Shown: piece after piece, positions 1 through 64,000 of the stretch
How the letters are laid out: the number at the start of each line of letters is the position of its first letter
How positions within the stretch are numbered: position 1 is the stretch's first letter
IMG/VR virus record: IMGVR_UViG_3300031758_000004
Span: 1-64,000 of that record
Reading direction: 5' to 3' (one strand)
Length of the DNA stretch: 64,000 bases
Origin: a virus
Notes under the pieces: generated by a model
Told to the model about the DNA's origin: nothing
The model's database searches: none
Seen by the model: only the letters and a program-made list of their open reading frames with translations
Made by a program: the position numbers and the translations under genes

Positions 1-145
1 TGACTCCCACTTGTACCAGATGTTCCATCATTTCCATTTAATCCAGAAATTCCGGAAGTACCAGATGTTCCATCATTTCCATTTATTCCAGAAGTTCCAG
101 AAGTGCCTTGACTCCCACTCGTACCAGATGTTCCATTAGATCCAG
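1..145 (-). repeat. Gly-Thr-Ser/Asn triplet coding repeats
   Basis: Repeated (ga)tgttcc / gtacc / gaagttcc units encoding GTSG/NGTS. Confidence 0.8.
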
Positions 146-3089
146 TTGGTCCTATCTGTGTGTACATAACCTGAGTAAATGTAGAAATCACACTAGGTAT
201 AGCAGGAATTATAGGTGATATACTTGATGGTAAATATTGAATTGATACTAAACTACTATCAGAATGCCACCACAATTCGACAGTATCATTTGGGTTTATT
301 GAAGTTCCAACATAATTTACAGTTGCTACTGTATAACCATACTCATTTGAATTTTTTCTAGCCGGTATATAAAATCTAGTTGTGCTATCTGGATAATCTA
401 ATCCATTATATTTTAACCATATATCAGCATAGTGGATATCAGCATCTGTATTTTGTAGTTGGATAGAATATATCATAGTGTATGTTCCTGGATTTTCAAT
501 CACCACACTACCTGTACCTGATAAGGAAAATCCAACTGATCCTGAATTAGTGTTAATACCCACTATTTGAGCAACACCAGGAGTAATAAATGGCTGAGTC
601 GTAAGATCAAGAAAGTTACCATAATAACCTAGTGCACCACCAACACCATTTACACCACTTGTTCCATTCAAACCTGATGTACCGGATGTTCCTGAAGTAC
701 CCACCCCCGAAGTTCCTGAAGTACCACTACCACCACCTGGATTAGTTGTTTGATAATATGTATTTCCACTATCATCAACAACCATATATTTAGTTAAACT
801 TGATGTTGATCCAATTCCTGTTATCGTTAAGTTATGTGTATTTGTTCTACCTTGACCAGTTACACTAAATGTAACACCATCAACACCACTTTGAACTTCA
901 AATACATTATCGGTTTCTAATGAACTTCCTCTTTTGATTGTAACAGCTCCTAAAGTAGAGTTAGTTACTATTTCTGGTGTAGATGAGTTATCATAAGCTT
1001 GTTGTAATGTAGTTGTTGATATACCACCAGATCCACCTAAGATCTCACCAAACTTAGAAACAAAATTAAATCTTGCCTGTGTGGGATCTGATAAGTTTGA
1101 AGCATTTTTATTAACAGATAAAATACCTATAAGAATACCATTATCTCTATTATTTGGATACTCAACATATAATTCTTCTTGTGCTGCTGAAATCGCTTCA
1201 GATAAAGATCCATATACTGTTTGACCATATTGAACTCTTACCAATCCAGTTGGGAATAAATATATTCTTTGATTTGTTGACGAACCATTACCACCACCTA
1301 CTACACTAATAACACCACCATTATCATAATGAGTAGGATCTATAAATGTTGTATTAGAAAATGTACCACCTATTTGAGTTCTATATTGAAAAGTTACCGG
1401 AGATTGACCACTAATATTAATACTATTTGGATTTAATTCATTATTAGTCCAATTTATACCATTACCCCAAAGAATACCAGTTGATGTATTAAACTCTAAA
1501 GTTGTACTATGAGCGGATGGTATAATTCCTTGATTTATTAATTTGATTGGTGACCATAAATCTCTCAATGCGGACATTGGTGATACATCATAATCAACAG
1601 TATTATTTACATTTAAAATGGTTTGTCTATCAGGGTGTACAACTTTACCTAAGAAGATATTTTGTCTTCTTTCTTGTGCTGTTGGAAATGTACCTTGTAA
1701 ATGTAATGAAGAACTAGCTGTTAATAAAACATAAGTACTATCAAATGTGTTTAAGTAAGGTGTTGTTATACTTGTAGTTCCACCATAAGTAATTTGTAAA
1801 ACTGTTGGTTTAATAGAATATGTACCTGTATTAGTTATAATCCAACCAGAAGCACTACCCACTGTAAATGTTGTACTACTAGTTTTAACAAGTCCCGAAT
1901 AATTATAAACACCTGTTGATATGACATTACCTTCTAATATATTTCTCTGTATATCAGTAAGAGATAAATTGATATCCTCATTATTAATTTCAACTTGTAG
2001 AGTTCCAATTGTTGAACTATTATTTGTAATATAACCAATTTGGTTAGTTCTTGATGAAAAATCTAATGTACTTGATGAGTTTATAAAACTACCTGGTGTT
2101 GTATCAGATAAATAAAGAATATCACCAATCGAATAAGCTGATAAATCAAGTCCCGATAAGATACCAGATGATATGGCAATACCCTCAGACGCAATTGGAA
2201 TATCAATATAAGCCAGACCAATTACTTGTTGATTTCCAACACCATTAGCAATTGACAAAGAGACACTGGGAATACCACTATATGATGACTGTATTTTAAG
2301 AGCAGATCCCTTAGGTATAATTGAACCAGTATTATTATAAACTCGGATAAATTGTTTAGTTTGTGGGTGATTAACTAACCAATTTAATCCATTACTTTCA
2401 ACAGTAAGAGTATCATAGAATGCTAAATTATATGACGATAGATTATCAATTAGCTGAGAAGAAGTTGTTTTTATTGTTATTATACCAGTTCCGGTATTTT
2501 TTATAATGAATCCTTTCCCTGAAAAACCTATTGCTGTCGGTAAAGTAATATCAAAAGTTCCATTAGCCTCAATATAGTGATCTGTATTGGATACCGAGTA
2601 GGTTGATGTTATATAAGCATAATTAGTAGAAACACTTGTACCTGATGTTCCTGAAGTGCCATTAGATCCAGAAGTCCCTGAAGTTCCATTTGTACCTGAA
2701 GTTCCATTTGTACCTGATGTTCCATTTATCCCTGATGTTCCGGAAGTTCCTGATAAACCAATTAACATTTGTTGCCAATGAGATGTATCTATATCAGGTG
2801 ATGACCAAGGAGCTGAACCAGTTAAATCAGAAATACATAAGTAAGCATTTCCATTATATGTAACAAAATCATAGTAGAAATACATCATCATCGAATCCCA
2901 TTCTCCTTGGAATAACATAGATGTTCCTTGTGGTCCTGTCGGACCTTGTGGACCAACAGAAGATGTACCACTTCCTAAATCTAAAAGATTTCCAAAACCA
3001 TCATAATATAAATCCGGTGTACCATGTACTACTTGAACCAATCTACCATATGTTCCGGAGACGGTTGCACCAGTAAAATCATAACTCAT
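1..3089 (-). CDS. Tail-fibre-like protein with Gly-Thr-Ser/Asn triplet repeats (runs off window start, >1029 aa)
   Basis: ATG at 3089 behind TAATATATA (3095-3103, minus strand). Hand translation starts MSYDFTGATVSGTYGRLVQ..GPQGPTGPQG..GTSGTSGINGTSGTNGTSG. The same frame reads GTSGTSGS at positions 1-26. Absent from the ORF track, presumably because its stop lies outside the window; not every codon was checked. Confidence 0.75.
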   Translation of the reverse strand, partial: MSYDFTGATVSGTYGRLVQVVHGTPDLYYDGFGNLLDLGSGTSSVGPQGPTGPQGTSMLFQGEWDSMMMYFYYDFVTYNGNAYLCISDLTGSAPWSSPDIDTSHWQQMLIGLSGTSGTSGINGTSGTNGTSGTNGTSGTSGSNGTSGTSGTSVSTNYAYITSTYSVSNTDHYIEANGTFDITLPTAIGFSGKGFIIKNTGTGIITIKTTSSQLIDNLSSYNLAFYDTLTVESNGLNWLVNHPQTKQFIRVYNNTGSIIPKGSALKIQSSYSGIPSVSLSIANGVGNQQVIGLAYIDIPIASEGIAISSGILSGLDLSAYSIGDILYLSDTTPGSFINSSSTLDFSSRTNQIGYITNNSSTIGTLQVEINNEDINLSLTDIQRNILEGNVISTGVYNYSGLVKTSSTTFTVGSASGWIITNTGTYSIKPTVLQITYGGTTSITTPYLNTFDSTYVLLTASSSLHLQGTFPTAQERRQNIFLGKVVHPDRQTILNVNNTVDYDVSPMSALRDLWSPIKLINQGIIPSAHSTTLEFNTSTGILWGNGINWTNNELNPNSINISGQSPVTFQYRTQIGGTFSNTTFIDPTHYDNGGVISVVGGGNGSSTNQRIYLFPTGLVRVQYGQTVYGSLSEAISAAQEELYVEYPNNRDNGILIGILSVNKNASNLSDPTQARFNFVSKFGEILGGSGGISTTTLQQAYDNSSTPEIVTNSTLGAVTIKRGSSLETDNVFEVQSGVDGVTFSVTGQGRTNTHNLTITGIGSTSSLTKYMVVDDSGNTYYQTTNPGGGSGTSGTSGVGTSGTSGTSGLNGTSGVNGVGGALGYYGNFLDLTTQPFITPGVAQIVGINTNSGSVGFSLSGTGSVVIENPGTYTMIYSIQLQNTDADIHYADIWLKYNGLDYPDSTTRFYIPARKNSNEYGYTVATVNYVGTSINPNDTVELWWHSDSSLVSIQYLPSSISPIIPAIPSVISTFTQVMYTQIGPTGSNGTSGTSGSQGTSGTSGINGNDGTSGTSGISGLNGNDGTSGTSGS
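2638..2755 (-). repeat. Gly-Thr-Ser/Asn triplet coding repeats
   Basis: cctgatgttcc / cctgaagttccatttgta units encoding GTSGTNGTSG. Confidence 0.85.
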
Positions 3090-3158
3090 AGTAGTATATA
3101 TTAAGTAACATGTGTCCAAACATGAATTATTTAATATATAACAGAAATAAAATTTTAT

Positions 3159-3569
3159 ATGCCTTTAATTTACTCACCTTTATTAAACCAAGATGTAAAC
3201 TGGAGTGATTTGGAATATTCAGTTGGTAAAAAGTATTTAAAATGGGAAGAGGTAAATTTAAAATGGGAAAATGTTGAATTAACTTGGGATGAAGTTTTTA
3301 TTTTATTAGAAGTGGTATCACGCCGAGTGAGTGGTGGTGGAAGTGGATATCCACATAAAGGAGAATATGAAAAAAATAATCCATGGAGGCAACTAAATAA
3401 GGATTTAGGTAGAGAAAATACCGATAAAATAATAAAATTATATTGTAGAGTTAGAGGTATTGAATATGAAAAAATAAAAAATCCGAGAGAAGATATAAAA
3501 GTAACAATAAACGAGTTTGATCGTTTTTTAAACGATTCAATTAATATAAAAGTTGATTTTCAAAAATAA
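3159..3569 (+). CDS. Hypothetical protein (likely late/virion-associated)
   Basis: 136-aa ORF behind TAATATATA (3132-3140). Confidence 0.7.
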   Translation: MPLIYSPLLNQDVNWSDLEYSVGKKYLKWEEVNLKWENVELTWDEVFILLEVVSRRVSGGGSGYPHKGEYEKNNPWRQLNKDLGRENTDKIIKLYCRVRGIEYEKIKNPREDIKVTINEFDRFLNDSINIKVDFQK

Positions 3570-3579
3570 TATATAAATT

Positions 3580-4266
3580 ATGGAAGATAATGATGTTTTT
3601 AGATTTGAAGATTTTCTAGGTGGTAATAAAATGGAAGATCTTAAAAAGATGAAGTCAAATCTATTAAAAGAAGGTTTGTTTTCAGATAGATATGAAGATG
3701 ATGAGGTTGATGAAGATAAAGAAATATTTACAAATATCAACGACGCCGCCGATGATGAAGATGAAATTGATCAAAGCTTAAATCCTTATAATAACTACAA
3801 TAGTGAGGAAGAACAAGAACAAGATGATTATTCATTTGATAATTCTTCAGAAGAGGAAGATTTGGAAGAAAATAACGAAAGTTATAATGATGAAGATTCA
3901 TATGTGTTATACAAAGATAAATCTGAAGAATTTATTTGTGATATAGCAATTGAAGGTGTAAGTCAAAAAGATACAGAAGTTAGATTAGTAATTGAATCAG
4001 CTGATTGGAATCTTATGTTTAAAGGTGAGGTTAAAAACGGTAAATGTATCATTCCTATTAAGAAATTAAGCCTTTTTAATGAAGGACAAAGAGGTAATAT
4101 AAAACTAGAAGTAAATGCTGATGGTAACTTATTCACACCTTGGAAAGATGAATTTATTGTTAAAGTATCTAAAAAGGTAACAGTTAATCTAAATGAAAAT
4201 AAAAAAATACGACCAATTAAAAAAGAAACTGGTGTAAAAGTAAAAGTAAACAAAAAGAGACCATAA
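3580..4266 (+). CDS. Hypothetical protein with acidic N-terminal half
   Basis: 228 aa, D/E-rich; TAATATATA at 3567-3575 overlaps the upstream stop. Confidence 0.75.
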   Translation: MEDNDVFRFEDFLGGNKMEDLKKMKSNLLKEGLFSDRYEDDEVDEDKEIFTNINDAADDEDEIDQSLNPYNNYNSEEEQEQDDYSFDNSSEEEDLEENNESYNDEDSYVLYKDKSEEFICDIAIEGVSQKDTEVRLVIESADWNLMFKGEVKNGKCIIPIKKLSLFNEGQRGNIKLEVNADGNLFTPWKDEFIVKVSKKVTVNLNENKKIRPIKKETGVKVKVNKKRP

Positions 4267-4279
4267 AGGTCTCTTTTTT
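4252..4279. terminator. Bidirectional intrinsic terminator
   Basis: aaaaagagacc-ataaa-ggtctcttttt between convergent genes. Confidence 0.85.
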
Positions 4280-4281
4280 AT

Positions 4282-6600
4282 TTAAAAATTAAATTGTGGT
4301 AAAACATCTTCATCCAAGTTTGGCACTCTTATTAAACCAGAATTCATTATTGTGTCAATAACCATTTTACCAGTAATTGACTTAGTACATTCAAACTGTC
4401 TTTCAGTACCTTTATGATCCGGACACCAATTCCAATCACCAGCATCTAATCTATATCTATTGTAACAACCATTACAAACTGAATCATTGAAAATTCTAAA
4501 TACATTCTCACCTTCAAATTCAGAGATTGGTTTACTAAATCCTGATATCAAGAATGTTGGGACTCCTATTGTCCAAGATACCCAACTCAAACCAGAACCA
4601 ACTCCTATAAAAAACTCACAAGATAACATTGTTTCCATTAGTTTCTCCATTGATCCCTCTGGTAATTTCACACATCCTTCTGGATGTTTATTACCCATAT
4701 AATTATCACCTTCTTTAGAAAGAATCATAACTTCATATCCACTAGCCTTCAAAAAATAAACAACTTCCTGCCATCCAGTTGGATTATTCCAGTATTTAGT
4801 TTGTGCAGTTGAGTGAATTGCTATACCAACTCTTTTCTTTTTTTCTACTTTTGGTAAGTTAATTTTAGCTCTGACATATTCAAAATCCAAACCTAGTATA
4901 TCAGCTGATGTTTTTCCAAGTGGAATTTCTTTAAAATCTGTTGGATTTTTATCAAACTGTACAGTATTATCCTCATTATAAAACCAACCAATATTATACA
5001 TAGCATAGATGTGATTCACCACTGATCCCGGTTCAACAAATTCAATTTCTGGATAAGTTTCCTTAAATAGGTGATTCCAGAAAGTTGAACATATAACCTC
5101 ACAATTCCATTTTTTTCTAAATTCATCAACATATGGAAACCAAGCCAATGTATCGCCAATTGATCTCGATTCTAATGTTATAAAAACTCTCTTACCCGTA
5201 GCATCATACTTTTTATCATAGATTAATTCTTCACCATCCCAGACTTTACATGTGTACTCTTCAAAATACTTCTTATTTGTTTTTGTCCACATATTACTAC
5301 CAATGGTTGTTGAATATTCACAAAACCCCTTTGAATTCCAGAATTCAACTTTAAATTGTTTATTCAATTTTGACTTAACTTCAATATAAGCACCTCCAAT
5401 ATAATGATTTAAAATACTAACATCCTCATATTTTGGATTGATATTGATATCAGATTTTTCTATATTATCATAGAAATTTAAAAGTTTTTCCTCAAAATTT
5501 GAATTACTATTACTAATTAAATTATGAATTTTATCAACTTCATTTAAATCCTTCACACAATGAAACCCGAAGATATTATTTTTATCATATGGAAATCTAG
5601 ATTGAAATGGATATCCTTTACCGTGTTTATTCATATCAACTGGTAACTCATACCCATCATATTTATATTCTAAAAAGAATTTAACATCATTTGAATTAGA
5701 AACATTTATAAAGAACCAAAACATTTTAGGTATTATATTATTCTTCCATAGAATGCAATTGAATAATATTTCATCATGTAAAAACTCTTTCTCACAAATA
5801 GTCTCAACTTCTTCTAAATCACAAACAGACTTCCATTCTTCAAATATTGATTTATGTGTTTGATTAAAAATAACAACATTTGTTAAACAATATGGTGATG
5901 TTTGTTTATCAACTCCCAATAATTTTCTTGTTAAATCGCCAGGTGTATAGGCACCATTAACAAAAGTATAATCCCAACATCCTCTTTGTAAAATTGGACC
6001 ATCCGTTATGTATTTAGCATATTCAAAAATTTCAGATATATTATCTCTTACTTGAATATCAGAATCTAAAAATACATAGTCCTTATATCCTCTAGAAATA
6101 GCATCTAAAAATGCTGTCGGTTTTGTAAATTGTATATAATGCGGATTGTTAAGATCTCTACTAATATCAATTTTAATATTTTTTATTCGATTATTATTAT
6201 ACATGGTTTCATAACCAATTGTATAATGAAGTATATCTATATTAGTTAATTTAACTAATTGATTAATTAATTTTATAGTTAAGTCTTCATACTTTTTATT
6301 AGAAACCAAAACAAAACATTTTGATCTATCATTTATAACTTGATCATAAATTAATCTATCATTTGAATAAATTTTTAAGAAATACTCTTTATCACCCCAA
6401 GTTGATCTGAAATCTTTATTCATAATAAAAAATGATTTTTTATTATCAACATCTTCTTTGTTTGGTATGATATTAGTTTTTTCAAAAATTAAATCATCGA
6501 AAAATATATTTTTCAAATTAATTAAACAATTTTCAAAAAATTTATCAGTGTTATTTTTTATTTCTAAAAAATCACCATTTATTTTAACATCAAAACTCAT
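4282..6600 (-). CDS. Two-domain glycosyltransferase: N-terminal DxD GT-A domain plus C-terminal TibC/AAH-like (autotransporter O-heptosyltransferase-like) GT-B domain
   Basis: FLDSDIQV motif; SRSIGDTLAWFPYVDEFRKK, FFIGVGSGLSW and the Cys cluster CNGC..WC..C. Likely start MSFDVK at 6600. Confidence 0.7.
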   Translation of the reverse strand: MSFDVKINGDFLEIKNNTDKFFENCLINLKNIFFDDLIFEKTNIIPNKEDVDNKKSFFIMNKDFRSTWGDKEYFLKIYSNDRLIYDQVINDRSKCFVLVSNKKYEDLTIKLINQLVKLTNIDILHYTIGYETMYNNNRIKNIKIDISRDLNNPHYIQFTKPTAFLDAISRGYKDYVFLDSDIQVRDNISEIFEYAKYITDGPILQRGCWDYTFVNGAYTPGDLTRKLLGVDKQTSPYCLTNVVIFNQTHKSIFEEWKSVCDLEEVETICEKEFLHDEILFNCILWKNNIIPKMFWFFINVSNSNDVKFFLEYKYDGYELPVDMNKHGKGYPFQSRFPYDKNNIFGFHCVKDLNEVDKIHNLISNSNSNFEEKLLNFYDNIEKSDININPKYEDVSILNHYIGGAYIEVKSKLNKQFKVEFWNSKGFCEYSTTIGSNMWTKTNKKYFEEYTCKVWDGEELIYDKKYDATGKRVFITLESRSIGDTLAWFPYVDEFRKKWNCEVICSTFWNHLFKETYPEIEFVEPGSVVNHIYAMYNIGWFYNEDNTVQFDKNPTDFKEIPLGKTSADILGLDFEYVRAKINLPKVEKKKRVGIAIHSTAQTKYWNNPTGWQEVVYFLKASGYEVMILSKEGDNYMGNKHPEGCVKLPEGSMEKLMETMLSCEFFIGVGSGLSWVSWTIGVPTFLISGFSKPISEFEGENVFRIFNDSVCNGCYNRYRLDAGDWNWCPDHKGTERQFECTKSITGKMVIDTIMNSGLIRVPNLDEDVLPQFNF

Positions 6601-6607
6601 AAATATA

Positions 6608-8185
6608 TTATATTTTTTCGGCGTAAATAACACCCATTTTATTTTCTATTATATAATTACCACAATTATGACTCCATTTTGATAATTTAAATTTAAATCC
6701 ACAATATGTTAGTTTCTCTAAAATACTCATAGCTCTATAATTATCATTATTGTGATATTCTATTATAATTCTTTTTATCTTTTTAAGGTTTTCATTTGTT
6801 ATAGTTTCAAAGAAATCATACTCAGCACCTTCAATATCAACCTTCATCAAATCTATCTCACTCTCATCAATAAATTCTTCAATTAGTTTATTCGGTGTTA
6901 TAGATTGAACTCTAACTTCTTTTCTCTCCATATCATTTCCATTAGCATCAGTATGATATAAAGAAGAAACAACCGAACCTATACCTGGACTTGTATAAAA
7001 TACAATTTCACCATCAACTGATGAAATTGCCTTATCTATAATTCTTATTTTAGAATTCTTACTCCACATTCTATTTAGAATATCTACATTTGATTGGTCT
7101 GCTTCTATCATATATGTTTTTATATCTCTCTCAATAAAAGATATACTCGACATACCATAATTTGCACCAATGTCAACATAATTATTAATTTCATCAATGT
7201 TAAAACTAAATAAATCATAGATACTCATATCATTAAAGTCGGAAAACTCATTGAACTTAACTTCAGTATCTTTAATTAATTTAAACTTATTAGAAAGTGG
7301 ATGCTTTAAGTCAAAATCTTTTATTAAAATATTTTTTCTAATAACTTGATTTTCTAAGTATATTTCTAAGTAAAACCCATTTACTGACTTATTAATATTT
7401 AAACTAAATGGTGGTATAAACCAAAAAATTAAATTCTGTTTTAAATCAAAATCTCTATTCAAATAAATACAGATATCGGTATAATAGTCAAATATTCTAA
7501 AGTGAACATTGTTCATATCTTCACTATTATTCATAATAAAGAATTTTGTTTCTTCAGGAGAATACCAAAAATCTATTTTATTGTAGTTATAAAAACAAAG
7601 ATCTATCTTATTTTGACCATAAAATTCATATTTATCACTAAACGAATATATTTTATCTAAAACATTATTATTTCTAAAATTAGCCTCCCAACAGTTTTCT
7701 AAAACTGTGTTTACTAAAAACATTTCTTCAATGCTTCGGAAAAATGTTATATTTGTAAGTAAAAAATCTATATTAGTAAAGAATGAATTTGTACAAATGA
7801 TATTAGTTCCCCAATTACAAGAAACAAATTGATATCCATCTATATTCCATTTTTTAAACTCATTAACATCAACTATTTCAACATCATAAGTTATCTTATA
7901 AGTATAATTAATTGATTGATCTTTTAAATGTTTTAAACAAATTTCAATTAAATTACTTTCTGCAACACCGTGTGAATATTTTCTATCATCAACAATATTT
8001 TTTTGTTGATAAAAATAAAAGTCACACATTTCCTGAATGTTTTTATCTAAAGGTGAGTGACTTGCTAAAACTAAGTAATAATTTTCTCTACTAATAGTTT
8101 TTAAATTCTCTATAAGTAAATTCAAACCTTCATCTGATGTATGAAAGTATGTAATGATAAATCCTATTTTAGTGTCTGTCTTCAT
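6608..8185 (-). CDS. Protein with C-terminal FkbM-family SAM methyltransferase domain
   Basis: YVDIGANYGMSS, LMKVDIEGAEYD, IIIEYH. Confidence 0.8.
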   Translation of the reverse strand: MKTDTKIGFIITYFHTSDEGLNLLIENLKTISRENYYLVLASHSPLDKNIQEMCDFYFYQQKNIVDDRKYSHGVAESNLIEICLKHLKDQSINYTYKITYDVEIVDVNEFKKWNIDGYQFVSCNWGTNIICTNSFFTNIDFLLTNITFFRSIEEMFLVNTVLENCWEANFRNNNVLDKIYSFSDKYEFYGQNKIDLCFYNYNKIDFWYSPEETKFFIMNNSEDMNNVHFRIFDYYTDICIYLNRDFDLKQNLIFWFIPPFSLNINKSVNGFYLEIYLENQVIRKNILIKDFDLKHPLSNKFKLIKDTEVKFNEFSDFNDMSIYDLFSFNIDEINNYVDIGANYGMSSISFIERDIKTYMIEADQSNVDILNRMWSKNSKIRIIDKAISSVDGEIVFYTSPGIGSVVSSLYHTDANGNDMERKEVRVQSITPNKLIEEFIDESEIDLMKVDIEGAEYDFFETITNENLKKIKRIIIEYHNNDNYRAMSILEKLTYCGFKFKLSKWSHNCGNYIIENKMGVIYAEKI

Positions 8186-9812
8186 TGTATATTTTATCTA
8201 ATATTGAGTAACCAGCCGATTGTTTTGTTGGTGGTACTTCAAAAATTCCTGTTTTATATTGATCTAAATTCTCAACAAATAATAAATCAGATACATTCCA
8301 CTTAGCAGTTTGATACATTTTATCAATTATACCAAAACTTCTTCTTGGTATTAAATAAGCATGAGCTCCATAAAATTTATTAACTGTCCAATAATCATTA
8401 TATTTGTCAATTATATGTGAGTTATTATGATAACCAAAAGAAAACATCAATAAATCCGTTTTATTTAGAACATCACAAGCAAATTTAACCTTACTCATAA
8501 ACTCATTCATATCAATATCAATAACAGCATCACATTCAAATATGAAAATGAAATCCGAATCTGAGTTCATACCTCTATAAAAAGCGTCTTTATGTGCCAA
8601 ATAACAACCATAATGACCTGGTGTTAATTTACCACCTGGTTCCATACTTATTTTTTCCGGATATTGACAACTATCAGATGGAGGCAATTCAGTCCATCTT
8701 TTATTCACACAAGGAAAATAATCAATACCATAATCTTTTAATTTAGTTAAAGATATCATTGATTTTACTTCTCTATCGGTATCAATATCTGTTAACATAT
8801 GATAAGCAGATATTTTATATTCTTTATAATTATCTTCTACTTTCTCTTTATTATCTATAATAAACTCTTCTAATTTTAATGAATCTTTAATTAACTTTAC
8901 GTTATAATCAAAGTCATTTGTCAAAAATTCAACATTTTCATATTTAGAAAACTCACCTTTGTAATTAGATAAGTTATACATTAAAACACTCATATTATTG
9001 GATAATGCTTCGATAACAGATAATGGTCTATTTTCTAATTTAGATGTAAATAAGAAAAGATCCATACAAGAATAAAACTTGTGTAAATCACTTCGTTCAT
9101 CCCATAATGTGCAATTCTCAGGTCTATTATTAACTAATGGTCTCCAATATTCCTCAAAATTCCCAGCCATATTACCAAAGAAATGAAAATGAACTTTTTG
9201 ATCTAACATCATTTTAGCATATTCAAAGATTTCTGATTGATTTTTATTACTATTAAATAAACCAACGTTCATAACATGTTTATAACTTGGATCTAATCCA
9301 AGATCAATAAGTTTTTTATTTCTAAACTCACTGTTATCAACATCCATTGGTATTACTTCTGGTTTAGTTGAAATAGAATTATATTGAATCATATTTATAT
9401 CAGAAACAAACATAGTTCTATCTGGAAGATATTTCTTATCATCTTTATTAAATAAAGTACCATGTGTTGTTTCAGTTATAACATAATTATAACCACTTCT
9501 CATATCAATATAAATTGACTTTAGTATAGAATCATCGATAAATGTTTCAGGAAATTCTTCAAAATGTATTATATCTGGATTAATTACATCAATTAGATTA
9601 AATATATTTTTTTTATCATAAAGAGTAATTAATTTATCACCCAATATATCTTTAATTCTATTTTTTTGAATAACCAATCTACCACCAGTTATATCATCCC
9701 ACTCTACTAAGTAAACATCAAATTTTTTAACTAAAATCTCTATTTTTTTAAGTAAAAATTGTGGTAAACCACCAGTGGATAAATGCGGAGTAATTAATAA
9801 TAATTTCTTCAT
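8169..9812 (-). CDS. GT4-like glycosyltransferase fused to a GT25-like domain
   Basis: PHLSTGGLPQ, LFLFTSKLENRPLSVIEAL; C-terminal GCYLAH, FECDA. Likely start MKKLLLI at 9812. Confidence 0.7.
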   Translation of the reverse strand: MKKLLLITPHLSTGGLPQFLLKKIEILVKKFDVYLVEWDDITGGRLVIQKNRIKDILGDKLITLYDKKNIFNLIDVINPDIIHFEEFPETFIDDSILKSIYIDMRSGYNYVITETTHGTLFNKDDKKYLPDRTMFVSDINMIQYNSISTKPEVIPMDVDNSEFRNKKLIDLGLDPSYKHVMNVGLFNSNKNQSEIFEYAKMMLDQKVHFHFFGNMAGNFEEYWRPLVNNRPENCTLWDERSDLHKFYSCMDLFLFTSKLENRPLSVIEALSNNMSVLMYNLSNYKGEFSKYENVEFLTNDFDYNVKLIKDSLKLEEFIIDNKEKVEDNYKEYKISAYHMLTDIDTDREVKSMISLTKLKDYGIDYFPCVNKRWTELPPSDSCQYPEKISMEPGGKLTPGHYGCYLAHKDAFYRGMNSDSDFIFIFECDAVIDIDMNEFMSKVKFACDVLNKTDLLMFSFGYHNNSHIIDKYNDYWTVNKFYGAHAYLIPRRSFGIIDKMYQTAKWNVSDLLFVENLDQYKTGIFEVPPTKQSAGYSILDKIYNEDRH

Positions 9813-9886
9813 ACTACATTTTATATTTTTTATATATAAGTAAGTTTGGATAAAAACAAAAATCAAAACAAAAAGTATAAAAAAAT

Positions 9887-11209
9887 ATGAGTAATTTAAA
9901 AACACTTAATGATTTAGAAAATACAGAATTACTTAACTCTATGTTTAGTAATGATATAACCGTATTCGAAGATATTCAAGGAAGTAAAATATGGGTTAAT
10001 TGGAATGGTAAAGATTTTACTATAAAAGCAAAATCAATTAATAGTGATTCTATTAATCTAATTGATTTAGCTATGCAAAATTATTATAACCCAGCTATAA
10101 AATACTTAGATTCACTAGATAATAGAGTTAAATCACTTTTAAATAAAAAATGGTGGTTTTGTTTTGAGTACTTTCCTGATAATCAACCAGCAAATATAGA
10201 ATATGATAAACTTCCAAAAAATGGATTAGTATTAACATCTATTTATAAAAGTGGTAAATATGAGTTTAATATCGAAGAGATTGATGAATATTCTAGATTG
10301 ATGAATGTTGATATGATACCGGTTATATTTCAGGGTAAATTAACAGAGAGAATGATTGAGGCTATAAAGTATTTTTTAAACACAAGTGAAGAAGATTTAG
10401 AATATGTTTTTGGTGATAAGTCTTTTGCCTTTTTCTTTTATAAAATATTAAATCCACTCTCGGAAAATTCTTTTTTAATGCTTGATGAATTTCAAGAAAA
10501 TTTAGAAAAGCTAATTGTTAGAATAGATAGTAAAGATATATCATTTCAATTACTAAATCCACTATATAAAAGAGTAAGTAGTGATAAGTCAACTGACTAT
10601 GTGGAAATATACTCATTAATCTTAATTAACTTTTTGAATTTTTGTCAATCTTTAAATTTAGAAGATATTAAACTAAAAGGTACTAAAAAAGATGAGATTT
10701 ATATTTATCTAATTTGTAAGTTGTACAATTTTTATTTAGATGAAGTTAAAGATGACTTAGTAAATTTTGAGTTTATAATACCGGAATTTTTTGATAAAGA
10801 AAAATTTAAAATAAATAAAGAATTAATTCCAAACAAGATGACTAAAGAATATTTAGAATTAGATTCTAAACTTGAATATATCTTTAAAATAATTCTTGGT
10901 TCATTTAATAAGAAAAGAAAAAAACCAATTGGAGTTTTTACTGAAAATACGGTTAAGTTATTCAACTTATTTGTTGATGATATTGATAAGTATATTGATA
11001 GATACTTGAATAAGATACATGAAGTTGAGTTAACAAGATCTGGTCTTTTAGACTTTGATGAGTTTTTTGATATTCAATATGAAACAGATGCTGAAGGAGA
11101 AGTTTATCCAGATGTATTTGATGAAATACAAAAAGGATCAGAAGATAAAAAGAAAAAAGGTAAAGGTGGTAAAATAACATCAATAGTTGATGAGAAAGGA
11201 GTTAAGTAA
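9887..11209 (+). CDS. Hypothetical protein, possibly a degenerate ligase/nucleotidyltransferase fold
   Basis: 440 aa; VFEDIQGSKIWV resembles ligase motif I (EKxDGS) without the Lys. Confidence 0.45.
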   Translation: MSNLKTLNDLENTELLNSMFSNDITVFEDIQGSKIWVNWNGKDFTIKAKSINSDSINLIDLAMQNYYNPAIKYLDSLDNRVKSLLNKKWWFCFEYFPDNQPANIEYDKLPKNGLVLTSIYKSGKYEFNIEEIDEYSRLMNVDMIPVIFQGKLTERMIEAIKYFLNTSEEDLEYVFGDKSFAFFFYKILNPLSENSFLMLDEFQENLEKLIVRIDSKDISFQLLNPLYKRVSSDKSTDYVEIYSLILINFLNFCQSLNLEDIKLKGTKKDEIYIYLICKLYNFYLDEVKDDLVNFEFIIPEFFDKEKFKINKELIPNKMTKEYLELDSKLEYIFKIILGSFNKKRKKPIGVFTENTVKLFNLFVDDIDKYIDRYLNKIHEVELTRSGLLDFDEFFDIQYETDAEGEVYPDVFDEIQKGSEDKKKKGKGGKITSIVDEKGVK

Positions 11210-11382
11210 TGAGTATAAAAATGAAATCTGTTGAGGTGAGCACTAAAGCATTAAAAGCTGAATGGAGTGTTGAAATGGTGACAGATTTAAGTCATCATTA
11301 TGGTATTGATGATAATTTTTTAGAAGGTATTTTAAGATCCGAAATTAGAAGAAATAAGATAAAGAAAATTTTTAAAAAGTAG
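11209..11382 (+). CDS. 57-aa protein resembling an internal segment of gp23-type major capsid protein
   Basis: Hand translation MSIKMKSVEVSTKALKAEWSVEMVTDLSHHYGIDDNFLEGILRSEIRRNKIKKIFKK; TAATG coupling to the upstream gene. Confidence 0.65.
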   Translation: MSIKMKSVEVSTKALKAEWSVEMVTDLSHHYGIDDNFLEGILRSEIRRNKIKKIFKK

Positions 11383-11392
11383 AACTAAAATC

Positions 11393-12646
11393 ATGATACA
11401 TGATATAATATCTATGAATTTAGAAGTCTTAGAAATTGAGGATAAAAAATTTCACTCAACTATCAGAAAAAAACTTGAAACTAAAAAATCAAGTTTACAA
11501 TTCTTACCAACTATCTTAGAAGAATTATCTGAAAATAAAAATTTTGAGTACAAAGGTGTAAAATTAAAATCATCTTATATAGTTGATATAATACACAATC
11601 TTATTTTAAAATATTATTTTAAAAAAGAGAATAAATTTAACTTAATGTCAACTATCCTAAAAGATAAGTATGGATATCTTTATAATTATTATATTGGATA
11701 TTTAGTAGATAATAATATACTAGAAATGATCTCCAATTACCAAGCTGGTAGAAATGCTAGAGTTTATAAAATAAATGATAAAGTTCTAAAAGGTAAAATA
11801 AATCGATATAGAAATTCGGATAATATTTTACTTAAAAAGTATCGAAATAATGTTTGTCAAATTGAAGAAGATGGTATTAAAAACAAACTTATAGATGATG
11901 ATATCAAAACGAAGTTAGTAGATGATCTTTTTTATATTGATATTCAATTTGATAGATCAATATTTTATTTAGATAATTTAAAAGATAATGATAGTGATAT
12001 TTATAATAGAAATAAATATTCAGTAGAGTGTATAAATGATAAACACATATTCTATCATTTTGATAATTATGGTAGAATGCACACAAATTTCACAATTTTA
12101 AAATCATTCATTAGAAAAAACTGTTTACTGATAGATGGTGAAGAAACTTGTGAAATTGATATCAACAACAGCCAACCTCTTTTTTTAACAAAAATAATTT
12201 CCGATAGTAACTCAAAATGGGTTAGAAGTGATGAGTTTGAATTATTCAAATATTTAACCATAAATGGTAAATATTATCAATATGTAATGGATCATTTAAA
12301 AACTACTGATAAAGGAATGGTTAAAGAAATGACTTACCGAGTTCTTTTTGGTAAGAATGCTTCCAATAGTAAAGCAGATAAAGTATTTTCTGAATTATTT
12401 CCATCAATACATTATTTTATAAAACTTTATAAAAAAGAAAAAGGTGATTATAAAATTCTATCATATGAATTACAAAGAGCAGAATCTAATTTAATTTTTA
12501 ATAAAATCATAAGAGATATAATGATTTTTTACCCTGAAGTAAAATTAGTTACTGTACATGATAGTATAATTATTCCTAAAAAATATAAAGAACCTATCGA
12601 AACAATTTTCAAAACCAAATTATTTGAAGAATTTAATATTTTATAA
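11393..12646 (+). CDS. PolA-superfamily palm-domain protein of unknown function
   Basis: YGRMHT..EIDINNSQP (motif A-like), KEMTYRVLFG (motif B-like), TVHDSII (motif C-like). Confidence 0.55.
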   Translation: MIHDIISMNLEVLEIEDKKFHSTIRKKLETKKSSLQFLPTILEELSENKNFEYKGVKLKSSYIVDIIHNLILKYYFKKENKFNLMSTILKDKYGYLYNYYIGYLVDNNILEMISNYQAGRNARVYKINDKVLKGKINRYRNSDNILLKKYRNNVCQIEEDGIKNKLIDDDIKTKLVDDLFYIDIQFDRSIFYLDNLKDNDSDIYNRNKYSVECINDKHIFYHFDNYGRMHTNFTILKSFIRKNCLLIDGEETCEIDINNSQPLFLTKIISDSNSKWVRSDEFELFKYLTINGKYYQYVMDHLKTTDKGMVKEMTYRVLFGKNASNSKADKVFSELFPSIHYFIKLYKKEKGDYKILSYELQRAESNLIFNKIIRDIMIFYPEVKLVTVHDSIIIPKKYKEPIETIFKTKLFEEFNIL

Positions 12647-12681
12647 TTAATATATAACTATAAGATATTAATATATAAAAT

Positions 12682-13215
12682 ATGAACGGATTAGAAAGTG
12701 TACAATCTTCATATATAATTCTATCAGCTGATAGATTAAACGAAATGATTTCTGTTCTTTATTCAAAAGAATATCAAATCTTACCTATACAAGGTTATTA
12801 TAAAGGTAACTTTGAAGATTCTGTTATTGCTTGGGGACCAGATAATGATTCTTTAAGAAGAGATGCTATTTTCTTATTAGATCATTTTAATCAAGATTGC
12901 GCAATTGTAAAATACCAAGGAGATTCAAATGCTAAAAAAGTTTTCTTTGATGGTTCTGAACAACCACTGGGTTTACTTATGTATAATACCGATTCGGAAA
13001 ATAAATCATATTTACACAATGGTGTATCATTTTCGTTCGTAGAAGCAAAAAGATATTGGGTTCCAAAAACTATGGATGATTTAAAAGTTGGAATGATTGT
13101 TGAATACATGAACAACAATAAGTGGTATGAAAAAAAGATACAAAACCCAAAAGACGAATGGGATAGAATGTATAAATTACTACTTAAATATGATAAATTA
13201 AGAGTACCAGCATAA
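12682..13215 (+). CDS. Hypothetical protein
   Basis: 177-aa ORF behind tandem TAATATATA (12648, 12669). Confidence 0.7.
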   Translation: MNGLESVQSSYIILSADRLNEMISVLYSKEYQILPIQGYYKGNFEDSVIAWGPDNDSLRRDAIFLLDHFNQDCAIVKYQGDSNAKKVFFDGSEQPLGLLMYNTDSENKSYLHNGVSFSFVEAKRYWVPKTMDDLKVGMIVEYMNNNKWYEKKIQNPKDEWDRMYKLLLKYDKLRVPA

Positions 13216-13243
13216 AAAAAGACATCTTATAGATGTCTTTTTT
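13214..13243. terminator. Bidirectional intrinsic terminator
   Basis: aaaaaaagacatct-tat-agatgtcttttt. Confidence 0.85.
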
Positions 13244-13246
13244 ATT

Positions 13247-13963
13247 TTATATAACTTTAAAACTACAATATTGTCTCTCCCAATTTGGTGTTTCTTTTAA
13301 GAAATATCTACCATTTCCCTCATCAAGAATACAAATAATTCCACTTTGATCTGTATTGTTTGTTCTAAAAACAATCACTTTATCAGGATCAATTGAATAA
13401 TCAACAAAGTGTTGAAGACCTGTATTAGATAACATATCTAAACAATCCACCATTTTATAAAAAACATTCTTTCCTAATATAACAGTTTTAGCAGGACCTA
13501 TTCTACCTTCAACAGCAATTAAGTTGGAAGCCATCATTACTTTAGAAATAAACTTTCTATTATCAGATCCATCTGGTGAGTTTGATAAAGTTAAATCTAA
13601 ATTAACAGGTGAATTCAAATTCAAGTTTGATTTGTCAATAAAGTCGATAATTTCATCATAAAGACTATCTTCTGATATATATCTTTTTGATTGAATACTC
13701 ATACTATAAACTTGTGGGGCTATAACACCACCAAAAGATAACTCATCTCTTAATGTCTGATCAGGAACTATATCCACTAAATCTTCTTCATTAGCCTCAT
13801 CAAGAACAACATCAATTGCGATGTTTCTTCTTTCCATTTTTTTCTTCAATCTTTCTTCTTCAGTTTCATACACAAAATCAATATAATTGACTTGTATTTG
13901 AGGTAGTGTATTTTTCTCCTCTTTAAAGTTTGAAATTATTTTTATTTTATCAAAAGTTGTCAT
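13247..13963 (-). CDS. Hypothetical protein with a gp23/major-capsid-like segment
   Basis: RKFISKVMMASNLIAVEGRIGPAKTVIL and FVDYSIDPDKVIVFR..QSGI resemble the gp23 A-domain region. Confidence 0.5.
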   Translation of the reverse strand: MTTFDKIKIISNFKEEKNTLPQIQVNYIDFVYETEEERLKKKMERRNIAIDVVLDEANEEDLVDIVPDQTLRDELSFGGVIAPQVYSMSIQSKRYISEDSLYDEIIDFIDKSNLNLNSPVNLDLTLSNSPDGSDNRKFISKVMMASNLIAVEGRIGPAKTVILGKNVFYKMVDCLDMLSNTGLQHFVDYSIDPDKVIVFRTNNTDQSGIICILDEGNGRYFLKETPNWERQYCSFKVI

Positions 13964-13996
13964 ATTTATTGTCTTATTTTTTTAATATATAACTTT

Positions 13997-14914
13997 ATGG
14001 ATGATAAGTTTTACAACTTTATAAAAAAGGCAAATGATGTGCATAACAATTTTTATAATTATGATAGAGTAAATTACATAAACGCGAAAACGAAGATACT
14101 AATTGGATGTCCTATACATGGATATTTTGAACAATTACCATATAATCATTTAATTGGTAAGGGTTGTAAAAAATGTGCAATTGATAAAAATAAAAAATCA
14201 TTCAGTAAAAGTTTGTCCAAATTCATTGATCAATCAAATAAAGTTCATAATAACTTCTACAATTATGATCAAGTAGAATATATTAATGATGGTACGAAAG
14301 TTCATATATCTTGTCCTATACATGGATATTTTGACCAAACCCCAAATAAACATCTTAGAGGACAAGGATGTCCTAGATGTAAAATACAAAAAACTAAAAA
14401 TACTAACATTAAAAAATACTCACAATTTTTCCCTAGCAAAGCGAATAATACACATGGTGTTCTATATGATTATTCGAAGTTAAATTATATAAATGCTAAA
14501 ACACCAGTGGAAATAATTTGCCCAAAACATGGATCATTTAAACAAATGCCATCAAATCACTTAGATGGTAAGGGTTGTCCAAAATGTAATCAATCTAGAG
14601 GTGAGAATAGAATAGAGAGATTTCTAATAAAAAATAATATAACATACGAAACACAGAAAAAATTTGATGATTGTATAAAAAATAAAAAATTATCATTTGA
14701 CTTTTGGTTATCAGATAAAAATATTTTAATCGAATATGATGGTATACAACACTTCAAACCACTGGGATTTCAAGGTGGAATGGATAAGTTAAAATACACA
14801 ATAGAATGTGATAAAATAAAAGATGAATATTGTAAATCTAAAAATATTCATCTTTTAAGAATTTCATATAAAGATTTTAATAAAATTGAAGATATTTTAT
14901 TAAATAATATTTAA
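13997..14914 (+). mobile_element. Free-standing homing-endonuclease-like gene (CPxHG..GCPxC repeats plus Vsr/DUF559-like nuclease)
   Basis: Three YDY..CPxHG..HL.G.GC repeats; IEYDGIQH; TAATATATA at 13983. Confidence 0.8.
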
Positions 14915-15669
14915 AAATTATCATATTTATTTTTCATTCCAATTTTTGGAGAACTAGTCATGATTTGTTTACTCAATTCTTCTCTTGTTAATGACTTCAA
15001 TTTCGATAACAATTGTAAATTTCTCTGATACCACTTCATGTCAATTTTTTCTTTATCGTGATAAAGATGGTAACATCTTCCCGGTTGTTCATACCACGTT
15101 AAAAAGTTCTCCACCTTAACAGTTTGAAAGTCATCTTCACCTCCCCAAGAAATAAAGTCTTCGTTCCACCCTGCGATTTTTTTAATAGCATCCGTTCTAA
15201 ACATAGTTATACCTCCGGAGATGTTGATTTTTTGAATATCATTTTCACCCCTACCTGGTCTATCAATTTTTAACATCTCTTCTAATTGAAATCCACTTTC
15301 TTGTGGGTTTAAATCAACAACAGAATTATAAGGACTAACCATCTCAAACTGTTCTAATGATTTCAAACCACTTATAAATAGTTCAGGGTTCATTATCAAA
15401 TCACAGTCTGTAAAAACCGTAACTTTTGAATTAACGTGTTTTAAACCAACATTAAATCCCCAAGAACGGTTGAATGGCATTTTTGATTTTGTAAAGATAT
15501 GTTTTCCTGGAAAGTTTAAATGACCAATTTTAGAATGTGTATCTTGTTCAACTATTATTAATTCTACATTAGAAAATCCAGTTATCCACTCCAGTATTCT
15601 TTTTAGATTGTTCCATCTCTGTATATTGTGTCTGTATAAAATTATACAGCTAAAACTATATGAATTCAT
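14911..15669 (-). CDS. Glycosyltransferase (GT2/GT7-like)
   Basis: FNRSWGFNVG, FTDCD, GWNEDFISWGGEDD. Confidence 0.8.
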   Translation of the reverse strand: MNSYSFSCIILYRHNIQRWNNLKRILEWITGFSNVELIIVEQDTHSKIGHLNFPGKHIFTKSKMPFNRSWGFNVGLKHVNSKVTVFTDCDLIMNPELFISGLKSLEQFEMVSPYNSVVDLNPQESGFQLEEMLKIDRPGRGENDIQKINISGGITMFRTDAIKKIAGWNEDFISWGGEDDFQTVKVENFLTWYEQPGRCYHLYHDKEKIDMKWYQRNLQLLSKLKSLTREELSKQIMTSSPKIGMKNKYDNF

Positions 15670-15703
15670 ATATAATTTTTTTTCTTTTTATAGAAAATTT
15701 TAG

Positions 15704-15711
15704 TATCTTTG
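15704..15711 (+). promoter_or_regulatory. Bacteroidota-type -7 element TAnnTTTG
   Basis: tatctttg 22 nt upstream of ATG 15734; no clear -33 element. Confidence 0.45.
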
Positions 15712-15733
15712 TTTAATATAAAGTATAATATTT

Positions 15734-16138
15734 ATGAATATAGTTGGTTGGAGAGAATTATTTCATTTTGTGGATCTTGGATTGGTTAATGTACCTGCTA
15801 AAATCGACACAGGTGCTTACAGTAATGTCTTACATTGTGACGAGATAGAGGAATTAGAAGGTAAATTACATTTTAGAATAGGCGATAAAAACTTCGTCTA
15901 TGAAAAATTCAAAACAATAAATGTTAAAAGTTCATTTGGTCATGAACAAGAACGTTATGCAATTCCCACAAGTGTTATTTTAGGAAATACTCCATATAAA
16001 TTATATGTTTCACTAAACAATCGTGATAATATGCAATATCCTATGTTAATAGGAAGAAGATTTCTACAAAAGTTCAACTTTATTGTTGATGTTAATAAAG
16101 AATGTTTAAATATAAATGATTTTTTTAAAAAAGTATAA
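15734..16138 (+). CDS. Retropepsin-like aspartic protease (RimK-associated 'ATP-dependent Zn protease' type)
   Basis: AKIDTGAYS, PMLIGRRFL. Confidence 0.75.
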   Translation: MNIVGWRELFHFVDLGLVNVPAKIDTGAYSNVLHCDEIEELEGKLHFRIGDKNFVYEKFKTINVKSSFGHEQERYAIPTSVILGNTPYKLYVSLNNRDNMQYPMLIGRRFLQKFNFIVDVNKECLNINDFFKKV

Positions 16139-16673
16139 TTTCTTTACTGGGACACCTAATCATATTTCCAGTGTACTCTTAGAAGTTGTTAACTTCCTTG
16201 AAGTTGATAATTATAATTATGTACTTTTCGCACCTAACAAAGAGAAAAGTTGTGGTCTTATATACGGACTACATAGTTGTATATTATTTAACAACTTTGA
16301 AGAGTTTGAAGAGTTAGTAAACGATAAGTCAAATCTATTTCGAGTTAACTTAATTGTAATTGATCTTTATCAATATAAAAGTCACCAAGTAACAAACTTC
16401 TTAAAAGTCATAGAAAAATTAGATTATAAATTCATTATAATTGCTAAAGAATATCACTACAAATCAACTGATGATGTAAATGATTTTCATGTTGAAATAA
16501 AATATAATCTTGATCCAAATATCACAACACCTACAAGTTTCAATGCCAATAGAAATTTACAATCTAAATTCATTAAAGATAATATCAATGGATGGACAAC
16601 CGAATTAGACAAATTGAAAGGTGCTTACATAAGAGATAAGAAAATTGATTCATTATTTGATGATGAAAAATAA
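16116..16673 (+). CDS. Hypothetical protein with C-terminal IRDKKIDSLF motif
   Basis: 185-aa ORF. Confidence 0.7.
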   Translation: MIFLKKYNFFTGTPNHISSVLLEVVNFLEVDNYNYVLFAPNKEKSCGLIYGLHSCILFNNFEEFEELVNDKSNLFRVNLIVIDLYQYKSHQVTNFLKVIEKLDYKFIIIAKEYHYKSTDDVNDFHVEIKYNLDPNITTPTSFNANRNLQSKFIKDNINGWTTELDKLKGAYIRDKKIDSLFDDEK

Positions 16674-16684
16674 GTTATTTAGAA

Positions 16685-16716
16685 TTTGTCTAAATAAAAT
16701 AAAATACGTATATTTG
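16685..16716 (+). promoter_or_regulatory. Bacteroidota-type housekeeping promoter
   Basis: TTTG (16685-88), 20-nt spacer, TATATTTG (16709-16); matches the established TTTG-N19-21-TAnnTTTG consensus. Confidence 0.7.
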
Positions 16717-16749
16717 TATATAATTAAACAATAATATATCTTCAATAAA

Positions 16750-17934
16750 ATGAGAATTACTAAAAAGTTTTTACAACTAACAAGGTTTACTTACCCACAC
16801 GGAACCGAGTTAGGTTTATTAAACAATCTACCAAAGGGATATCAAGAAGACGGTTTAGGAAACTACTATTTAGTTATTGGTGATAAACCAACAACTATGT
16901 TTACATGCCACTTAGATACAGCTGATAAAGCTCAGAAAAAGGTAAATCACGTATTTAATGGTAATATGATTGGTACAGATGGTACTTCTATCTTAGGTGC
17001 TGATGATAAAGCTGGTATGACTGTTATTTCCTATATGATATCAAAAGGAGTTCCAGGTCTTTACTACTTCTTTATTGGTGAAGAAGTTGGTTGTATTGGT
17101 TCAGGTAGATTAGCAAGAGAGTGGAAAAATACTGAGTTTTCAAAACATATCAACAAGTGTGTTAGTTTTGATAGACGTGGTACAACTTCAATTATTACTT
17201 ATCAAATGTTTGGTAGATGTTGTTCTGAAACATTCGCTGTTGAATTAGCAAAACGAATGAATGTTACAAACAACTCGATGAATATGAGACCAGATAGTAC
17301 TGGTATCTTAACAGACTCGGCTAAGTTTATGGACTTAATTCCAGAGTGTACTAATATTTCTGTTGGTTATTATGATGAACATACCACAAGAGAACGTCAA
17401 GATATTGAATACTTAAAAAGATTATGTAAAACAGTTTGTGAAATTGACTGGGAGACTTTACCAATTGAAAGAGATCAAAACAACTACGATGATGGTTGGA
17501 ATGATGATGATGGTTGGGGCTTTTGGGGAGGCGGAGGCGTTGGATATGGAGGTGGATCTTCATATTCTTCTCATAAGTCCAAAAAATATGTTTCTTCTAA
17601 TCCTAATTGGAGTACTGATTTTTTTACTCACGTTTATTTAAACGGTTCTGAAAAGAAAGTTTATTTACACAAAAAACAAATTGAGTTAGAAAAGAAAATG
17701 ATTCATAGTTGGTTATCAAATCAAATTGACTCATTTGATTTTGTAGAGATTATTTGGAATGGTCACTCACTTTACTCTGAGTCAGCATCAGGTAGAATTG
17801 AGTATGTTGGTAGTAGAAGTGATTTAATTGAACACTTACCAGAACTAAAAACAGTTCCTATGGAAGCAATATCTGAAACTATTCAGTTAGTAGAAGAAGA
17901 TGATTATGGATTTGATTTTGAAGATATGTATTAA
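16750..17934 (+). CDS. M20/M28-family metallopeptidase-like protein
   Basis: HLDT, GADDKAG, EEVGC and a distal His (YYDEH). Confidence 0.75.
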   Translation: MRITKKFLQLTRFTYPHGTELGLLNNLPKGYQEDGLGNYYLVIGDKPTTMFTCHLDTADKAQKKVNHVFNGNMIGTDGTSILGADDKAGMTVISYMISKGVPGLYYFFIGEEVGCIGSGRLAREWKNTEFSKHINKCVSFDRRGTTSIITYQMFGRCCSETFAVELAKRMNVTNNSMNMRPDSTGILTDSAKFMDLIPECTNISVGYYDEHTTRERQDIEYLKRLCKTVCEIDWETLPIERDQNNYDDGWNDDDGWGFWGGGGVGYGGGSSYSSHKSKKYVSSNPNWSTDFFTHVYLNGSEKKVYLHKKQIELEKKMIHSWLSNQIDSFDFVEIIWNGHSLYSESASGRIEYVGSRSDLIEHLPELKTVPMEAISETIQLVEEDDYGFDFEDMY

Positions 17935-17935
17935 T

Positions 17936-17967
17936 AAAAAAACCTCAGTTAAACTGAGGTTTTTTTT
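17936..17967. terminator. Bidirectional intrinsic terminator
   Basis: aaaaaaacctcagtt-a-aactgaggttttttt. Confidence 0.85.
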
Positions 17968-18157
17968 ATCCTAGAATGATACCAGGTGATTTGTATCCTG
18001 CTTGAGAAACGATCTCTAACATTTGAGTAGATGTTAATTCCTTTGAATTCCAACCTCTTTTTCTTGAGTATTCATTGATGAATTTTTCTCTTAAAAGATT
18101 CATTTCTTCTACTGGAATAGTTTCATTCTTAATCATTTTAAGGTTTTTATCTTCCAT
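17966..18157 (-). CDS. Small hypothetical protein
   Basis: 63 aa; TAATATATA on the minus strand upstream. Confidence 0.6.
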   Translation of the reverse strand: MEDKNLKMIKNETIPVEEMNLLREKFINEYSRKRGWNSKELTSTQMLEIVSQAGYKSPGIILG

Positions 18158-18190
18158 ATTTTTTAATTATTTTTGATTATATATTAAAAT

Positions 18191-18198
18191 TATATTTG
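18191..18198 (+). promoter_or_regulatory. Bacteroidota-type -7 element
   Basis: TATATTTG 14 nt before ATG 18213; a second copy at 18918-18925 precedes ATG 18931. Confidence 0.5.
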
Positions 18199-18212
18199 TA
18201 TATTTATAAATT

Positions 18213-18452
18213 ATGAGTTTAACTATTTGGGATGAAGTAAATACTCCTGCTGGTAAGGGTATATTAACTTCTGTTACAACACCAGGAAATGGTCTTTATA
18301 TCGATTATGATAGTGCCAGATGTTCTGTTTATTATCAAAAAAGAGTTGAATACCAAGGAGGTCTTTGGATATCAAGAGAATGGAATTATAAAGAAATATT
18401 AGATTTAAATAAAGACCTAATAAGAGATAATAAATTAAATAAAATTTTATGA
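18213..18452 (+). CDS. Small protein with C-terminal IRDNKLNKIL motif
   Basis: 79-aa ORF. Confidence 0.7.
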   Translation: MSLTIWDEVNTPAGKGILTSVTTPGNGLYIDYDSARCSVYYQKRVEYQGGLWISREWNYKEILDLNKDLIRDNKLNKIL

Positions 18453-18838
18453 TAACAATTACAATAAGCTTATTCCAATTACTTGGAGTCTTGGCTATTT
18501 TTTCATATAACTTTTATATGATTAAAAAAGGTAAATCAATTTTATATGATTTATCTACTGGTGTTAAATGCTATAACTGTAAATCCGAAACTGGACATCA
18601 AAGGAATACAATAGAAGATATTTCAAACACAAATAACTTCAAATTATGTAAAAGTTGTGAGAGAGACCAGAAATTAGATAACCTCGTAAATAAATTTAAA
18701 TTTGATAAGATTAAGTTTAAGAAATTTGCTTTGAGTGATAAATTCAATAAAAAATTAATTTTTTACTTTTTAGGTTATATTGCTTTTTGTATTTTAATTG
18801 ACGTTTTTCTCTCTTATTTTTTCAAATTAATTTCATGA
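18449..18838 (+). CDS. Small membrane/zinc-finger protein
   Basis: Two hydrophobic segments flank CYNC..CKSC; ERDQKLDNL motif. Confidence 0.6.
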   Translation: MITITISLFQLLGVLAIFSYNFYMIKKGKSILYDLSTGVKCYNCKSETGHQRNTIEDISNTNNFKLCKSCERDQKLDNLVNKFKFDKIKFKKFALSDKFNKKLIFYFLGYIAFCILIDVFLSYFFKLIS

Positions 18839-18930
18839 CAAAGACTTTGAATTTATGTTCTTTAGTATTTTCTTTATTTACTTTATATAGAACAAAGCTT
18901 ACAATGGAATAATTTATTATATTTGTAATT

Positions 18931-19407
18931 ATGTTTGAAATAATTGGTAAAATAGAATTTGATCCTGTAAACGTGACTAAAAAACACGATAAGCAATCCT
19001 CATGGAAAAAAGTTGCTATGGTTAGATTTCAAAATAATGATGATACCTATGCTTATTATTCTTGGTTCTTAAAAAAAAGATTTAATTTAGTATTAAATAA
19101 ACCAATTCGAGGAACACACTTAACAATTATCAATGATATTGTTGATGATGAATTGTATATGATGAGTAGAGAGTTATTTCATGGTAAAGAAATAAAAATA
19201 CAATACGATCCATCTGATATAAGATCTAATAAAAAAGGTCACTGGTGGTTAAAAGCTTATTGTGATGATGCTCATAATATAAGAACTGTTATGGGATTAG
19301 ATCCTAAGCCTTATTTTGGTCTACACATTACAATTGGTTTGGCAACACACTTACAATTAGAACACTCTAAATATATTACTGATCAATGTATAAGGTTTGA
19401 TTTATAA
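18931..19407 (+). CDS. Hypothetical protein, possibly 2H-phosphoesterase-like
   Basis: Two HxT motifs (GTHLTI, GLHITI). Confidence 0.5.
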   Translation: MFEIIGKIEFDPVNVTKKHDKQSSWKKVAMVRFQNNDDTYAYYSWFLKKRFNLVLNKPIRGTHLTIINDIVDDELYMMSRELFHGKEIKIQYDPSDIRSNKKGHWWLKAYCDDAHNIRTVMGLDPKPYFGLHITIGLATHLQLEHSKYITDQCIRFDL

Positions 19408-19423
19408 TTTTAATATATACTAA

Positions 19424-20353
19424 ATGAAGTATATAAAAAAGTATAAATTATTTGAAAGTGTTTCTGATTATATAGAGTATTATCTAAATGTATTAGAAAC
19501 TGATGATGAGGAAATTAAATATATTTTAATAGATCTTATCGATTTAGGATATACAACATCCTATGATATAGCGTTTATGGGAGCTGATGGTAAACTAAGA
19601 GTAAATAAGAATAGTAGTGAGGTTAAACCAAGATTAATTTTAAAATTAAAGGCGCCGAGTAATATAAATGTTCAAAGAACTAAATATACAAATACAAAAT
19701 TACTTAGTTCTTTAACTAATACAACTAATCACATCATTAGTACTTTTGATGATAAATGTGATATTTATTATATGTTTGGTGGTGGTAGTTGGGATATAAC
19801 TTATGTATTTGAATTTCCTATTGAGAAGGATGATACTAAATTGAAATTCAATATAAATGACTTAAAAGAAATACTTATTAACTCATTTGTAAGTGATGAT
19901 GATTATTCTATGGAATTATCAAACTCAGAAAATGGATTTTCTAAAATTTCATTAAATCTCAATGATCGAAAATCAAAGTCGGAAGAATTATTAAATATAA
20001 TAACTAGAGAGAAGGAAAAGGATTTAGATTATGTTTCAAATGAAGAAGAGTCTATTGATATAATAAAAAAAACACTTATGAACTTTATTAAAAATCTTGA
20101 ATTAAAGTATAATATAAAATTTGAATTTGAGAGTTTAAAGAATAAAAGATTAGAAGATATCAAAACTCAACAATATATCAGAAATGCTATAATCTATTAT
20201 TATAAAAATGGTGATAAGATTGAGTTTATAAACTTAGGATATGAATCATCATTTAATGAATATAAAACAAGTATCAAAAGTGGATTTTTTAAAAAACGTG
20301 ATATTTGGATCGGTTTGGAAGATAAAATAAAAGTTGATTTTAAATTAGCATGA
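19424..20353 (+). CDS. Putative internal head protein (CTS-like N-terminus)
   Basis: MKYIKKYKLFES; TAATATATA at 19411. Confidence 0.6.
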   Translation: MKYIKKYKLFESVSDYIEYYLNVLETDDEEIKYILIDLIDLGYTTSYDIAFMGADGKLRVNKNSSEVKPRLILKLKAPSNINVQRTKYTNTKLLSSLTNTTNHIISTFDDKCDIYYMFGGGSWDITYVFEFPIEKDDTKLKFNINDLKEILINSFVSDDDYSMELSNSENGFSKISLNLNDRKSKSEELLNIITREKEKDLDYVSNEEESIDIIKKTLMNFIKNLELKYNIKFEFESLKNKRLEDIKTQQYIRNAIIYYYKNGDKIEFINLGYESSFNEYKTSIKSGFFKKRDIWIGLEDKIKVDFKLA

Positions 20354-20781
20354 AAATAAAGAAATTTAACGAAAATTTAAGTGATGATATCTTTGATGAT
20401 GAAGATAACTTAAAATATATTTTAACAGAGTTTTCTGATATTGGATTTAATTACGATATCAAATACACACTTTTTTATACAAAACCAAATGGTCAACTTG
20501 ACTGGTTAGGTGATATTAAAGAAAAGGATTTTTCTAAATATAGAGGTGTGAATGAACAAGTGTGTGCTTATCTAATTCAATTTGAAGAACTTTTTGAATC
20601 CGAAGTTGCTACTACTTATACTGATACGAGAGTTGGATTTTCAATACCTGATGATAGATACTTTCTTTTCCAAGAAAAAATAAAATATATTAAAGGAGTT
20701 ATTGAAAGAATGGGTTACGTATTTTCTATGTCAATTAGACAAAGTGGTTATTTTGAATTTCTTATTTTAGAGAAAAAATGA
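20350..20781 (+). CDS. Putative internal head protein (CTS-like N-terminus)
   Basis: MKIKKFNENL; shares the LKYILxEFxDxG pattern with the upstream gene. Confidence 0.6.
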   Translation: MKIKKFNENLSDDIFDDEDNLKYILTEFSDIGFNYDIKYTLFYTKPNGQLDWLGDIKEKDFSKYRGVNEQVCAYLIQFEELFESEVATTYTDTRVGFSIPDDRYFLFQEKIKYIKGVIERMGYVFSMSIRQSGYFEFLILEKK

Positions 20782-21188
20782 TTGTAATTTTTACAGATAT
20801 TGATGGTGTACTAAATCCTCATTGGAAAAAGAAGTGGGATAAAAAGGCGATTGCTTGTTATAATCGTTTATGTAAAGAGTTTGATCTTAAACCAGTAATA
20901 ACTTCTACCTGGAGATTAAATCATACAAAAGAAGAACTACAAAATGTTTTTACTAGTCAAGGAATTGATATAGAAATATTTGATTATACACCTCATATAG
21001 ATCAACAAGACAGAGGATTAGAAATAAAAGATTGGTTATCAAAAAATAAAGTTGATAATTATGTTGTTATTGATGATAGAGTATTTGATATAGAACCACA
21101 CGTTGATAATGTTATTAAATGTAGAAGTTGGATTGGTTTAACCGAAGAAGAATGTGATATAATAAGAAATATTTTAAGTCATGAGTGA
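20778..21188 (+). CDS. HAD-family phosphatase (Swiss-Army-Knife RNA-repair-like type)
   Basis: FTDIDGVLN, ITSTWR, VVIDD. Confidence 0.75.
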   Translation: MIVIFTDIDGVLNPHWKKKWDKKAIACYNRLCKEFDLKPVITSTWRLNHTKEELQNVFTSQGIDIEIFDYTPHIDQQDRGLEIKDWLSKNKVDNYVVIDDRVFDIEPHVDNVIKCRSWIGLTEEECDIIRNILSHE

Positions 21189-21339
21189 TGATTTTTTCAA
21201 TAGTTTTAAAAAGCCAGAACCAAAACACGAACATAAAATAAAAGTGGTTCATTTTAAAAAAGAACCTTATGATATTTATATTGGTAGATTACCTAATGGT
21301 TTCAAACTTATTCAAGACCTTTTTATAGAATGGTTCTAA
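21181..21339 (+). pseudogene. Truncated DUF4326-like ORF (52 aa)
   Basis: Hand translation includes VVHFKKEPYDIYIGR, then ends early. Confidence 0.45.
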
Positions 21340-21361
21340 GACAATTTAAATTAGAACTATT

Positions 21362-22144
21362 ATGCCAGAATATGTAGAAGTTAAGATAATGTCGGAATTT
21401 ATAAATGATAAAGTTTCTGATAAAAAATTCAACAAGTTTTTTCACGTAGAAAAAGGTAATATACCAAGAGAAGATAATTTTATTACAGATTTTAAAGTAA
21501 ATAGTAATTCAAATGGTAAAGAATTATTAGTTTATTTATATCATGATGTTACATGTTTTTCCTTTTCTGTCTTTATGGGAATGTCCGGAAATTGGAAGTT
21601 TGTACCAACTAATAAATGGAATGAAACAAAATTTGTTAGAATGCGTCTTGATACAACTGATGGTTGGTCTTTACTACTTTATGGTGGGTATATGGGACCT
21701 AAATATAAATTAGGTGGCTTTGGTGGTGTTAAAAGAGGTCCAGATCCTTTAAAAGAAAAGGATAAATTTAAGAAATTGGTTTTAGATAATATTGGTTGTA
21801 AAGCTTTTGATAAACAACTTGGCGAATCATTATTAAATCAAAAATACTTTAATGGAATAGGAGCTTATTTATTAGCTGAGATTATTGGTCGATTGGATTA
21901 CAATCCTCGTCGTACAATAAATCAATTAAATAATAAAGAATTAGAAGATCTTTTTGATATGATTATTAGGTGTTTTGAAGAATCGTATAGTTTTGGTGGT
22001 GGTGAGATAAAAGATTGGCAAAATCCATTTGGTGAAAATCGAATAAATGAATGGCTAAAGTTTTATGGTAATAAGGAAACTTGCTATAAAGAAAAATTTG
22101 GAACTAGGAATATATGGATTCAAAAAAAATGGATAATTACTTAG
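21362..22144 (+). CDS. Fpg/Nei-family DNA glycosylase
   Basis: N-terminal PEYVEV, MGMSG, H2TH LLNQKYFNGIGAYLLAEI. Confidence 0.8.
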   Translation: MPEYVEVKIMSEFINDKVSDKKFNKFFHVEKGNIPREDNFITDFKVNSNSNGKELLVYLYHDVTCFSFSVFMGMSGNWKFVPTNKWNETKFVRMRLDTTDGWSLLLYGGYMGPKYKLGGFGGVKRGPDPLKEKDKFKKLVLDNIGCKAFDKQLGESLLNQKYFNGIGAYLLAEIIGRLDYNPRRTINQLNNKELEDLFDMIIRCFEESYSFGGGEIKDWQNPFGENRINEWLKFYGNKETCYKEKFGTRNIWIQKKWIIT

Positions 22145-22189
22145 GATGAACAATTCTTTTTATATATACTTAAAATAACTTTAAGAATT

Positions 22190-23047
22190 ATGAAAAAGTA
22201 TTATGTTTATACACTAAGCCACAATGATATAATTTTTTATGTAGGTAAGGGTACTAAGAATAGAATGTATGTTCATGAACAAAGAGCAATAAAAGGAATC
22301 AAATCTAATAATAATTCAGCTCTTTTTAATAAAATAAATGAAATATTAAAATTAGATCAAAAAATTGAATATACTAAAATTTTTGAAACTGATGATGAAC
22401 TCGAAGCATATAGAATTGAATATGAAAAAATTGATGAAATTGGCTTAGATAATTTATGTAACCTAACAAAAGACTATTTAAAAACCTCCGTATCGGATAT
22501 GGTTAAAATTGGACTTAAAAAATCAGAAAAATGGAAGGAAGCTATTGAAAATAAAAAAAGTGATGAGACTAGAGAATATTATAGAATTATAAATACTGGT
22601 GAGAAAAATCCTAGATATGGTAAAAAAAATACCAATGGACATATGGAATGTATAAAAAAATCCTTAATAGGTGTTCCAAAATCATTAGAACATAGAGATA
22701 AAATATCAAAGGCATTAACTGGTATAAAAAGAAGTGATGAATATAAAAATAAATTATCTGAGTCACTTAGAAATTCTGAAAAATTAAAAGAAGTCACACA
22801 ATCCATTGAATTTAGAAATAAACATAAATACAACACAACTAAAAGACATGAAGAGTTAATAACTTACTATTTTGAATACAATGGTAATATTATAATACAT
22901 AAAGGTGGTTTAAAAAATATGGCAGATAAATATGAAATAACCTTTTATAATCTAAAAAGATTAAGATACGGAATAATTACAGAGTATAAAGGATGGAAGT
23001 TCATATCAATGGATAATAAATCCACCATTAAAAACAATGAAGTTTAA
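22190..23047 (+). mobile_element. Free-standing GIY-YIG homing endonuclease with NUMOD3-like repeats
   Basis: YYVYTL..FYVGKG..R; NPRYGKK, HRDKISKAL. Confidence 0.8.
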
Positions 23048-23082
23048 TTAGAAACTTTTGTCATTATAATAAATAAAATAGT

Positions 23083-23604
23083 ATGTTTGATAAAGATATA
23101 AACCTAATTATAGGAAGTAATTCCTTAGGGAAAACTTTTCTACTAAGAGATATAGTTGGATGTTTATATAACAGTAATATAATTTTCTTAGAAATTGATG
23201 GTACTAATTCACGATTCAAAGTAGAAAAATTAAAACATCTTTTCCTAAAAGTTTCCAATATAAAATCCAATTTACAATCAGATTTAATGATTATGGATAT
23301 GATTGATGAAATGGTAATTAAGAATAAAATAGATTATATTATAGTTGATGATATTGATTTTTTCAGTAGTGAAATATCTAAGAGAATATTGAATATAAAA
23401 ACAAAAAAGATACTTACCGTTACTAATCTTACTTTCAATAATGGTGGTTTCCCTAAAGAGAAAATTAAATTATTTTCAATACACCGACTGCCTGGATTAA
23501 ATCAAACTTTTGTATCAGTGGATGGTAATGTATATGAGATATCAAACTTTATTAAAACTATAAATAGAGATGAAAAAATAAATAAATTATTAGATGAAAA
23601 GTAA
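23083..23604 (+). CDS. P-loop-like protein with C-terminal NRDEKINKLL motif
   Basis: IIGSNSLGKT, IIVDDID. Confidence 0.55.
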   Translation: MFDKDINLIIGSNSLGKTFLLRDIVGCLYNSNIIFLEIDGTNSRFKVEKLKHLFLKVSNIKSNLQSDLMIMDMIDEMVIKNKIDYIIVDDIDFFSSEISKRILNIKTKKILTVTNLTFNNGGFPKEKIKLFSIHRLPGLNQTFVSVDGNVYEISNFIKTINRDEKINKLLDEK

Positions 23605-23767
23605 TATAAACGATGGATTGGATCCTAATAATCCAGCACATGAAATAATTATCAGAATTAATAACAGAAATGAGGAGTTATATGGTAAATACCACGGTGA
23701 TTGTGGTTTATTTGAACAATTTTGTTATTGTAAAAAAGAAAAGTTAGGTAATGAACAAAGCAGATAA
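23594..23767 (+). CDS. Small hypothetical protein (57 aa)
   Basis: Hand-read ORF MKSNINDGLDPNNPAH.. overlapping both neighbours. Confidence 0.4.
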   Translation: MKSNINDGLDPNNPAHEIIIRINNRNEELYGKYHGDCGLFEQFCYCKKEKLGNEQSR

Positions 23768-24581
23768 ATATTATATTGAAAATCTTAATAAGATATTAAG
23801 TGAAGGTTCTTGGGATGAAAATCCAAGACCAGTTTGGTCAGATGGTAAACCAGCTCATACAAAATTCATTACTGGAGTATTTGAAGAATATGACCTTTCT
23901 AAAGGTGAGTTTCCAATTACCACATTAAGAAATACTGCAATCAAAACTGGAATTAGAGAAGTTCTTTGGATTTATCAAAAACAAACTAGTTCATTAGAGA
24001 TTGCTCGTGAATTAGGAGTTAATTGGTGGGAAGAATGGAATATTGGTGATGAAACAATTGGTCAACGATATGGCGCTACTATCAATAGATATGATTTGAT
24101 GAATCAACTTTTATATGGTTTAAAAAATGACCCTTTTGGTAGAAGACACATTATTAATATGTTTCAATATTCTGATTTGAAAGAAACTAAAGGATTACAT
24201 CCTTGTGCTTATGAAACACTTTGGTCTGTAAGAAAAGTAGATGGTGAATATTATTTAGATATGACTTTAACTCAAAGATCAAATGACTATGTAATGGCTG
24301 GATACATAAATAAGATACAATATGTTGCTCTTCAGATGATGGTTGCTAGTCATTGTGGGTATAAAGTTGGTAAGTTCTGTCATTTAGTTCAAAATTTACA
24401 CGTTTATGATAGACACATGGATTCTGTAAAAGAGATTTTAGAAAGAAAACCTTTAGATATAAATCCAAAAATTTCATTAGTTCAAAAAGATAATTTTTAT
24501 GATTATACAGTTGATGACTTTATCATAGAAGGAATTGAGGGAATTCAAAAGTTAAGTCAGAAATTAGAAATAGCTGTTTAA
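23751..24581 (+). CDS. thyA: Thymidylate synthase
   Basis: GQRYG, LHPCAY catalytic Cys, QRSNDY..N, HVYDRH. Confidence 0.92.
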   Translation: MNKADKYYIENLNKILSEGSWDENPRPVWSDGKPAHTKFITGVFEEYDLSKGEFPITTLRNTAIKTGIREVLWIYQKQTSSLEIARELGVNWWEEWNIGDETIGQRYGATINRYDLMNQLLYGLKNDPFGRRHIINMFQYSDLKETKGLHPCAYETLWSVRKVDGEYYLDMTLTQRSNDYVMAGYINKIQYVALQMMVASHCGYKVGKFCHLVQNLHVYDRHMDSVKEILERKPLDINPKISLVQKDNFYDYTVDDFIIEGIEGIQKLSQKLEIAV

Positions 24582-24626
24582 ACTTATTATATTATATCCT
24601 ATATAAATAAAAAATATTTTTCTAAA

Positions 24627-25142
24627 ATGTCAGAAAATAAAGAATATACAATGAACGAGCTTAATGATGGTAAAACATTATATGAGTTTATACAAGAACA
24701 ACTAGCAGATGTAGATACAGATGAATTATCAGACGATGTCAGTGATGAAGTTCAAATTGAAATATCTCCTGAAAAAATATATTTTTGGACTAGAGTTTAT
24801 TTAAAAGATGAAAATCCTAATATAGAAATTGGTGATTATGTTACTCTAACATATACTACCTCCGGTGAAAAATTAAAAACGCAATTCTTCGCTTATGGTA
24901 AAACAGGTCTTGAAAGAAATCACGATGATGAATTAATTAATTACAATTCAGAAGATGATAAAAAAGTTTTATGTTTAATGGTTGAAGAAAAAGTTGTTAA
25001 TGAAAGTGAAGACATTCCATTTATCAGAACACTCTTTAAATTAGGAAGACATTACGAATATCAATTAGTAAAGAGAGATGAATTGCAATTTGTTGTAGAG
25101 AAAAATGGTATAATTTTAGACTATTTTGATTGCGATTTTTAA
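24627..25142 (+). CDS. Hypothetical protein
   Basis: 171-aa acidic ORF. Confidence 0.7.
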   Translation: MSENKEYTMNELNDGKTLYEFIQEQLADVDTDELSDDVSDEVQIEISPEKIYFWTRVYLKDENPNIEIGDYVTLTYTTSGEKLKTQFFAYGKTGLERNHDDELINYNSEDDKKVLCLMVEEKVVNESEDIPFIRTLFKLGRHYEYQLVKRDELQFVVEKNGIILDYFDCDF

Positions 25143-25170
25143 TTTTCTTTTTTTTTTCATAGTTTAATTT

Positions 25171-25195
25171 CCCACACCAAAAGTGTGGGTTTTTT
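25171..25195 (+). terminator. Intrinsic terminator
   Basis: cccacac-caaaa-gtgtggg followed by a T-tract. Confidence 0.8.
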
Positions 25196-25261
25196 ATTTT
25201 AAAAAATTTAAACCATGTTGTAAATCATGAATATAACACATGTAAAAAATAATTTAATAAA

Positions 25262-26788
25262 ATGCTTATTGAAACACAATATTTGACAAATACGAAGAAA
25301 TTAGTTTGTAGTTATGTAGATAAAACCGGTGATATAAAACTTAAATATTATGACTGGGATAATCCAGTTAAATACGTTACTTGTGAGGAGAATGATCCTC
25401 AAAAACATCCAACTTATAAATCTTGGGATGGTAAATCAGTAAAATTGGTTCAAGTTGAGAGACCTGATAGATACGCAATCTATGAGTATTTAGACGCACT
25501 TCCAAAAGAAGAACAAGATGAGTTGTTTGAGTTTAACCTACCAAAGATTTACTTTATAGATATTGAAACTGAAATTATTGATGGTTTTCCTGAAGCTGCT
25601 GATATTAAAGATCAGCAAGGTAATGTTATACAAGAAGGAGCAGCTACTCAAGTTCTTTCAATATCAATTGTTTATGACGATAAAATTATCTTATTAGGTT
25701 TAAAGGATATGCCTGAAGATATGCAAGAACGTATAAGAACTAACACAAATAAATACTTTAAGAAATTTAATTCAGATTATAAGTTTAAGTATGTTAAGTA
25801 TGATGATGAGTTTGATATGTTATATGCTTTCTTTCATAAAATGGTTCCTAAAATGCCACTTTTAACTGGATGGAACTTCTTGAACTATGACTGGTTGTAT
25901 TTAGTAAACCGTTCTAGAAAAATATCCAAATGGATGAATGGTAAAGAATATAGAATCAATCCAAATGAATCATCGCCTTTAAAAAGATTGAATAAAATGT
26001 GGGGAACTGATTTTGAGGTACCAGCACATAGAATGATCTTTGATTACATGCAATTATATGAAATTTGTGATACTTCAATCAAGGTAAAAGAGTCATCATC
26101 ATTAGACTTTGTTTCTCAGAAATTAGTTGGTGTTGATAAAATTAAATATACAGGATCATTACAAAAACTTTATGAGGATGATTTTGAAACTTTTATGTAT
26201 TATAACGCTGTCGATAGTGTCTTAGTACAAAAAATTCACGAAGCAAGAAACTATATCTCTATTGTTTATGCGATCTCTTCATTATCGAGAATTAGAATTG
26301 TTGATGTTGTTTCTCAAATGAATAATGCTTTAGCTTCTTTAGCAATCACAGAAGGAGTTTTAAGAAATCGATTTAGAGAAATGGATAATATAGTTCTTTT
26401 CAAAGACGAAAAGGGAGATGGTGAATCAACTATTGCAGGTGGATGGGTTAAAGATCCAGTAGTCGGAATGAACAGATGGTGTGTTACTTATGATTTCAGC
26501 TCACTTTATCCCACAACACAACGTCAGTTTTACATAGCCCCTGAAAACTTCGTTGGTGTTCAATCAAGTAGAGATAAAACTATGTGTGAAAATGGTAGAG
26601 AAATTGATTTAAATAATCATGTGTTATGTGTAAATGGTGTAGTTTTCGAGAAAAGGTTATCACCCACACTCAAGATGTTGGAAGATATATATGCCGATAG
26701 AAAATATAATAAAAATATCATGATGAGCAAAAAGGAAGAGCTTAAAAAAGTACTTGATATGATCAAAGAATTGGAAAATGATATTTAA
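25262..26788 (+). CDS. Family B DNA polymerase, N-terminal fragment (gp43A-like)
   Basis: ExoI FIDIETE, ExoII GWNFLNYD, ExoIII YNAVD, motif A YDFSSLYP. Ends after RKYNK; no motif B NSxYG or motif C DTDS. Confidence 0.88.
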   Translation: MLIETQYLTNTKKLVCSYVDKTGDIKLKYYDWDNPVKYVTCEENDPQKHPTYKSWDGKSVKLVQVERPDRYAIYEYLDALPKEEQDELFEFNLPKIYFIDIETEIIDGFPEAADIKDQQGNVIQEGAATQVLSISIVYDDKIILLGLKDMPEDMQERIRTNTNKYFKKFNSDYKFKYVKYDDEFDMLYAFFHKMVPKMPLLTGWNFLNYDWLYLVNRSRKISKWMNGKEYRINPNESSPLKRLNKMWGTDFEVPAHRMIFDYMQLYEICDTSIKVKESSSLDFVSQKLVGVDKIKYTGSLQKLYEDDFETFMYYNAVDSVLVQKIHEARNYISIVYAISSLSRIRIVDVVSQMNNALASLAITEGVLRNRFREMDNIVLFKDEKGDGESTIAGGWVKDPVVGMNRWCVTYDFSSLYPTTQRQFYIAPENFVGVQSSRDKTMCENGREIDLNNHVLCVNGVVFEKRLSPTLKMLEDIYADRKYNKNIMMSKKEELKKVLDMIKELENDI

Positions 26789-26798
26789 TATATAATTA

Positions 26799-27767
26799 AT
26801 GGCTATTAAAATAGATAAAGATGAAATTTATAAAAGACTTAAATTAAAACACCCAGAATATACATTTGATATGAGTGATTATTTAAACACACATTCAAAA
26901 ATAAAAACGATCTGTGATAAAGGTCATGAATCTATACAAACTGTTAAGAATTTATTAAAAGGACATGGATGTAATACTTGTGGTAATAATAGATCTTCAG
27001 AAAAACAAAAGTCGAATTTTGATGATGTTCTAAAAAAGTTTAGAAGTAAACATGGTGATAAATACGACTATTCTGATTTTGTTTATAAAAAAAATAGAAT
27101 AAATTCCACTATAAACTGCCCTGAGCACGGACCTTTTCAACAATCAGCTTGGTCACATATGAATGGAAATGGGTGTGCATCTTGTTCAAATAATAAAAAA
27201 TTAGATACTGAAAATTTTATAAAAAGAGCAAAGAGTGTACACACTATTAATTATGATTATTCAAACGTAGAATATGTTAACATGAAAACACCGGTTACTA
27301 TAATATGTCCAAAACATGGACCTTTCACTCAAGTACCAGCTACTCATGTTATATCAGGATCCGGATGTCCTGTGTGCTCACAATCATATGGAGAGAGATT
27401 AATTGAACTTTTCTTAAATAAAAATAAAATAAGTTATGTGAGACAGAAGAAGTTCAAAGAGTGTTCTTATAAACAATTACTACCTTTTGACTTTTTCTTA
27501 CCTGAATATAACACTTGTATAGAATTTAATGGAATACAGCATTATCAACCAGTTGAGTTATTTGGTGGCGAACCTAATTACAAACTTACTATATTAAGAG
27601 ATAGTATAAAACAAAAGTTTTGTGATGATAATAGTATTAAACTGATTATAATTAAACAAGATAGAAAACATATAGATAAAAAGGATGTTAATCTACAAAT
27701 AGAGAATATAATAAATATATTGAATATCAAGGAATCATTTAAGATTTTTAAAATTCAAAGATTATAA
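26799..27767 (+). mobile_element. Free-standing homing-endonuclease-like gene (CPxHG repeats plus Vsr/DUF559-like nuclease)
   Basis: KHGDKYDY..CPEHG..GCASC repeats; IEFNGIQH. Confidence 0.8.
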
Positions 27768-27778
27768 ACTATAAAATG

Positions 27779-27802
27779 AAACCACTCAATCGAGTGGTTT
27801 TA
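27779..27802. terminator. Bidirectional intrinsic terminator
   Basis: aaaccactc-aatc-gagtggtttt. Confidence 0.8.
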
Positions 27803-28465
27803 TACTTTTACGTATTTTATATCAAAATGAGGTAATTTTTCAGTAATTACTTTTCTAGCTTTTTTGATATACTTTGAATTATCATCATAAAAAATAGCTT
27901 TTTTAAATCCAGTTTCTTCAATTAATTGAACTATTTTATGACCTTTCCATTCACCTGCATTTCTATGATTTAAACTTGGGTACATATGTAAACCATATTT
28001 TGGTTTACTAAATCCTAAATCTTTAAGAGATTTTAAAATTTTATCTCTGATTATTTCTGGTCTAGCTGTTACAATACATTTATTTTCAACAGAATCATAA
28101 AGATCTTTTAAACTTTTAACCTCTTTTGGTAAACTATCATCTGATAGTGAAAACTCATTTGGTGGTAATAGATAAACTCTTAAACCTTTTCTTACCCAAT
28201 ACTTTGAATTCGATGGTATTTCTAATTGATTATTAGGATCTTCAAAATAAATTCTCCCATCTAAATATTTTAATAAATTTTTATCTACATCGATTTCATT
28301 TATACACTTATTGACTAACTCTTCAACACTAACATCTTCCTTTAAGTAGGGAATTGCTAACTCCTCAAATTCAGGAGTTTCAACTAATGTATCGTCAAAA
28401 TCAAAAATATATAAAATATCTTGATTGACGATACCTTTGAATTCAAAAAACTTTTTAATCTTCAT
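27800..28465 (-). CDS. HAD-superfamily phosphatase with CTS-like N-terminus
   Basis: Likely start MKIKKFFEF at 28465; FDFDDTL, VTAR, FYDD. Confidence 0.7.
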   Translation of the reverse strand: MKIKKFFEFKGIVNQDILYIFDFDDTLVETPEFEELAIPYLKEDVSVEELVNKCINEIDVDKNLLKYLDGRIYFEDPNNQLEIPSNSKYWVRKGLRVYLLPPNEFSLSDDSLPKEVKSLKDLYDSVENKCIVTARPEIIRDKILKSLKDLGFSKPKYGLHMYPSLNHRNAGEWKGHKIVQLIEETGFKKAIFYDDNSKYIKKARKVITEKLPHFDIKYVKV

Positions 28466-28637
28466 AAAAAAATATCTCATTTAGAAGTGATTTTATACCA
28501 TCTCCAAAATGTTCAATACACATAGTATATATTTCTTCTGAAAATTCATATCCTTCAATAATTAAAGAATTGACATATTCTTTTACATCTTCTGATGTTG
28601 TGTATATGTTAAAATCATCATAATCTAGTAAATACAT
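28455..28637 (-). CDS. Small hypothetical protein
   Basis: 60-aa acidic ORF. Confidence 0.55.
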   Translation of the reverse strand: MYLLDYDDFNIYTTSEDVKEYVNSLIIEGYEFSEEIYTMCIEHFGDGIKSLLNEIFFYED

Positions 28638-28696
28638 AAGGGAAAAAAGTTTATTTTTCTTATATATTTACTAAAAAATATAAAAAACCTCTTTTT

Positions 28697-29674
28697 TTAA
28701 ACATTTTTTATAAGATTTACGAATTCTTTGAAACTTTTAATACTTTCATTTAAAATTTCATCTAAAATAGAATTTAACTTAGAGTAATCCTTGTATGATA
28801 TTCTAAATAATTTTATATTGTTATTTTTACAATAATCATTTTTACTTATATCTCTCAATTTCTGATTGTTAAACTCCGCATCACCTCCAAATCTCACTCT
28901 TGGTTCAAAATGTTGAATACCATCATATTCAATACATATATTTTTTAATGGTAAAAAGAAATCCATCTTTAATTTAGTTCCAGGTATTATTCTTTGTTCT
29001 TCAAATTTTATATTTTTAGATATAAGAAAATTTCTTATAAATTTCTCACCCTTTGATATTATATTTCTATAACAAACAGGACATCCTTGTCCAGATAAAT
29101 GTTTATCAGGTCTTTGTTTAAATTCACCATGATCAGGACATATTATAATAGATGCTTCTCTATTATTTATATACTCAAATTTTGAATAATCATATTTATT
29201 TTGGTGTATTATATTAGATCTTTCTGTAAATATATCTCTTGTTAATTTATTTTTACCACACAAATTACATCCTTGATTTTGTCTTAAATGATTATTTAAT
29301 CTTTTAGAGAAAAAGCCATGTACCGGACATATTATATCACTTATAACAGCAGTTTGCCCTGTTCCATTTATTTTGCATTTAGAATAATCATAATCATACA
29401 TTTTTTCCAATCTATCAATAATTGTTTTATCATCTAACTTGTTTAATTTTTTAACTCCCGTTAATTTCTCCGCAATTTTCAATTGTGAACACTTTTTACA
29501 ACCATTTCCATTCATATGTGATTTAGGTATTTGTTCAAAATAACCATGTATCGGGCATTTAATTTTAACAGGTGTGTATTGATTTATATAATTAACATTA
29601 TCATAATTAAATTTATCACCATGTTTATCTTTTGATCTATCTATAAACTCTTCATATGTTATCTTTTTTGGCAT
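28697..29674 (-). mobile_element. Free-standing homing-endonuclease-like gene (CPxHG repeats plus Vsr/DUF559-like nuclease)
   Basis: Likely start MPKKITYEEF at 29674 behind TAATATATA (29697-29705, minus strand); IEYDGIQH. Confidence 0.8.
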
Positions 29675-29714
29675 AAACTTTAATAAAACTTTATCATATA
29701 TATTAAAAAAAAGT

Positions 29715-31382
29715 ATGTCACTTAAAAAAGATTTAGCAAAATTTAAACCAAGAAAAGAACAGAAGGAAGCATTGGAATTTATAGATTCGGAATATAATAA
29801 AAATAAACTAAACAAGTTCTATCTACTTAATCTACCAGTTGGTACGGGTAAATCTTACTTAGCCTTAATGATTGCAGACTGGTATAAAAAGAATGTAAGT
29901 AAATTCGCAAGAGTTGATGTTATCACTAACAGTAAAATTCTACAAGACCAATACTCAGAAACTTACGAATCAATTTCTGATTTAAAGGGTAAAGAGAATT
30001 ATGAATGTGAATCTTATTCTTGTTCTTGTGCTCAAGGTGGTGAGTTTAATAGACTTAATAAAACAACTTGTGAATCTTGTCCATATACAAACGCTAGAGA
30101 GAACTATATTAGTGGTGGAATCTCTTTAACAAACTTTTATCTTTATATTCTTTATGCGATTTATAATCAAAAGTTAATGGAATCAAGAGGAGCTAGAGTT
30201 TTAATTGTTGATGAGTGTCATGAATTTGATGATGTTATGTCTGACTTTATCTCCATTAAGATAACTGAGACAATAGTTAAGAGGTTTAAATTTTCAAATG
30301 AATATGAGATTTTGAAAAAGTTAAAAGCTGTGAATACTATTCAATCATATGTTGATTTTCTTTCATATTTTAATGGTGAAATTTTAGATACCGTTGAGGG
30401 AATGGAGAAAGGAATGGTTAATACAAAAAGAGATGTTAAATCTGATAAAAGAGATTTGAAAATCTCAAAAGTTTTAAATAGTAAAAATAGTGACGTTAAG
30501 TTAATGAACTTAGTTACAGATTTAAAACAATACCAATTAAAAATAGAAGTATTCTTAAAAGAATATAAGGAAAATCCAAATAACTGGGTATTGGAATCTA
30601 ATTGGAATGAAAAAGCTAGACAAAAAGAATTATCCTTAGAACCAATTTGGTCTTTTGATTACTTAGATAAGTATGTTTTTGCTCACTATGATATGGTTTT
30701 TCTTATGTCTGGAACTATTTTAGATAAGAACTTATTTTGTAATCTAAACGGATTAGATGTTAGTAAAGCTGTTTACTATTCAATTGGATCTCCTTTTCCA
30801 TTAAAGAATAGACCTATTTTTTATATGCCATTGGGTAAGATGTCATTTAAAACAAAAGAAGAAACTTTTAAAAGATATATTCCTTATATACAGAAATTAT
30901 TAGATAAATATAAAGGTAAAAAAGGAGTTATACACACAAATTCTTTTGAACTGGCTAAATGGATTGAAGATTCAATTAAAGATCCAAGACTTATTTTCCA
31001 CGATTCATCTAATAAAGATGAGGTTTTGAAAATGCACTTTGAAAGTACAGAACCAACTGTTATTGTTAGTCCTTCAATGGATACAGGCGTTAGTTTTGAT
31101 AATGATAAAGCCCGTTTTCAAATTATTGCTAAAATTCCTTATCCTTCTTTAGCATCTCAGAAAAACAAAATGAGACAAGTCAATAATCCGGATTGGTATA
31201 GTTGGAAGACCTGTGCTGGGTTAGTACAAATGACTGGTAGACCAGTTAGATCTATAACTGATTATGCTGATACTATTGTATTAGATGGTGGATTTGGTGA
31301 TGTTATAAAACACTCTTCTCATTTTTTACCAGATTGGATTCAAGAGGCAATCAAAAGAGTAAATGTTAAAATAGACGCATAA
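29715..31382 (+). CDS. DinG/XPD-like SF2 helicase
   Basis: LPVGTGKS, IVDECH, MSGT, SPSMDTGVSF, QMTGRPVRS; Cys cluster CESYSCSC..CESC. Confidence 0.85.
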   Translation: MSLKKDLAKFKPRKEQKEALEFIDSEYNKNKLNKFYLLNLPVGTGKSYLALMIADWYKKNVSKFARVDVITNSKILQDQYSETYESISDLKGKENYECESYSCSCAQGGEFNRLNKTTCESCPYTNARENYISGGISLTNFYLYILYAIYNQKLMESRGARVLIVDECHEFDDVMSDFISIKITETIVKRFKFSNEYEILKKLKAVNTIQSYVDFLSYFNGEILDTVEGMEKGMVNTKRDVKSDKRDLKISKVLNSKNSDVKLMNLVTDLKQYQLKIEVFLKEYKENPNNWVLESNWNEKARQKELSLEPIWSFDYLDKYVFAHYDMVFLMSGTILDKNLFCNLNGLDVSKAVYYSIGSPFPLKNRPIFYMPLGKMSFKTKEETFKRYIPYIQKLLDKYKGKKGVIHTNSFELAKWIEDSIKDPRLIFHDSSNKDEVLKMHFESTEPTVIVSPSMDTGVSFDNDKARFQIIAKIPYPSLASQKNKMRQVNNPDWYSWKTCAGLVQMTGRPVRSITDYADTIVLDGGFGDVIKHSSHFLPDWIQEAIKRVNVKIDA

Positions 31383-31410
31383 AAAAACTCACCAATTTGG
31401 TGAGTTTTTT
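31381..31410. terminator. Bidirectional intrinsic terminator
   Basis: aaaaaaactcacc-aattt-ggtgagtttttt. Confidence 0.85.
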
Positions 31411-31435
31411 GTTTATAATTCGATGATACGTCAAA

Positions 31436-32059
31436 TTATTTCTTTTTATTTTTAGCTTCTTTAGCTGCTTTTTTCATTGGCTCTTTTTTATCACCATCTT
31501 TATCTAAATCTAAGAAATCTGGTTTAGCACCTTTTTTACCACCTTTTTTCTCATCTTTATCCTCTTTTTTACCTTCTTTCTCAGCTTTCTTTTTATCTAA
31601 ATAAGCTTTGAAACCAGCATTCATTTTTTCATTGAAACCTTTGAAAGACTCAACATAAGTATCTTCTTCAAAATTTTCATCCTCATCTTCGTCTTCATCA
31701 GAACCAAAATCTTCGTGAGAATACTCATCTTCTTCGTGAGAAAAATCTTCTTCGTCTTCATGACCAAAATCTTCGTGAGAATACTCATCCTCTTCATCGT
31801 TACACGGTTCACATTCTTCTTCATCAGAACCAAAATTATCAAATGATGAAATTCTTGATCCACCTAATGATGAATCTTCTTCATCACCCCAATTTTCTTC
31901 ATCATGATTAAATTCATCACCTTCTTCTTCGTCATGACCATAGAAATCATCTTCGTGACCGAAATCACCTTCTTCTTCATCATGACCATAGAAATCATCT
32001 TCTCTTTCAATTTCAGATTCAGGGTTGAAAAATTCATTAATTTTCTTTATAAATCTCAT
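31436..32059 (-). CDS. Highly acidic repeat protein with basic tail (internal head/scaffold-like)
   Basis: MRFIKKINEFF; EDDFYGHDEEEGD x2 and EDEYSHEDFG repeats; C-terminal DFLDLDKDGDKKE. Confidence 0.6.
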   Translation of the reverse strand: MRFIKKINEFFNPESEIEREDDFYGHDEEEGDFGHEDDFYGHDEEEGDEFNHDEENWGDEEDSSLGGSRISSFDNFGSDEEECEPCNDEEDEYSHEDFGHEDEEDFSHEEDEYSHEDFGSDEDEDEDENFEEDTYVESFKGFNEKMNAGFKAYLDKKKAEKEGKKEDKDEKKGGKKGAKPDFLDLDKDGDKKEPMKKAAKEAKNKKK

Positions 32060-32128
32060 TTTATACGTTTTATTTTTAATTATATATTATTTTTTAAAAA
32101 CCGTTTTTTTACTTTTTATATATACATT

Positions 32129-33181
32129 ATGAAAGTTTTTAATTATTCAGAATTCTTGTTAGAAGAAGCAGGTGAAAGACTTAAAGGTCTATTTAAGTTA
32201 TCCAGAGAAGTTAAACATAAATTAAATATAATTATCAATAATTTTGATGATTCAGTGGGTAAAGCTTTGTTAGAATTAGATAGAAGTGAACAAGAAATGA
32301 CTTATATAAATCTACATAGTGAAGATAAAATACTTTATGTTCCAATGGATAAAGTCAAATCTTTTTTTGATAATCCAAGTGTTAATAGATTTGTTAAAAA
32401 ACAAAATCTAAATGATTTAATTAGAATTTACGAATTTAAACCAGATCCAGGAAAACTATATAATTATTATTTTGATACAAAGTTATCATTTACTGAGATT
32501 TATGTTGGTAGATTTGTTAAAAAATTATTAGGTGATACATTTAGTGATAAAGATATATCACTATTTGTGGAAAGATGGGTATCAACAAATACAAGTGGAA
32601 CTTTTCAAATATGGGGAACTGATAAAGTATTAGATGCTTATTGTACAGGTAATTATGAAGAATACTTGGGATCAACTTTAGACCATTCTTGTATGAATGA
32701 TGATCATTCTGTTAATTTTTATAGAGCTTGTCCAGGAGTTAAAATATTGGTACTACTTGATGATCAAGAATCTATAAAGGGTAGAGCTCTTCTTTGGGAA
32801 ACAACTTCTGGTAAAAAATTAATGGATAGAGTTTATTATAATACAGAGGCTGATTATCAAAAGTTTATGAAGTGGGCTATAGATAATGACTATTATACAA
32901 GAAGCAAGACTAGTAATTCAATTGACGCTTTTCATTGGAAAGGAAGTCCGTTAGTAGTTACACTAAAAGAAAAAGTAGTTTTTCCTAATATAGATGAATA
33001 TAGAAATGAAGATTTTCCATATTTAGATACATTTTGTTATTCACAAGGTGGTTTTGGTATGAATTATGAACCATCTGAACCTGGTAAATATTATAAACTT
33101 CAAGAAACGGATGGAACGGTTGAAGAGTTTTTTAATATTGATCCAAGTCAAAGAGATATGACACAAGATGATAATTGGTAA
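32129..33181 (+). CDS. Conserved phage protein with CTS-like N-terminus
   Basis: Likely start MKVFNYSEFLLEEA at 32129; SCM..GRALLW..MDRVY..FPYLDTF. Confidence 0.65.
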   Translation: MKVFNYSEFLLEEAGERLKGLFKLSREVKHKLNIIINNFDDSVGKALLELDRSEQEMTYINLHSEDKILYVPMDKVKSFFDNPSVNRFVKKQNLNDLIRIYEFKPDPGKLYNYYFDTKLSFTEIYVGRFVKKLLGDTFSDKDISLFVERWVSTNTSGTFQIWGTDKVLDAYCTGNYEEYLGSTLDHSCMNDDHSVNFYRACPGVKILVLLDDQESIKGRALLWETTSGKKLMDRVYYNTEADYQKFMKWAIDNDYYTRSKTSNSIDAFHWKGSPLVVTLKEKVVFPNIDEYRNEDFPYLDTFCYSQGGFGMNYEPSEPGKYYKLQETDGTVEEFFNIDPSQRDMTQDDNW

Positions 33182-33202
33182 TCTAAAATTAATATATAAT
33201 AT

Positions 33203-34006
33203 ATGAAAATTAAAAGATATAACGATATTGTAGTTGACTCAATGGTTGAACATTTTATACAATCACTTGAAATGGTAACAGAATCAGATGAAACTGAAAA
33301 TGAAGATTATAAAAGTGTACTAAGAAAAATAGTAAGTGATTTAAATCTTAATTTTAGATTAATTGGGACATTTGGATTTGGAATTGGTGCTTTTATGCCA
33401 ATTATACTTAATATAATGAAAAATGCAAGTTTATCACAAGTTGAAATAACAAAAGAAACAGTAGTTTTATTAGCATTAACATCACTTTCAATTATTTATT
33501 TAGAAGAAAAGAAAACTAAATCACCTAAAGAAGAGGTTGAAATGACAAAGGATTCGAAATCTATGCTTGAGGAATTGAGAATGAGAGGTATTGGTGATGG
33601 AATTGTTAAAAAAGTTATTAAATGTTTGAAATCAGTAACAGGTGTTTTTAAAATATTTGGTAAACACGTTGGTGCTGTTATTGGTGGTATTATAGATATG
33701 TTTGCTTATGGTGCTATGTTAGCTCCTATTTGTGTTTCATTAGCTGATATAATCAATAAATATAAACTTAACTTAGACACAATGCCTGAAAACTTTCTAA
33801 TGTTAGCTAGTGGTGTTGCGACTATTGTTGCTAAACACACAATAGCTCATGTTATTAAAAAATTAAAAAGTAAATTAAAACTTCCAAAGAAAATTGAAGA
33901 TAAAATAGAAGATGAAGTGGAAGAAATGGAAGAACCGACTATACAAAAGACACTAGGAAATAGTCGTTTAGGATCTGAAATAATAAATGATAATAAAAAT
34001 AAGTAA
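33203..34006 (+). CDS. Hypothetical protein with hydrophobic segments
   Basis: 267 aa; TAATATATA at 33190; MKIKRYND start. Confidence 0.65.
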   Translation: MKIKRYNDIVVDSMVEHFIQSLEMVTESDETENEDYKSVLRKIVSDLNLNFRLIGTFGFGIGAFMPIILNIMKNASLSQVEITKETVVLLALTSLSIIYLEEKKTKSPKEEVEMTKDSKSMLEELRMRGIGDGIVKKVIKCLKSVTGVFKIFGKHVGAVIGGIIDMFAYGAMLAPICVSLADIINKYKLNLDTMPENFLMLASGVATIVAKHTIAHVIKKLKSKLKLPKKIEDKIEDEVEEMEEPTIQKTLGNSRLGSEIINDNKNK

Positions 34007-34011
34007 AAATG

Positions 34012-34038
34012 AAAATCCTTAATATAAGGATTTTTTTT
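34012..34038 (+). terminator. Intrinsic terminator
   Basis: aaaatcctta-ata-taaggattttttt. Confidence 0.75.
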
Positions 34039-34095
34039 ATTTAAACAAAGATTAGTTTATTTATATAATTCATGATTAAAAAATAATTATTATAA

Positions 34096-34824
34096 ATGAC
34101 TACTCCACAATTAGAGAAAGTATATTTTAATTACATTTTAAAGAACAAGAAATATTTTGAGATAGTAAAGGCTTATTTTTTTAGAAATTCGGAAATTCAA
34201 TTTGTTTACGGCGTAATTAGAGAATATATGTTGAAAGGTTCGGATGTTGAAATCCCAACTCCGAGACAAATTTTAGACATGGTTAACCTTCAAGATAAAG
34301 AAGGTATGATAACCAAAGAGATTTTAAAATCAATTCTTCAAGTTAATCTTGATGAATATGATGAGAAAAACTTTATAGAACCAAACTTTAATGGTTGGGT
34401 TTTAGCAAATCGATTAAAAACTGGTACAGTAGATATCATCGATGAAACTAGAAATCTAGATTCAATATCTGACTTTGATAAAGCAGTCGAAGCTGCTAAT
34501 AGAATTAAAGGTATTGTTGATGAGATGTCATCAACTAGATTTGTACAAGATGATGATATGGGTTCAGATTTTGATGAGGCTGAAAATCACGTACAAGATT
34601 CCTCAAAATTTAAAGTTAAATGTGGATTCGAAACCATTGACCATATGCTAGGTGGTGGATGGGATATTTCTACATTAAATGTAATAATGGCTGAAACTAA
34701 CAACGGAAAATGTTGTTCTTTTGATACGGTGATAAAAGTTAGAGATAAGAATAATGGTAATGTTTCAAATGTTGATTTTGGAACATTCTTTGCCAAAGTT
34801 AGTCAGTGGGGTGTTGATATTTAA
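34096..34824 (+). CDS. dnaB: gp41/DnaB helicase N-terminal fragment fused to split-intein N-part
   Basis: CGFETIDHMLGGG..LNVIMAETNNGK, then CCSFDTVIKVRD (intein block A). Confidence 0.88.
   Translation: MTTPQLEKVYFNYILKNKKYFEIVKAYFFRNSEIQFVYGVIREYMLKGSDVEIPTPRQILDMVNLQDKEGMITKEILKSILQVNLDEYDEKNFIEPNFNGWVLANRLKTGTVDIIDETRNLDSISDFDKAVEAANRIKGIVDEMSSTRFVQDDDMGSDFDEAENHVQDSSKFKVKCGFETIDHMLGGGWDISTLNVIMAETNNGKCCSFDTVIKVRDKNNGNVSNVDFGTFFAKVSQWGVDI
34711..34821 (+). other. Split intein IntN, 37 aa (atypically short)
   Basis: Cys1 immediately after the Walker A GK; ends at stop 34822-24. Confidence 0.8.
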
Positions 34825-34847
34825 TATATAAAAATAAAATATTAAGT

Positions 34848-36029
34848 ATGAATGCAGATGCTAAAAAAAGATATAAGGATATAGAATTTCCTTACACTTG
34901 TCCTATTAGTAATAGAATATTTGAGAGTTCACAGGGTTTATCTTGTTATGTTACAAAAACATTGAAAATGAATCATGAAGAGTATTATGATACTTATATA
35001 AATCACAGAGACAATTCTTGTTTCTTTTGTGGTAGTAAAGGTAAGTTTATTTCTATATCAAAGGGATATAGAAATTTATGTGAGAGTCAAGAGTGTGTTA
35101 AAAAATCATTTAACTCTCATAGTGTAGAGGGATTCATGTATAGAAATATGCTTTCTAGAGAAGAAGCTGAAGTTCAATTTAAAATAGAAAATGAAAGGCA
35201 GTTGAAAGAAAGGATTGAATCACAAAATAAATTAAGAAAAATAGATAAAAATTGGGACAAAAAAAGAAGTAGAAACTGTAAGTATTTTTGGATTGAGAAG
35301 GGATATTCTGAAAAGAATGCTATTTTAAAAGCAAAAGAGGTTATGGATGAAATTCATTTAAAAACCTCTATTAAATTAAAATCAAATCCTGAAAAATATG
35401 CACATAAATATCCAACGAAAAAGGAGTACTATTTAAAAAGAGGTTTTAGTGAAGAGGAGGCTATTGAAAAGATATCTGAAATACAAAATAGATTTTCGTT
35501 ACAAAAATGTATTGAAAAATATGGCAAAGAAGATGGTAAAATAGTTTTTGAAGAGAGACAGAGGAAATGGATCGAAACAATAGATTCAAAAACAGAAGAG
35601 GAGAAAATAGAAATTAATAGAAAAAAATTATTTAATAATGGTGGATATTCTAAAATTTCACAAAATCTTTTCTGGAGTATTTATGAGAACTTTAAAAATA
35701 ACAAAATTAATTTTGAAGAGTTAAACTCAGAAACCATTAGATATGATAAAATAAATAAAAGACATTATAGATTTGATTATGTTGATCATAGTAAAAAGAA
35801 ATGTATTGAATTTAATGGTGATTATTGGCACTGTAACCCTGATAAGTATAATGAGAGCTTTATACATCCTATATTGAAAGTAACATCAAAAGAAATTTGG
35901 AAAAAAGATATTGATAAAATCAATTGGTTTAGAAAAAGGGGTTATGAAGTTTTTATTGTTTGGGAATCTGAATATAGAAAAAACCCGAAACAAACCGTAG
36001 AAAAATGTATAAAATTTATTAATGAATAA
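34848..36029 (+). mobile_element. Free-standing Vsr-like homing endonuclease
   Basis: C-terminal CIEFNGDYWHCNP..VFIVWESE; sits between the intein halves. Confidence 0.8.
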
Positions 36030-36471
36030 TTTAGATAATTTTGAAGTAATAGAAGCAGATAGTCTATTAGAAGGTAAGTATGATAGACCGCTTTATGATA
36101 AATTCATCGAAGCATATGAGGTGGATAATTTTGAGGTATTGACCCCAAATGGATGGGTTAATATAGAGGGTATTGGTAAAACAATAAAATTTGAAGAATT
36201 TGAAATTATTACCTCCGGTGGTAAAAATTTAATATGCGCTGACAAACATCTATTATATAGATGTGATAATATGGACTTTTCATCAAAAAAATGTGATTTG
36301 ACAGAGATATATTGTGAGAAATTAGAATTGGGTAATTTTATAATGACAAAAGATGGACCGGAGCAAATTATGAATATATCAAAAACCGGAAAAAATTCAC
36401 ATATGTATGATTTACAACTATCAGAGGGTTCTAATAAACAGTATTATATAAATGATATTCTTAGTCACAAT
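36022..36471 (+). other. Split intein IntC, 150 aa, containing blocks B, F and G
   Basis: Ends His-Asn (36466-71); Ser+1 at 36472. Confidence 0.8.
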
Positions 36472-37191
36472 TCTCTTTGGATGCAAAATTTTGCCGTTAA
36501 ATCAGCAAATATGGGACACAATGTTCTTTATATCACTCTTGAAATGAGTGAGCGTAAAGTTATGAAGAGATTAGGTGCTATGAGGTTAAAAATTCCTATT
36601 AATGATTATGATAATCAATCTAAGGATGTTGAATTGATTAAATCTAAGATAGATGCTCTCAAACGAATAGAAGGTGGTGTTGATTTATTTGAAAATAAAG
36701 TTGGTAAAATTATAACTAAATTCTGGGCAGCCGGAACAGCAACTGTTAATGACTTTGATAATTATATTCAAAGATTAAAAGAAAAGAGAGGTATAAAAAT
36801 CGACCTAATTATAGTTGATTATATTACATTGATTGCTGCTAATAAAGGATCTAATGCTGATAATCTTTATACTAAGGGTAAACACTTAGCAGAGGGATTA
36901 AGAGCAATGGGAGCAAAATATATGTGTCCTGTTATAACTGGTGTGCAGGTTGCTAAAGATGCTTGGAACTCATCCGATATTACATTAGAAGCCGTACCTG
37001 AGTCAAAAGCAATAGCAGAGACTGCTGACACCTTCTTTGCTATCATCCGTACAGAAGAAATGAAAAGACAAAACTTATATAGATTTAAACTACTTAAACA
37101 AAGAGATGGTGATTTCTTAAAATCACAGATTAGATTGAGTTTAAATCCAGTTTATTTAACACTAGAAAACGATCAGTTTTTAGATCAATAA
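36022..37191 (+). CDS. dnaB: Split-intein C-part fused to gp41/DnaB helicase C-terminal fragment
   Basis: VLTPNGW, LICADKH (block B), MYDLQL..ILSHN|SLWMQ; then YITLEMSE, IIVDYI, VITGVQ, ESKAIAETAD. Confidence 0.88.
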   Translation: MNNLDNFEVIEADSLLEGKYDRPLYDKFIEAYEVDNFEVLTPNGWVNIEGIGKTIKFEEFEIITSGGKNLICADKHLLYRCDNMDFSSKKCDLTEIYCEKLELGNFIMTKDGPEQIMNISKTGKNSHMYDLQLSEGSNKQYYINDILSHNSLWMQNFAVKSANMGHNVLYITLEMSERKVMKRLGAMRLKIPINDYDNQSKDVELIKSKIDALKRIEGGVDLFENKVGKIITKFWAAGTATVNDFDNYIQRLKEKRGIKIDLIIVDYITLIAANKGSNADNLYTKGKHLAEGLRAMGAKYMCPVITGVQVAKDAWNSSDITLEAVPESKAIAETADTFFAIIRTEEMKRQNLYRFKLLKQRDGDFLKSQIRLSLNPVYLTLENDQFLDQ

Positions 37192-37245
37192 GAAACAAAG
37201 ATAATAAAAAATTATATAAAACAATACAAAAAATAAAAAAAATCT

Positions 37246-38196
37246 ATGGCTAAAAAAGTTAGAGATGATGAAGAAGATTTCGATGATGAATTAGATAATG
37301 AAGTCGGTGATGAAATTATTGATGATTTAGACGATGAAGAAGATTTTGATGATGAATCAAAATCAGATTCTGATCTGAATTTAGACGATGATGACAATTT
37401 AGATATTTTGATTGAAATTGACGATGATGATTTAAATTTGATGGATGATGAGAAAAAAAGTTCAGAGGATGAAGATGATATAGTTCTTTCTAAACATAAA
37501 ATCGAAGGTAAACATTCATTAAAATATGATTCTATTTTTAAGGGTAAAAAAGAAGATCCTTTAAGTGAAGATGATATGGATGGATTTGCTTTTTATCATA
37601 AAGAAAGCATCGAAGTTGATAAATCATCAAACTACTATTTTGAATCTATTGATAATGAAAATTATATTAGAACAAAATTGGTTAAAGAAAGAGTTTATGC
37701 CGTTTTAACGGAACATACATCTCTTAATTTCATGAATAATCGAAGAAAACCTTCAAGATCAGATTTTAATCAATATTATACCTTATTGAAAAGAAATTTA
37801 GAAAGTGAAAGTTTTACTAATATAGAATTGTTTAATGAGTTAGCAGTTTATTTTTCAGATAATCTATTTAATATGTTTAAATTATTAGATAATAAATGGC
37901 GTAATTTGATAATAAAAGAATTACAAGAACATATTGGTAAAAACGCAAATTCTAAACAAGTTATGAATAGAAATATTTATGTTGGAACCGAAATAGAATT
38001 CATGTGGCATGATGAGTTTGGTGATGATAAATTAATTACTGGAGTTGTTTTAGAAACTAACTACGATGATTCAATGTTTAGAGTTGATTCTTATGAAAAT
38101 ATCTATGATATTCATATCAGTATTATAACAAAAATCTTAAATAACACAAAATTTAAGTATAATTTAAATAAACTTAACAACATTGATTTTTTATAA
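37246..38196 (+). CDS. Hypothetical protein with acidic N-terminus
   Basis: 316 aa. Confidence 0.7.
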   Translation: MAKKVRDDEEDFDDELDNEVGDEIIDDLDDEEDFDDESKSDSDLNLDDDDNLDILIEIDDDDLNLMDDEKKSSEDEDDIVLSKHKIEGKHSLKYDSIFKGKKEDPLSEDDMDGFAFYHKESIEVDKSSNYYFESIDNENYIRTKLVKERVYAVLTEHTSLNFMNNRRKPSRSDFNQYYTLLKRNLESESFTNIELFNELAVYFSDNLFNMFKLLDNKWRNLIIKELQEHIGKNANSKQVMNRNIYVGTEIEFMWHDEFGDDKLITGVVLETNYDDSMFRVDSYENIYDIHISIITKILNNTKFKYNLNKLNNIDFL

Positions 38197-38283
38197 AATG
38201 AGCTATAAAAAATCAAAAAATTTTAAAGGTTTAATATTTTAAATAAAAAAACGATGAAATATATAAAAAACAAAAATTAAAAT

Positions 38284-39906
38284 ATGAGCATGATAAAAGT
38301 CACAAAAAGAAATGGTAAGAAAGAAACCGTTAATTTCAATAAGATTGTTGATCGTATAACACAACAAACTTATGGATTAGATCAAAAGTGGATAGCACCG
38401 TTTGAGATCGCACAAAAAGTTATTGAAGGTATTACACCAGATATTAAAACTTCTGTGTTAGATCAATTGGCAATGGAAACTGCGGCTTCTCTTACAACAA
38501 AACACCCAGATTACTCAGTTTTAGCAGCAAGAATCGCTATTACTTCTTTACATAAAGAAACTAAAAAGAGCTTTTCAGAAACAGTTAAAGATTTATATAA
38601 CTATGTAGATCCAATGACAGAGAAACATTCTCCAATTGTTTCTTTGGATTTTTACAACATTGTTAAAAAACACGCTGATGATTTAGATTCAGCTATTGTA
38701 CACTCAAGAGATCATAACTTTGATTACTTTGGTTACAAAACTTTAGAGAAATCTTACTTATTAAAAATTAATGGTAAAGTTGCTGAAAGACCTCAGTATA
38801 TGTATATGAGAACAGCACTTCAAATTTGGGGTGAAAACTTAGAAAAAGTAATTAAAACTTATAACGAATTATCAGAAGGTTATTATACTCACGCAACACC
38901 AACATTATTCAACTCTGGAACAGGTAGACCACAATTATCTTCTTGTTTCTTATTAGATACTGAATCAGATTCTATTGATGGTATTTTTAACACATTAAAA
39001 GAAGCTGCTCAAATCTCTAAAAACGCGGGTGGTATTGGTATCTCTTTTAACAAAGTAAGAGCTAAAGGAACTTATATTGCTGGTACAAACGGTACTTCAA
39101 ATGGTATTATTCCTTTCTTAAAAATCTATAATGAGACAGCGAGAGCGGTAGACCAAGGTGGTGGTAAACGTAAAGGATCAATTGCTATTTATATGGAACC
39201 ATGGCACGCTGATATTATGGACTTCTTAGATTTAAGAAAGAACCAAGGTAAAGATGAAATTAGAGCTCGTGACCTTTTCTTAGCAATGTGGATGAACGAC
39301 TTGTTTATGGAAAGAGTTGAGTTAGATGCTGATTGGTCATTAATGTGTCCTCACGAATGTACTGGATTGAATGAAACTTATGGTGAAGAATTTAACAAAC
39401 TTTATACTTCTTATGAAGCGGCTGGAAAAGCTAAAAGAGTTGTTAAAGCAAGAGAAGTTTGGAATAAAATATTAGAATCTCAAATTGAAACTGGTACACC
39501 ATACTTATTATACAAAGATTCAATCAATGAGAAATCAAATCAATCAAATATTGGAATGATACACTCATCTAATCTATGTTTAGATGGAGATACTTTAGTT
39601 AAGTGTAGAGTTGAAGGTGTAGAGAAAGAATTTGATATGGTCACAATAGATCTTATGTTTAAGAATGGTAAGAAAATAGAAGTTCTTTCTAGAGACTTAG
39701 AAACAGGAATTGATGAGTGGTGTTTGGTTGAAAACTCTGGTATAACCAATCATAATGCGGAAACTATCAAAGTAACAGATGAAAGTGGGAATTACATAAT
39801 CTGTACAGAGGATCATCAAGTTTGGACTCAAAATAGAGGATATGTTAGAGCTGGTGATTTAGAAGAAAATGATATTTTATTATTAAATGAAAAAGAACTT
39901 GTTTAA
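38284..39906 (+). CDS. nrdA: Class Ia ribonucleotide reductase alpha, N-fragment plus IntN
   Basis: ATP cone VTKRNG, ATPTLFNSG, LSSCFL, QGGGKRKG, SSNL|CLDGDT. Confidence 0.92.
   Translation: MSMIKVTKRNGKKETVNFNKIVDRITQQTYGLDQKWIAPFEIAQKVIEGITPDIKTSVLDQLAMETAASLTTKHPDYSVLAARIAITSLHKETKKSFSETVKDLYNYVDPMTEKHSPIVSLDFYNIVKKHADDLDSAIVHSRDHNFDYFGYKTLEKSYLLKINGKVAERPQYMYMRTALQIWGENLEKVIKTYNELSEGYYTHATPTLFNSGTGRPQLSSCFLLDTESDSIDGIFNTLKEAAQISKNAGGIGISFNKVRAKGTYIAGTNGTSNGIIPFLKIYNETARAVDQGGGKRKGSIAIYMEPWHADIMDFLDLRKNQGKDEIRARDLFLAMWMNDLFMERVELDADWSLMCPHECTGLNETYGEEFNKLYTSYEAAGKAKRVVKAREVWNKILESQIETGTPYLLYKDSINEKSNQSNIGMIHSSNLCLDGDTLVKCRVEGVEKEFDMVTIDLMFKNGKKIEVLSRDLETGIDEWCLVENSGITNHNAETIKVTDESGNYIICTEDHQVWTQNRGYVRAGDLEENDILLLNEKELV
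39577..39903 (+). other. Split intein IntN, 109 aa
   Basis: CLDGDTLV (block A), ICTEDHQV (block B), YVRAGDLEEND. Confidence 0.88.
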
Positions 39907-40786
39907 TTATGAGGATTTTATAACAGATAACATAGATAATACATCCTTTATCTATGTTTATCTGGATCCTAGAAAATCAGGAGACTATAAATATGGTGAA
40001 TATGAATTTAATCATGAACCTTTTTATGTTGGTGCTTCTAGTGGTAAAACTATACATGATCGAAAAGTTCGACATTTACAATACGCGAAAAACGATAAGG
40101 ATATAACAAATAATAATTACAAAAAGAATATAATAAAGAGTATATTATCAGATAAATTAGAACCAATTATATTGAAATATATTGATGGTATGAGTATATC
40201 AGATGCCTTTTTTAAGGAAAAAGATATGATACTAATCATTGGTAATAGATATGATAAGTCAGGACCTCTAGTTAATATATCAAAAGGAGGAGATGGTGGT
40301 GATAACTTTACTAATAATCCAAGAAAAGAGGAGATAAGAGAAAAGCATAGAAGAAATGCTTTAGGATCGAATAATAATATGTATGGTCTTCCTTTAGAAG
40401 AATATCCATCACATAAAGCAAAGTTGAGAGGAGAACATTGGAATATGGGTAGAACCGCGTCAATATCAACAAGAGAAAAGCTATCCAAACAAAGAAGTGG
40501 ATCTGGTAATAGTAGAGCTAAAAAAACTTTACTTTTTGATAAAGACTTCAATATAATTAGAGAATTTGATTATTGTTTTGATGTATCTAATTATATTAAC
40601 TCATCAAATAGGTCGGTTTCCAAGACCGCAAGTACAAATTCAAAAGAGGAAATGTATCCATATCATACAACAAAAGGTTATTATATAATCTATAAGGATG
40701 ATTGGGAAAATAAATTTAAGAATAAAGAAAATGAAATTAGAGAATATCTAAAGACATTTAAGAAAAATAAAAATCAATTTTCATAA
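39887..40786 (+). mobile_element. Free-standing GIY-YIG-like homing endonuclease
   Basis: FIYVYLDPR..FYVG..R, LVNISKGGDGG, NNMYG. Confidence 0.8.
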
Positions 40787-40803
40787 AAAATAAAAAAAAT
40801 ATT

Positions 40804-40899
40804 ATGATCAAAATCGAAAAAGTAAAAAATAGACCAGTTTATGACATTACTGTGAATAAAAATCACAACTTTTATGCTAATAATATATTAGTACATAAC
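40804..40899 (+). other. Split intein IntC, 32 aa
   Basis: Blocks F and G ending His-Asn; Cys+1 at 40900. Confidence 0.88.
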
Positions 40900-42165
40900 T
40901 GTGCTGAAATAGTTGAAGCGACAGGCGTTACTAAAACGCAAAAAGCTATTTTAGAAAATAAAGAGTTATTAGAGAAATTAGGGTTAGGTGAATTCTGGGG
41001 TCAAGAAGAAGTAAATGAAACAGCAGTTTGTAACTTAGCTTCTTTAGCACTTCCTAAGTTTATCAATAAGAATAAAACTTATAATTTTAATAAACTTTAT
41101 GATATTGCTTATGATGCGATTGTTAACTTAAATAATGTTATTGATGTTAACTTTTATCCATCACCATCAGCTAAATTTTCTAACTTATGTCATAGACCAG
41201 TTGGTTTAGGTGTTCAAGGATTAGCAGATGTTTTCTTTCAATTAGGATTACCATATGAATCTGAAGAGGCTAAACAATTAAATAAAGATATTTTTGAAAC
41301 TATCTATTACGCTTCAATTAAAGCTTCTTGTGATTTAGCTAAAGTACAAGGCACTTACGCAACTTATGAAGGTTCACCTATTTCACAAGGTAAATTCCAA
41401 TTTGATTTATGGGGAACTAAACCTAGTAAAAGATGGGATTGGGATAAATTAAGAGAAGAAGTTAAGAAGTATGGTGTTAGAAACTCTTTAACAACTTGTA
41501 TCATGCCAACAGCATCAACAGCTTCTATCTTAGGTAATGAAGCATCTTGTGAAGCTCAAACTTCAAATATGTACACAAGAAGTGTTCTTTCAGGAACTTT
41601 CATTATGGTAAATAAATATTTAGTTAAAGAATTAGTTAAGTTAGGATTATGGAATGAAAATTTAAGAAAGAAAATTATTGCTGAGAATGGTTCGGTTCAA
41701 AATGTACCTGAAGTACCAACTAACTTGAAAGAAATCTTTAAAACTGTTTATGAGATTAAACAAAGAGATGTTATCGAGATGGCTGCTGATAGAGGAGCGT
41801 TTATTGACCAAACTCAATCAATGAATATTTTTATGGATTCTCCAAACTTTGCTAAGTTGACAGCGATGCACTTCTATGGATGGGGTAGAAGAAACTTAAT
41901 GACCAATGAAAATGGTGAAGTTATTATCCCACAAGGAGAAAATATTCAAGTTATTTACGATTCAGAAGGTAAAGCAAGATGTTATAAAGATAAGAGATAC
42001 ACATTAAAAACTGGTATTTATTATTTAAGAAATAAATCAGCGGCAGACGCAGTTAAATTCACTGTACAACAAGATACGGCTAAGAAAACTGTTGAAGAAC
42101 AAATGGCTGAAATCTCGTGTAGCTTAGATTCAGATCCTGGTGAATGCATGGCATGCGGCTCGTGA
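40804..42165 (+). CDS. nrdA: IntC plus ribonucleotide reductase alpha C-fragment
   Basis: MIKIEK..VYDITV..NFYANNILVHN|CAEI; VCNLAS, GLGVQG, MPTASTA, DQTQSMN, terminal CMACGS. Confidence 0.92.
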   Translation: MIKIEKVKNRPVYDITVNKNHNFYANNILVHNCAEIVEATGVTKTQKAILENKELLEKLGLGEFWGQEEVNETAVCNLASLALPKFINKNKTYNFNKLYDIAYDAIVNLNNVIDVNFYPSPSAKFSNLCHRPVGLGVQGLADVFFQLGLPYESEEAKQLNKDIFETIYYASIKASCDLAKVQGTYATYEGSPISQGKFQFDLWGTKPSKRWDWDKLREEVKKYGVRNSLTTCIMPTASTASILGNEASCEAQTSNMYTRSVLSGTFIMVNKYLVKELVKLGLWNENLRKKIIAENGSVQNVPEVPTNLKEIFKTVYEIKQRDVIEMAADRGAFIDQTQSMNIFMDSPNFAKLTAMHFYGWGRRNLMTNENGEVIIPQGENIQVIYDSEGKARCYKDKRYTLKTGIYYLRNKSAADAVKFTVQQDTAKKTVEEQMAEISCSLDSDPGECMACGS

Positions 42166-42192
42166 TATATAACTGATTATCAAATACTTATA

Positions 42193-42225
42193 AATGGTGA
42201 GAGTTTACTTTCGCCATTTTTTTTT
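42193..42225 (+). terminator. Intrinsic terminator after nrdA
   Basis: aaatggtgagag-ttta-ctttcgccattttttttt. Confidence 0.8.
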
Positions 42226-42358
42226 CTATAAAAATAAATCTCTTTTAACGTCTCTATTTATTTTACTACAAAGTGGTTGTAAGTTGGTATAGTGATTTAA
42301 TCTAATAACATCCTCTTCTGTTTCAGATGATGGTATTCATTACTTCTTTAGCTTTCAT
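42226..42358 (-). pseudogene. Relic: short MKAKEVMN start joined out of frame to an HNH endonuclease C-terminus
   Basis: Minus strand reads MKAKEVMNTII* in one frame and ETEEDVIRLNHYTNLQPLCSKINRDVKRD in another; the latter is near-identical to the end of HNH 60459-61238. Confidence 0.7.
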
Positions 42359-42476
42359 ATTTTATATATTAAATTTGATTTGTACATTTTTGTACATTTT
42401 CTGTATAAAATCCACACTTTTTCGATTGTAATTTTAATTACACATATATAATCATATTAAAAAAATTAAAACTTTT

Positions 42477-42507
42477 TTTGGTAATTAAAATAAAAGATGT
42501 ATATTTG
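42477..42507 (+). promoter_or_regulatory. Bacteroidota-type housekeeping promoter upstream of the RNA/Ro locus
   Basis: TTTG (42477-80), 19-nt spacer, TATATTTG (42500-07). Confidence 0.7.
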
Positions 42508-42598
42508 TAAAAGATTTCTGACTGAGATTTAACAAATGAAAATCTTTTAAAGAAATTTTAAACTTTTTAAAATATAAATATAAAATAAAAACAAAATT

Positions 42599-42673
42599 AC
42601 CGTAGTTAGAGAAAAGGTTACTTCGCAATTTTTAGGATAATTTCAAAACACACCTTATCTCAATTTTCTCGGT
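42599..42673 (+). ncRNA. Putative Y RNA-like RNA 1 (~75 nt)
   Basis: Ends pair (ACCG/CGGU, GAGA-AAGGU/ACCUU-UCUC) around UACUUCG; located upstream of the Ro/TROVE gene. Confidence 0.65.
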
Positions 42674-42682
42674 CATTATTAA

Positions 42683-42914
42683 AACAGACATAGCAATAGC
42701 TCTGAGATACTTCGAACTATAAATAACAATTCAGATCGAAAAGTGTCAAAAGCGACAGCTACGACTACCAAGAAGGTATATTCTCTGGAATATTCTGAGG
42801 TGAAAAAGTCCGTTAGTCTTCACGTTACGGAGACGAGTGGAATGGTCACTACAACCATTGATAGAGTTTCGGGAGAATTCTCTATGACGCTTAGGCTAAA
42901 CTTTCTTGTCTGTT
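42683..42914 (+). ncRNA. Putative Y RNA-like RNA 2 (~230 nt, multi-hairpin)
   Basis: AACAGACA/UGUCUGUU and UAGC-CUGAG/CUUAG-GCUA terminal stems, UACUUCG motif, internal hairpins; GC-richer than its flanks. Confidence 0.65.
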
Positions 42915-42923
42915 ACTTATTAT

Positions 42924-42967
42924 AATGACCAGGATATACAAATGTATAGTTCTGGTCATTTTTTTTT
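42924..42967 (+). terminator. Intrinsic terminator after the RNAs
   Basis: aatgaccagga-tatac-aaat-gtata-gttctggtcatt followed by a T-tract. Confidence 0.8.
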
Positions 42968-43014
42968 GTAGAAATTAAAGAAATTAAAAATATTAAAATA
43001 AAATTAAAGAAATT

Positions 43015-43485
43015 ATGGCTAGATTTAACGCAACATTACCTAAACAAAAGACCTTAACTAATAACTTAGCAGGAGGTCAAGCTTATTCACAATCTGATGA
43101 ATTAGCATTAGTATCATTTTTACTAACATCATTTGTTAGTGATCAATTTTATAGATCATCTGATCAATCTTTGAATGAGTTGAAAAAACTTTTAATCAAA
43201 GTTGATCCTGTTTTTGCCGCTAAAGCAGCTATTTATGCCAGAGATAAGTTTGGTATGAGATCTGTTGCACATGCTTTAGCAGGTGAGTTAGCAAAGTATT
43301 TATCTGGAAAAGATTTTGCTAAGAATTTCTATGATAAAATAGTTGTTAGACCTGATGATATGATGGAGATATTAGCTTATTATAATACAAATTGTGGGAC
43401 TAAAATTCCTAACTCTATTAAAAAGGGATTCGCAAAATCATTTGATAGATTTGATGGTTATCAGTTGTCTAAATGGAAAAAATGA
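43015..43485 (+). CDS. Ro60/Rsr (TROVE) protein, N-terminal fragment
   Basis: NNLAGGQAY, FYRS, AAIYARDKFGMRS, VVRPDD, SIKKGFA..FDGYQLSK. Confidence 0.85.
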   Translation: MARFNATLPKQKTLTNNLAGGQAYSQSDELALVSFLLTSFVSDQFYRSSDQSLNELKKLLIKVDPVFAAKAAIYARDKFGMRSVAHALAGELAKYLSGKDFAKNFYDKIVVRPDDMMEILAYYNTNCGTKIPNSIKKGFAKSFDRFDGYQLSKWKK

Positions 43486-43520
43486 TATTTGAAAAATAAT
43501 ATATACTTAAAAAGTATATT

Positions 43521-44195
43521 ATGAGTTTTTTTATTTCAAAAGAAGATTTGGAGTATTTATATTTTGTGGAAAATTTATCTTACTCTAAAATTGAAAAAAA
43601 ATTAAACTTAAATCGAGGTGTTATATATCACTGGTTTAAAAAATATGAAATTAAACCAAGAAACTACTCAGATGCTGGTAAAGGTAGAAAATTTACAGAT
43701 GAACATAAGAAAAAAATTTCATTTTCAAATTCCAAGCCACATACCGAAGAGAGAAAAAAAAATATATCAAATTCACACTTAGGTAAAAATTTAACAGATG
43801 AGCATAAAGATAAAATAAGAAGTAAATTTATAGGACTTAGACCTGGATTTAAACACCCTATGTGGAAAGGAGGTAGATCCACATTTAGAAATAGATTACA
43901 ACAATCATCTCTATATAAGGAATGGAGAAAATCTATATATGATCGTGACTTATATAAATGTCAAATTTGTAATAGTGGTGGTAAATTAAATTCACATCAT
44001 ATTATAAAGTTCTCAAAGATTGTAGAGGATTACAATCTTTTAAAATACGAAGATTACATCATGTGTAATTTTCTTTGGGATATAGATAATGGAATTACAT
44101 TATGTGAAAAATGTCACCATAGTATAAAAGGTATAGAGGAAAAATTTGAAGAAAAATTTAAAAGTATAATTTATGAAAAAAAGAAAAATGTATAA
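43521..44195 (+). mobile_element. Free-standing HNH endonuclease inserted in the Ro60 gene
   Basis: N-terminal HTH, NUMOD3-like repeats, CQIC..SHHI..NGITLCEKCH; own TAATATATA at 43497. Confidence 0.85.
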
Positions 44196-45147
44196 ATTAG
44201 TTGACGTTGTTAACTTAGTACACCCAGTGCCAACAGAGAAAAACTCTGAAGCACTTAACTTATTAATCAATGATAAGTTAAAAAACACTGATACTTGGGA
44301 AGCTAAGTTATCAGCAGCTGGTCAATCAGCTGAGAACTCAGAAGATTTGGCACAATTAAAGGCTGATGCTTGGACAGAGTTAATCTCTACAAGAAAATTG
44401 GGTTACTTTGCTCTTTTAAGAAACTTGAGAAACATTGTCTCTCAAGCTCCACAATCTGTTACTGCGGCTTGTGAAATGTTGGTTGATGAAAAATTAATCA
44501 AAAAGAGTAGAGTTTTACCATTCAGATTCTCTACAGCTTATGAAGAAATCTCTAAGCTTCCTTCAAACAAGGAAACAAGACAAGTGTTAGTTGCTATCAA
44601 CAACGCTCTTGAAGTTTCAGTACAAAATGTACCAAAGTTTGAAGGTGAAACATTACTTGTAATGGACGTATCTGGATCTATGAGTGGTAGACCATCAGAA
44701 ATTGCGAGTTTATTCGGAGCAATTATTGCGAAAGCAAATAACTGTGACGTTATGACTTTCTCTACAAGTGCTAATTATAAGACTTACAATCCATTGGATT
44801 CTGTAATGACAATAAGAAGCTCTTTTAGATACTCTGGTGGTGGTACTAACTTTAAGTCTATCTTCCAAAATGCTAATAAGGCTTATGATAACATCGTTAT
44901 TTTAAGTGATATGCAAGGTTGGATTGGTTATACATCACCAAGTGCTGAGTTTAACCAATATAAGAAAAGATTTGGGGCTAATCCTTCAGTATTCTCTTGG
45001 GATCTTGCTGGGTATGGTACTTTACAACTACCTGAAAATGGTGTTTACTGTTTGGCTGGTTTTTCTGATAAAGTTTTTGATGTAATTGAATTACTAAAAA
45101 CTGACAGAAATGCGTTAGTAAACGAAATTAAATCCATTGAGATTTAA
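44173..45147 (+). CDS. Ro60/Rsr (TROVE plus vWA) protein, C-terminal fragment
   Basis: KLVDVVNLVHP, TWE..LS, ALLRNLRN, RVLPFRF, MIDAS DVSGSM, GGTNF, LSDMQ. The start may be ATG 44188, overlapping the HNH stop. Confidence 0.85.
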   Translation: MKKRKMYKLVDVVNLVHPVPTEKNSEALNLLINDKLKNTDTWEAKLSAAGQSAENSEDLAQLKADAWTELISTRKLGYFALLRNLRNIVSQAPQSVTAACEMLVDEKLIKKSRVLPFRFSTAYEEISKLPSNKETRQVLVAINNALEVSVQNVPKFEGETLLVMDVSGSMSGRPSEIASLFGAIIAKANNCDVMTFSTSANYKTYNPLDSVMTIRSSFRYSGGGTNFKSIFQNANKAYDNIVILSDMQGWIGYTSPSAEFNQYKKRFGANPSVFSWDLAGYGTLQLPENGVYCLAGFSDKVFDVIELLKTDRNALVNEIKSIEI

Positions 45148-45151
45148 TAAC

Positions 45152-45182
45152 AAAAAACCCACTCATTTGAGTGGGTTTTTTT
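45152..45182. terminator. Bidirectional intrinsic terminator
   Basis: aaaaaacccactc-attt-gagtgggttttttt. Confidence 0.85.
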
Positions 45183-45945
45183 ATTTCCATATATTTTCTA
45201 AATTTATTCTAGAGGTTATTTCAATAACTTTATCTCCTTTTTTGAGTGTGTATTTATGTAATCCTAAGAATTTATTTATTATACTATCAACTTTATATTT
45301 TTCATCATCATCTAAATCATTATTAAATATTTGAATTAGATTATCTATTTCATCATAAGTTAAAAAGTCTTTGTTACCAACAAAATAAACAAAGTTATAA
45401 TTATATTCATTATACTTTTCAGCACCCGGTTCATAAGATTTATCTATTAGAAATTGAGTTATTGAGTTTTCAACGCCTAATGATGGTAATGTAAATTTAT
45501 ATCCATCAATTAAAAACTCTTTTAATTCATTATTCCAATTTTTATTTAGATGTTTAAAATTAAAATAGTTAAAATTTTTTGATTCAAAATCAACAACGTG
45601 ATCTTCACCAAATTCATCAAAGTAGAAAATTTTAATCTTTTTATTCTTTGTAAATTTTACTATTTCAAAAAATAAGAAAATAACATCAATACTTTTTATA
45701 TACTCAAATGTATAACTATCTGGTATAATAATATTCTTCTTAACGATCTTCTTAACTTTTCTAAGAACTACACTTAAATCATCTATTACAAAGCCCATCT
45801 CATAGTCTTTTATATCTTTATCATTTGCTTTTTTGATAAAGACTTTAAAGTCATTATTATAAAAATAACCTTGTGATGGTAAGATACTTAAATCTATTTC
45901 TTTCTTTTTGGAAAAGATATTCTTTATAAAATCAATTATTCTCAT
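45181..45945 (-). CDS. Possible baseplate hub-related protein
   Basis: LPSQGYFY motif as in gp26-like proteins; likely start MRIIDF. Confidence 0.4.
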   Translation of the reverse strand: MRIIDFIKNIFSKKKEIDLSILPSQGYFYNNDFKVFIKKANDKDIKDYEMGFVIDDLSVVLRKVKKIVKKNIIIPDSYTFEYIKSIDVIFLFFEIVKFTKNKKIKIFYFDEFGEDHVVDFESKNFNYFNFKHLNKNWNNELKEFLIDGYKFTLPSLGVENSITQFLIDKSYEPGAEKYNEYNYNFVYFVGNKDFLTYDEIDNLIQIFNNDLDDDEKYKVDSIINKFLGLHKYTLKKGDKVIEITSRINLENIWK

Positions 45946-45996
45946 AAAATATATATATTTTTTTAGAGAGCTCATGTCAAGTTTATATATACAACT

Positions 45997-46716
45997 ATGT
46001 TAGTTCATGATGATTGCTTTAACTATATATCTAATTTAAAAGATAAATCAATTAGTTTGATATTAACAGATCCACCTTATCAAATATCCAAGTCATCAAA
46101 TTTTAAAAACTATTCAGATAAAGCTAATTCTGATATAATAACAAAGTATGGTAGTCACTCTATTGACTTTGGTGAATGGGATAAAGAAGAAATTAACTGG
46201 GATCTCTTATTTAAAGAATATTTTAGAATATTAAAAGATGGTGGTACTCTAATATTCTTTTTTGATATATGGAAGTCAACTATTATAAAAGAAATAGCCG
46301 ATAAGTATAAATTCAAACAAGCAAGAGTTTGTCAATGGCAAAAAACCAATCCAGTTCCTATAAATTCTAAAGTTAATTATCTTTCAAATGCTAACGAATA
46401 TTTTTTCACTTTTGTAAAAGGTAAGAAACCTACTTTTAACTCCGAGTATGATAATGGTGTTTATAGATATCCAATTTGTCATGGAAAAGAAAGATTGGAT
46501 CACCCAACTCAAAAGCCACTTAGTTTAATACAAGATTTAGTTAAAAAACACTCTAATGAAGGTGATTTGGTGTTGGATACTTTTGCTGGATCTGGTACAA
46601 CCGGTGAAGCCTGTCAAATTTTAAATAGAAAATATATTTTAATTGAAAAGGATGAAAATTATTTTTTATTGATAAAAAATAGGTTAGGAGAAAACAAAAC
46701 AGAAATAAATACATAA
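45997..46716 (+). CDS. DNA N6-adenine/N4-cytosine methyltransferase (beta class)
   Basis: ILTDPPY, HPTQKP, DTFAGSGTT. Confidence 0.9.
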   Translation: MLVHDDCFNYISNLKDKSISLILTDPPYQISKSSNFKNYSDKANSDIITKYGSHSIDFGEWDKEEINWDLLFKEYFRILKDGGTLIFFFDIWKSTIIKEIADKYKFKQARVCQWQKTNPVPINSKVNYLSNANEYFFTFVKGKKPTFNSEYDNGVYRYPICHGKERLDHPTQKPLSLIQDLVKKHSNEGDLVLDTFAGSGTTGEACQILNRKYILIEKDENYFLLIKNRLGENKTEINT

Positions 46717-46738
46717 AATAAAAAAATAATAAAGTAAT

Positions 46739-47140
46739 ATGTCTATTAAAATAAAAAATTCAGAATTATCAAGTGAAACAATATCAGCATTAAATACATT
46801 AATTGATACTGATATCAACGCTACTTGCGCATTTAGATTAACTAGAATTATCAAAGAATTATCTTCTATTGTTGAAGATAAAGCAAAATTAGAAAAAAGA
46901 TTAATCGAGAAATATACTGATCGTGATGAAAATGGACAACCTACTAAAGTATATAACCAAGATGGTCAAGAAGTAGAAGGTGCTGTTAATTTAACAAATC
47001 CAGAAGCATTTCAAAATGAAATGAATGACTTTTTAGAGTTGGAAAATGAAATTCCTTATGATAAAATAAATTTTGAAGATCTTAAATTGGAGACTGCTAA
47101 GGTAAAAGATTTAATAACATTAGAGTTTTTATTTAATTAA
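46739..47140 (+). CDS. Conserved phage hypothetical protein
   Basis: 133-aa helical ORF. Confidence 0.7.
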   Translation: MSIKIKNSELSSETISALNTLIDTDINATCAFRLTRIIKELSSIVEDKAKLEKRLIEKYTDRDENGQPTKVYNQDGQEVEGAVNLTNPEAFQNEMNDFLELENEIPYDKINFEDLKLETAKVKDLITLEFLFN

Positions 47141-47159
47141 AATTAAATTTTCTAAAATA

Positions 47160-47189
47160 TAAAGTCCGATGTTAAATCGGACTTTTTTT
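47160..47189 (+). terminator. Intrinsic terminator
   Basis: aaagtccgat-gttaa-atcggactttttt. Confidence 0.85.
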
Positions 47190-47220
47190 ATTTAATATAT
47201 ACAAAAAAAGAATATATTAA

Positions 47221-48843
47221 ATGCCTGCTACATATAGTGTAAACATCGGTACTGAGTATGAAGCTTCGAGACTTCCAGATATATTAAGTGTACTAAAAAA
47301 TATTCCAGATAATACACACAAACTTATATCACCTAAAGATGTTAGAGATGCTTTTTTATCAACTTGGGCGAATTCACCAATTAAACAAACCACCACAACT
47401 GCTGGAACTGAATATATTGGTATAGATTCTGGTAATCCATCTAATCGTGATATAAAGCAAAAAATTTATTTAGGTAAAAGACAATTTGGTGGTAGTGATA
47501 TTTTAAATCCTACATTATTAAACAATACTAATAATGATATTTATATTTTTAATACAAAACCTGATACATCTACACAGAGTAATACTAGAATTGCAATTTT
47601 AGCAGGTACCAATTCATCTTTATATACACAAGCCCCTTATATAGAAAGTATTAGTGATGGAACAAAATTTGATTTTGAGTTTAGAAATCCATCAATTAAT
47701 AGTGGTTCAATTAACATCTATAGCTCAACTGGTAGAGTTTCTATCAACGGTATAATTTTTCCAACTGTTGCTGAATCATCCGCTTCTGCTTCAAATGGTA
47801 AAGTATTGAGATATTATGGTACTTATCCTAATGGTAGTTTAAGATGGGATAATACAAATGTTAGTATTGCTACTATTGGTAGTCCAGGAAGTCCAACAAA
47901 TATTTATGGTAGTACCGTTAGTTTAAATGGATACTCTTTAGAGTTTATAAATAATACAATAGTGCCAAGTAAAGTTGGTGGTATTGCAGTTGGAACATCT
48001 TTCTCATCAAACTCTTTTTATAATGGTAGTGGTTATCAAAATTGGCCTATTAGTGAAGTGTTGAGAAATTTATTATTTCCTTATATACCACCTCATATCT
48101 CAGTTGAGGCTATAAATACATCTAGTTTAAATAGTTATGCTGAAGTTGGAACAACCGCAACTTTAAACTTAAAATATAATCTTACAATATATCCAAGAGA
48201 AAGTAGTGAGTATGTTAGAGATTATTATGTAATTTCAAATGAGCCAAGTCCAATTGGAACAACTTTATACCCATTGGGTCAACCATATTGTGGTTTATCT
48301 TTTTCAACATCATTACCTGGTACAACATTTAGTGGAACGGTTAGTATATCTAAAAGTAGAGCAACATATGGAACCGTTAGCTTTGGTTTTCAAGTTTCTG
48401 ATAGAGATGGTTTTACAGCATCATCTTATCCTTATGGATTTAGTCATAGTGCTACTGCTTCATTTACCTATATTTACCCTATATTTTATGGTTTTACAAA
48501 TTCTGTTATTACAACAAATAGTTCGATATTTACAAGTGGAGTTACAACAATTTCAAAATTATTGCAACCATATCCAGGGGTAACTAATTCAGTTACATTT
48601 AATTCTACCGGTAGTGGATACTTTTATTTTTGTTTTCCAACAGCTTATTTTAATACCGTTGTATCTAGAATAAAGGATCCTAATGGATTTATATTATATA
48701 ATGGTGATTTATCTTCATCATTCTTTACTTATAGTACTGGATTATCAAACGCTAATTATGCTACTCCAACTAATTACACTGTTTGGAGAACAGTAGCTAC
48801 TTGTAGTTACTCACAAAATGGATCATTTGAATTTAAATTTTAA
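47221..48843 (+). CDS. Virion structural protein (Ser/Thr-rich), paralog of the next gene
   Basis: TAATATATA at 47193; shares KLISPK..RD..LS.W, GID.GNP, KIYLGKR and YP.FYG with 48846-50384. Confidence 0.65.
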   Translation: MPATYSVNIGTEYEASRLPDILSVLKNIPDNTHKLISPKDVRDAFLSTWANSPIKQTTTTAGTEYIGIDSGNPSNRDIKQKIYLGKRQFGGSDILNPTLLNNTNNDIYIFNTKPDTSTQSNTRIAILAGTNSSLYTQAPYIESISDGTKFDFEFRNPSINSGSINIYSSTGRVSINGIIFPTVAESSASASNGKVLRYYGTYPNGSLRWDNTNVSIATIGSPGSPTNIYGSTVSLNGYSLEFINNTIVPSKVGGIAVGTSFSSNSFYNGSGYQNWPISEVLRNLLFPYIPPHISVEAINTSSLNSYAEVGTTATLNLKYNLTIYPRESSEYVRDYYVISNEPSPIGTTLYPLGQPYCGLSFSTSLPGTTFSGTVSISKSRATYGTVSFGFQVSDRDGFTASSYPYGFSHSATASFTYIYPIFYGFTNSVITTNSSIFTSGVTTISKLLQPYPGVTNSVTFNSTGSGYFYFCFPTAYFNTVVSRIKDPNGFILYNGDLSSSFFTYSTGLSNANYATPTNYTVWRTVATCSYSQNGSFEFKF

Positions 48844-48845
48844 TT

Positions 48846-50384
48846 ATGGCAGGTACTTATAGTAAATATGATTCAACTTCTTACTACTCATTGAGTAGTG
48901 TTTTAGTATTGTCTGATTCAGGAACACAATCATATTCTTTTGGTAATAACTATGTTTATACTAACTTATTTGATAATGAGGATAAATTAATTTCACCAAA
49001 AATGTTGAGAGACTCTATATTATCAATATGGGACACAACACCATTTAAAGAGACAAGTGCTAGTGGTTCATATTATATTGGTATAGATACAGGAAATCCA
49101 AATGAAGATTTAACAAAAAAAATATATTTAGGTAAAAGGTATTATAGTAATGGTACCTATTCAACTACTGAAATAATGAATAATGATTTGTTGAGTAGTG
49201 AAGTGGATCTTTTCTTATTCAATACTAAGAAGGATTCTATAACACAATTACAAACTAAAATCGTTATTTTATCTGGTACAAACTCATCAATATACACTAA
49301 ATCACCATACATATCAAGTGATTATGTTGTTGGTACAACAGCTTCAAAATTAACTTTGAATTTAATAAATTCAAGTGGTGATATATCTTTATTATCACGT
49401 GGTATAGATCCATATACTGGCTTAAATACCAATTCTGGAGGTACTGTTTCTATTAATAATATTATTTACCCTACTATACAACAATCAACTGATGAGCAAA
49501 CAACCGATGGGTTAGATGGTAAGATACTAACATGGTTTAACGGAGGACTTACTTGGTCAAAAATTGAAGTTACTAATACTGATTGGGCTGGTGTCACTGG
49601 TTCTGAACTTAATTTATATGGTAATCCTGCTAATTTAAATGGTTATTCACTTGACTTTACTGATCATAGAATGGTTCCAATTAAAATCGGTGATATAGAA
49701 CCTGGATCTACTTTTTCAAAAAATAGTCTTTCCGATTTACTTAGTAGAATAATTTATGAATATCAAGCACCTGAATGTGATCTTGTATTAAAAACTAATA
49801 AATATTTAGAAGTAGGAACTTCACCAAAAATATTTTTAGATTATACTATCTATAAAAGAACAAATGATTTACTACCTACATTATTTACTAATATGATACC
49901 TAGTAGTTATGCTCCTATTTCTAGTCCTTATTCATTTAAAATAAATGGTGAAATAGAAGGAGCTGTTATAACACCATTACAAGCAACAACATCAACATTT
50001 ACTATGACTGTCAATGATGGATTAAATAGTAATAGTATAACAAAATCAGTTGTTGGTGTTTATCCTTATTTTTATGGATTTAGTACATTTAGTTCAATAA
50101 CAATAGCCAATTTATCCAGTTTAACTAAAAAAATTGAACCTAAAGAGGATAAAAGTTATGATATAACAGGTATTGGAAACTTCTTTTTTATATATGATAA
50201 AGATTATGGTACACTATCAAATATTTATAATAGTTATGGTGCTACTATATCAGCTTCGTTTTCATATACAACTAAAGTACTTTCATCACCAGATGGTTAC
50301 TGGCAATCAAAAGAATTTTATGTTTATAAGTGGGAGAGTGTTGAAATTGGACCTCCTTCAGAAATTTTCCAATTTGGATATTAA
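48846..50384 (+). CDS. Virion structural protein, paralog of the previous gene
   Basis: Shared motifs as above. Confidence 0.65.
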   Translation: MAGTYSKYDSTSYYSLSSVLVLSDSGTQSYSFGNNYVYTNLFDNEDKLISPKMLRDSILSIWDTTPFKETSASGSYYIGIDTGNPNEDLTKKIYLGKRYYSNGTYSTTEIMNNDLLSSEVDLFLFNTKKDSITQLQTKIVILSGTNSSIYTKSPYISSDYVVGTTASKLTLNLINSSGDISLLSRGIDPYTGLNTNSGGTVSINNIIYPTIQQSTDEQTTDGLDGKILTWFNGGLTWSKIEVTNTDWAGVTGSELNLYGNPANLNGYSLDFTDHRMVPIKIGDIEPGSTFSKNSLSDLLSRIIYEYQAPECDLVLKTNKYLEVGTSPKIFLDYTIYKRTNDLLPTLFTNMIPSSYAPISSPYSFKINGEIEGAVITPLQATTSTFTMTVNDGLNSNSITKSVVGVYPYFYGFSTFSSITIANLSSLTKKIEPKEDKSYDITGIGNFFFIYDKDYGTLSNIYNSYGATISASFSYTTKVLSSPDGYWQSKEFYVYKWESVEIGPPSEIFQFGY

Positions 50385-50402
50385 AAATTTTATATATAGT
50401 TT

Positions 50403-52493
50403 ATGGCAATAGAAATTATAGATGGTTTTAAACTTAGTTCACCTAGACCAATAGATGATAGAATTGTAGCATCAGGATCAAATGCAAGAGATGCTATAGT
50501 ATATAAATATGAGGGCTTGAGAGTATTTGATACTAGTGAGGGAGTACCTTATGTTTGGGTAAATAATGGATGGAAGAAAGAAAATTCAACAGGTTTATCA
50601 GTTCCGACTACTATTATACCTACATTTACCGAAACAACTACATATAGACTGGGTCAGGTTTTAAAGGTTTTAAATTCTAATAACTTTCTTACTAATAGTA
50701 ATATGTTTGAGATTGAATACACAACACCAGCTGGTGTGATTACTGGTAAAACTATTGCTATAAATCATAACAATGCTAGCTCTGTTACATCTACTGCTAA
50801 GTTGGATGTATCTGGTACTATTAAAGCTACTTCATTTTCTGGAAATGGTGCTAATATTACAAATATAGTTCCTAGTAATTTTGATACATCCTCTTCTAAA
50901 ATTGTATTATCTCAAATTCAACCAGGAACTGCTGATTATATATTAAGAACAAATTCGGCTGGTAGTGCTCTTGAGTGGGTTGCTTCATCAGCTTTGTCTA
51001 GTGGTATTAGTATTAGCTCGGTTTCTACGAGTGGTGGTAGTTCAAATAACATACACTATCTTACTTCAGTACCCGATAATCAACCATCACAAAGTTCTTT
51101 ACTTATTTATAACCAAAGTGCTACACAAAGGATTGGTATTATACCATCAACTGGTCAAATATTGGTTAAATCAACATCATCACCTTCATCTCCACCTTAT
51201 TCATTTATTAATAATTTATCAAGTGGTATTTACTTATCTTCTACAAACCAAGTATCTATTTCAACATCAGGAAATCAAAGATTGGAGGTTGATTCTTCTT
51301 ATGTTAGAGTTCCATCCGGAAGTAGTAAATCTTCTTTAGGTTTAAGATTTGGTGGTACTGGTACAACATTTAATATATCTAATTATGGATTATATCAAGC
51401 TAGTACTTATATCAGTACAGTTGTTAATAGTGATGAGGTTCTTAGAGTTTTTACTAGTGGTTCATCACAAGGTTCTGGTTCTGTTAGAATTTATGGAAAT
51501 GGGGGTCTTTTAAGTTTGTTTGGTAGATCACAAGGAGGTTCTGATACTACTGCTGGTGGTACTTATATACAATTTTATAGAACTGGTGGATTAGACACAA
51601 CATTAACTCCAACTAGATCAGCTTATTTAGGATTTGGAAATTCTAACAATAGTACTTTTAACATCTATAATGAAATAACAAACAACTACATTCAACTTTC
51701 GAGTCTTGGCCAAACTCTAATATATTCTAATATCTCTAATGGGTATGGAACTCAAATAAAAAATAATGGAACATCACTTGCTTATGGCGTTTTAATAACT
51801 GCTAGATTTACAACATCTGAACTTTCTAGTAGTCGAACAATCACCAGATTTGATGTGGAAGATGGTTCAAATACTTATACAGCTGCTTATGTGAATTCTC
51901 AGGGTGTTCAATTGTGGGGATATACTGGAGTAGCACAGACACCAACCGTGTCTGGTACTATTACAAAACCATCACTGTGTTTTAATAATAGTACTTCAAC
52001 TGGTCTTTATTCAAGTGATCCGGGTGTGATTGGTTTTACCTCTCTTGGTGTTAAAAAAATGGAGATAAATAATCAAGGTGTGATGATTGGTAGAGTTAAT
52101 AATATCGTCAGTAATCATACATCCGGGTATATTGTATTTGTTAGAAATTCGAGTGGTGGTGGATTTGGTTACTATGGTACTCAAAAAGGTGGAGTGATTG
52201 CTGTAACTGATGTATCTGGAATCGGTAGTAGTTTTTCAACCACATCTGGTTGGATAACAGTTCGCATAACCTTCGCTTCTGGTACATTTACGGGTGGTCC
52301 TGATGATAACGTTGTTGTTTCCAATTTTGGTTTACAAGATACACATCCTAATATACTCTATTATTGTCAACATATATCGGGTAAAGTTATTGATTCCAGT
52401 ACTCTTGAAATAAGAATGCAATTTCAACCTTTGGCATCAGGTGGGTACACAATAAGGCTATGTTTTATGGTTGAATCGGTAGTCAATCCGTAG
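50403..52493 (+). CDS. Tail fibre/spike-like protein
   Basis: S/T/G-rich beta-repeat character; IDGF..PIDDR..YEGL.V N-terminus. Confidence 0.55.
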   Translation: MAIEIIDGFKLSSPRPIDDRIVASGSNARDAIVYKYEGLRVFDTSEGVPYVWVNNGWKKENSTGLSVPTTIIPTFTETTTYRLGQVLKVLNSNNFLTNSNMFEIEYTTPAGVITGKTIAINHNNASSVTSTAKLDVSGTIKATSFSGNGANITNIVPSNFDTSSSKIVLSQIQPGTADYILRTNSAGSALEWVASSALSSGISISSVSTSGGSSNNIHYLTSVPDNQPSQSSLLIYNQSATQRIGIIPSTGQILVKSTSSPSSPPYSFINNLSSGIYLSSTNQVSISTSGNQRLEVDSSYVRVPSGSSKSSLGLRFGGTGTTFNISNYGLYQASTYISTVVNSDEVLRVFTSGSSQGSGSVRIYGNGGLLSLFGRSQGGSDTTAGGTYIQFYRTGGLDTTLTPTRSAYLGFGNSNNSTFNIYNEITNNYIQLSSLGQTLIYSNISNGYGTQIKNNGTSLAYGVLITARFTTSELSSSRTITRFDVEDGSNTYTAAYVNSQGVQLWGYTGVAQTPTVSGTITKPSLCFNNSTSTGLYSSDPGVIGFTSLGVKKMEINNQGVMIGRVNNIVSNHTSGYIVFVRNSSGGGFGYYGTQKGGVIAVTDVSGIGSSFSTTSGWITVRITFASGTFTGGPDDNVVVSNFGLQDTHPNILYYCQHISGKVIDSSTLEIRMQFQPLASGGYTIRLCFMVESVVNP

Positions 52494-52514
52494 GTAATCT
52501 AATTGAACTACTAT

Positions 52515-53213
52515 TTAAACTTCCCTTTCGAACCACCAATTGAAGTAAATATAATTATCACCTACAAGGTTGTAAGTTTCATCACCATGTCTTACTATGA
52601 TTTTATCAGGGTGTGATCTTACAACCTCTATTTCTAAACCTTTATCCATGATTAGTTGTTTTCCAGTTTCAATTGAATAACAAATAATTTCATCATTTAT
52701 AAGTTTATATGTTCCTGGTTCTGGTTTTAACCACTCTTTGATAGTTTTAATTATCAATCCCTTTATTTTAATAACCCATTCTTTTGCTTGGTATAAATCA
52801 TAGTCTTTAAAAACTTCTGATTCTAGTTCAGCATTTGGACTAAAAATATTTTCAATAACCCCCCAATATTCTTTTTCACCAATTATAAAAGTTAAATAAA
52901 CATTATAATAAATATTATGAGATTTTAAAATTCTAAGTATTTTCATACTTTTTATATCTTGATCTTCAAGTGCTAATTTACCTCTTAGTTGAGCATAAGC
53001 ATTTGAACCTGATAATTTAAACATAATATCATTTATTCTAGCCATTGCTTGTCTAATAGCATCTTGGTTTTTATCAAACGCATTTAAAGATAATTTTGGA
53101 TCATCAACACCTGATATAGACCCAGCTGATGTCTCAGCACCAAATCTTTGAAGATTGAATTCGGTAAAACTTTCATTAAATTTTTCAAATTTTTTTATTA
53201 TTCTATTAGACAT
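52515..53213 (-). CDS. Hypothetical protein with CTS-like N-terminus
   Basis: MSNRIIKKFEKFNESF. Confidence 0.6.
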   Translation of the reverse strand: MSNRIIKKFEKFNESFTEFNLQRFGAETSAGSISGVDDPKLSLNAFDKNQDAIRQAMARINDIMFKLSGSNAYAQLRGKLALEDQDIKSMKILRILKSHNIYYNVYLTFIIGEKEYWGVIENIFSPNAELESEVFKDYDLYQAKEWVIKIKGLIIKTIKEWLKPEPGTYKLINDEIICYSIETGKQLIMDKGLEIEVVRSHPDKIIVRHGDETYNLVGDNYIYFNWWFEREV

Positions 53214-54102
53214 TATCTTCTATTTTATTTTTTATATCATCTTTATAAGATATTCTTATTAGTTTGATATTATTAGAATTACAATAATTTGATTTTATCA
53301 AATCTCTTCTCTTTTGTATTTTAAAACTTTCTTGACCACCATAAAAATCAATAGGTTTGAAGTGTTGTTCACCATCGTATTCTATACAAATATTTAATTT
53401 AGGTAAATAAAAATCGAATCTTAATTCTTTTTTATAAAAACATTCTTTAAATGAGTGTTGACTTATATATTCTATATTATTAAATTCTAATATTCTTCTA
53501 ATCTCTCTTTCTCCTTTAGATTCTTGACATTTTGGACAACCAACTCCACTTAAATGTGAATGTGGCATTTGTTTGAATTTTCCATGTTTCAAACATATTA
53601 TATCAACTTTCTTATTCATGTTGATATACTCAACTAATTTATAGTCATATTTTTTCAAATGTATATTATTTGACCTTTCTATAAAAGTTTCAGTTGTTAT
53701 TTTTTTACATTTTGGACAATCTTGTCCTTTTAGATGATTATTAGGTGTTTGTTCAAATTCACCATGTTTTCTACATATTATTTTAACCTTTATCTTACTA
53801 CCTTTATAATCCACTTTTGAATAATCATACTTATCACCATTTAATAAGATAAAGTCATTAATTATATCTTTATTATTCTTTTTATTAAAATGTTTATCTG
53901 AGCATTCCGGACAATCTTGACCTCTTAAATGATTATTAGGTGTTTGTTCAAAAATACCATGAAATTTACATATTATTTTAACTTTAACTTTGTTATTAAC
54001 ATAAGATACTAATGAATAATCATACTCATCACCTCTTTTTGTGATACAATCTTCAATAAATGATTTAGTATTTTTCTTTTTAGTATTTCTTTGAATTGAC
54101 AT
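53206..54102 (-). mobile_element. Free-standing homing-endonuclease-like gene (CxxHG repeats plus Vsr/DUF559-like nuclease)
   Basis: GDKYDY..ICRKHGEFEQTP..CP.C repeats; IEYDGEQH. Confidence 0.8.
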
Positions 54103-54105
54103 ATT

Positions 54106-54117
54106 TAATATATATTA
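54106..54117. promoter_or_regulatory. Palindromic, bidirectional TAATATATATTA (putative late promoter)
   Basis: Lies between the divergent starts 54102(-) and 54137(+). Confidence 0.6.
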
Positions 54118-54136
54118 AAATTTAATTATTGAAAAT

Positions 54137-54454
54137 ATGAGAATTAAGAGATTTTTTGAAAATGAACAAGTTGAACTATCTAACGAAAGAGTAGATGAGA
54201 TTATCAATGAAGTTGAAGACTTTTTAGATGTTTTAAATGAAAAAAATAAATATTTAGAGTCATTAATAATTGAATTAAATAACTATAAAAATCTATCAGA
54301 TAAAGGAAATGATCAAATAGATGATTCTATAGCTTCTTTAGAGCTCGTTAAAAAAGATTTAGATAATACATTTGATAAGCTAGACACAACTTTAAGTAAC
54401 TTAAATTCATATAAAGATGAAGGTAGAAAATACCTTTATATAGAAAAGAAATAA
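54137..54454 (+). CDS. Coiled-coil protein with CTS-like N-terminus
   Basis: MRIKRFFENE. Confidence 0.6.
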   Translation: MRIKRFFENEQVELSNERVDEIINEVEDFLDVLNEKNKYLESLIIELNNYKNLSDKGNDQIDDSIASLELVKKDLDNTFDKLDTTLSNLNSYKDEGRKYLYIEKK

Positions 54455-54457
54455 ATT

Positions 54458-54616
54458 ATGTTTGTAGCTCCCGATCCTAATACAATTGTACTTGGTGGTC
54501 CTGGTTCCAGGTTAAATCCATATAGTCATTGGTTCCAACCATTTCAAATCACTCGTCATAAAATGAGAAAGAAAAAAATTGAAAAAATATATGGAATTAG
54601 TAGGAAAGAAAAGTAA
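54458..54616 (+). CDS. Small protein (52 aa) with MRKKKIEKIY motif
   Basis: Hand-read ORF between two genes. Confidence 0.45.
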   Translation: MFVAPDPNTIVLGGPGSRLNPYSHWFQPFQITRHKMRKKKIEKIYGISRKEK

Positions 54617-54848
54617 TTTAGAACCTGGTTATGTTTTTGCTCCGTATATAATACAAACATCTAATCCTATAATTGATGGTAGTTTAAAACAGAATATTAG
54701 AAGGGTGAAAATAAATAAAGTTTATAACCTTAATAGAGAAATAAAAGATAGTCAATTTTCACCAAAAATGGCAGTTAAATCAAGATATTCTGTTACAAGT
54801 GTAAATAGTAATTATTTTGGAAAGATTGAAATAAAAAACCCACTTTAA
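54591..54848 (+). CDS. Small protein resembling the C-terminus of gp23-type major capsid protein
   Basis: LVGKK..EPGYVFAPY..FSPKMAVKSRY..VNSNYFGKI. Confidence 0.6.
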   Translation: MELVGKKSNLEPGYVFAPYIIQTSNPIIDGSLKQNIRRVKINKVYNLNREIKDSQFSPKMAVKSRYSVTSVNSNYFGKIEIKNPL

Positions 54849-54858
54849 AAGTGGGTTT
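54833..54858. terminator. Bidirectional intrinsic terminator
   Basis: aaaaaacccactt-taa-aagtgggttt. Confidence 0.8.
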
Positions 54859-54864
54859 AATTAT

Positions 54865-55227
54865 CTATATAAAGTAATATAAGACTAATTTAACAAAATT
54901 TCTATCATCTCTTAAAAGTCTATTAATGTCGATAGAGATTTTTTCTGGATGAAATCCTCTAACTTCGGTTGACTCGATATCTTCTAGATGTAAACCTTCA
55001 CCTAATGTTAAGTACTCATTAACTTCAGATATTACATCTTTAATATCAATAGAGTTAAAGACTCTAATTCCATCAGAGTTTTTTGTTATCTCAATAATAA
55101 GGTAGTTATCTTTGTTATCAACCTTTGTTTTGAAATCAAATTTTTCTAATTTATATAAAATTCTTTCTAAGTTAGACTTAACTGGATCTAATTCATAACT
55201 CTCATTAAACCTTCTCAAATATTTCAT
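54865..55227 (-). CDS. Putative internal head protein (CTS-like N-terminus)
   Basis: MKYLRRFNESY. Confidence 0.6.
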   Translation of the reverse strand: MKYLRRFNESYELDPVKSNLERILYKLEKFDFKTKVDNKDNYLIIEITKNSDGIRVFNSIDIKDVISEVNEYLTLGEGLHLEDIESTEVRGFHPEKISIDINRLLRDDRNFVKLVLYYFI

Positions 55228-55814
55228 TATTTAGTATATTTTAATTTGTAAAGTGTTTTATAAAGAAGAACTACAATATCATCAATAATACTATGTAAAT
55301 GAGTATCTTCCTCATTAATACATTTTCTCTCAACTTTAATAAAAGTAGCTAATTCATTGAAATATTCAATAGTATCTTTAGAAGCGGTTTCTTTTGTATC
55401 AATTACATCATATTCTTCAATAATACCATATTGACCTTGATATGCCTCTATCGTATCATCAATTAATTCCAAAACATCTTCATAATAATCACCAAGCGCT
55501 GTATGTTTAGCATGTGAACCCATATCACCTTTAACTTGTAAGTGATAAATATGTGCCATTTCTCTACTTTCAAATAATTTAGAGAAGAATTTACCCGGAT
55601 TTGAACCTTCGCCTAAGAATTGTTTTGGTTCTTCTTCACTTTGTGCCTGAGCTTGAGCCTGTGATTGTGCCTGAGATTGACTTTGAGCACCTTGACCTTG
55701 TAACATTTTTACAAGTTCATCTTTAGATAATTCATCATAATTTGTTGGAAGATTTGCGTCTTCGTTGAATTTTCTAAGTTTTGATTTCTTTTGTATATCA
55801 GAAAACCTTTTCAT
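55227..55814 (-). CDS. Ferritin/Dps-like four-helix protein with CTS-like N-terminus
   Basis: AHIYHL..H.ALGDYYE..ID..IEAYQG; KLRKFNED; QAQS repeat linker. Confidence 0.55.
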   Translation of the reverse strand: MKRFSDIQKKSKLRKFNEDANLPTNYDELSKDELVKMLQGQGAQSQSQAQSQAQAQAQSEEEPKQFLGEGSNPGKFFSKLFESREMAHIYHLQVKGDMGSHAKHTALGDYYEDVLELIDDTIEAYQGQYGIIEEYDVIDTKETASKDTIEYFNELATFIKVERKCINEEDTHLHSIIDDIVVLLYKTLYKLKYTK

Positions 55815-55901
55815 AATAATATTTTAATTTTTAATTATATATTAAAAAGATAAAACTGAAAATTTCATTTTAATATATAACCTATAAAAATATTTTTTAC
55901 T

Positions 55902-56078
55902 ATGAAATACATCAATAAGTATATTAAAATGTTTGAAAACGAGGTTTTAGAAAGACCGGTTGTTAAAGAACAAACAAAAACAGCTACTGAAAAAGATGTT
56001 GTTGATAGATTAGAAAGAATCTATAAAGAACTTTCAAAAGAAGAAAAAAATGAAATCGATTCTTATTTCCAAAAATAA
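55902..56078 (+). CDS. Small protein (58 aa) with CTS-like N-terminus
   Basis: Hand-read MKYINKYIKMFENE.. behind TAATATATA at 55871. Confidence 0.6.
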   Translation: MKYINKYIKMFENEVLERPVVKEQTKTATEKDVVDRLERIYKELSKEEKNEIDSYFQK

Positions 56079-56086
56079 TTAAAATT

Positions 56087-59000
56087 ATGAAATTAAAATT
56101 AAAAGACTTTTCACAATTTTTTGAAGAAGCTGATATTAAAAAGAACATCGGTCTTCCGAAAGATTTTACATCAAGAGCTGAAGAAGAAGCAACTAAAAAT
56201 TTAGGTATTAATATAGATCAACCAACTCGAAGTAGATTGATGGAATATGCTGATAAAGCTGATCAACTAATGGGTAGATCTATTCCAAAAAATCAGATTG
56301 AAGAGAAATATACTCAATTGGAAAACTTAGCAAAAAAAGTTATTGAGACTGAATATAAAGCAGTATTTGAGTTTCTACCAATTGAATTAGATATTAGACT
56401 AATCAGACCAGGTGAATCTGTTATGGGTGAAATGCCTGAATTGGGAAAAAAACAAGAACAACCTGGTGTTAGACCTGATTATAAAGAAGAAGAATCTCAA
56501 TCCGATGAAGAACAATCTGATGAAACTCAGTCACAATCTCAATCACAAGAAGACGACGATTTCTTTAGTTTTTTTGGAGGTGATGACGAAGAACAAGAAT
56601 CTAATGAAGAGGAAGATTTAGAAAATATTATTGAGCCAGAAGTAACTAATAAAGATGTCGCTATGGCTGTTGATAAAACACAAATCTTAAATATGATTAC
56701 TCAAGGTGCTGGTAAAGCAACCAAAGATATAATCAAGTTTTCTGAATTAATTTCCTCTGAATTAAAAAACATTTTAGGTGATAATTCTGGTGAGATTTTA
56801 AAATTATGGGGTCTTATATCAGATGAAGCTGATAAAGGTGACTGGACAACTCCTATACACATTAAATCAAATCTATTTAAAGATAATCCAGGTGGAATTG
56901 CAGGGGCTGTTAGAGTTTTGTGGGAAAGTAAAAACATATCATATGAATTAGAATTATTAAAAGAAAATTCTAATTATAGTAAAATTGTTGTTAAAGCATT
57001 TGGAGTTGATTTTCCTATGTTGATACATGAGGCTGTAAAAGGTATCTATATGATTTTACAATCACCAGCTATTAAAAAGAATAAGGAATTAGCTGAGGAA
57101 ATTAAAATGGCTACTTCTTCTTATATGGACGAAGCTTCTGATTTTAGATATGGACCATTAGCTCAAAAGATGTTTAGAGATTTTATTTATCATTGTAAAG
57201 ACGCTGATAGATATCCAAATATGGTTGAGAGAGTTTTATACTTTTTAGCAATGGATATTGATAATAATGGTAAATTTACGGATGAACAATTTTTGGAAAT
57301 AACAAAGAGTTTATTTTCTTCTTTTAATAAAGTCGTTGAAGGTGGTAAAATAGAGTTTACTATTAATGAAGAAAGATTTGTTGAATCGATTGCTAGAACT
57401 AAAATCGAAGAATTGATTAAAGAAGAAGTTGATTTTGAAGAAGAAATGGAAAGAATGGAAAGAGAAAAAGATCTTAAATCTGCTCTTCCTTCCGAAAACG
57501 AGCCAAAACAACCAGAGACAACGGTTGATGATGAAGAGGATGAAATTGAAAAATTAAAAAGAGCTACAGCTCAAAGAGAACAAGATTATAGTAATATGTC
57601 ACCAAGAGAAATCCAAGAGTTAATTGATGATGCTTTAGATAGTGGTGATTATGAAAAAGTTAAGTTTCTTTCTCAATTCTTAAAAGAAGGTAAAGAAATC
57701 TATTTAAGAGAAATAGAGATGTTGAATGAAAGAATTAAAATCAGAGAGAAATCAAAATTGATTAAATCCGAATTTATCTTAAATGAGAATTTAGATAAGG
57801 CTAAAAAGTTTATGAAAGATACTTATATCTTAACAACTGCGGCTAATAAAATTGGTTTAGAAAACTTATTTGATCAATCAACTTCTGATAAAATGAAACT
57901 AGAGTTAGGAAGAGGTGAGAAGAAAATACTTACACCTAATGACTTTACTTTAGTTGATTCTGAGAAAAGAAAAGAGTTATCAGGTGTGATGAGAACTATT
58001 CCGGTAAATGATGATAAATTAAGAGAGTTAATTACAACCCCTGAATTTAAATCAATTCGTGAAATAAAAACAACGGTTGATGGTAAAGAATATCAGTTGG
58101 ATAGAGATAATATTGGTTGGTTATTTAATTTTGTTTATTTCTATTACGCTGAGAATATATCATTAGAAGATTTAACAAACTTATATCAACAATTAATTGA
58201 GAATAAAGATATTCTTAATTTATTAGATAAACCTTTTGATTTAAACTTTATTGATATTAAAATACCAAATAATAATGAGAAATTAATTGACTCATTGAAT
58301 AAATTACCTGCTCAAAGAGCTTACAAGAGATTAGAGTCTGACTTACCACCACACCTAAAAAGAGATTTAAAAGATTCTCCTAATTATATCAAGGATCAAT
58401 TCAGAGATTTAGCCTCTTCTTTTAGTGAATTAGATCCAGAATTATATAAAGGTTTCTGGGGTCAGATGATGATGGATGATAGAGAAGGTTCGAAAACATT
58501 TGGTAAGGTTGTTTTTAGAAGTCCTATATCAAGATTTAAGACAATTATTGAGTTAATACAAAATGCGAATGGTTATCTTAACTCTTGTGGTAATGGTTCA
58601 TTTGATGAATTCTATAAAAAATTACAAGCTTGTAATATGAAATGGGGAGCATCTGGAGCAAAAGAAGTTTTCTTTGAAAAAGGAATTTTAATTTTAGAAG
58701 TTGCTTCTTATGAGGCTAATAGAATGCTAAATGGTCATACAACACACTGTATTGTTACAAGCCGTGGACAATGGGATGGTTATGTAAATAGCACAAATGG
58801 ACGATTAACTTATGAAAATAAACAATATTATATTTATAACTTTAATTTACCATCAACAAATAATATGTGGACAATTGGTGTAACAATTCAACCAAATTCA
58901 AGAAACTATATTAGAGCAGCTCATAATAAAACAGATGGTAATGTTGCTTCAAGACTAGTTGATATATTAAGAGACTGGGGTAAAGAATACGATATTAATG

Positions 59001-59890
59001 CTGATGCTGAAAAGAAAGCTAAAGAATTAGGAGCATCTGATTCTGATATTTCTAGTTATGGTCCAGTATTCGCTTTAATGAGACCACTTTCAAGTGAGGA
59101 ATTAGAAAGAAGAAGAAAATCAAGAGAAGCTGAAATTGAAATTACTAAACCTGGTAAAACAATTAAAGACTTAGAGGAATATGTTAAGAAATGGGGAGCT
59201 AGTATCAACCACCTTGATTATTCAACTAAGAAATGTGCTCTTGATTGGGCTGTCCAAGAAGATGATTTAGAGAAAGCTAAGTATATACTTGAAATGGGTG
59301 CTGATCCAAATGTTAGACAAATTAATGTTAATGGTCAGATGGTTCCTGATAAGAAAACAGCAGTTATTAATGGTGCTAAATCATTAGATATGATTAAGTT
59401 ATTGATTTCACACCAATCAATTGTAACACCAGTAGTTTATGAAACTATCAGTGGTGATATAAATGCGGTTGAGTTCCTATTGGATAATAATGTTGATCCT
59501 AATTTTGAAAATTCACTACCGGTTAGAAGATCTTGTAGAGGTTCATTTGATGACGCTAATTACAAAAGAACTGGTGACAGAGGTGAGAGTTACTTAACAA
59601 CATTTGAATTACTTGTTAAGAGAAATGTTAAGCTAACAGATTCAAGAGGAAGAATGATGGTTCTTAAATGGGCTTCTGAATACGCGAGATTGGATATTTT
59701 AGAATATTGTGCTAATATGGGAATTGAGTTTGGATGGATTCAAGCTTATACTTGGGCATATAACTCAAGAAAATTAAATAATAATGATCTTAAAGAATTA
59801 GCAGACTTCATAATACCTTATATTGAGAAATATGAACCTGAACAATGGAAAGAAACTTCTAAAGATAAAAAATGGCATTTAAGTTTATGA
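56087..59890 (+). CDS. 1267-aa multidomain protein with CTS-like N-terminus, UVR-like motif and C-terminal ankyrin-like repeats
   Basis: MKLKLKDFSQFFEEA; IDDALDSGDYEKVKFL; ALDWAVQEDDLEKAKYILEMGADPN; AVEFLLDNNVDPN. Confidence 0.6.
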   Translation: MKLKLKDFSQFFEEADIKKNIGLPKDFTSRAEEEATKNLGINIDQPTRSRLMEYADKADQLMGRSIPKNQIEEKYTQLENLAKKVIETEYKAVFEFLPIELDIRLIRPGESVMGEMPELGKKQEQPGVRPDYKEEESQSDEEQSDETQSQSQSQEDDDFFSFFGGDDEEQESNEEEDLENIIEPEVTNKDVAMAVDKTQILNMITQGAGKATKDIIKFSELISSELKNILGDNSGEILKLWGLISDEADKGDWTTPIHIKSNLFKDNPGGIAGAVRVLWESKNISYELELLKENSNYSKIVVKAFGVDFPMLIHEAVKGIYMILQSPAIKKNKELAEEIKMATSSYMDEASDFRYGPLAQKMFRDFIYHCKDADRYPNMVERVLYFLAMDIDNNGKFTDEQFLEITKSLFSSFNKVVEGGKIEFTINEERFVESIARTKIEELIKEEVDFEEEMERMEREKDLKSALPSENEPKQPETTVDDEEDEIEKLKRATAQREQDYSNMSPREIQELIDDALDSGDYEKVKFLSQFLKEGKEIYLREIEMLNERIKIREKSKLIKSEFILNENLDKAKKFMKDTYILTTAANKIGLENLFDQSTSDKMKLELGRGEKKILTPNDFTLVDSEKRKELSGVMRTIPVNDDKLRELITTPEFKSIREIKTTVDGKEYQLDRDNIGWLFNFVYFYYAENISLEDLTNLYQQLIENKDILNLLDKPFDLNFIDIKIPNNNEKLIDSLNKLPAQRAYKRLESDLPPHLKRDLKDSPNYIKDQFRDLASSFSELDPELYKGFWGQMMMDDREGSKTFGKVVFRSPISRFKTIIELIQNANGYLNSCGNGSFDEFYKKLQACNMKWGASGAKEVFFEKGILILEVASYEANRMLNGHTTHCIVTSRGQWDGYVNSTNGRLTYENKQYYIYNFNLPSTNNMWTIGVTIQPNSRNYIRAAHNKTDGNVASRLVDILRDWGKEYDINADAEKKAKELGASDSDISSYGPVFALMRPLSSEELERRRKSREAEIEITKPGKTIKDLEEYVKKWGASINHLDYSTKKCALDWAVQEDDLEKAKYILEMGADPNVRQINVNGQMVPDKKTAVINGAKSLDMIKLLISHQSIVTPVVYETISGDINAVEFLLDNNVDPNFENSLPVRRSCRGSFDDANYKRTGDRGESYLTTFELLVKRNVKLTDSRGRMMVLKWASEYARLDILEYCANMGIEFGWIQAYTWAYNSRKLNNNDLKELADFIIPYIEKYEPEQWKETSKDKKWHLSL

Positions 59891-60396
59891 AACATTTAAA
59901 AGAATTTAATCAATGGTTTACATCATCATCAACTGGTGGTGATGTAAATCTTGAATATACAAGTAAAGATAAGATTTACTATAATAGTCACAAAGTTACC
60001 TTAACTCATAATGGTAGAAGTGTTGAAGTAACCGCAAAATTTGATACCGGTGCTAAGTCATCAAGTATTGATTTTGGTGTTGCTGAGAAATTGGGTATAT
60101 CAAAAGAGTTATTAGAAAAATGTAAAGAATTAGAAAAAATTGATAGTATACCACTTACTGTTGGTAAACTTGAGAAAAGTAAAATAGAGTTTTTCTATAC
60201 TAATAAACTTAAAAAAGAATTCCCAGGTGATATATCTTATGTTAAGATAGTTAAATCTTCATCAGGTGTTTCTATTAGAGCTTTTGTTCCAGTACAATTA
60301 AGTTATAATGGTAGAGTAATAAAAACTAATGTTAACCTAAGAAATAGAAAAGGTCTTACTTGTGAGATGTTGGTTGGATTAGACGATATGTTATAA
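59887..60396 (+). CDS. Retropepsin-like aspartic protease with CTS-like N-terminus
   Basis: MKHLKEFNQWF; AKFDTGAKSSSID; RKGLTCEMLVG. Confidence 0.7.
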   Translation: MKHLKEFNQWFTSSSTGGDVNLEYTSKDKIYYNSHKVTLTHNGRSVEVTAKFDTGAKSSSIDFGVAEKLGISKELLEKCKELEKIDSIPLTVGKLEKSKIEFFYTNKLKKEFPGDISYVKIVKSSSGVSIRAFVPVQLSYNGRVIKTNVNLRNRKGLTCEMLVGLDDML

Positions 60397-60458
60397 AAAA
60401 AGTCACTCAATTAGAGTATTTGAAAACATTTCCATTTTAGTAAACTAATATATAGTTT

Positions 60459-61238
60459 ATGGAAAAAGAATGTAGTAAATGTAAAGAAATGAAAGATATA
60501 ACTGATTTTTATAAGAAGAAAAATGGTTATAGAAGTATTTGTAAAAAATGTCATAATGATCAATCAAAATTATATCATGAGATAAATAAAGATGTTATAA
60601 AACAATATAAAAAGGATTGGAGAAATAAAAATATTGATTCAATTTTAGAAAAAGATCAAATACGAAGAAATAATCTCACACAAGAGGATAAATTAAAAAT
60701 ATCCGAGTATAATAAAAAATGGAGAGATGAAAACGAAGATGAACAAAAGTTAAAAAAACAAGAATACTATCAAAACAACAGAGAAGAGTTTTTACTAAAA
60801 TCCAAAAAATATAGAGAGAATAACAAAGATAAAATAAAAGATTATCAATCTAATTATAAAAATATAAAAAATTACAAAAGAAGAGAAAGATTAAAAACTG
60901 ATATTTTATTTTCATTGGAAAAAAGTATAAGAAATTACATATATGAATGCTTTAAAAAAAATGGTTATAAAAAATCATCAAGAACCTATAATATATTAGG
61001 ATGCTCTTTTGAAGAATTAAAATTACATTTAGAGGCAAAATTTGAAGATTGGATGACATGGGAGAATAGAGGATTGTATAATGGTGAATTGAATTATGGT
61101 TGGGATATAGATCATATAATACCATTATCCACAGCAGAAACAGAGGAGGATATAATTAAACTAAATCACTATACAAACCTACAACCCCTATGTAGCTACA
61201 CTAATAGATATATCAAGAGAGACCACTTAGATATTTGA
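60459..61238 (+). mobile_element. Free-standing HNH endonuclease
   Basis: CSKC..CKKC N-terminus; WDIDHIIPLS..LNHYTNLQPL; TAATATATA at 60446. Confidence 0.85.
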
Positions 61239-61932
61239 ATATGATAAAACTATCACAAATATCCTCGTATGGTTTCGGAATAGTCGATAAACCTATAATA
61301 TCATCTTTAACTAACTTACAATGTTTAGACCAAAAATCGTTCCAATTACTATTTTCTATTATTGATAAAAAAACATCAGATTTTGTGAATTTTCCACCCG
61401 CTATACCTATATTATTTCTCCATTCTTCTTTTATCGTTTTCTTTTTCTTACCAACCTCTGTTATGATTGGTTTGTAAGTTAATTTACAAGATTCCAACTT
61501 TAAAGACGATGGTGAAAGAACTAAAATATCTTTTGTTATCCTATCAAACAATTTTTTTCTTAAAAGTGTTGAGAATGTAACAAGGTCTATTAAGTCACCA
61601 ACTTGAGCACCAAAGTTATAACCTTCGATACCAACTTTAGTTGGTTTTTTGATGTCTATATTTTCTAAAATATCTTCAATGATTTGATCAGTTATTTTAT
61701 CATAGTCTTTTAATTTTACCAATTCACCTTCTGAATAGTCTTTAAAATCTCTATATTCAACATACTTATAACTAACATATTGTTCAGCTAACTTAAACCA
61801 TTTAGTCATTCCTTTCTTACCCATCACTTTACTTTCTCTACAATAGTTGTAAATTTTGAATGTATTTCCAGAACTTACCACTAGTGCTGTTGATATAAGT
61901 GAGGGGTCTATTGCTACTATATTATACTCCAT
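61213..61932 (-). CDS. RuvC-like Holliday junction resolvase/nuclease
   Basis: VAIDPSL, IEGY, terminal DICDS; likely start MEYNIV. Confidence 0.65.
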   Translation of the reverse strand: MEYNIVAIDPSLISTALVVSSGNTFKIYNYCRESKVMGKKGMTKWFKLAEQYVSYKYVEYRDFKDYSEGELVKLKDYDKITDQIIEDILENIDIKKPTKVGIEGYNFGAQVGDLIDLVTFSTLLRKKLFDRITKDILVLSPSSLKLESCKLTYKPIITEVGKKKKTIKEEWRNNIGIAGGKFTKSDVFLSIIENSNWNDFWSKHCKLVKDDIIGLSTIPKPYEDICDSFIIFKYLSGLS

Positions 61933-61981
61933 GTGAATATATATCAAAAAATATGTCTTCTATTTTTTAATATATATTACT

Positions 61982-62470
61982 ATGAAATATTTAATGAATT
62001 TTATTATGATGAATGAAAGTATTGAAGGCTATTCTATTGATAAAAGAATGGATAGTGATGATTTTTTAGTTAATTATGAATTTACTGATTTAAATGATAA
62101 TAGATATTTAGTACAATTCAAGAATGATACTGTTGGTCCAAAGTCTAATCCAGTTTTAGGTAAATGTTATGAATTAACATATTATGTTTGGGATGAGGAA
62201 ATCAACAATTGGAATGTTAATAAGTTAGTAAACACAAATCTTTATAAAGTTTTAGTTACGGTATTTGGAACAATACTAAATGACTTTATTAAAAGAAAAC
62301 CTTGGGTCACAAGAATTAGATTTGAGGGACTAGCAAAAGAACAAGAAAGAGAATATGTTACACAAAGAACGAAAGCTTATTTAAGACATTTAAGAAACAA
62401 TCCAGTTCCAAACTTTAGTGTTGAGAATTTTGGAAATAATAGAATAACACTAATAAAAAATAAAATTTAA
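61982..62470 (+). CDS. Hypothetical protein with CTS-like N-terminus
   Basis: MKYLMNFIMMNES; TAATATATA at 61968. Confidence 0.6.
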   Translation: MKYLMNFIMMNESIEGYSIDKRMDSDDFLVNYEFTDLNDNRYLVQFKNDTVGPKSNPVLGKCYELTYYVWDEEINNWNVNKLVNTNLYKVLVTVFGTILNDFIKRKPWVTRIRFEGLAKEQEREYVTQRTKAYLRHLRNNPVPNFSVENFGNNRITLIKNKI

Positions 62471-62472
62471 AC

Positions 62473-62844
62473 ATGAACCGTCCAGAAGTAAGAATAGTTC
62501 AAAATCAAGAGATTGAAACTAATCAAAATCCTAACATTGATAATTGGGAAGCTGAACAATTATTAAGAAAGTATGGATATAAACCGGAAAATTCCAATAC
62601 TTTTCAACAACCTGAACAAATTGAACAACCTGGGATGACATTTGAGGAAATGATTGCTCAAGAAGAAAATAGAAGAAATCAAGAACGAATGAGAATGGAA
62701 CAACAAATGAGAGGTCCTAAACCAGTTTCATTTGATGGTAGAAATGGTTATTATTCACAAACTTCATATGGTACTGATAGTGATTCTGGATTTTCATTCA
62801 AGATTGAAGTTACTAGTGATATGAATATTCCTAAAAATTACTAA
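62473..62844 (+). CDS. Hypothetical protein
   Basis: 123 aa, Q/E/N-rich. Confidence 0.65.
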   Translation: MNRPEVRIVQNQEIETNQNPNIDNWEAEQLLRKYGYKPENSNTFQQPEQIEQPGMTFEEMIAQEENRRNQERMRMEQQMRGPKPVSFDGRNGYYSQTSYGTDSDSGFSFKIEVTSDMNIPKNY

Positions 62845-63194
62845 TTTAATATCTGACTTAATTTTAATTCTCTTAATAACTGAATTAGTATAGGAGATGT
62901 TCTGAATGGAAAATAGTGATTTGGGACTTCTTCATTTAAAAACTTTTTAAAGTTTAAAATTATTGTAGTTTCTTTATAATCTGATTTTGATAAATCAAAG
63001 TGGTAAATTCCCTTTTTAAAAGACTCTTGTAGATGTGATAACGAACACAAGTCATAAAATCCGTTAATAAATCCAAACCATTTTTTCATAAGATATTCTA
63101 AATCATTATTGAATTCATATTCAGATAACTCATTTTCATTTAGTATTTTTAATACCAAATAGTTTTTATCACTTAATGTTATTTTATTATCCAT
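62841..63194 (-). CDS. Hypothetical protein with C-terminal LRELKLSQIL motif
   Basis: 117 aa. Confidence 0.65.
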   Translation of the reverse strand: MDNKITLSDKNYLVLKILNENELSEYEFNNDLEYLMKKWFGFINGFYDLCSLSHLQESFKKGIYHFDLSKSDYKETTIILNFKKFLNEEVPNHYFPFRTSPILIQLLRELKLSQILN

Positions 63195-63973
63195 TCTCTA
63201 CTATTATATAATTCATTTGGTATGGCAACAAAATCTAAACACAGACCAGATACGGTTTGAAAAGATATGCCTTCATTAAATCTTTTAGTAAAATAACCAT
63301 AATCATTTAATAAATTAACTACACTATTTTCATCCTCACCGTAATTTTGTAATTGATCTTCTTCGATTTCTATATAAATTATAGGACGATTTTTCATTAT
63401 AGTTTCTTTAGCACCCAATAAAACTCTTTTTTCATAACCTTGTACATCTATCTTAATTATAGATATATTTTCTATATTATAAGAATCTAATTTATGTAGT
63501 TGAACTAATTCATAATTTTCTTCAACACCAACATGAATATTTCCGAAATTAACAGGACCTTTATCAAAGTAATTGGGTTTTTCTATACTTATAAAACCCT
63601 CATTATCACCTAATGCTACATTAAAACAATGTACATTATCTAATCCATTGAAAAAAACATTTCCGCATAATTGATAGTAAATAATTCTTTGTGGTTCAAA
63701 TGAAAAGACTTTTCCATTATCACCAACTAAATTTGCAAATTCCACAGTTATTTGTCCATTATTTGCACCAATATCAACTACATTTGATCCAGATATATCT
63801 AAGTTGTTATCAACCAAAAATTGATATATCCAAGGTTCGTATAAGGTATTATTAAGAAGAGTTGATGTTACTGCATTATCATTCGGAAATAATAAATACC
63901 TTTTTTCTAAATTATCTCTTTTATTTGATATTGCTTCTATTCTAAATGTTGATTTCATTTGAATTTTATTCAA
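63179..63973 (-). CDS. FkbM-family methyltransferase
   Basis: VVDIGANNG, FEPQ, IKIDVQGYE. Confidence 0.88.
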   Translation of the reverse strand: MNKIQMKSTFRIEAISNKRDNLEKRYLLFPNDNAVTSTLLNNTLYEPWIYQFLVDNNLDISGSNVVDIGANNGQITVEFANLVGDNGKVFSFEPQRIIYYQLCGNVFFNGLDNVHCFNVALGDNEGFISIEKPNYFDKGPVNFGNIHVGVEENYELVQLHKLDSYNIENISIIKIDVQGYEKRVLLGAKETIMKNRPIIYIEIEEDQLQNYGEDENSVVNLLNDYGYFTKRFNEGISFQTVSGLCLDFVAIPNELYNSREWIIK

Positions 63974-64000
63974 ATAAGTAGGTTTGTTTTAAAAAAGGAT

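Follow-up and report, generated by a model that had tools for sequence, protein, structure and literature searches.

A short N-terminal peptide shared by unrelated proteins of a huge phage lineage, a possible capsid-targeting leader

The window, the whole stretch of 64,000 nucleotides that was analysed, comes from an incomplete contig (56% by CheckV). The genome is very AT-rich, with a G+C content of 27%, and Lys, Asn, Ile, Phe and Glu are abundant in its proteins. About one gene in six in the window starts with a shared N-terminal peptide of 9-12 residues, here called the tag. Its canonical form is M-K-[YH]-[LI]-[KR]-x-[FY]-[NE]-E-[SF], and the alternative MKIKKF form is one residue shorter; the two interchange among homologues within one family. 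The contig proteins were scored with a matrix trained solely on LR745206.1, a 634-kb relative with 941 ORFs that is the closest complete one, and the threshold was the score at the 99th percentile of the controls (internal-Met and shuffled). Thirteen of the 156 contig proteins lie above it, where about 1.6 are expected by chance; eight of the thirteen are among the window's 70. The short form M[KR]IK[KR][FY] opens four further window genes (20350, 28465, 33203 and 54137), with zero internal occurrences, and the contig holds five additional carriers beyond the window. The initial annotation had listed 15 tagged N-termini, all of which translate as quoted, at the right coordinates and on the right strands. 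Given the above-threshold scores and the four short-form genes, about 12 are real carriers, and those at 3580, 32129 and 56087 are unsupported. The downstream ATGs chosen as starts at 28465, 32129 and 59887 are backed by the N-termini of homologues or by a promoter immediately upstream.

The carrier at 19424..20353 (+; 309 aa; 17.8 bits) begins with MKYIKKYKLFES, a variant with a YK insertion, behind a TAATATATA promoter at 19411-19419. Its LR745206.1 orthologue is 27% identical overall, yet has the N-terminus MKYLKAYKIFES. Downstream in the same-strand run, the product of 20350..20781 (+; 143 aa) carries the short form MKIKKFNEN, with an acidic linker after it. The gene 31436..32059 (-; 207 aa), with TAATATATA at 32081-32089 (-), encodes a very acidic protein (net charge -51) that starts with MRFIKKINEFF; its score of 6.0 bits exceeds the null 99th percentile. 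At 33203..34006 (+; 267 aa; TAATATATA at 33190-33198) the short form reads MKIKRYND, with Asp replacing Glu, and the orthologue has MKIQRYQE. The product of 52515..53213 (-; 232 aa) begins with MSNRIIKKFEKFNES (10.4 bits); its LR745206.1 orthologue, 60% identical, is without the tag, so that tag gain or loss is possible. The gene 54137..54454 (+; 105 aa; TAATATATA at 54106-54114) has the short form MRIKRFFENE, and MKIKRLYEND in its orthologue. One carrier had been missed in the initial annotation, the 185-aa product of 16116..16673 (+), which starts with MIFLKKYNFF and scores 10.8 bits.

The top contig score, 22.6 bits, belongs to 54865..55227 (-; 120 aa), with the canonical MKYLRRFNES. Next to it, 55227..55814 (-; 195 aa; TAATATATA at 55836-55844, -) encodes a protein matching Pfam DUF5856 (E 4e-16), in which the tag-like KLRKFNED occupies residues 12-19 (12.2 bits) and of which the orthologue keeps VKRINEAD; its description as Dps-like found no PDB sequence match. 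The gene 55902..56078 (+; 58 aa; MKYINKYIKMFENE; 17.9 bits) has TAATATATA at 55871-55879 and heads a run in which 56087 and 59887 come later. The 169-aa product of 59887..60396 (+; 11.1 bits) starts with MKHLKEFNQ, with Gln replacing Glu, and its orthologue with MIYLEKFNDW; matches to Pfam PF05618 and Asp_protease_2 make the proposed aspartic protease a retropepsin-like or Zn_protease-like protein. The product of 61982..62470 (+; 162 aa; TAATATATA at 61968-61976) has a partial tag, MKYLMNFIMMNES (MKYL...NES), of only 2.8 bits, and the orthologous N-terminus is MKYLNSVYNLIFEG.

Three listed genes were rejected as carriers. The product of 32129..33181 (+; MKVFNYSEFLLEE) scores below threshold, and its EFLLE falls inside a region conserved with its orthologue; a late-type promoter is present. 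The 1267-aa product of 56087..59890 (+; MKLKLKDFSQFFEE) does contain the ankyrin repeats ascribed to it, but its proposed tag is below threshold, since it is absent from the 34 best-scoring N-termini; the gene lies within the late-promoter run beginning at 55902. The product of 3580..4266 (+), which starts with MEDNDVFRFEDFL (FRFEDFL), scores -0.7 bits, and its TAATATATA promoter is at 3567-3575.

A further carrier is the HAD-fold enzyme encoded at 27800..28465 (-; 221 aa), where MKIKKFFEF precedes DFDDT. The HAD assignment is supported by the DxDxT motif and by the closest fold matches, which are HAD phosphatases. More than 100 homologues retain the tag about seven residues ahead of DxDxT, as MKIKKF[FN]EF or MKYLKIFETF, with K4 and F9 conserved in at least 90% of the family. 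In the AlphaFold model, the pLDDT of residues 1-14 is under 50, and residue 17 opens the first strand; the tag is thus predicted to be a disordered extension, conserved nonetheless.

In LR745206.1 the tag is found at the N-terminus of 99 of the 941 ORFs (10.5%), against 0.14% of internal-Met segments and 0.2% of shuffles, which establishes its enrichment over compositional background. Of these tags, 87 begin at residue 1 and the remainder mostly at an internal Met, where the ORF had been called too long; the information content declines past about residue 12. A strict DNA pattern of the tag has 58 matches in LR745206.1, 52 of them at gene starts, 26 in LR756504 and 11 in LR756500; on the contig, all six matches are at gene starts. 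The same pattern has zero matches in Lak-B6 (a huge phage whose PolB is related, at 28% identity), in T4, in the reversed control and in mononucleotide shuffles. The tag is absent from the core replication and structural proteins checked, and the tagged proteins are mostly small, acidic (on average -0.060 net charge per residue) and fast-evolving.

The tagged genes are linked to one promoter type. The exact 9-mer TAATATATA occurs 24 times in the window (7.3 +/- 2.6 expected). The initial annotation placed most listed genes behind it; this holds directly for 8 of the 15, with the 9-mer at most 45 nt upstream, and most others belong, further downstream, to same-strand runs in which the first gene has the 9-mer. 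Among genes with an upstream spacer of at least 25 nt, a TAATATATA-type promoter precedes 88% of those with the tag and 29-32% of those without it (odds ratio 18, p = 3e-14); the host-type TAnnTTTG alone precedes none of the tagged and 17% of the untagged genes. The TAATATATA-type promoter also stands upstream of the portal, protease and capsid genes, and this motif suggests that these head genes and the carriers are both expressed late.

The closest complete relative, LR745206.1, has the genes of a T4-type head and of T4-type late transcription, including a prohead core and a gp21-family protease. These are a portal (phrog_213), a head maturation protease (phrog_207, E 4e-30; Pfam S77 at 20.1 bits, below the cut-off), a gp23-like capsid protein (PF07068, 88.7 bits) and a gp55-like late sigma factor (phrog_234). 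Protease and scaffold form one fused protein, in which the scaffold part has about 11 copies of the repeat YSEY[LI]AENLDKNI. The predicted specificity of the protease, read from EY[LI]AE/N in these repeats and from EYAE and SINE in the capsid propeptide, would be a cut after Glu. The protease gene and a full capsid gene were not found on the contig itself, which is 56% complete by CheckV.

In T4, the capsid-targeting sequence MKTYQEFIAE of IPII and IPIII and the 10-residue propeptides of gp24 and Alt are removed by gp21 (Mullaney and Black 1996; PMC9026906, PMC3012670). The initial annotation had cited this N-terminus for IPIII, and both IPII and IPIII indeed begin so (MKTYQEFIAE/A; gp24, MAKINELLRE/S; Alt, MELITELFDE/D). 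Targeting depends on residues 4 and 7 and processing on residues 8 and 10 (PMC9026906). The tag is likewise a peptide of about ten residues at the extreme N-terminus of unrelated, fast-evolving proteins, with a Met-Lys start, hydrophobic or aromatic residues at 4 and 7 and, in most cases, a hydrophobic-x-Glu end. Position 4 is L/I in 81 of the 87 LR745206.1 tags and position 7 is F/Y in 85; hydrophobic-x-Glu ends at residues 7-14 in 77% of tags and in 26% of untagged N-termini. The canonical tag and MKTYQEFIAE have M1, K2, F7 and the terminal Glu in common. A variant carried by relatives, MIKTFDEFINES or MIKKYIQFINEA, agrees with MKTYQEFIAE in 6 of 10 residues, a match that taken singly does not reach significance. 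As in T4, the genes stand in arrays behind a late-type -10 promoter, here TAATATATA. The T4 late -10 promoter is TATAAATA. Unlike the T4 sequence, the tag is basic at positions 5-6 (Gln-Glu in T4), one residue shorter and of a different consensus, its carriers include metabolic-type enzymes, and in T4 the protease and scaffold are not one fused protein with 13-residue repeats. The likeness is limited and could be convergent.

The preferred reading, for which the support is indirect, is that the tag is a T4-type capsid-targeting and processing leader, expanded to about a tenth of the proteome, to which we assign a probability of roughly one half. The TAATATATA promoters and the gp55-like sigma factor would drive late transcription of the tagged genes alongside the head genes. 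The flexible, amphipathic 9-12 N-terminal residues, with conserved hydrophobic positions 3/4 and 7, would dock on the prohead core, which would be built by the gp21-like protease fused to the repeat-rich scaffold. The protease would then cut after the Glu of [FY]-[NE]-E and remove the tag, and the mature proteins, kept inside the head, would pass into the host along with the DNA. The injected set would consist mostly of small acidic proteins and of a few enzymes (HAD, NUDIX, M15 peptidase, retropepsin-like and Toprim). For the tag, packaging, cleavage and delivery at infection are inferred; what the analysis demonstrates is the motif, peptide-level selection on it, its modular use, its association with one type of promoter and the presence of T4-type head and late-transcription genes in LR745206.1.

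Several observations speak against capsid loading. Hydrophobic-x-Glu is absent from 23% of tags; some window tags end in Asp (33203) or Gln (59887), and in T4 Asp prevents processing. Orthologues do not always share the tag, as the 52515..53213 gene illustrates. The cargo is acidic, while T4 internal proteins are described as basic (PMC9026906). With about 100 per genome, 10% of the ORFs, the tagged proteins far outnumber the handful, roughly five, of T4. Cleavage-like motifs inside the tagged proteins show no clear depletion.

The tag could instead be an address for another late process, such as recruitment by a phage chaperone, proteolysis through an N-terminal degron of the Clp/Lon type, delivery to an intracellular assembly site or compartment, or tail loading in place of head loading. 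This is rather unlikely, although the data establish a peptide-level, modular, late-expressed tag and the evidence does not name its destination, and acidic cargo would be unexpected beside packed DNA. N-termini of the Met-basic-hydrophobic-hydrophobic type are similar to one class of ClpX recognition motif. On the other hand, the tag matches the T4 sequence and gp21-type sites specifically, in its length, in its hydrophobic residues at 4 and 7 and in its terminal hydrophobic-x-Glu, and a T4-type core and protease are present in the lineage. For a degron, there is no evident reason for destroying a tenth of the late proteome.

An aid to expression, either a translation ramp for leaderless or near-leaderless late mRNAs or a help to the folding or solubility of small orphan proteins, would require no sorting. 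In most tagged genes, 4-5 nt separate the end of the ATATATA promoter element from the ATG, so that transcription probably begins at the start codon or close to it, and the N-terminus is rich in Lys. However, 64 untagged genes share the 4-5-nt spacing, and some tagged genes have a spacing of 20-27 nt. Synonymous codons at tag positions follow genome usage (Lys2 is AAA in 50 and AAG in 18 cases; Leu4 is spread across four codons), and selection therefore acts on the peptide and not on the RNA. F7 and the next Glu are conserved as strongly as the tag Lys residues, the most highly expressed late proteins (capsid, portal and scaffold) lack the tag, and Lak-B6, with its related PolB, has no strict-pattern match. 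This explanation is decidedly improbable.

Common descent or cassette shuffling, with the tag as a relic of one fast-diverging paralogue family or of recombination at the promoter and first codons, is very unlikely. It would fit the arrays that tagged genes form in variable regions, the preponderance of orphans (only about 8 of the 99 carriers have Pfam matches) and the roughly 40 nt of similar AT-rich DNA that promoter and tag make up. Neighbouring tagged genes can fuse, with an internal tag remnant retained. The tag is nevertheless modular, as initially proposed: past residue 20, BLAST shows no similarity among the window carriers, the 99 LR745206.1 carriers form 90 BLAST clusters, and carriers include clearly distinct folds (HAD, NUDIX, M15 peptidase, Toprim, retropepsin-like). 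The HAD-fold family keeps the tag at 58% overall identity while alternating between its two forms, and if nucleotide identity were needed, the codons would not vary as they do. A chance outcome of an AT-rich genome abundant in the residues of the tag is scarcely credible, even with 3 of the 15 listed examples at background level, and for the canonical tag it is refuted by the 50-75-fold N-terminal enrichment over the controls, with zero matches in shuffles, reversed pattern and Lak-B6.

The capsid-leader reading also has parallels beyond T4. In phiKZ, 201phi2-1 and SPN3US, long propeptides of ejection or inner-body proteins are cut after Glu by gp21-like proteases (PMC5694885, PMC7411985). These are likewise giant phages with many head-internal proteins and a gp21-related cut, and a role of their propeptides in bringing proteins to the prohead has been inferred. 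Those phages are not relatives of this lineage, however, and their propeptides have 80-160 residues, lack a short motif common to unrelated proteins and are cleaved after (S/A/G)-x-E. Polyvalent proteins and the phage P1 Dar system are delivered with the DNA against host defence (PMC5512222, PMC9024508). The concept of a diverse enzyme cargo injected with the genome is shared, but they are giant multidomain fusions or use dedicated packaging partners, whereas the tag would be a short leader common to many separate small proteins. A literature search found no paper describing such a tag, and a search for a cultured relative of the lineage found none.

As a wider and more tentative proposal, which we hold to be somewhat less than an even chance, huge T4-related phages of Bacteroidota-type hosts may load about a hundred proteins per capsid through one leader and inject them with the DNA as a host-takeover and anti-defence kit. 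If so, the complete injected cargo of an uncultured phage would be readable from its genome alone, and this cargo would consist of diverse, rapidly evolving proteins and enzymes, pre-made for infection.

The tag is an N-terminal peptide of 9-12 residues, and its frequency was assessed with a matrix built from the contig tags and scored on all 941 ORFs of LR745206.1, a 634-kb uncultured huge phage that is the closest complete relative. A score of at least 10 bits is reached by 99 ORFs (10.5%), compared with 0.14% of the segments after an internal Met and 0.2% of shuffled N-termini, which bears out the enrichment over background expected in the initial annotation. The LR745206 consensus is M-K-[YH]-[LI]-[KR]-x-[FY]-[NE]-E-[SF], and residue 1 is the start of the tag in 87 of the 99 carriers. 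In the reverse test, with a matrix derived from LR745206 only, 13 of the 156 proteins of the contig score beyond the null's 99th percentile, eight of them among the 70 genes of the window. The form M[KR]IK[KR][FY], shorter by one residue, adds four window genes and has no internal occurrences. With a regular expression written post hoc, the first 15 residues are 19-46 times richer in the tag than other positions. A strict DNA pattern matches 58 times in LR745206 (52 at called starts), six times in the contig (all at starts), 26 times in LR756504 and 11 times in LR756500, with zero matches in LR756501, Lak-B6, T4, the reversed-pattern control and the shuffles. Composition as the source of the tag is ruled out by the internal-Met, shuffle and reversed-pattern controls. 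A de novo EM motif finder recovers K-[IY]-[IL]-K-K-F-[EN]-x-F, with a log-likelihood of 145.6 versus 123 +/- 5 for shuffles and 139 +/- 12 for internal-Met segments; the latter are inflated by repeats and paralogues, which makes the finder weak as a significance test, and the cross-genome matrix tests were used instead.

All 15 N-termini listed for the window translate as initially quoted. Judged by the LR745206-trained matrix and the short-form pattern, about 12 of these tags stand, that of the gene starting at 61982 is partial and those at 3580, 32129 and 56087 fail. The gene at 16116 is a carrier that had been overlooked, and simple gene calling over the whole contig yields five more outside the window (e.g., MKYLKLFEAFES, MKYIKLFESFGS and MKHIKLFEAFKG). 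Full-text literature searches found no paper that describes the tag.

The tag is found on unrelated proteins. The window carriers have no mutual BLAST similarity past residue 20, and the 99 LR745206 carriers fall into 90 clusters, of which 84 have a single member. Approximately eight of the 99 have Pfam matches, to the different folds NUDIX (two), DUF6576 (two), NFACT-R, Peptidase_M15_4, Zn_protease and Toprim_2. A single paralogue family of carriers is ruled out by BLAST, clustering and the Pfam folds. The supported window carriers with a recognisable domain are a retropepsin-like or Zn_protease-like protein, described initially as an aspartic protease and indeed tagged, a DUF5856 protein and a HAD-fold enzyme. 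For the protein at 56087 the ankyrin-repeat assignment holds, but the proposed tag is not supported. PDB sequence searches with the DUF5856 and HAD-like proteins gave no match. Carrier proteins are short, at a median of 158 aa, and acidic, with a net charge per residue of -0.060 versus -0.012, and an Asp/Glu-rich linker directly follows the tag. The 207-aa carrier at 31436-32059 (minus strand), with repeats of the type DDFYGHDEEEGDFGHEDDFY and a net charge of about -51, is an extreme polyanion and possibly a DNA mimic.

The HAD-fold carrier (27800-28465), whose top fold matches are HAD phosphatases (e.g., MDP-1, Lem4 and YihX) as initially proposed, has more than 100 homologues (58-98% identity) that retain the tag about seven residues before the DxDxT motif and alternate between MKIKKF[FN]EF and MKYLKIFETF. 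The AlphaFold model has a mean pLDDT of 86; residues 1-14 are below 50 and without secondary structure, and the first strand begins at residue 17. Despite the low pLDDT of this stretch, K4 and F9 of the tag are at least 90% conserved. In some relatives the HAD gene is fused behind another tagged gene, giving the start MKYLKLFNES and an internal tag remnant, KVKSLFESFE. The fused homologues P0053, P0058, P0064 and P0078 have about 365 aa, and their second tag is internal, lacks Met and lies just before the HAD domain; the fusion product could represent a polyprotein that contains a cleavage site.

The window corresponds to positions 59941-123940, read on the minus strand, of a viral contig of 135.8 kb, with a G+C content of 27% and an estimated completeness of 56% (CheckV). 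The family-B DNA polymerase of the contig is split and about 80% identical to those of LR745206.1 and LR756502.1 (642 kb), both uncultured huge phages, 43% identical to those of LR756504 and LR756501 and 28% identical to those of Lak phages, beyond which the search returned thousands of T4-like phages. Other window genes encode collagen-like fibres, glycosyltransferases, helicases, ribonucleotide reductase and large structural proteins. Cultured relatives with virion proteomes were searched for and none was found.

LR745206 contains a T4-type head and late-transcription set. Its portal matches phrog_213, its gp55-like late sigma factor phrog_234 and its head maturation protease phrog_207 (E 4e-30), the last with a Pfam S77 score of 20.1 bits that stays below the cut-off; the capsid protein is gp23-like (PF07068, 88.7 bits). 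On the contig itself, Pfam S77 has no match. BLASTP aligns the capsid protein with T4 gp23 only in its C-terminal half, apart from a weak match at KWxPxLE, and the capsid maturation site is therefore a guess. The protease is fused to a scaffold (LR745206.1 198546-200669) with about 11 tandem 13-residue repeats, YSEY[LI]AENLDKNI, followed by a very acidic stretch. Each repeat holds a T4-like [LI]-A-E site, and the array could serve as a series of units for docking or cleavage.

The motif T[TA]ATATATA lies upstream of the LR745206 portal, protease-scaffold and capsid genes and, on the contig, upstream of large structural genes and not of polymerase, helicase or most nucleotide-metabolism genes. 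When the count is confined to LR745206 genes whose upstream spacer reaches 25 nt, a TAATATATA-type promoter precedes 38 of 43 tagged genes (88%) versus 29-32% of untagged ones (odds ratio 18, p = 3e-14), and TAnnTTTG alone precedes no tagged gene versus 17% of untagged genes. The exact 9-mer TAATATATA occurs 24 times in the window, against 7.3 +/- 2.6 expected, with late-type elements at 19411-19419, 33190-33198 and 61968-61976. The initial statement that most tagged genes follow this 9-mer holds directly for eight of the 15; most others lie downstream in runs led by a promoter-bearing gene. At 54106-54117 and 61968-61979, overlapping palindromic copies of TAATATATA are present on both strands between divergent genes, and one AT-rich element may serve both directions. 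TAnnTTTG (e.g., TATATTTGTA), the Bacteroidota housekeeping -7 motif, stands upstream of several non-structural genes (window 16700-16749 and 18880-18930; 5' of 80471-80911, 89103-90971 and 90996-91217, all on the minus strand of the contig in window coordinates), which points to a host among the Bacteroidota and to a class of early genes distinct from the TAATATATA class. Five paralogues of 300-354 aa with internal repeats and 35-48% identity, probably mobile endonuclease-like genes, are located at window 13997-14914(+), 26799-27767(+), 28697-29674(-) and 53206-54102(-) and at contig 81084-82148(+). Four have the TAATATATA promoter immediately 5', the exception being 81084, behind a 44-aa ORF that has it; one paralogue is directly 3' of the N-terminal half of the split polymerase.

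In T4, the corresponding leaders are MKTYQEFIAE|A (IPII and IPIII), MAKINELLRE|S (gp24), MELITELFDE|D (Alt) and MLKEQLIAE|A (gp22). Mutagenesis of IPIII assigned residues 4 and 7 to targeting and residues 8 and 10 to processing (PMC9026906), and the leader is the sole part common to T-even internal proteins (PMC9026906; PMC3012670; PMC5694885). At these targeting positions the huge-phage tag has L/I (position 4, 81 of 87) and F/Y (position 7, 85 of 87), and hydrophobic-x-Glu ends at residues 7-14 in 77% of tags versus 26% of untagged N-termini. LR756501, a more distant relative (735 kb; 100-kb sample, 35-37% G+C), contains a sister variant (MIKTFDEFINES, MIKKYIQFINEA, MDKYNNFINEA), some copies of which also occur in LR745206. 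This variant is nearer to T4 MKTYQEFIAEA than the MKYLKKFNES form is, and agrees with the T4 sequence in six positions out of ten; the resemblance is suggestive, not proof, of homology. At LR756501.1 100001-150000 a run of genes starts with M-x-K-x-[FY]-x-x-F-I-N-E-[AS], and the MKYLKKFNES form is absent; LR756500 has a MKYIKEYE form, and the consensus varies by lineage.

On these data as a whole, the tag has about an even chance (roughly 0.5) of being a leader of the T4 type for targeting and processing, deployed at a scale far beyond that of T4. Against this reading stand the imperfect cleavage motifs of the tags, the acidic cargo, the fact that orthologues can gain or lose the tag and the absence of the head module from the incomplete contig. 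Cargo exposed to the head protease would also be expected to be depleted of internal cleavage motifs, and no clear depletion was found inside tagged cargo: observed/expected is 1.05 for [FY]NE, and for hydrophobic-x-Glu 0.99 in tagged versus 1.10 in untagged proteins, a marginal difference. A different late-stage address, or a degron, is an unlikely alternative to the leader. The tag is still less likely to help near-leaderless late mRNAs to be expressed or their products to fold. The end of ATATATA lies at two preferred distances from the ATG, 4-5 nt or about 20-23 nt, and at the shorter one a transcript start at or beside the start codon (leaderless-like) is expected; tagged and untagged genes use both distances, in the window and genome-wide in LR745206, and this spacing argues against an expression aid, as do codon usage and the lack of the tag on the capsid, portal and scaffold proteins. 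Synonymous codons at LR745206 tag positions track genome-wide usage (Lys2 AAA 50 and AAG 18, genome-wide 74% and 26%; Leu4 TTA, CTA, TTG and CTT; Ser TCN and AGT), and selection therefore acts on the amino acids of the tag. An RNA-level signal, such as a translational operator or a recombination site, is ruled out by the same codon usage. Equally doubtful is a by-product of descent or cassette shuffling. A tag-like start is retained in the LR745206 orthologue of most tagged genes, even at 27% overall identity (MKYIKKYKLFES versus MKYLKAYKIFES), and is lost or changed between some orthologues (e.g., 52515). Chance is refuted.

Should the tag direct proteins into the head, hundreds of orphan genes from uncultured huge phages would come together in one defined functional class, that of proteins already inside the cell at the very onset of infection. 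Anti-defence and takeover factors should be abundant in this class. The T4 targeting principle would then scale from about five cargo proteins to about a hundred, which would help to explain what some of the additional coding capacity of huge phages is for and would provide a natural portable tag to package foreign proteins in large capsids. The searchable literature yielded no description of a sorting signal of this kind. Even with another destination, a peptide code found on one in ten proteins of a virus and linked to a single promoter class would be a sorting signal.

Follow-up and report, generated by a model that had tools for sequence, protein, structure and literature searches.

In the e14 Lit protease system, a short piece of T4 gp23, the Gol region (residues 93–122), is recognised alone and triggers defence. 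The small satellite proteins P4 Sid and SaPI1 CpmB bind HK97-fold capsid proteins and alter the lattice or the size of the shell, and both CpmB and scaffolds dock via a C-terminal helix. Short address peptides, such as the T4 capsid-targeting sequence, encapsulin cargo-loading peptides, and the clamp-binding C-terminal tails, provide a further precedent for small elements of this kind.

Here we describe a 57-residue mini-protein, encoded by an uncultured giant phage from lake water, that is homologous to the T4 major capsid protein gp23 and vertex protein gp24 (PF07068, HK97 fold; PDB 5vf3, 6uzc, 7vs5, and 1yue) over gp23 residues 248–307. It corresponds to only about 60 of the 521 residues of gp23 and is devoid of the N-arm, the E-loop, the insertion domain, the A domain, and the other P-domain strands, and it therefore cannot form a capsomer. 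The mini-protein further differs from gp23 in having tryptophan where T4 has Y270, its helix bears the basic residues R43, R47, and K50, and its gene lies away from the true, intact capsid gene of the phage, the product of which is P0123. Like the Gol region it is a short gp23 piece, but it represents another segment, and Gol resides within the full protein rather than in a separate gene. Moreover, Gol triggers defence, whereas the mini-protein is encoded by a gene of its own, presumably for the benefit of the phage. Sid and CpmB are unrelated in sequence to the capsid proteins that they bind, whereas the mini-protein is itself a capsid fragment. With address peptides the phage shares the principle of one short peptide placed at a fixed end of numerous unrelated proteins; however, its motif is unlike all of these peptides in sequence and, in the mini-protein, stands in register with the capsid spine helix. 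A literature search returned no description of such capsid-fragment mini-genes, and we know of no phage-encoded weapon or shield that is built from a capsid fragment.

The mini-gene and its conserved gene block

The window, which is the whole stretch of 64,000 nucleotides analysed, comprises bases 59941–123940 on the minus strand of a 135.8-kb viral contig (G+C 27.5%) whose coding density is 95% under the standard genetic code. The closest public relatives are two uncultured megaphages, LR745206 of 635 kb and LR756502 of 642 kb, with about 73% DNA identity to the region; both belong to the phages of >630 kb from freshwater and subsurface environments (PMC9723777). The mini-gene and its neighbours are arranged as follows, in window coordinates.

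9887–11209, + strand: 440-aa upstream gene, RNA-ligase-like (a lead from language-model similarity only; PF09414 on atlas neighbours in some clusters)
11195–11201, + strand: Shine-Dalgarno-like AAAGGAG, 7 nt 5′ of the mini-gene ATG (sequence)
11207–11211, + strand: TAATG, in which the TAA of the 440-aa gene overlaps the mini-gene ATG by one base (sequence, ORF list)
11209–11382, + strand: mini-gene encoding 57 aa and ending in TAG, from a family of 52–73 aa (ORF list; Pfam Gp23, E 5.8e-9)
11393–12646, + strand: 417-aa downstream gene, family-A polymerase (PolA) palm-like (atlas cluster name)
12682–13215, + strand: 177-aa gene, weakly S-AdoMet-lyase-like, last of the co-directional unit (PF23780, E 2.9e-5, below cut-off)
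13215–13243, + strand: terminator-like hairpin ending the co-directional unit 9887–13215 (sequence scan)

The preliminary description had proposed that this locus encodes a stand-alone, translationally coupled fragment of a gp23-type capsid protein. The open reading frame is intact and as quoted there, and the TAATG overlap together with the preceding AAAGGAG suggests that the mini-gene is indeed placed for translational coupling. A counterpart of the ribosome site is present in relatives (AAAGGAG in L005 and AAAGGA in L020), and the start of the mini-gene abuts or overlaps the upstream stop also in L003, L004, L020, and L026. A promoter scan of the locus was uninformative because it returned fewer sites than were found in shuffled sequence, and the 440-aa upstream product gave no sequence match in Pfam, PHROG, or PDB.

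The order of the block is the same in all contexts compared, with a gene of ~440 aa followed by the mini-gene, a gene of ~415 aa, a gene of ~180 aa, and then a gene of ~250 aa on the opposite strand. This block is kept in L021, L023–L026, LR745206, and LR756502, and the palm-like gene of ~415 aa lies directly 3′ of the mini-gene in every relative context compared, including one genome in which an extra gene separates the ~440-aa gene from the mini-gene. In the more distant megaphages LR756504 and LR756501, no member of the mini-family was found within 4 kb of the RNA-ligase-like gene. The neighbours of the mini-gene are enzyme genes and do not form a head-assembly module.

A profile search placed the mini-protein in a family of at least 145 clusters (90% identity) of 52–73 aa, which are encoded on megaphage-type contigs of up to 640 kb. 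Nearly all of these clusters had been pre-annotated as PF07068, and none has been named. A full-library phmmer search returned small relatives of 53–67 aa; P0004 and P0007, which came up as long relatives, were rejected as repetitive proteins that sum many weak repeats. No longer or fused form was found, in that no longer protein in a collection of 5.8 billion proteins shares words with the 57-aa protein. Conservation within the family is highest at W19 (97%), E22 (95%), D26 (99%), L38 (92%), R47 (93%), and I54 (92%), and 114 of 120 members contain the core W-[TS]-x-E-[MLI]-x-x-D-[LIV].

The checks on conservation and substitution rate that the preliminary description had called for gave no sign of neutral decay. 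Relative to the 79%-identical variant in L005, the mini-gene has a dN/dS of 0.34 (Fisher p 0.018), compared with 0.03 for the upstream gene; its 12 replacements are all conservative, and there is no indel. It does evolve faster than its surroundings, with a dN of 0.118 versus 0.017 for the neighbour. Across the clade, protein identity is 26–49% for the mini-protein, 58–78% for the products of the flanking enzyme genes, and 67–86% for the true capsid protein. The small size and the fast evolution relative to neighbours are the properties expected if the mini-gene were left over from neutral decay of a duplicated capsid gene, or if its likeness to gp23 were a chance match. However, frames are intact across all of the family clusters, the core motif has been maintained in nearly every member, the dN/dS is 0.34, synteny is fixed, the Pfam match has an E value of 5.8e-9, and no longer protein shares words with the mini-protein, all of which makes either reading barely credible. 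Pseudogene status was rejected on the basis of the dN/dS value, the intact frames, and the fixed synteny. The mini-gene is a real gene under purifying selection and is not debris.

The capsid element carried by the mini-protein

The match of the 57-aa protein to PF07068 (Gp23) scores 36.3 bits against a curated (gathering) cut-off of 24.4 bits, so that the proposed gp23 profile alignment was significant, and it pairs residues 1–47 with profile positions 136–183 of 376. The protein likewise matches PHROG 138 (major head protein) with an E value of 7.6e-9, and 10 of 11 family members match Gp23 individually (best E 2.3e-11). In PDB searches, the single 57-aa sequence aligned with T4 gp23 residues 256–299, and the family profile aligned with gp23 residues 248–307 (E 4.9e-8) and gp24 residues 169–212 (E 0.056). 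In a tblastn search of 50,697 phage records, residues 3–46 of the mini-protein aligned with capsid genes from 1930 T4-like phages, to which they are about 47% identical. By these alignments, the 57-aa protein is a homologous fragment of a gp23-type capsid protein and not a capsid protein. A complete HK97 fold (N-arm, E-loop, and P and A domains) is absent from a chain of 57 aa that covers only profile positions 136–183 and is modelled as an extended segment plus two helices. The family is automatically annotated as 'Gp23', yet no member can be a capsid protein. An NCBIfam search with the protein gave nothing useful.

The 135.8-kb contig ends about 4 kb before the capsid gene of the phage. L076, another contig of that sample, overlaps this contig end at 100% identity over 3771 bp and carries the gene for the phage's own capsid protein, P0123, which is intact, comprises 583 aa, and matches Pfam Gp23 with 97 bits. 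Given this intact P0123, the mini-protein was rejected as the shell protein of the phage, and a split capsid gene, an intron, and an intein were rejected for the same reason. The alignment of the mini-protein to the true capsid protein that had been suggested at the outset succeeded only in part, since BLASTP against P0123 gave nothing meaningful, whereas a profile–profile alignment placed the mini-protein on P0123 residues 326–389 with 21% identity (E 5e-4). When scored alone against Pfam Gp23, this P0123 segment reaches 22.6 bits, compared with the 36.3 bits of the mini-protein. Judged by identity (~47% versus 21%), the mini-protein is more canonically T4-type than the corresponding segment of the phage's own capsid protein, and it is no recent copy of P0123.

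We used AlphaFold2 with a 118-sequence alignment to model the 57-aa protein (mean pLDDT 80). A Foldseek search returned no match for this model, whose small size makes such a search uninformative. Three segments are distinguished.

11209–11268, + strand: residues 1–20, conserved extended segment with V8, T12, R/K13, L15, R/K16, W19, and T/S20 (coil in the AlphaFold2 model; conservation)
11269–11298, + strand: residues 21–30, short acidic helix (helix 21–30 in the AlphaFold2 model; conservation)
11311–11376, + strand: residues 35–56, long helix equivalent to the gp23 spine helix (helix 35–56 in the AlphaFold2 model, pLDDT ~90; alignments)

Residues 5–20 align with a gp23 P-domain strand (T4 residues 256–271), and residues 1–20 have no in-chain partner in the model. 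Thus, from alignment and model, the 57-aa protein is a basic P-domain strand, a short acidic helix, and the spine helix of an HK97-type fold. The following mini-family residues, which are the most conserved of the family and those common to T4 gp23, were placed on T4 by alignment mapping.

R13: T4 gp23 R264
E22 (acidic helix, 95% of members): T4 gp23 E273
D26 (acidic helix, 99% of members): T4 gp23 D277
L27: T4 gp23 L278
D34: T4 gp23 D285
L38: T4 gp23 L290

In the T4 head, charge contacts help to hold adjacent capsomers together close to the quasi-threefold axes; these contacts run from the short negative P-domain helix to a positive region of the P-domain strands (PMC9546572). The T4 head-length mutations A268V, A275T, D285V, and D287V/N adjoin this short acidic helix, and the gp31-bypass mutations G292S, V306I, and V307I are located in the spine helix (PMC9546572). 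At these four head-length positions the mini-family has A17, A24 (which is V in this phage), D34, and E/D35. This residue mapping implies that the 57-aa protein is a free-standing copy of the element that makes contact between capsomers.

The shared C-terminal motif and other capsid-derived genes

The last helix of the mini-protein contains a motif that recurs at the C-termini of other proteins of the phage, and two further mini-genes and a larger paralogue in the window are also related to capsid proteins.

11347–11373, + strand: RRNKIKKIF, residues 47–55 of the mini-protein, shared C-terminal motif, followed by KK and the stop (conservation, contig motif count)
13247–13963, − strand: compact paralogue of 238 aa with an HK97 fold, conserved as part of the mini-gene block (capsid protein of LR756502, L013, as query, E 1.8e-4)
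54458–54616, + strand: 52-aa mini-gene, capsid residues ~503–537 (by eye) plus motif MRKKKIEKIY (orthologues in LR745206 and LR756502)
54591–54848, + strand: 85-aa mini-gene, P-domain hairpin with a motif helix inserted in the P loop (Pfam Gp23, E 0.0041)

Of the 153 genes of the 135.8-kb contig, 11 (~7%) encode the pattern R..[KR][IL]..[ILV][FLYWI] no more than 8 residues from the C-terminus, as compared with 4 matches at 40,460 other positions, which corresponds to an 80-fold enrichment (Fisher p 6e-14). The mini-protein, whose copy is basic and amphipathic, is one of the 11 carriers, and the assertion that it bears a shared R-x-x-K-I motif was therefore borne out. Codons vary among the motif copies, which argues that conservation operates at the level of the peptide. 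Among the other carriers are a P-loop protein that resembles thymidine kinase and, close to the capsid gene, a capsid-like paralogue of 234 aa. Within the mini-family, R47 is conserved in 93% of members, K50 in 78%, and I54 in 92%, and position 55 is aromatic; of 120 members, 41 match the motif strictly and 101 match a relaxed version of it.

The preliminary description had further presented the capsid fragment as fused to this tag. The motif is present, but a fusion event is not demonstrable, because the alignments are collinear through the motif. The K-I-F of the mini-protein aligns to ...AKIF of the phage's own capsid protein in a profile alignment that continues through the motif, and the T4 gp23 alignment likewise extends to position 60 of the 68 positions of the family profile. 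This collinearity suggests that the motif sits where the spine helix would naturally end. Nevertheless, residues R47 and K50 are peculiar to the mini-protein, and in a sister mini-family of LR745206 and LR756502 a linker separates the spine helix from the motif that follows it.

The only PDB matches of the 85-aa family profile are to T4 gp23, residues 438–478, a span that in T4 includes the bypass site A455 and, in the P loop, a second, quasi-threefold head-length cluster formed by T457/R460/G461 (PMC9546572). Homologues of the 85-aa protein in relatives carry the motif at the C-terminal end instead of in the P loop. Homologues of the 85-aa and 57-aa proteins co-occur in the 135.8-kb contig, LR745206, and LR756502, and in 4 of 5 further contigs with an 85-aa homologue (one 57-aa homologue each). 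For the 238-aa protein, a low-confidence AlphaFold2 model yielded Foldseek top matches that are all HK97-fold capsid or encapsulin structures (best E 1.2e-5), and the P4 Sid procapsid 7jw1 is among its matches. Single-sequence scans of viral contigs with the 238-aa and 85-aa proteins found nothing, whereas an alignment query did find relatives. We considered the 57-aa protein as a donor of the spine helix to the 238-aa paralogue and rejected this arrangement, since the low-confidence model gives the paralogue a strand and a 17-residue helix of its own in the corresponding position.

Possible roles of the mini-protein

The best explanation, to which we give somewhat less than an even chance, is that the mini-protein acts as a molecular mimic of the capsid contact element. 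A conserved N-terminal strand that has no partner in its own chain suggests that the mini-protein probably works by strand addition to a partner. It would add this strand and the acidic helix to the usual capsid contact of the element, and the contact partner would be the P domain of a gp23-type subunit near a quasi-threefold axis or, alternatively, a factor that reads this capsid element. The C-terminal helix could then couple the mini-protein to a reader of the shared motif. The likely outcome would be that contacts of a gp23-type lattice are modulated or blocked, either in the phage's own capsid or in that of a T4-like competitor. The structural mapping, by analogy with T4, favours a lattice contact. 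Against a mimic that acts at the lattice, the gene lies among enzyme genes and outside any head-assembly module, and a protein that binds a highly conserved capsid surface in stoichiometric amounts is not expected to evolve so fast. This fast evolution and the 'foreign' look of the sequence favour a possible role in conflict, and the closer resemblance to T4-like gp23 than to the phage's own capsid segment implies that the own capsid may not be the target. A broader form of the mimic proposal, which is conceivable but rather doubtful, is a clade-wide system in which free-standing copies of virion contact elements bearing the same C-terminal helix serve as targeted mimics. These would blind a sensor, or else cap or distort the gp23-type lattices of T4-like phages that infect the cell at the same time, while the diverged capsid of the phage itself is spared.

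Several alternatives draw on the same observations. As the preliminary description suggested, the mini-protein might be a decoy that occupies a host defence sensor of the conserved capsid element without activating it. This would accord with its fast evolution relative to its neighbours in both dN and clade-wide identity, with its retention of the most canonical gp23 motif, and with the possible counter-defence roles of the RNA-ligase-like and S-AdoMet-lyase-like neighbours, for which the evidence is weak. However, the phage's own capsid has diverged from the canonical motif (22.6 versus 36.3 bits, and 21% identity), so that a decoy would not mimic the phage's own trigger. In addition, there was no PADLOC match, and the only characterised gp23-derived trigger of which we know, the Gol region at residues 93–122, is a different segment from that of the mini-protein; we consider the decoy unlikely. 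The bias toward foreign capsids, with ~47% identity to the capsid genes of the 1930 T4-like records versus 21% to the own capsid profile and a Pfam score per position about twice that of the own capsid segment, would instead be accommodated by a dominant-negative 'poison' that acts against co-infecting T4-like phages and that the phage's own diverged capsid escapes. The segment concerned also holds the inter-capsomer contact and head-length sites of T4 (PMC9546572). Nevertheless, a 57-aa fragment may not be able to compete with a folded subunit, and such a poison is in our view quite improbable.

The other capsid-derived genes raise the idea that the 57-aa protein (strand plus spine helix) and the 85-aa protein (hairpin) assemble into a multi-piece mini P domain. 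The pieces that they copy complement each other within one domain, their genes co-occur in most of the records compared, and both carry the motif; but the genes lie 43 kb apart, and the strand before the E-loop would still be absent, which leaves this arrangement with little likelihood. A chaperonin-directed peptide, which would expose elements of the hard-to-fold gp23 P domain to GroEL or its co-chaperonin, is suggested by analogy with the gp31-bypass sites G292S, V306I, V307I, and A455V, all of which fall within the segments copied by the 57-aa and 85-aa proteins. This coincidence is a correlation only, and we regard the chaperonin role as highly improbable.

Whatever its function, the family calls for caution in annotation, because at least 145 unnamed clusters of small proteins have been labelled 'Gp23' automatically. 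If mimicry is true, then huge phages encode small proteins made from the capsid element that controls capsomer contacts and head length in T4. Such proteins would offer a natural and genetically simple handle on capsid size control and on phage–phage or phage–host conflict, and a proteome-wide C-terminal motif, carried by ~7% of proteins, would be tied to a concrete cargo.

Genomic setting of the capsid fragments

The 57-aa mini-gene (11209-11382, + strand) is constantly positioned between genes for a 440-aa protein (9887-11209) and a 417-aa protein (11393-12646), neither of which yielded a sequence match in Pfam, PHROG or PDB. By language-model comparison, RNA-ligase (PF09414) clusters are among the closest neighbors of the 440-aa protein, and the 417-aa protein lies close to clusters labeled as family-A DNA polymerase palm domain. 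Two paralogous endonuclease genes (13997-14914 and 53206-54102) adjoin the two capsid-fragment loci of the window; their products belong to PHROG 559 (HNH endonuclease) and carry zinc-ribbon modules in repeats.

At the second locus, two overlapping neighbor mini-genes are likewise derived from pieces of the capsid protein.

54458-54616: 52-aa mini-gene; capsid residues ~503-537, then the C-terminal motif
54591-54848: 85-aa mini-gene; capsid P-domain hairpin whose P loop contains the motif helix as an insertion

The counterparts of the 85-aa hairpin gene in LR745206 and LR756502 differ in that they carry the motif at the C-terminal end rather than within the P loop. These relatives also hold an additional mini-family of 67-70 aa, comprising only the capsid spine helix, a short linker and the shared motif (RRKNSINKIF).

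L019:1453-1656: member in LR745206 DNA
L018:1462-1674: member in LR756502 DNA

Distribution of the C-terminal motif

Across the whole contig, R-x-x-[KR]-[IL]-x-x-[ILV]-[FLYWI] occurs no more than eight residues from the C-terminus in 11 of the 153 genes, an 80-fold enrichment relative to other positions, and codon usage differs among the motif copies. Motif-bearing loci in the window include the following.

16116-16673
18213-18452
23083-23604
62841-63194

Capsid relatives and the Gp23 label

Two compact relatives of the capsid protein (about 235 aa) were observed.

13247-13963 (- strand): product whose top Foldseek matches, obtained with a low-confidence model as query, are all HK97-fold capsids or encapsulins
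G000 (whole contig):134020-134724 (- strand), beyond the window: product whose C-terminal end is the shared motif (MRDEKIDKLL)

The 52-73 aa family comprises at least 145 clusters in public protein collections, and almost every one of them has automatically been assigned PF07068 (major capsid protein Gp23). Despite this label, a role as capsid protein is impossible for any of these clusters.

Follow-up and report, generated by a model that had tools for sequence, protein, structure and literature searches.

Genes interrupted by free-standing homing-endonuclease genes (HEGs) have been described in several phages. [quoted passage not shown] Intein-less genes split by HEGs are also known, namely nrdA of phage Aeh1 by mobE and gene 60 of T4 by mobA (PMC2988022). 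In Aeromonas phages 25 and 44RR, gene 43 is split into 43A and 43B with seg43(25) (Petrov et al., 2006, as summarised in PMC2988022), and the HEG of phage 25 has been proposed to have entered an already split polymerase gene (PMC2988022). T4 late promoters and hairpins control the HEGs I-TevI, segB and Aeh1 mobE, and T4 precedents include the I-TevI operator and hairpins that sequester start codons (PMC2988022).

We analysed a window of 64,000 nt (positions 1 to 64,000 of IMG/VR virus record IMGVR_UViG_3300031758_000004); the full record, on which the motif counts are based, is 135.8 kb long, 56% complete and 94% coding. The window corresponds to the module for replication and nucleotide metabolism of an uncultured huge phage, colonised by free-standing HEGs (Table 1). 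An earlier reading made from the letters alone (the sequence-only reading) had claimed that four conserved genes stop at the 5' edge of an endonuclease gene, and this is confirmed for PolB (stop/ATG at 26788/26799), DnaB (34824/34848), NrdA (39906, overlapping the endonuclease ATG at 39887) and Ro (43485/43521). The locus adds one more case to the fractured-gene arrangement known from the literature, whose mechanism was already proposed in 2009 (Dassa et al., 2009). Taken jointly, the observations are probably best explained by HEGs that use the phage's own upstream motif, with DnaB, NrdA and Ro fractured, PolB split earlier, and the identity of two 17-nt junctions coincidental. An HEG landing in coding DNA provides the stop of the upstream fragment with its 5' end and the ATG of the downstream fragment with its 3' end; this scheme applies to three of the four cases (DnaB, Ro and NrdA), each in a different way, with PolB as the exception.

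Table 1. Genes and sequence elements at and near the four breaks (positions in the window).
Feature	Position	Strand	Remark
PolB N-half, 508 aa, exonuclease domain and start of polymerase domain	25262..26788	+	complete gene, end conserved across clade
17-mer copy 1	26779..26795	+	last PolB-N codons (..T GAT ATT TAA) overlapping TAATATATA(A)
Free-standing homing-endonuclease gene, zinc-ribbon repeats and C-terminal ExxGxQH nuclease core	26799..27767	+	between PolB-N stop and convergent gene at 27800
Second endonuclease gene, family of the PolB-site HEG	28697..29674	-	divergent intergenic region before DinG-like helicase
DnaB N-part, 205 aa ending in Walker A ..NNGK, and 37-aa intein-N half starting with Cys	34096..34824	+	alignment to intact DnaB
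Predicted RNA hairpin, 5' arm GTGTTGATATTTAATAT with most of the 17-mer	34811..34855	+	3' arm covering both candidate HEG ATGs
17-mer copy 2	34815..34831	+	last intein-N codons (GAT ATT TAA) overlapping TAATATATA(A)
Putative Vsr-like free-standing endonuclease gene between intein halves	34848..36029	+	last 8 nt overlap next ORF's start
Intein-C half, 150 aa ending ..SHN, and DnaB C-part starting at Ser+1	36022..37191	+	
NrdA N-part and canonical intein-N half (CLDGDTLV...)	38284..39906	+	
GIY-YIG free-standing endonuclease gene	39887..40786	+	Pfam LEM-3_GIY-YIG; ATG overlaps intein-N end
Intein-C half (..ILVHN) and NrdA C-part starting at Cys+1	40804..42165	+	
Ro60/TROVE N fragment, 156 aa	43015..43485	+	
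Left end of HNH insert: TGA stop, 11-nt spacer, then TAATATATA	43483..43505	+	absent from 23 full-length intact Ro alleles
HNH/NUMOD3 homing-endonuclease gene	43521..44195	+	3' end contains Ro C-fragment ATG
Ro60 C fragment, TROVE and vWA	44173..45147	+	first approximately 6 codons inside HNH gene

DnaB and NrdA are classic fractured genes, in which the two halves of a split intein flank an endonuclease gene that stands free. When DnaB is aligned to the 444-aa allele of the relative LR745206, which is intact and has no intein, the intein falls precisely at GK|S, with junctions GK|CCSF... and ...LSHN|SLW and the catalytic residues (Cys1, terminal His-Asn and Ser+1) present. DnaB would be restored by protein trans-splicing of the two halves. 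The profile of the endonuclease between them gives weak matches to the Vsr structures 1vsr/1cw0/1odg over the catalytic core (E=0.055-0.076) and a hit to Pfam MTES_1575 that lies below the cut-off (E=0.001). Seven homologous cassettes occupy the same site, and the TAA of an upstream motif, TAATATATA, is the intein-N stop in all eight endonuclease-bearing alleles (..ATT/AAA TAA-TATATAA). The motif is absent from six HEG-free split alleles. In L072, a remnant of about 45 nt is left from the 3' end of the HEG. The RNA hairpin predicted at this site has a dG of -11.8 kcal/mol (z -3.8; none of 200 shuffles as stable) and similar hairpins occur in the relatives L075 and L071; no covariation supporting it was found in the relatives compared. 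Its 3' arm covers the candidate start codons, and only transcripts beginning at the putative promoter would be translatable.

NrdA has the same layout, and TAATATATA was not found upstream of its GIY-YIG gene; the inference of the sequence-only reading that endonucleases insert as promoter-bearing cassettes is not supported here. The two NrdA parts span positions 1-213 and 189-514 of Pfam Ribonuc_red_lgC, and the intein junctions (...NL|CLDGDT... and ...LVHN|CAE) retain the catalytic residues, while Pfam Intein_splicing scores 22-23 bits, below its cut-off of 35.8. NrdA too would be restored by protein trans-splicing. The GIY-YIG gene, whose start overlaps the end of intein-N, is probably co-transcribed.

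At Ro60 the insert of about 0.7 kb is nearly all HNH ORF and contains neither intron nor intein. The gene is contiguous in all 23 full-length alleles compared (22 from IMG/VR and LR745206), and these intact alleles lack the DNA that carries the stop, the motif and the new ATG. The junction is as it had first been read, AAA AAA TGA tatttgaaaaa TAATATATA, with TGA as the stop. The HEG lies directly in a loop-coding stretch, the TGA 11 nt before the motif serving as stop, and Ro would have to act as two chains, presumably by fragment complementation.

PolB does not follow this scheme. The sequence-only reading had taken the gene to be cut by the adjoining endonuclease; PolB-N ends at the identical residue in about 60 relatives, most of them endonuclease-free, and because of this shared end we conclude that this endonuclease did not cut it. 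The N-half matches Pfam DNA_pol_B_exo1, positions 18-150 of 453 of DNA_pol_B and positions 42-497 of 502 of phrog_2062. In LR745206 (634 kb) the C-half is a 475-aa ORF about 100 kb from the N-half, and no HEG follows PolB-N in the alignment. No C-half was found after the HEG or elsewhere in the 135.8-kb, 56% complete record. With no C-half behind the HEG, a shared terminus and a distant C-half in LR745206, a fractured PolB made by its HEG was rejected. PolB is an ancestrally two-gene polymerase throughout the clade, already split before any endonuclease came; the ancestral split could itself have been made by an HEG that was later lost. TGATATTTAA falls within the native, positionally conserved end of PolB-N, and the HEG lodged right behind the native stop, the host TAA and the TATATA of the cassette together making the motif. 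This HEG matches phrog_559 (4e-69), phrog_9084 ('homing endonuclease') and Pfam DUF723/DUF4379, and its profile has no match in the PDB. It is missing at this site in LR745206, and a 55%-identical homologue occupies the same site in the relative L042. The second endonuclease gene of this family interrupts no gene and is preceded by a separate copy of TAATATATA (29697-29705, minus strand); the site of this gene is empty in LR745206. The PolB result cautions that adjacency alone is insufficient to infer cutting by a neighbour.

The 9-mer TAATATATA is the dominant upstream motif of this genome and is conserved across relatives. Its placement is far from random: despite the coding density, 37 of its 40 copies in the record are intergenic; copies are oriented with the downstream gene, and spacing to the ATG peaks at 4-5 nt and 15-25 nt, with a rigid 4 nt in about 40% to half of them. 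Among 8-mers, sub-words of the motif show the strongest enrichment in front of genes (up to 25-fold). In relatives, 367 copies occur in 1.26 Mb and an ATG lies exactly 4 nt downstream in 19%, compared with 1-2% for three controls not overlapping the motif. The motif stands before 7 of the 9 endonuclease genes and before 24 of the remaining 142 genes (Fisher p=2e-4). The T4-type late promoter consensus TATAAATA was not found upstream of the HEGs, where the motif is TAATATATA, and its words are absent from the enriched upstream 8-mers of this genome. TAATATATA is the main upstream motif of the phage clade and most likely a promoter core; the 4-nt spacing would yield transcripts with little or no leader, and most HEGs, carrying their own copy, would behave as autonomous expression units. 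A stop overlapping the motif also occurs without an endonuclease, as had been cautioned for position 3567: a 136-aa ORF stops inside the motif and a 228-aa ORF, for which no family match was found, starts 4 nt later. A wider role, which we place at the unlikely end of what is possible, would make this TAA-initial promoter element a portable 'terminate-and-restart' module that caps the upstream fragment and starts a possibly leaderless transcript; its repeated use would have driven gene fission, possibly including the ancient two-gene PolB and the split inteins that later lost their endonuclease.

Alternatively, TAATATATA could be another gene-start signal, either a translation-initiation enhancer in a non-Shine-Dalgarno host or an RNA-processing site, with the HEGs read from upstream promoters. 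The rigid 4-nt spacing would suit either a translation signal or a leaderless promoter, no Shine-Dalgarno sequence was seen in the 5' regions, and T4 has seven promoter-less free-standing HEGs (PMC2988022). However, the second spacing class of 15-25 nt speaks against a strictly translational role, the motif is found between divergent genes, where a promoter is needed (54106/54117, 55844/55871 and 61968/61979), and it resembles AT-rich -10 and T4-late-type elements; we consider such a signal unlikely and retain the putative promoter core.

The sequence-only reading had centred on the 17-mer TGATATTTAATATATAA, which is indeed exact at the PolB and DnaB breaks. The record contains two copies only and none further at up to one mismatch. 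In both, the upstream ORF ends in frame at the TAA (...ENDI-stop and ...GVDI-stop), with which TAATATATA also begins. Since TAATATATA is recurrent and the shared flanks are expected by chance, we attribute the identity to a shared 9-10-nt motif, the TAA overlap and the most frequent codons for Asp and Ile (GAT ATT): a match of two of the 40 motif copies over the additional 7+1 flanking bases has P=0.44 (column shuffle), and P=0.0045 if restricted, post hoc, to the four endonuclease sites. The contribution of GAT ATT is a coincidence and not a mobile junction sequence. TGATATTT is present near all four breaks, nearly always as xxT-GAT-ATT-T in frame and encoding Asp-Ile; at NrdA (39870) it is coding sequence (ENDI) and not conserved in relatives. 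A link between TGATATTT and the breaks, functional or recombinational and weak at most, is conceivable.

Alternatively, the two copies might owe their identity to events inside this genome: promoter copies may have undergone short-patch ectopic recombination, or an RNA or operator element that overlaps the promoter may have been selected in parallel at both sites. The left part of the DnaB copy belongs to a significant predicted hairpin, and the 17-mer at this site may for that reason be under selection rather than neutral; the hairpin would sequester the HEG start codons, has weaker analogues in relatives and, like an operator, has precedents (PMC2988022). At codon -2, the two PolB alleles with an HEG (those of the window and L042) read GAT, in contrast to GAA or GAG in the majority of alleles without one. 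Yet no hairpin forms at the PolB copy (dG -0.4 kcal/mol), the DnaB hairpin lacks covariation support, the identity ends abruptly at 17 nt, and a shared operator is unlikely because the two HEGs are different proteins, all of which makes this account quite improbable. A mobile 'stop-plus-promoter' cassette that cut all four genes, with the 17-mer as its conserved 5' terminus, is largely refuted and retains very little probability: both exact copies do stand at stop/HEG junctions, the flank sharing among the HEG sites has the low post hoc P given above and the stop/motif overlap is kept in every DnaB cassette, but PolB-N has a native end that HEG-free relatives share, the motif is lacking at the NrdA break, where TGATATTT is unconserved, the PolB-site and DnaB-site endonucleases are alike only in the nuclease core, the TGAT positions differ from one DnaB cassette to another (aac, aat, gac), and the exact 17-mer also lies 4 nt before an unrelated 330-aa non-HEG gene in the relatives L072/L073.

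A terminal sequence of a mobile element was rejected for the last three of these observations. In part, then, the 17-mer is native to intact alleles and in part it occurs at unrelated genes, two outcomes that the sequence-only reading had itself named as counting against it. What stands of its cassette model is that the HEGs are mostly self-contained, motif-preceded units, that the TAA of the motif ends the N fragment in the endonuclease-bearing DnaB alleles and that the Ro insert brings its own stop, motif and ATG; the 17-mer as a signature, the cutting of PolB and a motif at NrdA do not. The coincidental identity of the 17-mers remains our preferred explanation. An invading endonuclease supplying stop, control elements and new start is the 2009 proposal and no new mechanism. 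To that model, this locus adds a well-resolved allele series from a little-studied huge-phage clade, from intein-less to split intein with endonuclease gene to split intein with endonuclease remnant; it also identifies the dominant gene-start motif of the clade, which helps the annotation of these genomes.

Compared with known systems, Ro60 is of the Aeh1 mobE/nrdA type, with an HNH gene inside a region contiguous in relatives, two ORFs, and the downstream start in the 3' end of the HEG. Unlike for Aeh1 mobE and T4 mobA, the target is Ro60/TROVE and not a replication or nucleotide-metabolism enzyme, and two-chain function is putative. PolB resembles 43A/43B in that a B-family polymerase is present as N and C halves with an HEG adjoining the break, and the gene seems to have been split already when the HEG arrived, the order of events proposed for phage 25; unlike 43A/43B, the split is fixed in about 60 relatives, about 100 kb separate the halves in LR745206, where they are not adjacent, and the HEG is of the zinc-ribbon/phrog_559 type. 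As in the control of T4 HEGs, the DnaB HEG has a promoter-like motif immediately upstream, in a predicted hairpin whose 3' arm covers the translation start. The motif differs from that of T4, it is the start codon itself that would be sequestered and not a Shine-Dalgarno sequence, and the hairpin is convincing at the DnaB site and in some relatives only, without covariation support.

The closest match is the arrangement of Dassa et al. (2009). As there, an intein marks the break in DnaB (a gp41-type helicase) and in NrdA, and its halves enclose a putative Vsr-like gene in the first and a GIY-YIG gene in the second; the 3' end of the HEG overlaps the downstream ORF in DnaB, and a promoter element lies within a hairpin upstream of the HEG (here at DnaB, and predicted). 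Unlike there, the promoter-like element is TAATATATA and not the T4-type TATAAATA, the motif's own TAA serves as stop codon, the DnaB intein is split atypically into a 37-aa N half and a 150-aa C half, the host belongs to a huge-phage clade, and HEG-free split alleles with an HEG remnant document later loss of the HEG.

The 17-mer TGATATTTAATATATAA occurs exactly at 26779-26795 and at 34815-34831, and no third copy was found in the record with one mismatch allowed. Each copy contains a TAA that closes a long open reading frame (ORF) in frame, and the 9-nt upstream motif TAATATATA begins at this TAA. The exact copies at the PolB and DnaB stops, as well as the gene layout at PolB, DnaB, NrdA and Ro, are as the sequence-only reading had described them. 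The window covers bases 59941-123940, read on the minus strand, of an IMG/VR virus record of 135.8 kb with a G+C content of 28% and a completeness of 56% (CheckV estimate). The record shares synteny with "uncultured phage" records of 634-642 kb (72-78% DNA identity) and with dozens of IMG/VR contigs, the longest of 597 kb, and is therefore a fragment of a huge phage. One of these relatives is LR745206 (634 kb).

Table. Gene parts and endonuclease genes at the four breaks and elsewhere (window numbering unless another locus is named)
Feature	Locus	Position	Strand	Remark
PolB-N	window	25262-26788		
Endonuclease gene after PolB-N	window	26799-27767		
DnaB-N + intein-N	window	34096-34824		
Vsr-like endonuclease gene	window	34848-36029		
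Intein-C + DnaB-C	window	36022-37191		
NrdA-N + intein-N	window	38284-39906		
GIY-YIG gene	window	39887-40786		
Intein-C + NrdA-C	window	40804-42165		
Ro-N	window	43015-43485		
HNH gene	window	43521-44195		
Ro-C	window	44173-45147		
Free-standing endonuclease gene	window	13997-14911	+	phrog_559 or HNH type; motif upstream
Free-standing endonuclease gene	window	53209-54102	-	phrog_559 or HNH type; motif upstream
Free-standing endonuclease gene	window	60459-61235	+	phrog_559 or HNH type; motif upstream
Free-standing endonuclease gene	outside window	~81084-82148 (window-frame numbering)		motif 122 nt upstream
PolB half in LR745206	L004	6029-7570		
PolB half in LR745206	L005/L007	130634-131950	-	

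The 9-mer TAATATATA is a clade-wide gene-start signal, as shown by its number, intergenic placing, spacing to ATG and enrichment upstream of genes in the record, and by its number and spacing in relatives. The record holds 40 copies (23 and 17 on the two strands), 37 of them intergenic in a sequence that is 94% coding by a crude gene call. Nearly all are oriented to a downstream ATG, which follows after 4-5 nt in about 20 copies and otherwise after 15-25 nt. Among 8-mers in the 60 nt ahead of genes, those with the highest enrichment are sub-words of TAATATATA, and AATATATA precedes 40 of the 151 genes (21-fold enrichment). Related loci (1.26 Mb) contain 367 copies, about 2.3 times as many as same-composition controls, and 19% of these have an ATG exactly 4 nt on, against 1-2% for non-overlapping controls (n=3). 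The motif would most simply be a promoter core. Nothing phage-related appeared among the best 10 of 234 literature matches for it. In about half of the copies, exactly 4-5 nt separate the motif from ATG (e.g., 3567, 12669, 19411, 26786, 33190 and 60446, and in relatives L008-L165); if TAATAT is a -10 element, transcripts would begin at or beside the A of this codon and so be leaderless. A mild excess of G is seen 12-14 nt ahead of the motif (11-15 of 40 copies).

Within the record, TAATATATA stands ahead of 7 of 9 endonuclease-like genes versus 24 of 142 others (odds ratio 17, p=2e-4). Since it precedes most of them, endonuclease genes here are mostly self-contained, motif-bearing units, and they share the motif with other genes.

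Beyond the 9-mer, the two 17-mer sites have in common seven bases upstream and one downstream. When flank columns were shuffled among the 40 motif copies, such a pair arose in 44% of trials; the same shuffle gave 0.45% when restricted post hoc to four endonuclease sites. As a signature of endonuclease cassettes the 17-mer fails: an exact copy lies in a divergent intergenic region of the related loci L072/L073, overlapping no stop codon and 4 nt ahead of a 330-aa non-endonuclease gene. Spacing from motif to ATG differs between the window's two copies (4 nt versus 17 nt). The upstream part TGATATTT was considered as a conserved signal and rejected: it is found at all four breaks, but it is read nearly always as xxT-GAT-ATT-T, with the codons preferred for Asp and Ile, and relatives have other sequences in its place (GGATATTC or TGATACTT at NrdA, GAAAT(A/T) at PolB, AACATT/AATATT/GACATT at DnaB). 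The identity over 17 nt comes down essentially to the promoter-like motif, with coincidence accounting for the rest. A common origin of the PolB-site and DnaB-site endonucleases was likewise rejected, their profile-profile alignment covering only 66 nuclease-core columns at 6% probability. Separately, the 13-mer GAAAATGATATTT, which encodes ENDI, is common to the PolB-N end (26775-26787) and the NrdA intein-N (39866-39878); it is not kept in relatives, and its sharing is therefore probably chance in an AT-rich genome.

The proposal that endonuclease cassettes cut the genes in two is not supported for PolB. In LR745206, the PolB ORF (513 aa, 81% identical to the window's PolB-N) ends at the same place, with ...LEAELY* versus ...LENDI* in the window, and is directly followed by a convergent gene with no endonuclease gene between. 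PolB-N ends at the same residue in 61 IMG/VR relatives, typically with ...LEAEI* or ...LESEL*, and is followed by many different sequences. In LR745206 a separate ORF of 475 aa, about 100 kb off, encodes the remaining polymerase domain (Pfam positions 138-452), and PolB-N covers nearly all of the DNA-polymerase family phrog_2062 (profile positions 42-497 of 502). Given the shared terminus, the separate C-half and the nearly full-length family match, PolB is, in this clade, an enzyme encoded ancestrally by two genes. In the window, the endonuclease gene simply lies between the native PolB-N stop and the gene that follows: TGATATTTAA belongs to the PolB coding sequence (its homologue in relatives is GAAAT(A/T)TAA), and only TATATAA... 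arrives with the insert. A search of the window's record for the C-half (Pfam, and tblastn with the LR745206 C-half) found none in this 56% complete sequence. Both break ends are predicted to be helical and coiled-coil-like (...KKVLDMIKELENDI and MNKQEKLERIEELKIKAVSLKK...).

Endonuclease genes of at least two families have landed repeatedly at the PolB-N 3' end, which makes it a hot spot for them: one relative (L042) carries a homologous endonuclease at the same site (55% identity, same TAA/TATATA overlap) and 11 others have GIY-YIG genes directly after PolB-N (L030, L033, L037-L039, L047, L048, L050, L052, L060 and L064). Several of these 11 have a common leader of the form stop-tatagggaagt...TAATATATA.

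At DnaB, the stop-plus-motif junction travels with the cassette, as had been proposed. The intact DnaB of a relative reads ...AETNGGK|SLWMQNF...; in the window, a Cys-initiated intein follows GK and ends ...LSHN ahead of SLWMQNF. Its split is atypical (37 aa N half, 150 aa C half). The intein is absent from most relatives and present in 14, with the same split point wherever examinable. In all eight alleles bearing the Vsr-like gene, including the window's, the intein-N stop is the TAA of TAATATATAA, preceded by A(C/T)ATT in seven. Six split alleles have neither endonuclease gene nor motif (L072/L073 at 3890-4000, L074, L078, L079 and L082). Since about 45 nt of the endonuclease gene 3' end remain ahead of the intein-C ATG in L072/L073, loss of the gene after fracture produced at least some of these endonuclease-free split inteins. 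A hairpin is predicted in which the DnaB junction provides the 5' arm and the 3' arm spans both candidate start codons (-11.8 kcal/mol, z -3.8, 0 of 200 shuffles as stable). Some relatives have similar, weaker hairpins; a covariation check of the DnaB hairpin gave no compensatory pairs, and no significant hairpin was found at the PolB, Ro, NrdA or second homing-endonuclease junctions.

NrdA carries a canonical split intein, with the GIY-YIG ATG overlapping the intein-N end. No TAATATATA was found upstream of this GIY-YIG gene; the motif is present in a related GIY-YIG cassette (L165). TGATATTT lies 17 nt upstream, within ENDI codons, and is not conserved, because relatives have GGATATTC and TGATACTT there. 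The entire nrdA region (38199-42841, intein and GIY-YIG gene) is missing from the syntenic LR745206 stretch, where the Ro region directly follows DnaB and its neighbour.

Ro is contiguous (474-539 aa) in LR745206 and in 22 of 22 full-length IMG/VR alleles, a further locus (L152) being cut by its contig end. The window's Ro has an insert of about 0.7 kb between ...YQLSKWK and KLVDVVNLVHP, carrying a TGA stop, an 11-nt spacer, TAATATATA, the HNH ORF and, within the HNH 3' end, the Ro-C ATG. The insert flanks (left AATGATATTTG, 43476-43490; right AAATGTATAAATTAG, 44180-44200) resemble the host stretch AAGGATGTTAAG (L004, 14795-14815), a likeness that might stem from a short duplication, or be the scar of co-conversion, where the insertion occurred.

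Direct sequence comparison of the endonucleases with solved structures gave no significant match, and profile comparison gave weak Vsr matches only. Dassa et al. 2009 (PMC2677866) described 26 fractured-gene loci and named a Vsr-like endonuclease family there, with the stop and control signals supplied by the invader's 5' end and the downstream Met by its 3' end. The window's DnaB and NrdA show the defining features of these fractured genes, Ro is split without an intein, as in Aeh1 mobE/nrdA, and shows the features of that variant, and PolB is without them. PolB instead resembles gene 43 of Aeromonas phage 25, a polymerase gene that may already have been split when a seg gene entered it (PMC2988022). 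The predicted DnaB hairpin matches the known control of phage endonuclease genes by promoters embedded in hairpins (PMC2677866, PMC2988022). The observation is confirmed and its first interpretation partly supported. The window adds to an already described arrangement; it differs from the loci of Dassa et al. 2009 in its clade-specific motif whose own TAA is the stop, its atypical DnaB split, its huge-phage host and a series of alleles in which an endonuclease remnant is represented.

Follow-up and report, generated by a model that had tools for sequence, protein, structure and literature searches.

A gp41/DnaB-type helicase gene in a huge lake phage is fractured into two genes whose products are very probably rejoined by an atypically split intein (Table 1). 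The window, the whole stretch of 64,000 nucleotides that was analysed, comes from a source record that is a 136-kb fragment. Within it, the N gene (34096-34824) encodes 205 helicase residues followed by a 37-residue front piece of the intein (IntN), and the C gene (36022-37191) encodes a 150-residue back piece (IntC) that ends in HN, followed by the 239 helicase residues that open with Ser+1. Between them, on the same strand and in a frame that differs from that of the N gene, lies an endonuclease ORF with its own ATG and its own stop. Because 61 independent loci share this layout, chance is excluded as an explanation of the window's arrangement. From this locus and its relatives we infer trans-splicing, mobility of the cassette and translational coupling.

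Table 1. Features of the fractured helicase locus, with positions counted from the first base of the window.
Feature	Positions	Strand	Description
N-extein	34096..34710	+	Helicase residues 1-205, T4 gp41/DnaB-type; ends in the first half of Walker A (...AETNNGK)
IntN	34711..34824	+	37 residues and TAA; Cys1, block A
Spacer	34822..34847	+	IntN stop, then TATATAAAAATAAA, then a candidate hairpin containing the endonuclease ATG
Homing-endonuclease gene, free-standing	34848..36029	+	393 aa
Overlap of endonuclease stop and C-gene start	36022..36029	+	8 bases, ATGAATAA
IntC	36022..36471	+	150 residues; blocks B, F, G
C-extein	36472..37191	+	Ser+1 completes Walker A (GK|S), then RecA-like ATPase domain; 239 aa and stop

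The host protein is recognisable on both sides of the break: the N-extein matches the PHROG 19 DnaB-like helicase (E 9e-11), the C-extein matches Pfam DnaB_C (E 3e-15), and the model of a contiguous allele (P0091) matches T4 gp41 (8gao_A, E 2e-21). Two complete relatives of 635-642 kb, L001 and L002, each have a single DnaB_C gene, which encodes an uninterrupted helicase (3001-4335 and 2998-4332, respectively). The N-extein is 83-84% identical to residues 1-205 of these helicases and the C-extein 81-84% identical to residues 206-444, and at the split point they read AETN(G/N)GK-SLWMQN. Because these homologues read GK-SLWMQ exactly there, the split boundaries are not a matter of judgement. A preliminary description had placed the break in Walker A between GK and S and divided the intein into 37 and 150 residues; the first is exact, and the second is confirmed by the ORFs together with the uninterrupted homologues. 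The junction that it predicted splicing would restore, AETNNGK-SLW, matches the sequence of these homologues. The empty site is exact in the two complete relatives and in ~96 further clusters, all reading AETNNGKSLWMQN. Since the GK|S junction is a trypsin site, a tryptic digest would destroy the junction peptide NNGKSLW; the predicted Glu-C junction peptide starts TNNGKSLWMQNFAVK. The suggestion that the intein would be required for replication gains from the helicase being the sole DnaB-type gene in the two complete relatives, and is tempered by the fragmentary state of the window's record. With that record incomplete, a second helicase elsewhere in this phage is possible.

IntN, which holds block A only, begins Cys-Cys-Ser-Phe-Asp-Thr directly after GK, with the Cys1 codon at 34711-34713. 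Its residues 1-27 cover two short strands and lead into a helix, and a 10-residue tail (AKVSQWGVDI) follows. The piece is exactly 37 residues long in 34 of 46 unique sequences; all of these 34 have Cys1, and 32 have Phe27. In each of the 61 junction-bearing loci the stop of the N gene comes 32-47 codons past GK. IntN evolves fast, with a dN/dS of ~0.8, few constrained positions and an identity among relatives of 15-46%, compared with 71-80% for IntC. IntC is under purifying selection (dN/dS 0.19), and the exteins have values of 0.22 and 0.11. An IntN profile searched against the PDB had no match at E up to 10, 37 residues being too short for this result to be informative.

IntC opens with an acidic, probably helical head (~residues 1-24), and the strands with the motif blocks come after it: block B as CADKH (36235-36249), block F as MYDLQL, and block G as ILSHN (36466-36471), followed by SLWMQ. 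The preliminary description had read block A in IntN and CADKH, block F, the terminal HN and Ser+1 in the C gene, and all of these are in place. The loci show no variation at Ala-Asp-x-His (block B), at Met and Asp (block F), at the terminal His-Asn or at Ser+1. Of these residues, Ala, His, Met, Asp, His and Asn are also fixed across 92 distant relatives, in which the +1 residue is Ser or Thr. A Thr in block B is typical of most inteins; here the usual Thr position is an Ala, and Cat has Ser.

These invariant residues bear on whether the helicase could work as two chains without splicing, the intein halves acting only as a non-covalent clamp. The weakly constrained sequence of IntN would be consistent with such a clamp, and the phage tolerates a comparable cut in a Ro60/TROVE gene 6 kb downstream, which is interrupted by an HNH ORF without an intein. 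However, the break separates the Walker A Lys from the Ser that follows it, at a point where P-loop formation requires a continuous chain, and conservation goes beyond an interface to all of the residues of the chemistry (Cys1, block B His, block F Asp, His-Asn and Ser+1). Moreover, the AceL-TerL, GOS-TerL and Cat inteins do splice (PMC11766414). We consider an unspliced two-chain helicase quite improbable and favour trans-splicing.

That the two halves make one HINT domain follows from five contiguous alleles (P0091 and P0391-P0394). In the AF2 model of P0091, residues 205-374 comprise two strands, a helix and further strands (pLDDT 80-94). IntN residue 27 is joined directly to the IntC side in this allele, and the junction, Phe231|Glu232, lies inside helix 227-241, after strands 211-216 and 222-226. 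On this contiguous-allele model, the split point would fall inside the first helix and not cleanly after it. The N genes were excluded from the folding alignment because MAFFT misplaced them against the contiguous precursor, and a Foldseek search with the 612-residue P0091 model returned only helicases and gave no structural ranking of the HINT part. By sequence, the closest solved structure is Cat IntC, whose N-terminus defines the S2 split: phmmer against the PDB matched it (6dsl_B, E 1e-4) and also gp41-1 (6qaz), and an IntC profile matched Cat IntC at E 1.8e-6 and gp41-1 at 3e-4, with a marginal relation to VidaL (E 0.17). Alignment to known atypical split inteins, which the preliminary description had proposed, thus matched Cat IntC, its residue 13 aligning with residue 33 of the window's IntC. 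Pfam Intein_splicing matches 46 of the 92 relatives, and the window's own IntC is below the cut-off (E 0.05).

A broken intein could also mark a dead gene, a decaying helicase pseudogene left by the endonuclease, with the host DnaB or another phage gene substituting for it, and the incompleteness of the window's record leaves room for such a substitute. However, frameshifts and premature stops number zero in 61 loci, and in DNA of 27% G+C a 37-codon stretch would be open by chance only ~4% of the time (calculated from base composition). The dN/dS of 0.11-0.22 across the exteins and IntC, the sharing of this form by 408 clusters and the helicase's position as the only DnaB-type gene in the complete relatives all argue in the same direction. 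Decay of the gene is therefore highly improbable, and is close to refuted already.

The middle ORF begins with a Cys/His-rich N-terminus, continues through a helical region and carries its Vsr-like (EDxHD-type) nuclease domain at residues 265-393 (35640-36026). Its AF2 model (pLDDT 87) aligned in VIA-align with Vsr (1cw0_A, Z 11.7 over 113 aa, 2.8 A) and with I-Bth0305I (3r3p_A, Z 10.1); judged by this model the endonuclease has the Vsr fold, as the preliminary description had surmised. The top three matches of an endonuclease profile against the PDB were all Vsr, at a weak E of ~0.15, with D, FWH and VLIVWE aligned. D310, E321, D325 and H328 are invariant in 28 homologues, and some of the 968 homologues are named Vsr by JGI. 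Candidates for its putative cleavage target are the contiguous intein allele and the intein-less P-loop site.

The flanks of the endonuclease gene have recurring features. Just after the IntN stop, nearly all endonuclease-bearing loci have TAATATATAAA(A)TAAA, and in the window the spacer sequence TATATAAAAATAAA resembles a T4 late promoter; the spacer hairpin (z -1.6) is on its own not significant. Promoter-like/hairpin elements upstream of fracturing endonucleases were reported by Dassa 2009 (PMC2677866). The -8 overlap of the endonuclease and C genes is seen in at least 10 loci, and loci that have lost the endonuclease retain its last ~16 codons before the IntC ATG.

If the 1.3-kb insert were an endonuclease-carrying group I intron, or were passed over by ribosomal bypass, the halves would be joined at the level of RNA or translation. 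Vsr-like endonucleases are known from group I introns (PMC2677866), and in the window the N and C genes share one frame. This same-frame relation, however, varies across loci and is not conserved, and Rfam at permissive thresholds (E up to 1) found no group I intron, either in 33500-38000 or in five related loci. The insert is taken up by the ORF, with 23 nt to spare upstream and none downstream. Furthermore, in endonuclease-less alleles with spacers of 36-108 nt the N gene still ends in TAA, and the flanks bear intein motifs that an intron would not need. Joining of this kind has a very small likelihood in our judgement. Read-through and an alternative genetic code were ruled out separately by the TAA stop at 34822, a second in-frame TAA at 34843, and the placing of the endonuclease in another frame.

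We propose that an intein sat within Walker A, separating Lys from Ser, at the site known as DnaB-b in bacteria. Its gene would then have been invaded by a free-standing Vsr-like homing-endonuclease cassette at the unusual S2 position, which follows two strands and the beginning of helix 1, and not at the usual site after block B. From the cassette would come the final 10 codons of the upstream ORF together with its stop, the late-promoter-like spacer, and the region where the downstream ORF starts. Two polypeptides would be made, N-extein-IntN (242 aa) and IntC-C-extein (389 aa). With its 27-residue core, IntN would dock into the nearly complete, strongly acidic IntC and finish the HINT fold. 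Class 1 splicing would then proceed through an N-S acyl shift at Cys1, attack by Ser+1 and cyclisation of Asn150. The products would be a helicase of 444 residues, its GKS P-loop intact, and the freed intein pieces. The endonuclease, in turn, would spread the cassette into alleles without it.

The locus is not a single occurrence: the protein form in which this IntC precedes the helicase is found in 408 clusters, and the wider intein family has at least 599 representatives. Four allele states coexist: intein-less (~96 clusters), contiguous (5), split with the endonuclease, and split without it. The split is kept after loss of the endonuclease in ~10 loci, which rules out a recent accident, and some of the contiguous alleles are secondary re-fusions. 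Among the 92 relatives the hosts include terminases (56) and helicases (25). The best 150 family representatives sit in terminases, gp41-type helicases, ClpB-like AAA proteins and ABC ATPases, and 125 of these 150 start with a long IntC; the +1 residue in family representatives is Thr in 64 and Ser in 53. A tree of 132 IntC domains was poorly resolved and an AU test did not reject a single helicase clade (p 0.53), and for these reasons we make no claim of repeated hopping of the intein between terminases and helicases.

The intein had been described as new, which does not hold for its kind: judged by sequence, it is a member of the published AceL-TerL/GOS-TerL/Cat family, although not a TerL intein. 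Cat is a consensus built on the other two. GOS-TerL has an IntN of 37 aa too, which can be shortened to 27 (PMC11766414). Like the window's intein, these have a short IntN (25-37 aa) limited to block A, a long IntC carrying B, F and G (PMC11766414, PMC13014065), an S2 split around the first helix (the window's falls in the helix), an insertion after the Walker A GK of a phage ATPase, and an origin in phage metagenomes. They differ in their host, a large terminase and not a gp41/DnaB-type helicase, and in their nucleophiles, which are Cys/Cys in AceL and Cat, Ser/Cys in GOS, and Cys1/Ser+1 here. Block B is Ser-Asp-x-His in that group and Ala-Asp-x-His here, and IntC is 104-115 aa there and 150 aa here, with ~20 extra acidic, probably helical head residues; splicing here is predicted. 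VidaL and PolB16 OarG likewise pair a natural short IntN with a long IntC, but their break comes earlier, following strand 2 at S1 (15-16 aa) (PMC13014065, PMC10189870).

The fractured genes of Dassa 2009 (gp41-1 to gp41-9, NrdJ-1, IMPDH-1 and a terminase) are phage replication genes with the same order of N part, free-standing endonuclease and C part on one strand, a likewise Vsr-like endonuclease, an upstream promoter-like/hairpin element, and alleles that have lost the endonuclease. Their gp41 fractures, in contrast, are all typical (IntN 88-105 aa, IntC 33-54 aa) and at other helicase sites (PMC2677866). A terminase intein broken at an unusual point was described in 2009 by Dassa, and only that locus had the unusual break (PMC2677866), which here is in a helicase P-loop. 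Bacterial DnaB-b and archaeal MCM-a inteins occupy the same Walker A insertion point in replicative helicases (Novikova et al. 2016, PMC4760082), but they are contiguous and often contain an in-frame endonuclease domain (PMC4760082), whereas here there are two genes. As for the endonuclease, I-Bth0305I (3r3p) and E. coli Vsr (1cw0) have a fold in common with the C-terminal 130 residues of the middle ORF, whose Cys/His-rich N-terminal part is distinct; I-Bth0305I sits in a recA group I intron and Vsr is a repair enzyme, while here the enzyme is free-standing inside an intein gene. We found no published description of a helicase host for an atypically split intein, although the VidaL and Cat papers or their supplements might mention one.

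A broader reading, which we advance tentatively as a plausible but far from secure one, is that one intein lineage specialises in the Walker A GK|S/T site and is mostly atypically split. In its helicase branch, the cassette would give the upstream half its stop and the downstream half its start, and helicase production would depend on a cassette remnant even where the endonuclease is gone; the contrast between a hypervariable IntN and a conserved IntC would imply broad cross-reactivity. Short-IntN split inteins are sought for protein semisynthesis, as the small piece can be made chemically. To our knowledge, few natural ones have been characterised (PolB16, VidaL, AceL-TerL and GOS-TerL). The present locus adds to this rare type a helicase-borne branch with Cys1/Ser+1 and a predicted 27-residue functional core, and hundreds of natural variants could be mined for speed, orthogonality or promiscuity. 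It also offers a rare population snapshot, with four allele states of one essential gene side by side, and these coexisting states make the Dassa-Pietrokovski model of split-intein origin directly testable at a non-canonical break point. If the idea of one Walker A lineage is true, the family would amount to a naturally occurring library of short splicing tags that are interchangeable and leave Ser, not Cys, as the scar.

Both the list of ORFs and the sequence itself bear out every detail of the preliminary description, which had a helicase fractured within its Walker A motif by an atypically split intein around a Vsr-like endonuclease. Three successive genes lie on the + strand, as listed in the table. 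The helicase part of the N gene terminates in ...IMAETNNGK and is followed by 37 residues (IntN) starting Cys-Cys-Ser-Phe-Asp-Thr; beyond the closing TAA, a further in-frame TAA stands seven codons downstream. The first 150 residues of the C gene (IntC) hold CADKH, MYDLQL, and ...ILSHN, with SLWMQ next, and the C-gene ATG and the endonuclease stop share 8 nt (ATGAATAA).

Features of the fractured helicase locus and its neighbours (window positions)
Feature	Position	Strand	Remark
N gene	34096-34824	+	242 aa
TAA closing the N gene	34822
Endonuclease gene	34848-36029	+	393 aa, frame different from N gene
Endonuclease residues 1-264	34848-35640
C gene	36022-37191	+	389 aa
CADKH	36235-36249
IntC residues 72-98	36235-36315		ICAD.H...RCDN...KKCD...YC
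Class I ribonucleotide reductase large subunit	38284-42165		fractured by typical split intein
GIY-YIG endonuclease gene	39887-40786		within fractured reductase
Ro60/TROVE-vWA gene	43015-45147		two ORFs, divided by HNH endonuclease gene

In two complete uncultured huge-phage genomes found by blastn among phage records (LR745206, 635 kb; LR756502, 642 kb), the flanks of the insert adjoin each other. Their uninterrupted 444-residue helicases share 81-84% identity with the two extein parts and read ...AETNGGK-SLWMQ... and ...AETNNGK-SLWMQ..., and AETNNGKSLWMQN stands at the empty site in all of ~96 further helicase clusters (441-446 residues). Because these alleles read straight across the junction, the insert boundaries are exact, and without the insert Walker A (GK-S) is whole again. 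Pfam DnaB_C, PHROG 19, and the match of a contiguous-allele model to T4 gp41 8gao (E 2e-21) identify the host protein as a gp41/DnaB-type helicase, and its P-loop insertion point is the known DnaB-b site (PMC4760082). Each of the two complete relatives has a single DnaB_C gene, orthologous to the window helicase, and the window's own record, a 136-kb fragment, holds one helicase copy. A two-chain enzyme, in which the halves would work together without splicing, is disfavoured.

Clustering at 90% identity gives 408 clusters of the same IntC-helicase protein (384-393 aa), the longest of the contigs reaching 770 kb, and about 60 distinct loci were retrieved from IMG/VR and JGI metagenomes. In 61 of 61 loci holding the N-extein end, the ORF stops 32-47 codons past GK, nearly always at TAA; stop-codon read-through, which would carry translation beyond this point, is disfavoured. 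IntN is exactly 37 residues long in 34 of 46 unique sequences, and the calculated chance of a 37-codon open frame at 27% G+C is about 4%. The endonuclease is present in most loci (31-75% identical), yet around ten are split without it, with spacers of 36-108 nt (L006, L008, L013, L027, L053, and others), and fragments of it are retained in two (L037, L041). The locus is normally split, and the split is maintained. For IntC, N-extein, and C-extein, dN/dS is 0.19, 0.22, and 0.11, respectively (NG86, pairs with dS up to 1.5), and the reading of the locus as a decaying pseudogene is likewise disfavoured. For IntN, dN/dS is about 0.8 and relatives share 15-46% identity with the window's copy, so its sequence is weakly constrained; Cys1 is invariant, 32 of 34 sequences have Phe27, and both length and hydrophobic pattern are conserved.

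Among all PDB sequences, the top phmmer match of IntC is the C piece of Cat (6dsl_B, E 1e-4; E 1.8e-6 using a 10-sequence profile), Cat being the consensus atypically split TerL intein; the gp41-1 intein (6qaz) comes next, and VidaL is marginal only (E 0.17). Residue 13 of Cat IntC aligns with residue 33 of the window IntC, which has ~20 additional N-terminal residues, and the break therefore falls at the same topological place as in Cat (S2 site, PMC13014065). The window intein belongs to the atypically split family. Scanned in full with HMMER, 1.84 billion representatives yielded 599 IntC relatives, 211 with E <1e-10. In 125 of the 150 best, the match begins within the protein's first 45 residues, and these are therefore long IntC pieces heading a C-extein; the remaining 25 are contiguous inteins after ...GK|C. 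In a set of 92 such IntC-first proteins, Terminase_6N occurs in 56, DnaB_C in 25, AAA_2 in 3, and ABC_tran in 2, and a Thr, block B Ala and His, block F Met and Asp, and the terminal His-Asn are invariant over them. After His-Asn, Walker A resumes in the relatives (T/S-T..., T-L-I-A-K-K-L-A-E, S-T-L-L...). An intron, by which the two parts would be joined in RNA, is disfavoured; the earlier interpretation holds, with trans-splicing as the very probable mechanism. Resolution is poor in a tree of 132 IntC domains, and a single helicase-borne clade is not rejected by an AU test (p 0.53); repeated host switching is therefore not claimed. In helicase-borne IntC, three cysteines (C72, C81, and C91) never vary and a fourth, C98, almost never does; only C72 is common to terminase-borne relatives. 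These cysteines might make up a metal site or a disulphide that controls splicing.

A search with the junction region of P0091, the first contiguous (unsplit) protein seen, gave five contiguous precursors (612-619 aa) in separate clusters, which differ in their joining point. In P0091, IntN residue 27 is joined directly to the IntC head (...EIIEADS); P0391 and P0392 kept the IntN tail (...SKGDYN) and lost the IntC head. P0392 is a secondary re-fusion, since its N part is the same as IntN in the split loci L006 and L046. The joins define the insert as a 10-codon tail, stop, spacer, endonuclease, start, and about 6 head codons, and their differences indicate that the region tolerates length changes. 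In the P0091 model (64-row alignment), pLDDT is 80-94 over most of the intein (residues 205-374). Two strands (211-216 and 222-226) lead into a helix (227-241), within which the split point (231|232) falls; a turn of low confidence follows at 247-249, and beyond it are strands up to residue 357. IntN is mildly basic (mean +2.2; 0 in the window) and IntC strongly acidic (mean -13.6; window -12, including -8 in the first 40 residues), charges that would suit the electrostatic capture known from other split inteins.

That the middle gene is Vsr-like was confirmed from its predicted structure. Its AF2 model (pLDDT 87) ranks Vsr first in Foldseek (1vsr, 1cw0), and VIA-align gives Z 11.7 to 1cw0_A (113 residues, 2.8 A), 10.9 to 1vsr, 10.7 to 3hrl, and 10.1 to the I-Bth0305I catalytic domain. 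These matches place it in the family predicted by Dassa et al. Some of its 968 homologues are labelled Vsr by JGI, and Pfam MTES_1575 was found in 18 of 28 homologues and DUF559 in 2 of 28. Every VIA-align match is confined to residues 265-393, and residues 1-264 are covered by none of the PDB matches; this N-terminal two thirds, with invariant C18, H53, C58, C61, C78, and C83 and repeated helical G(Y/F)SEEEA modules, is probably a DNA-recognition part.

The cassette also carries putative expression signals. In nearly all loci, TATATAAA(A)TAAA, resembling a T4 late promoter, follows the IntN stop, and the endonuclease ATG lies 8-36 nt past it; in the window, a possible hairpin holds this ATG (z only -1.6). 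Such spacer, promoter-like, and hairpin features match those described for fractured genes by Dassa et al. (PMC2677866). The last ~16 endonuclease codons are kept ahead of the IntC ATG in endonuclease-less loci, which suggests that the C-gene initiation region may lie within them. Added DNA between endonuclease stop and IntC start in L003, L023, L034 (about 600 nt), L046 (1420 nt), L010, and L035 (260-320 nt) suggests that the same cassette has taken up other insertions. In L042 (2010-2550), the endonuclease gene is interrupted by ~600 nt that is G+C-richer and structured-looking, in which no Rfam family was found.

Next door, the N gene of the fractured reductase ends in ~105 intein residues (CLDGDTLV...) and its C gene opens with a 32-residue IntC (...ILVHN|C); typical and atypical split inteins thus occur in one phage, within 6 kb. 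At the break of the Ro60/TROVE-vWA gene, intein motifs are absent.

Natural atypically split inteins with an IntN of 15-37 aa are already known, namely PolB16, VidaL, AceL-TerL, and GOS-TerL (PMC13014065, PMC10189870, PMC11766414). Dassa et al. (2009) had already pointed out that the break in the terminase locus was unusually placed, leaving every N motif except the first in a 122-residue IntC; every gp41 fracture there was typical (PMC2677866). A full-text search, covering the key literature in part, turned up no account of an atypically split intein carried by a helicase. The kind of intein is therefore known; the host protein is new and the subfamily distinct. Its value is mostly practical, and it also offers a population-level view of split-intein evolution.
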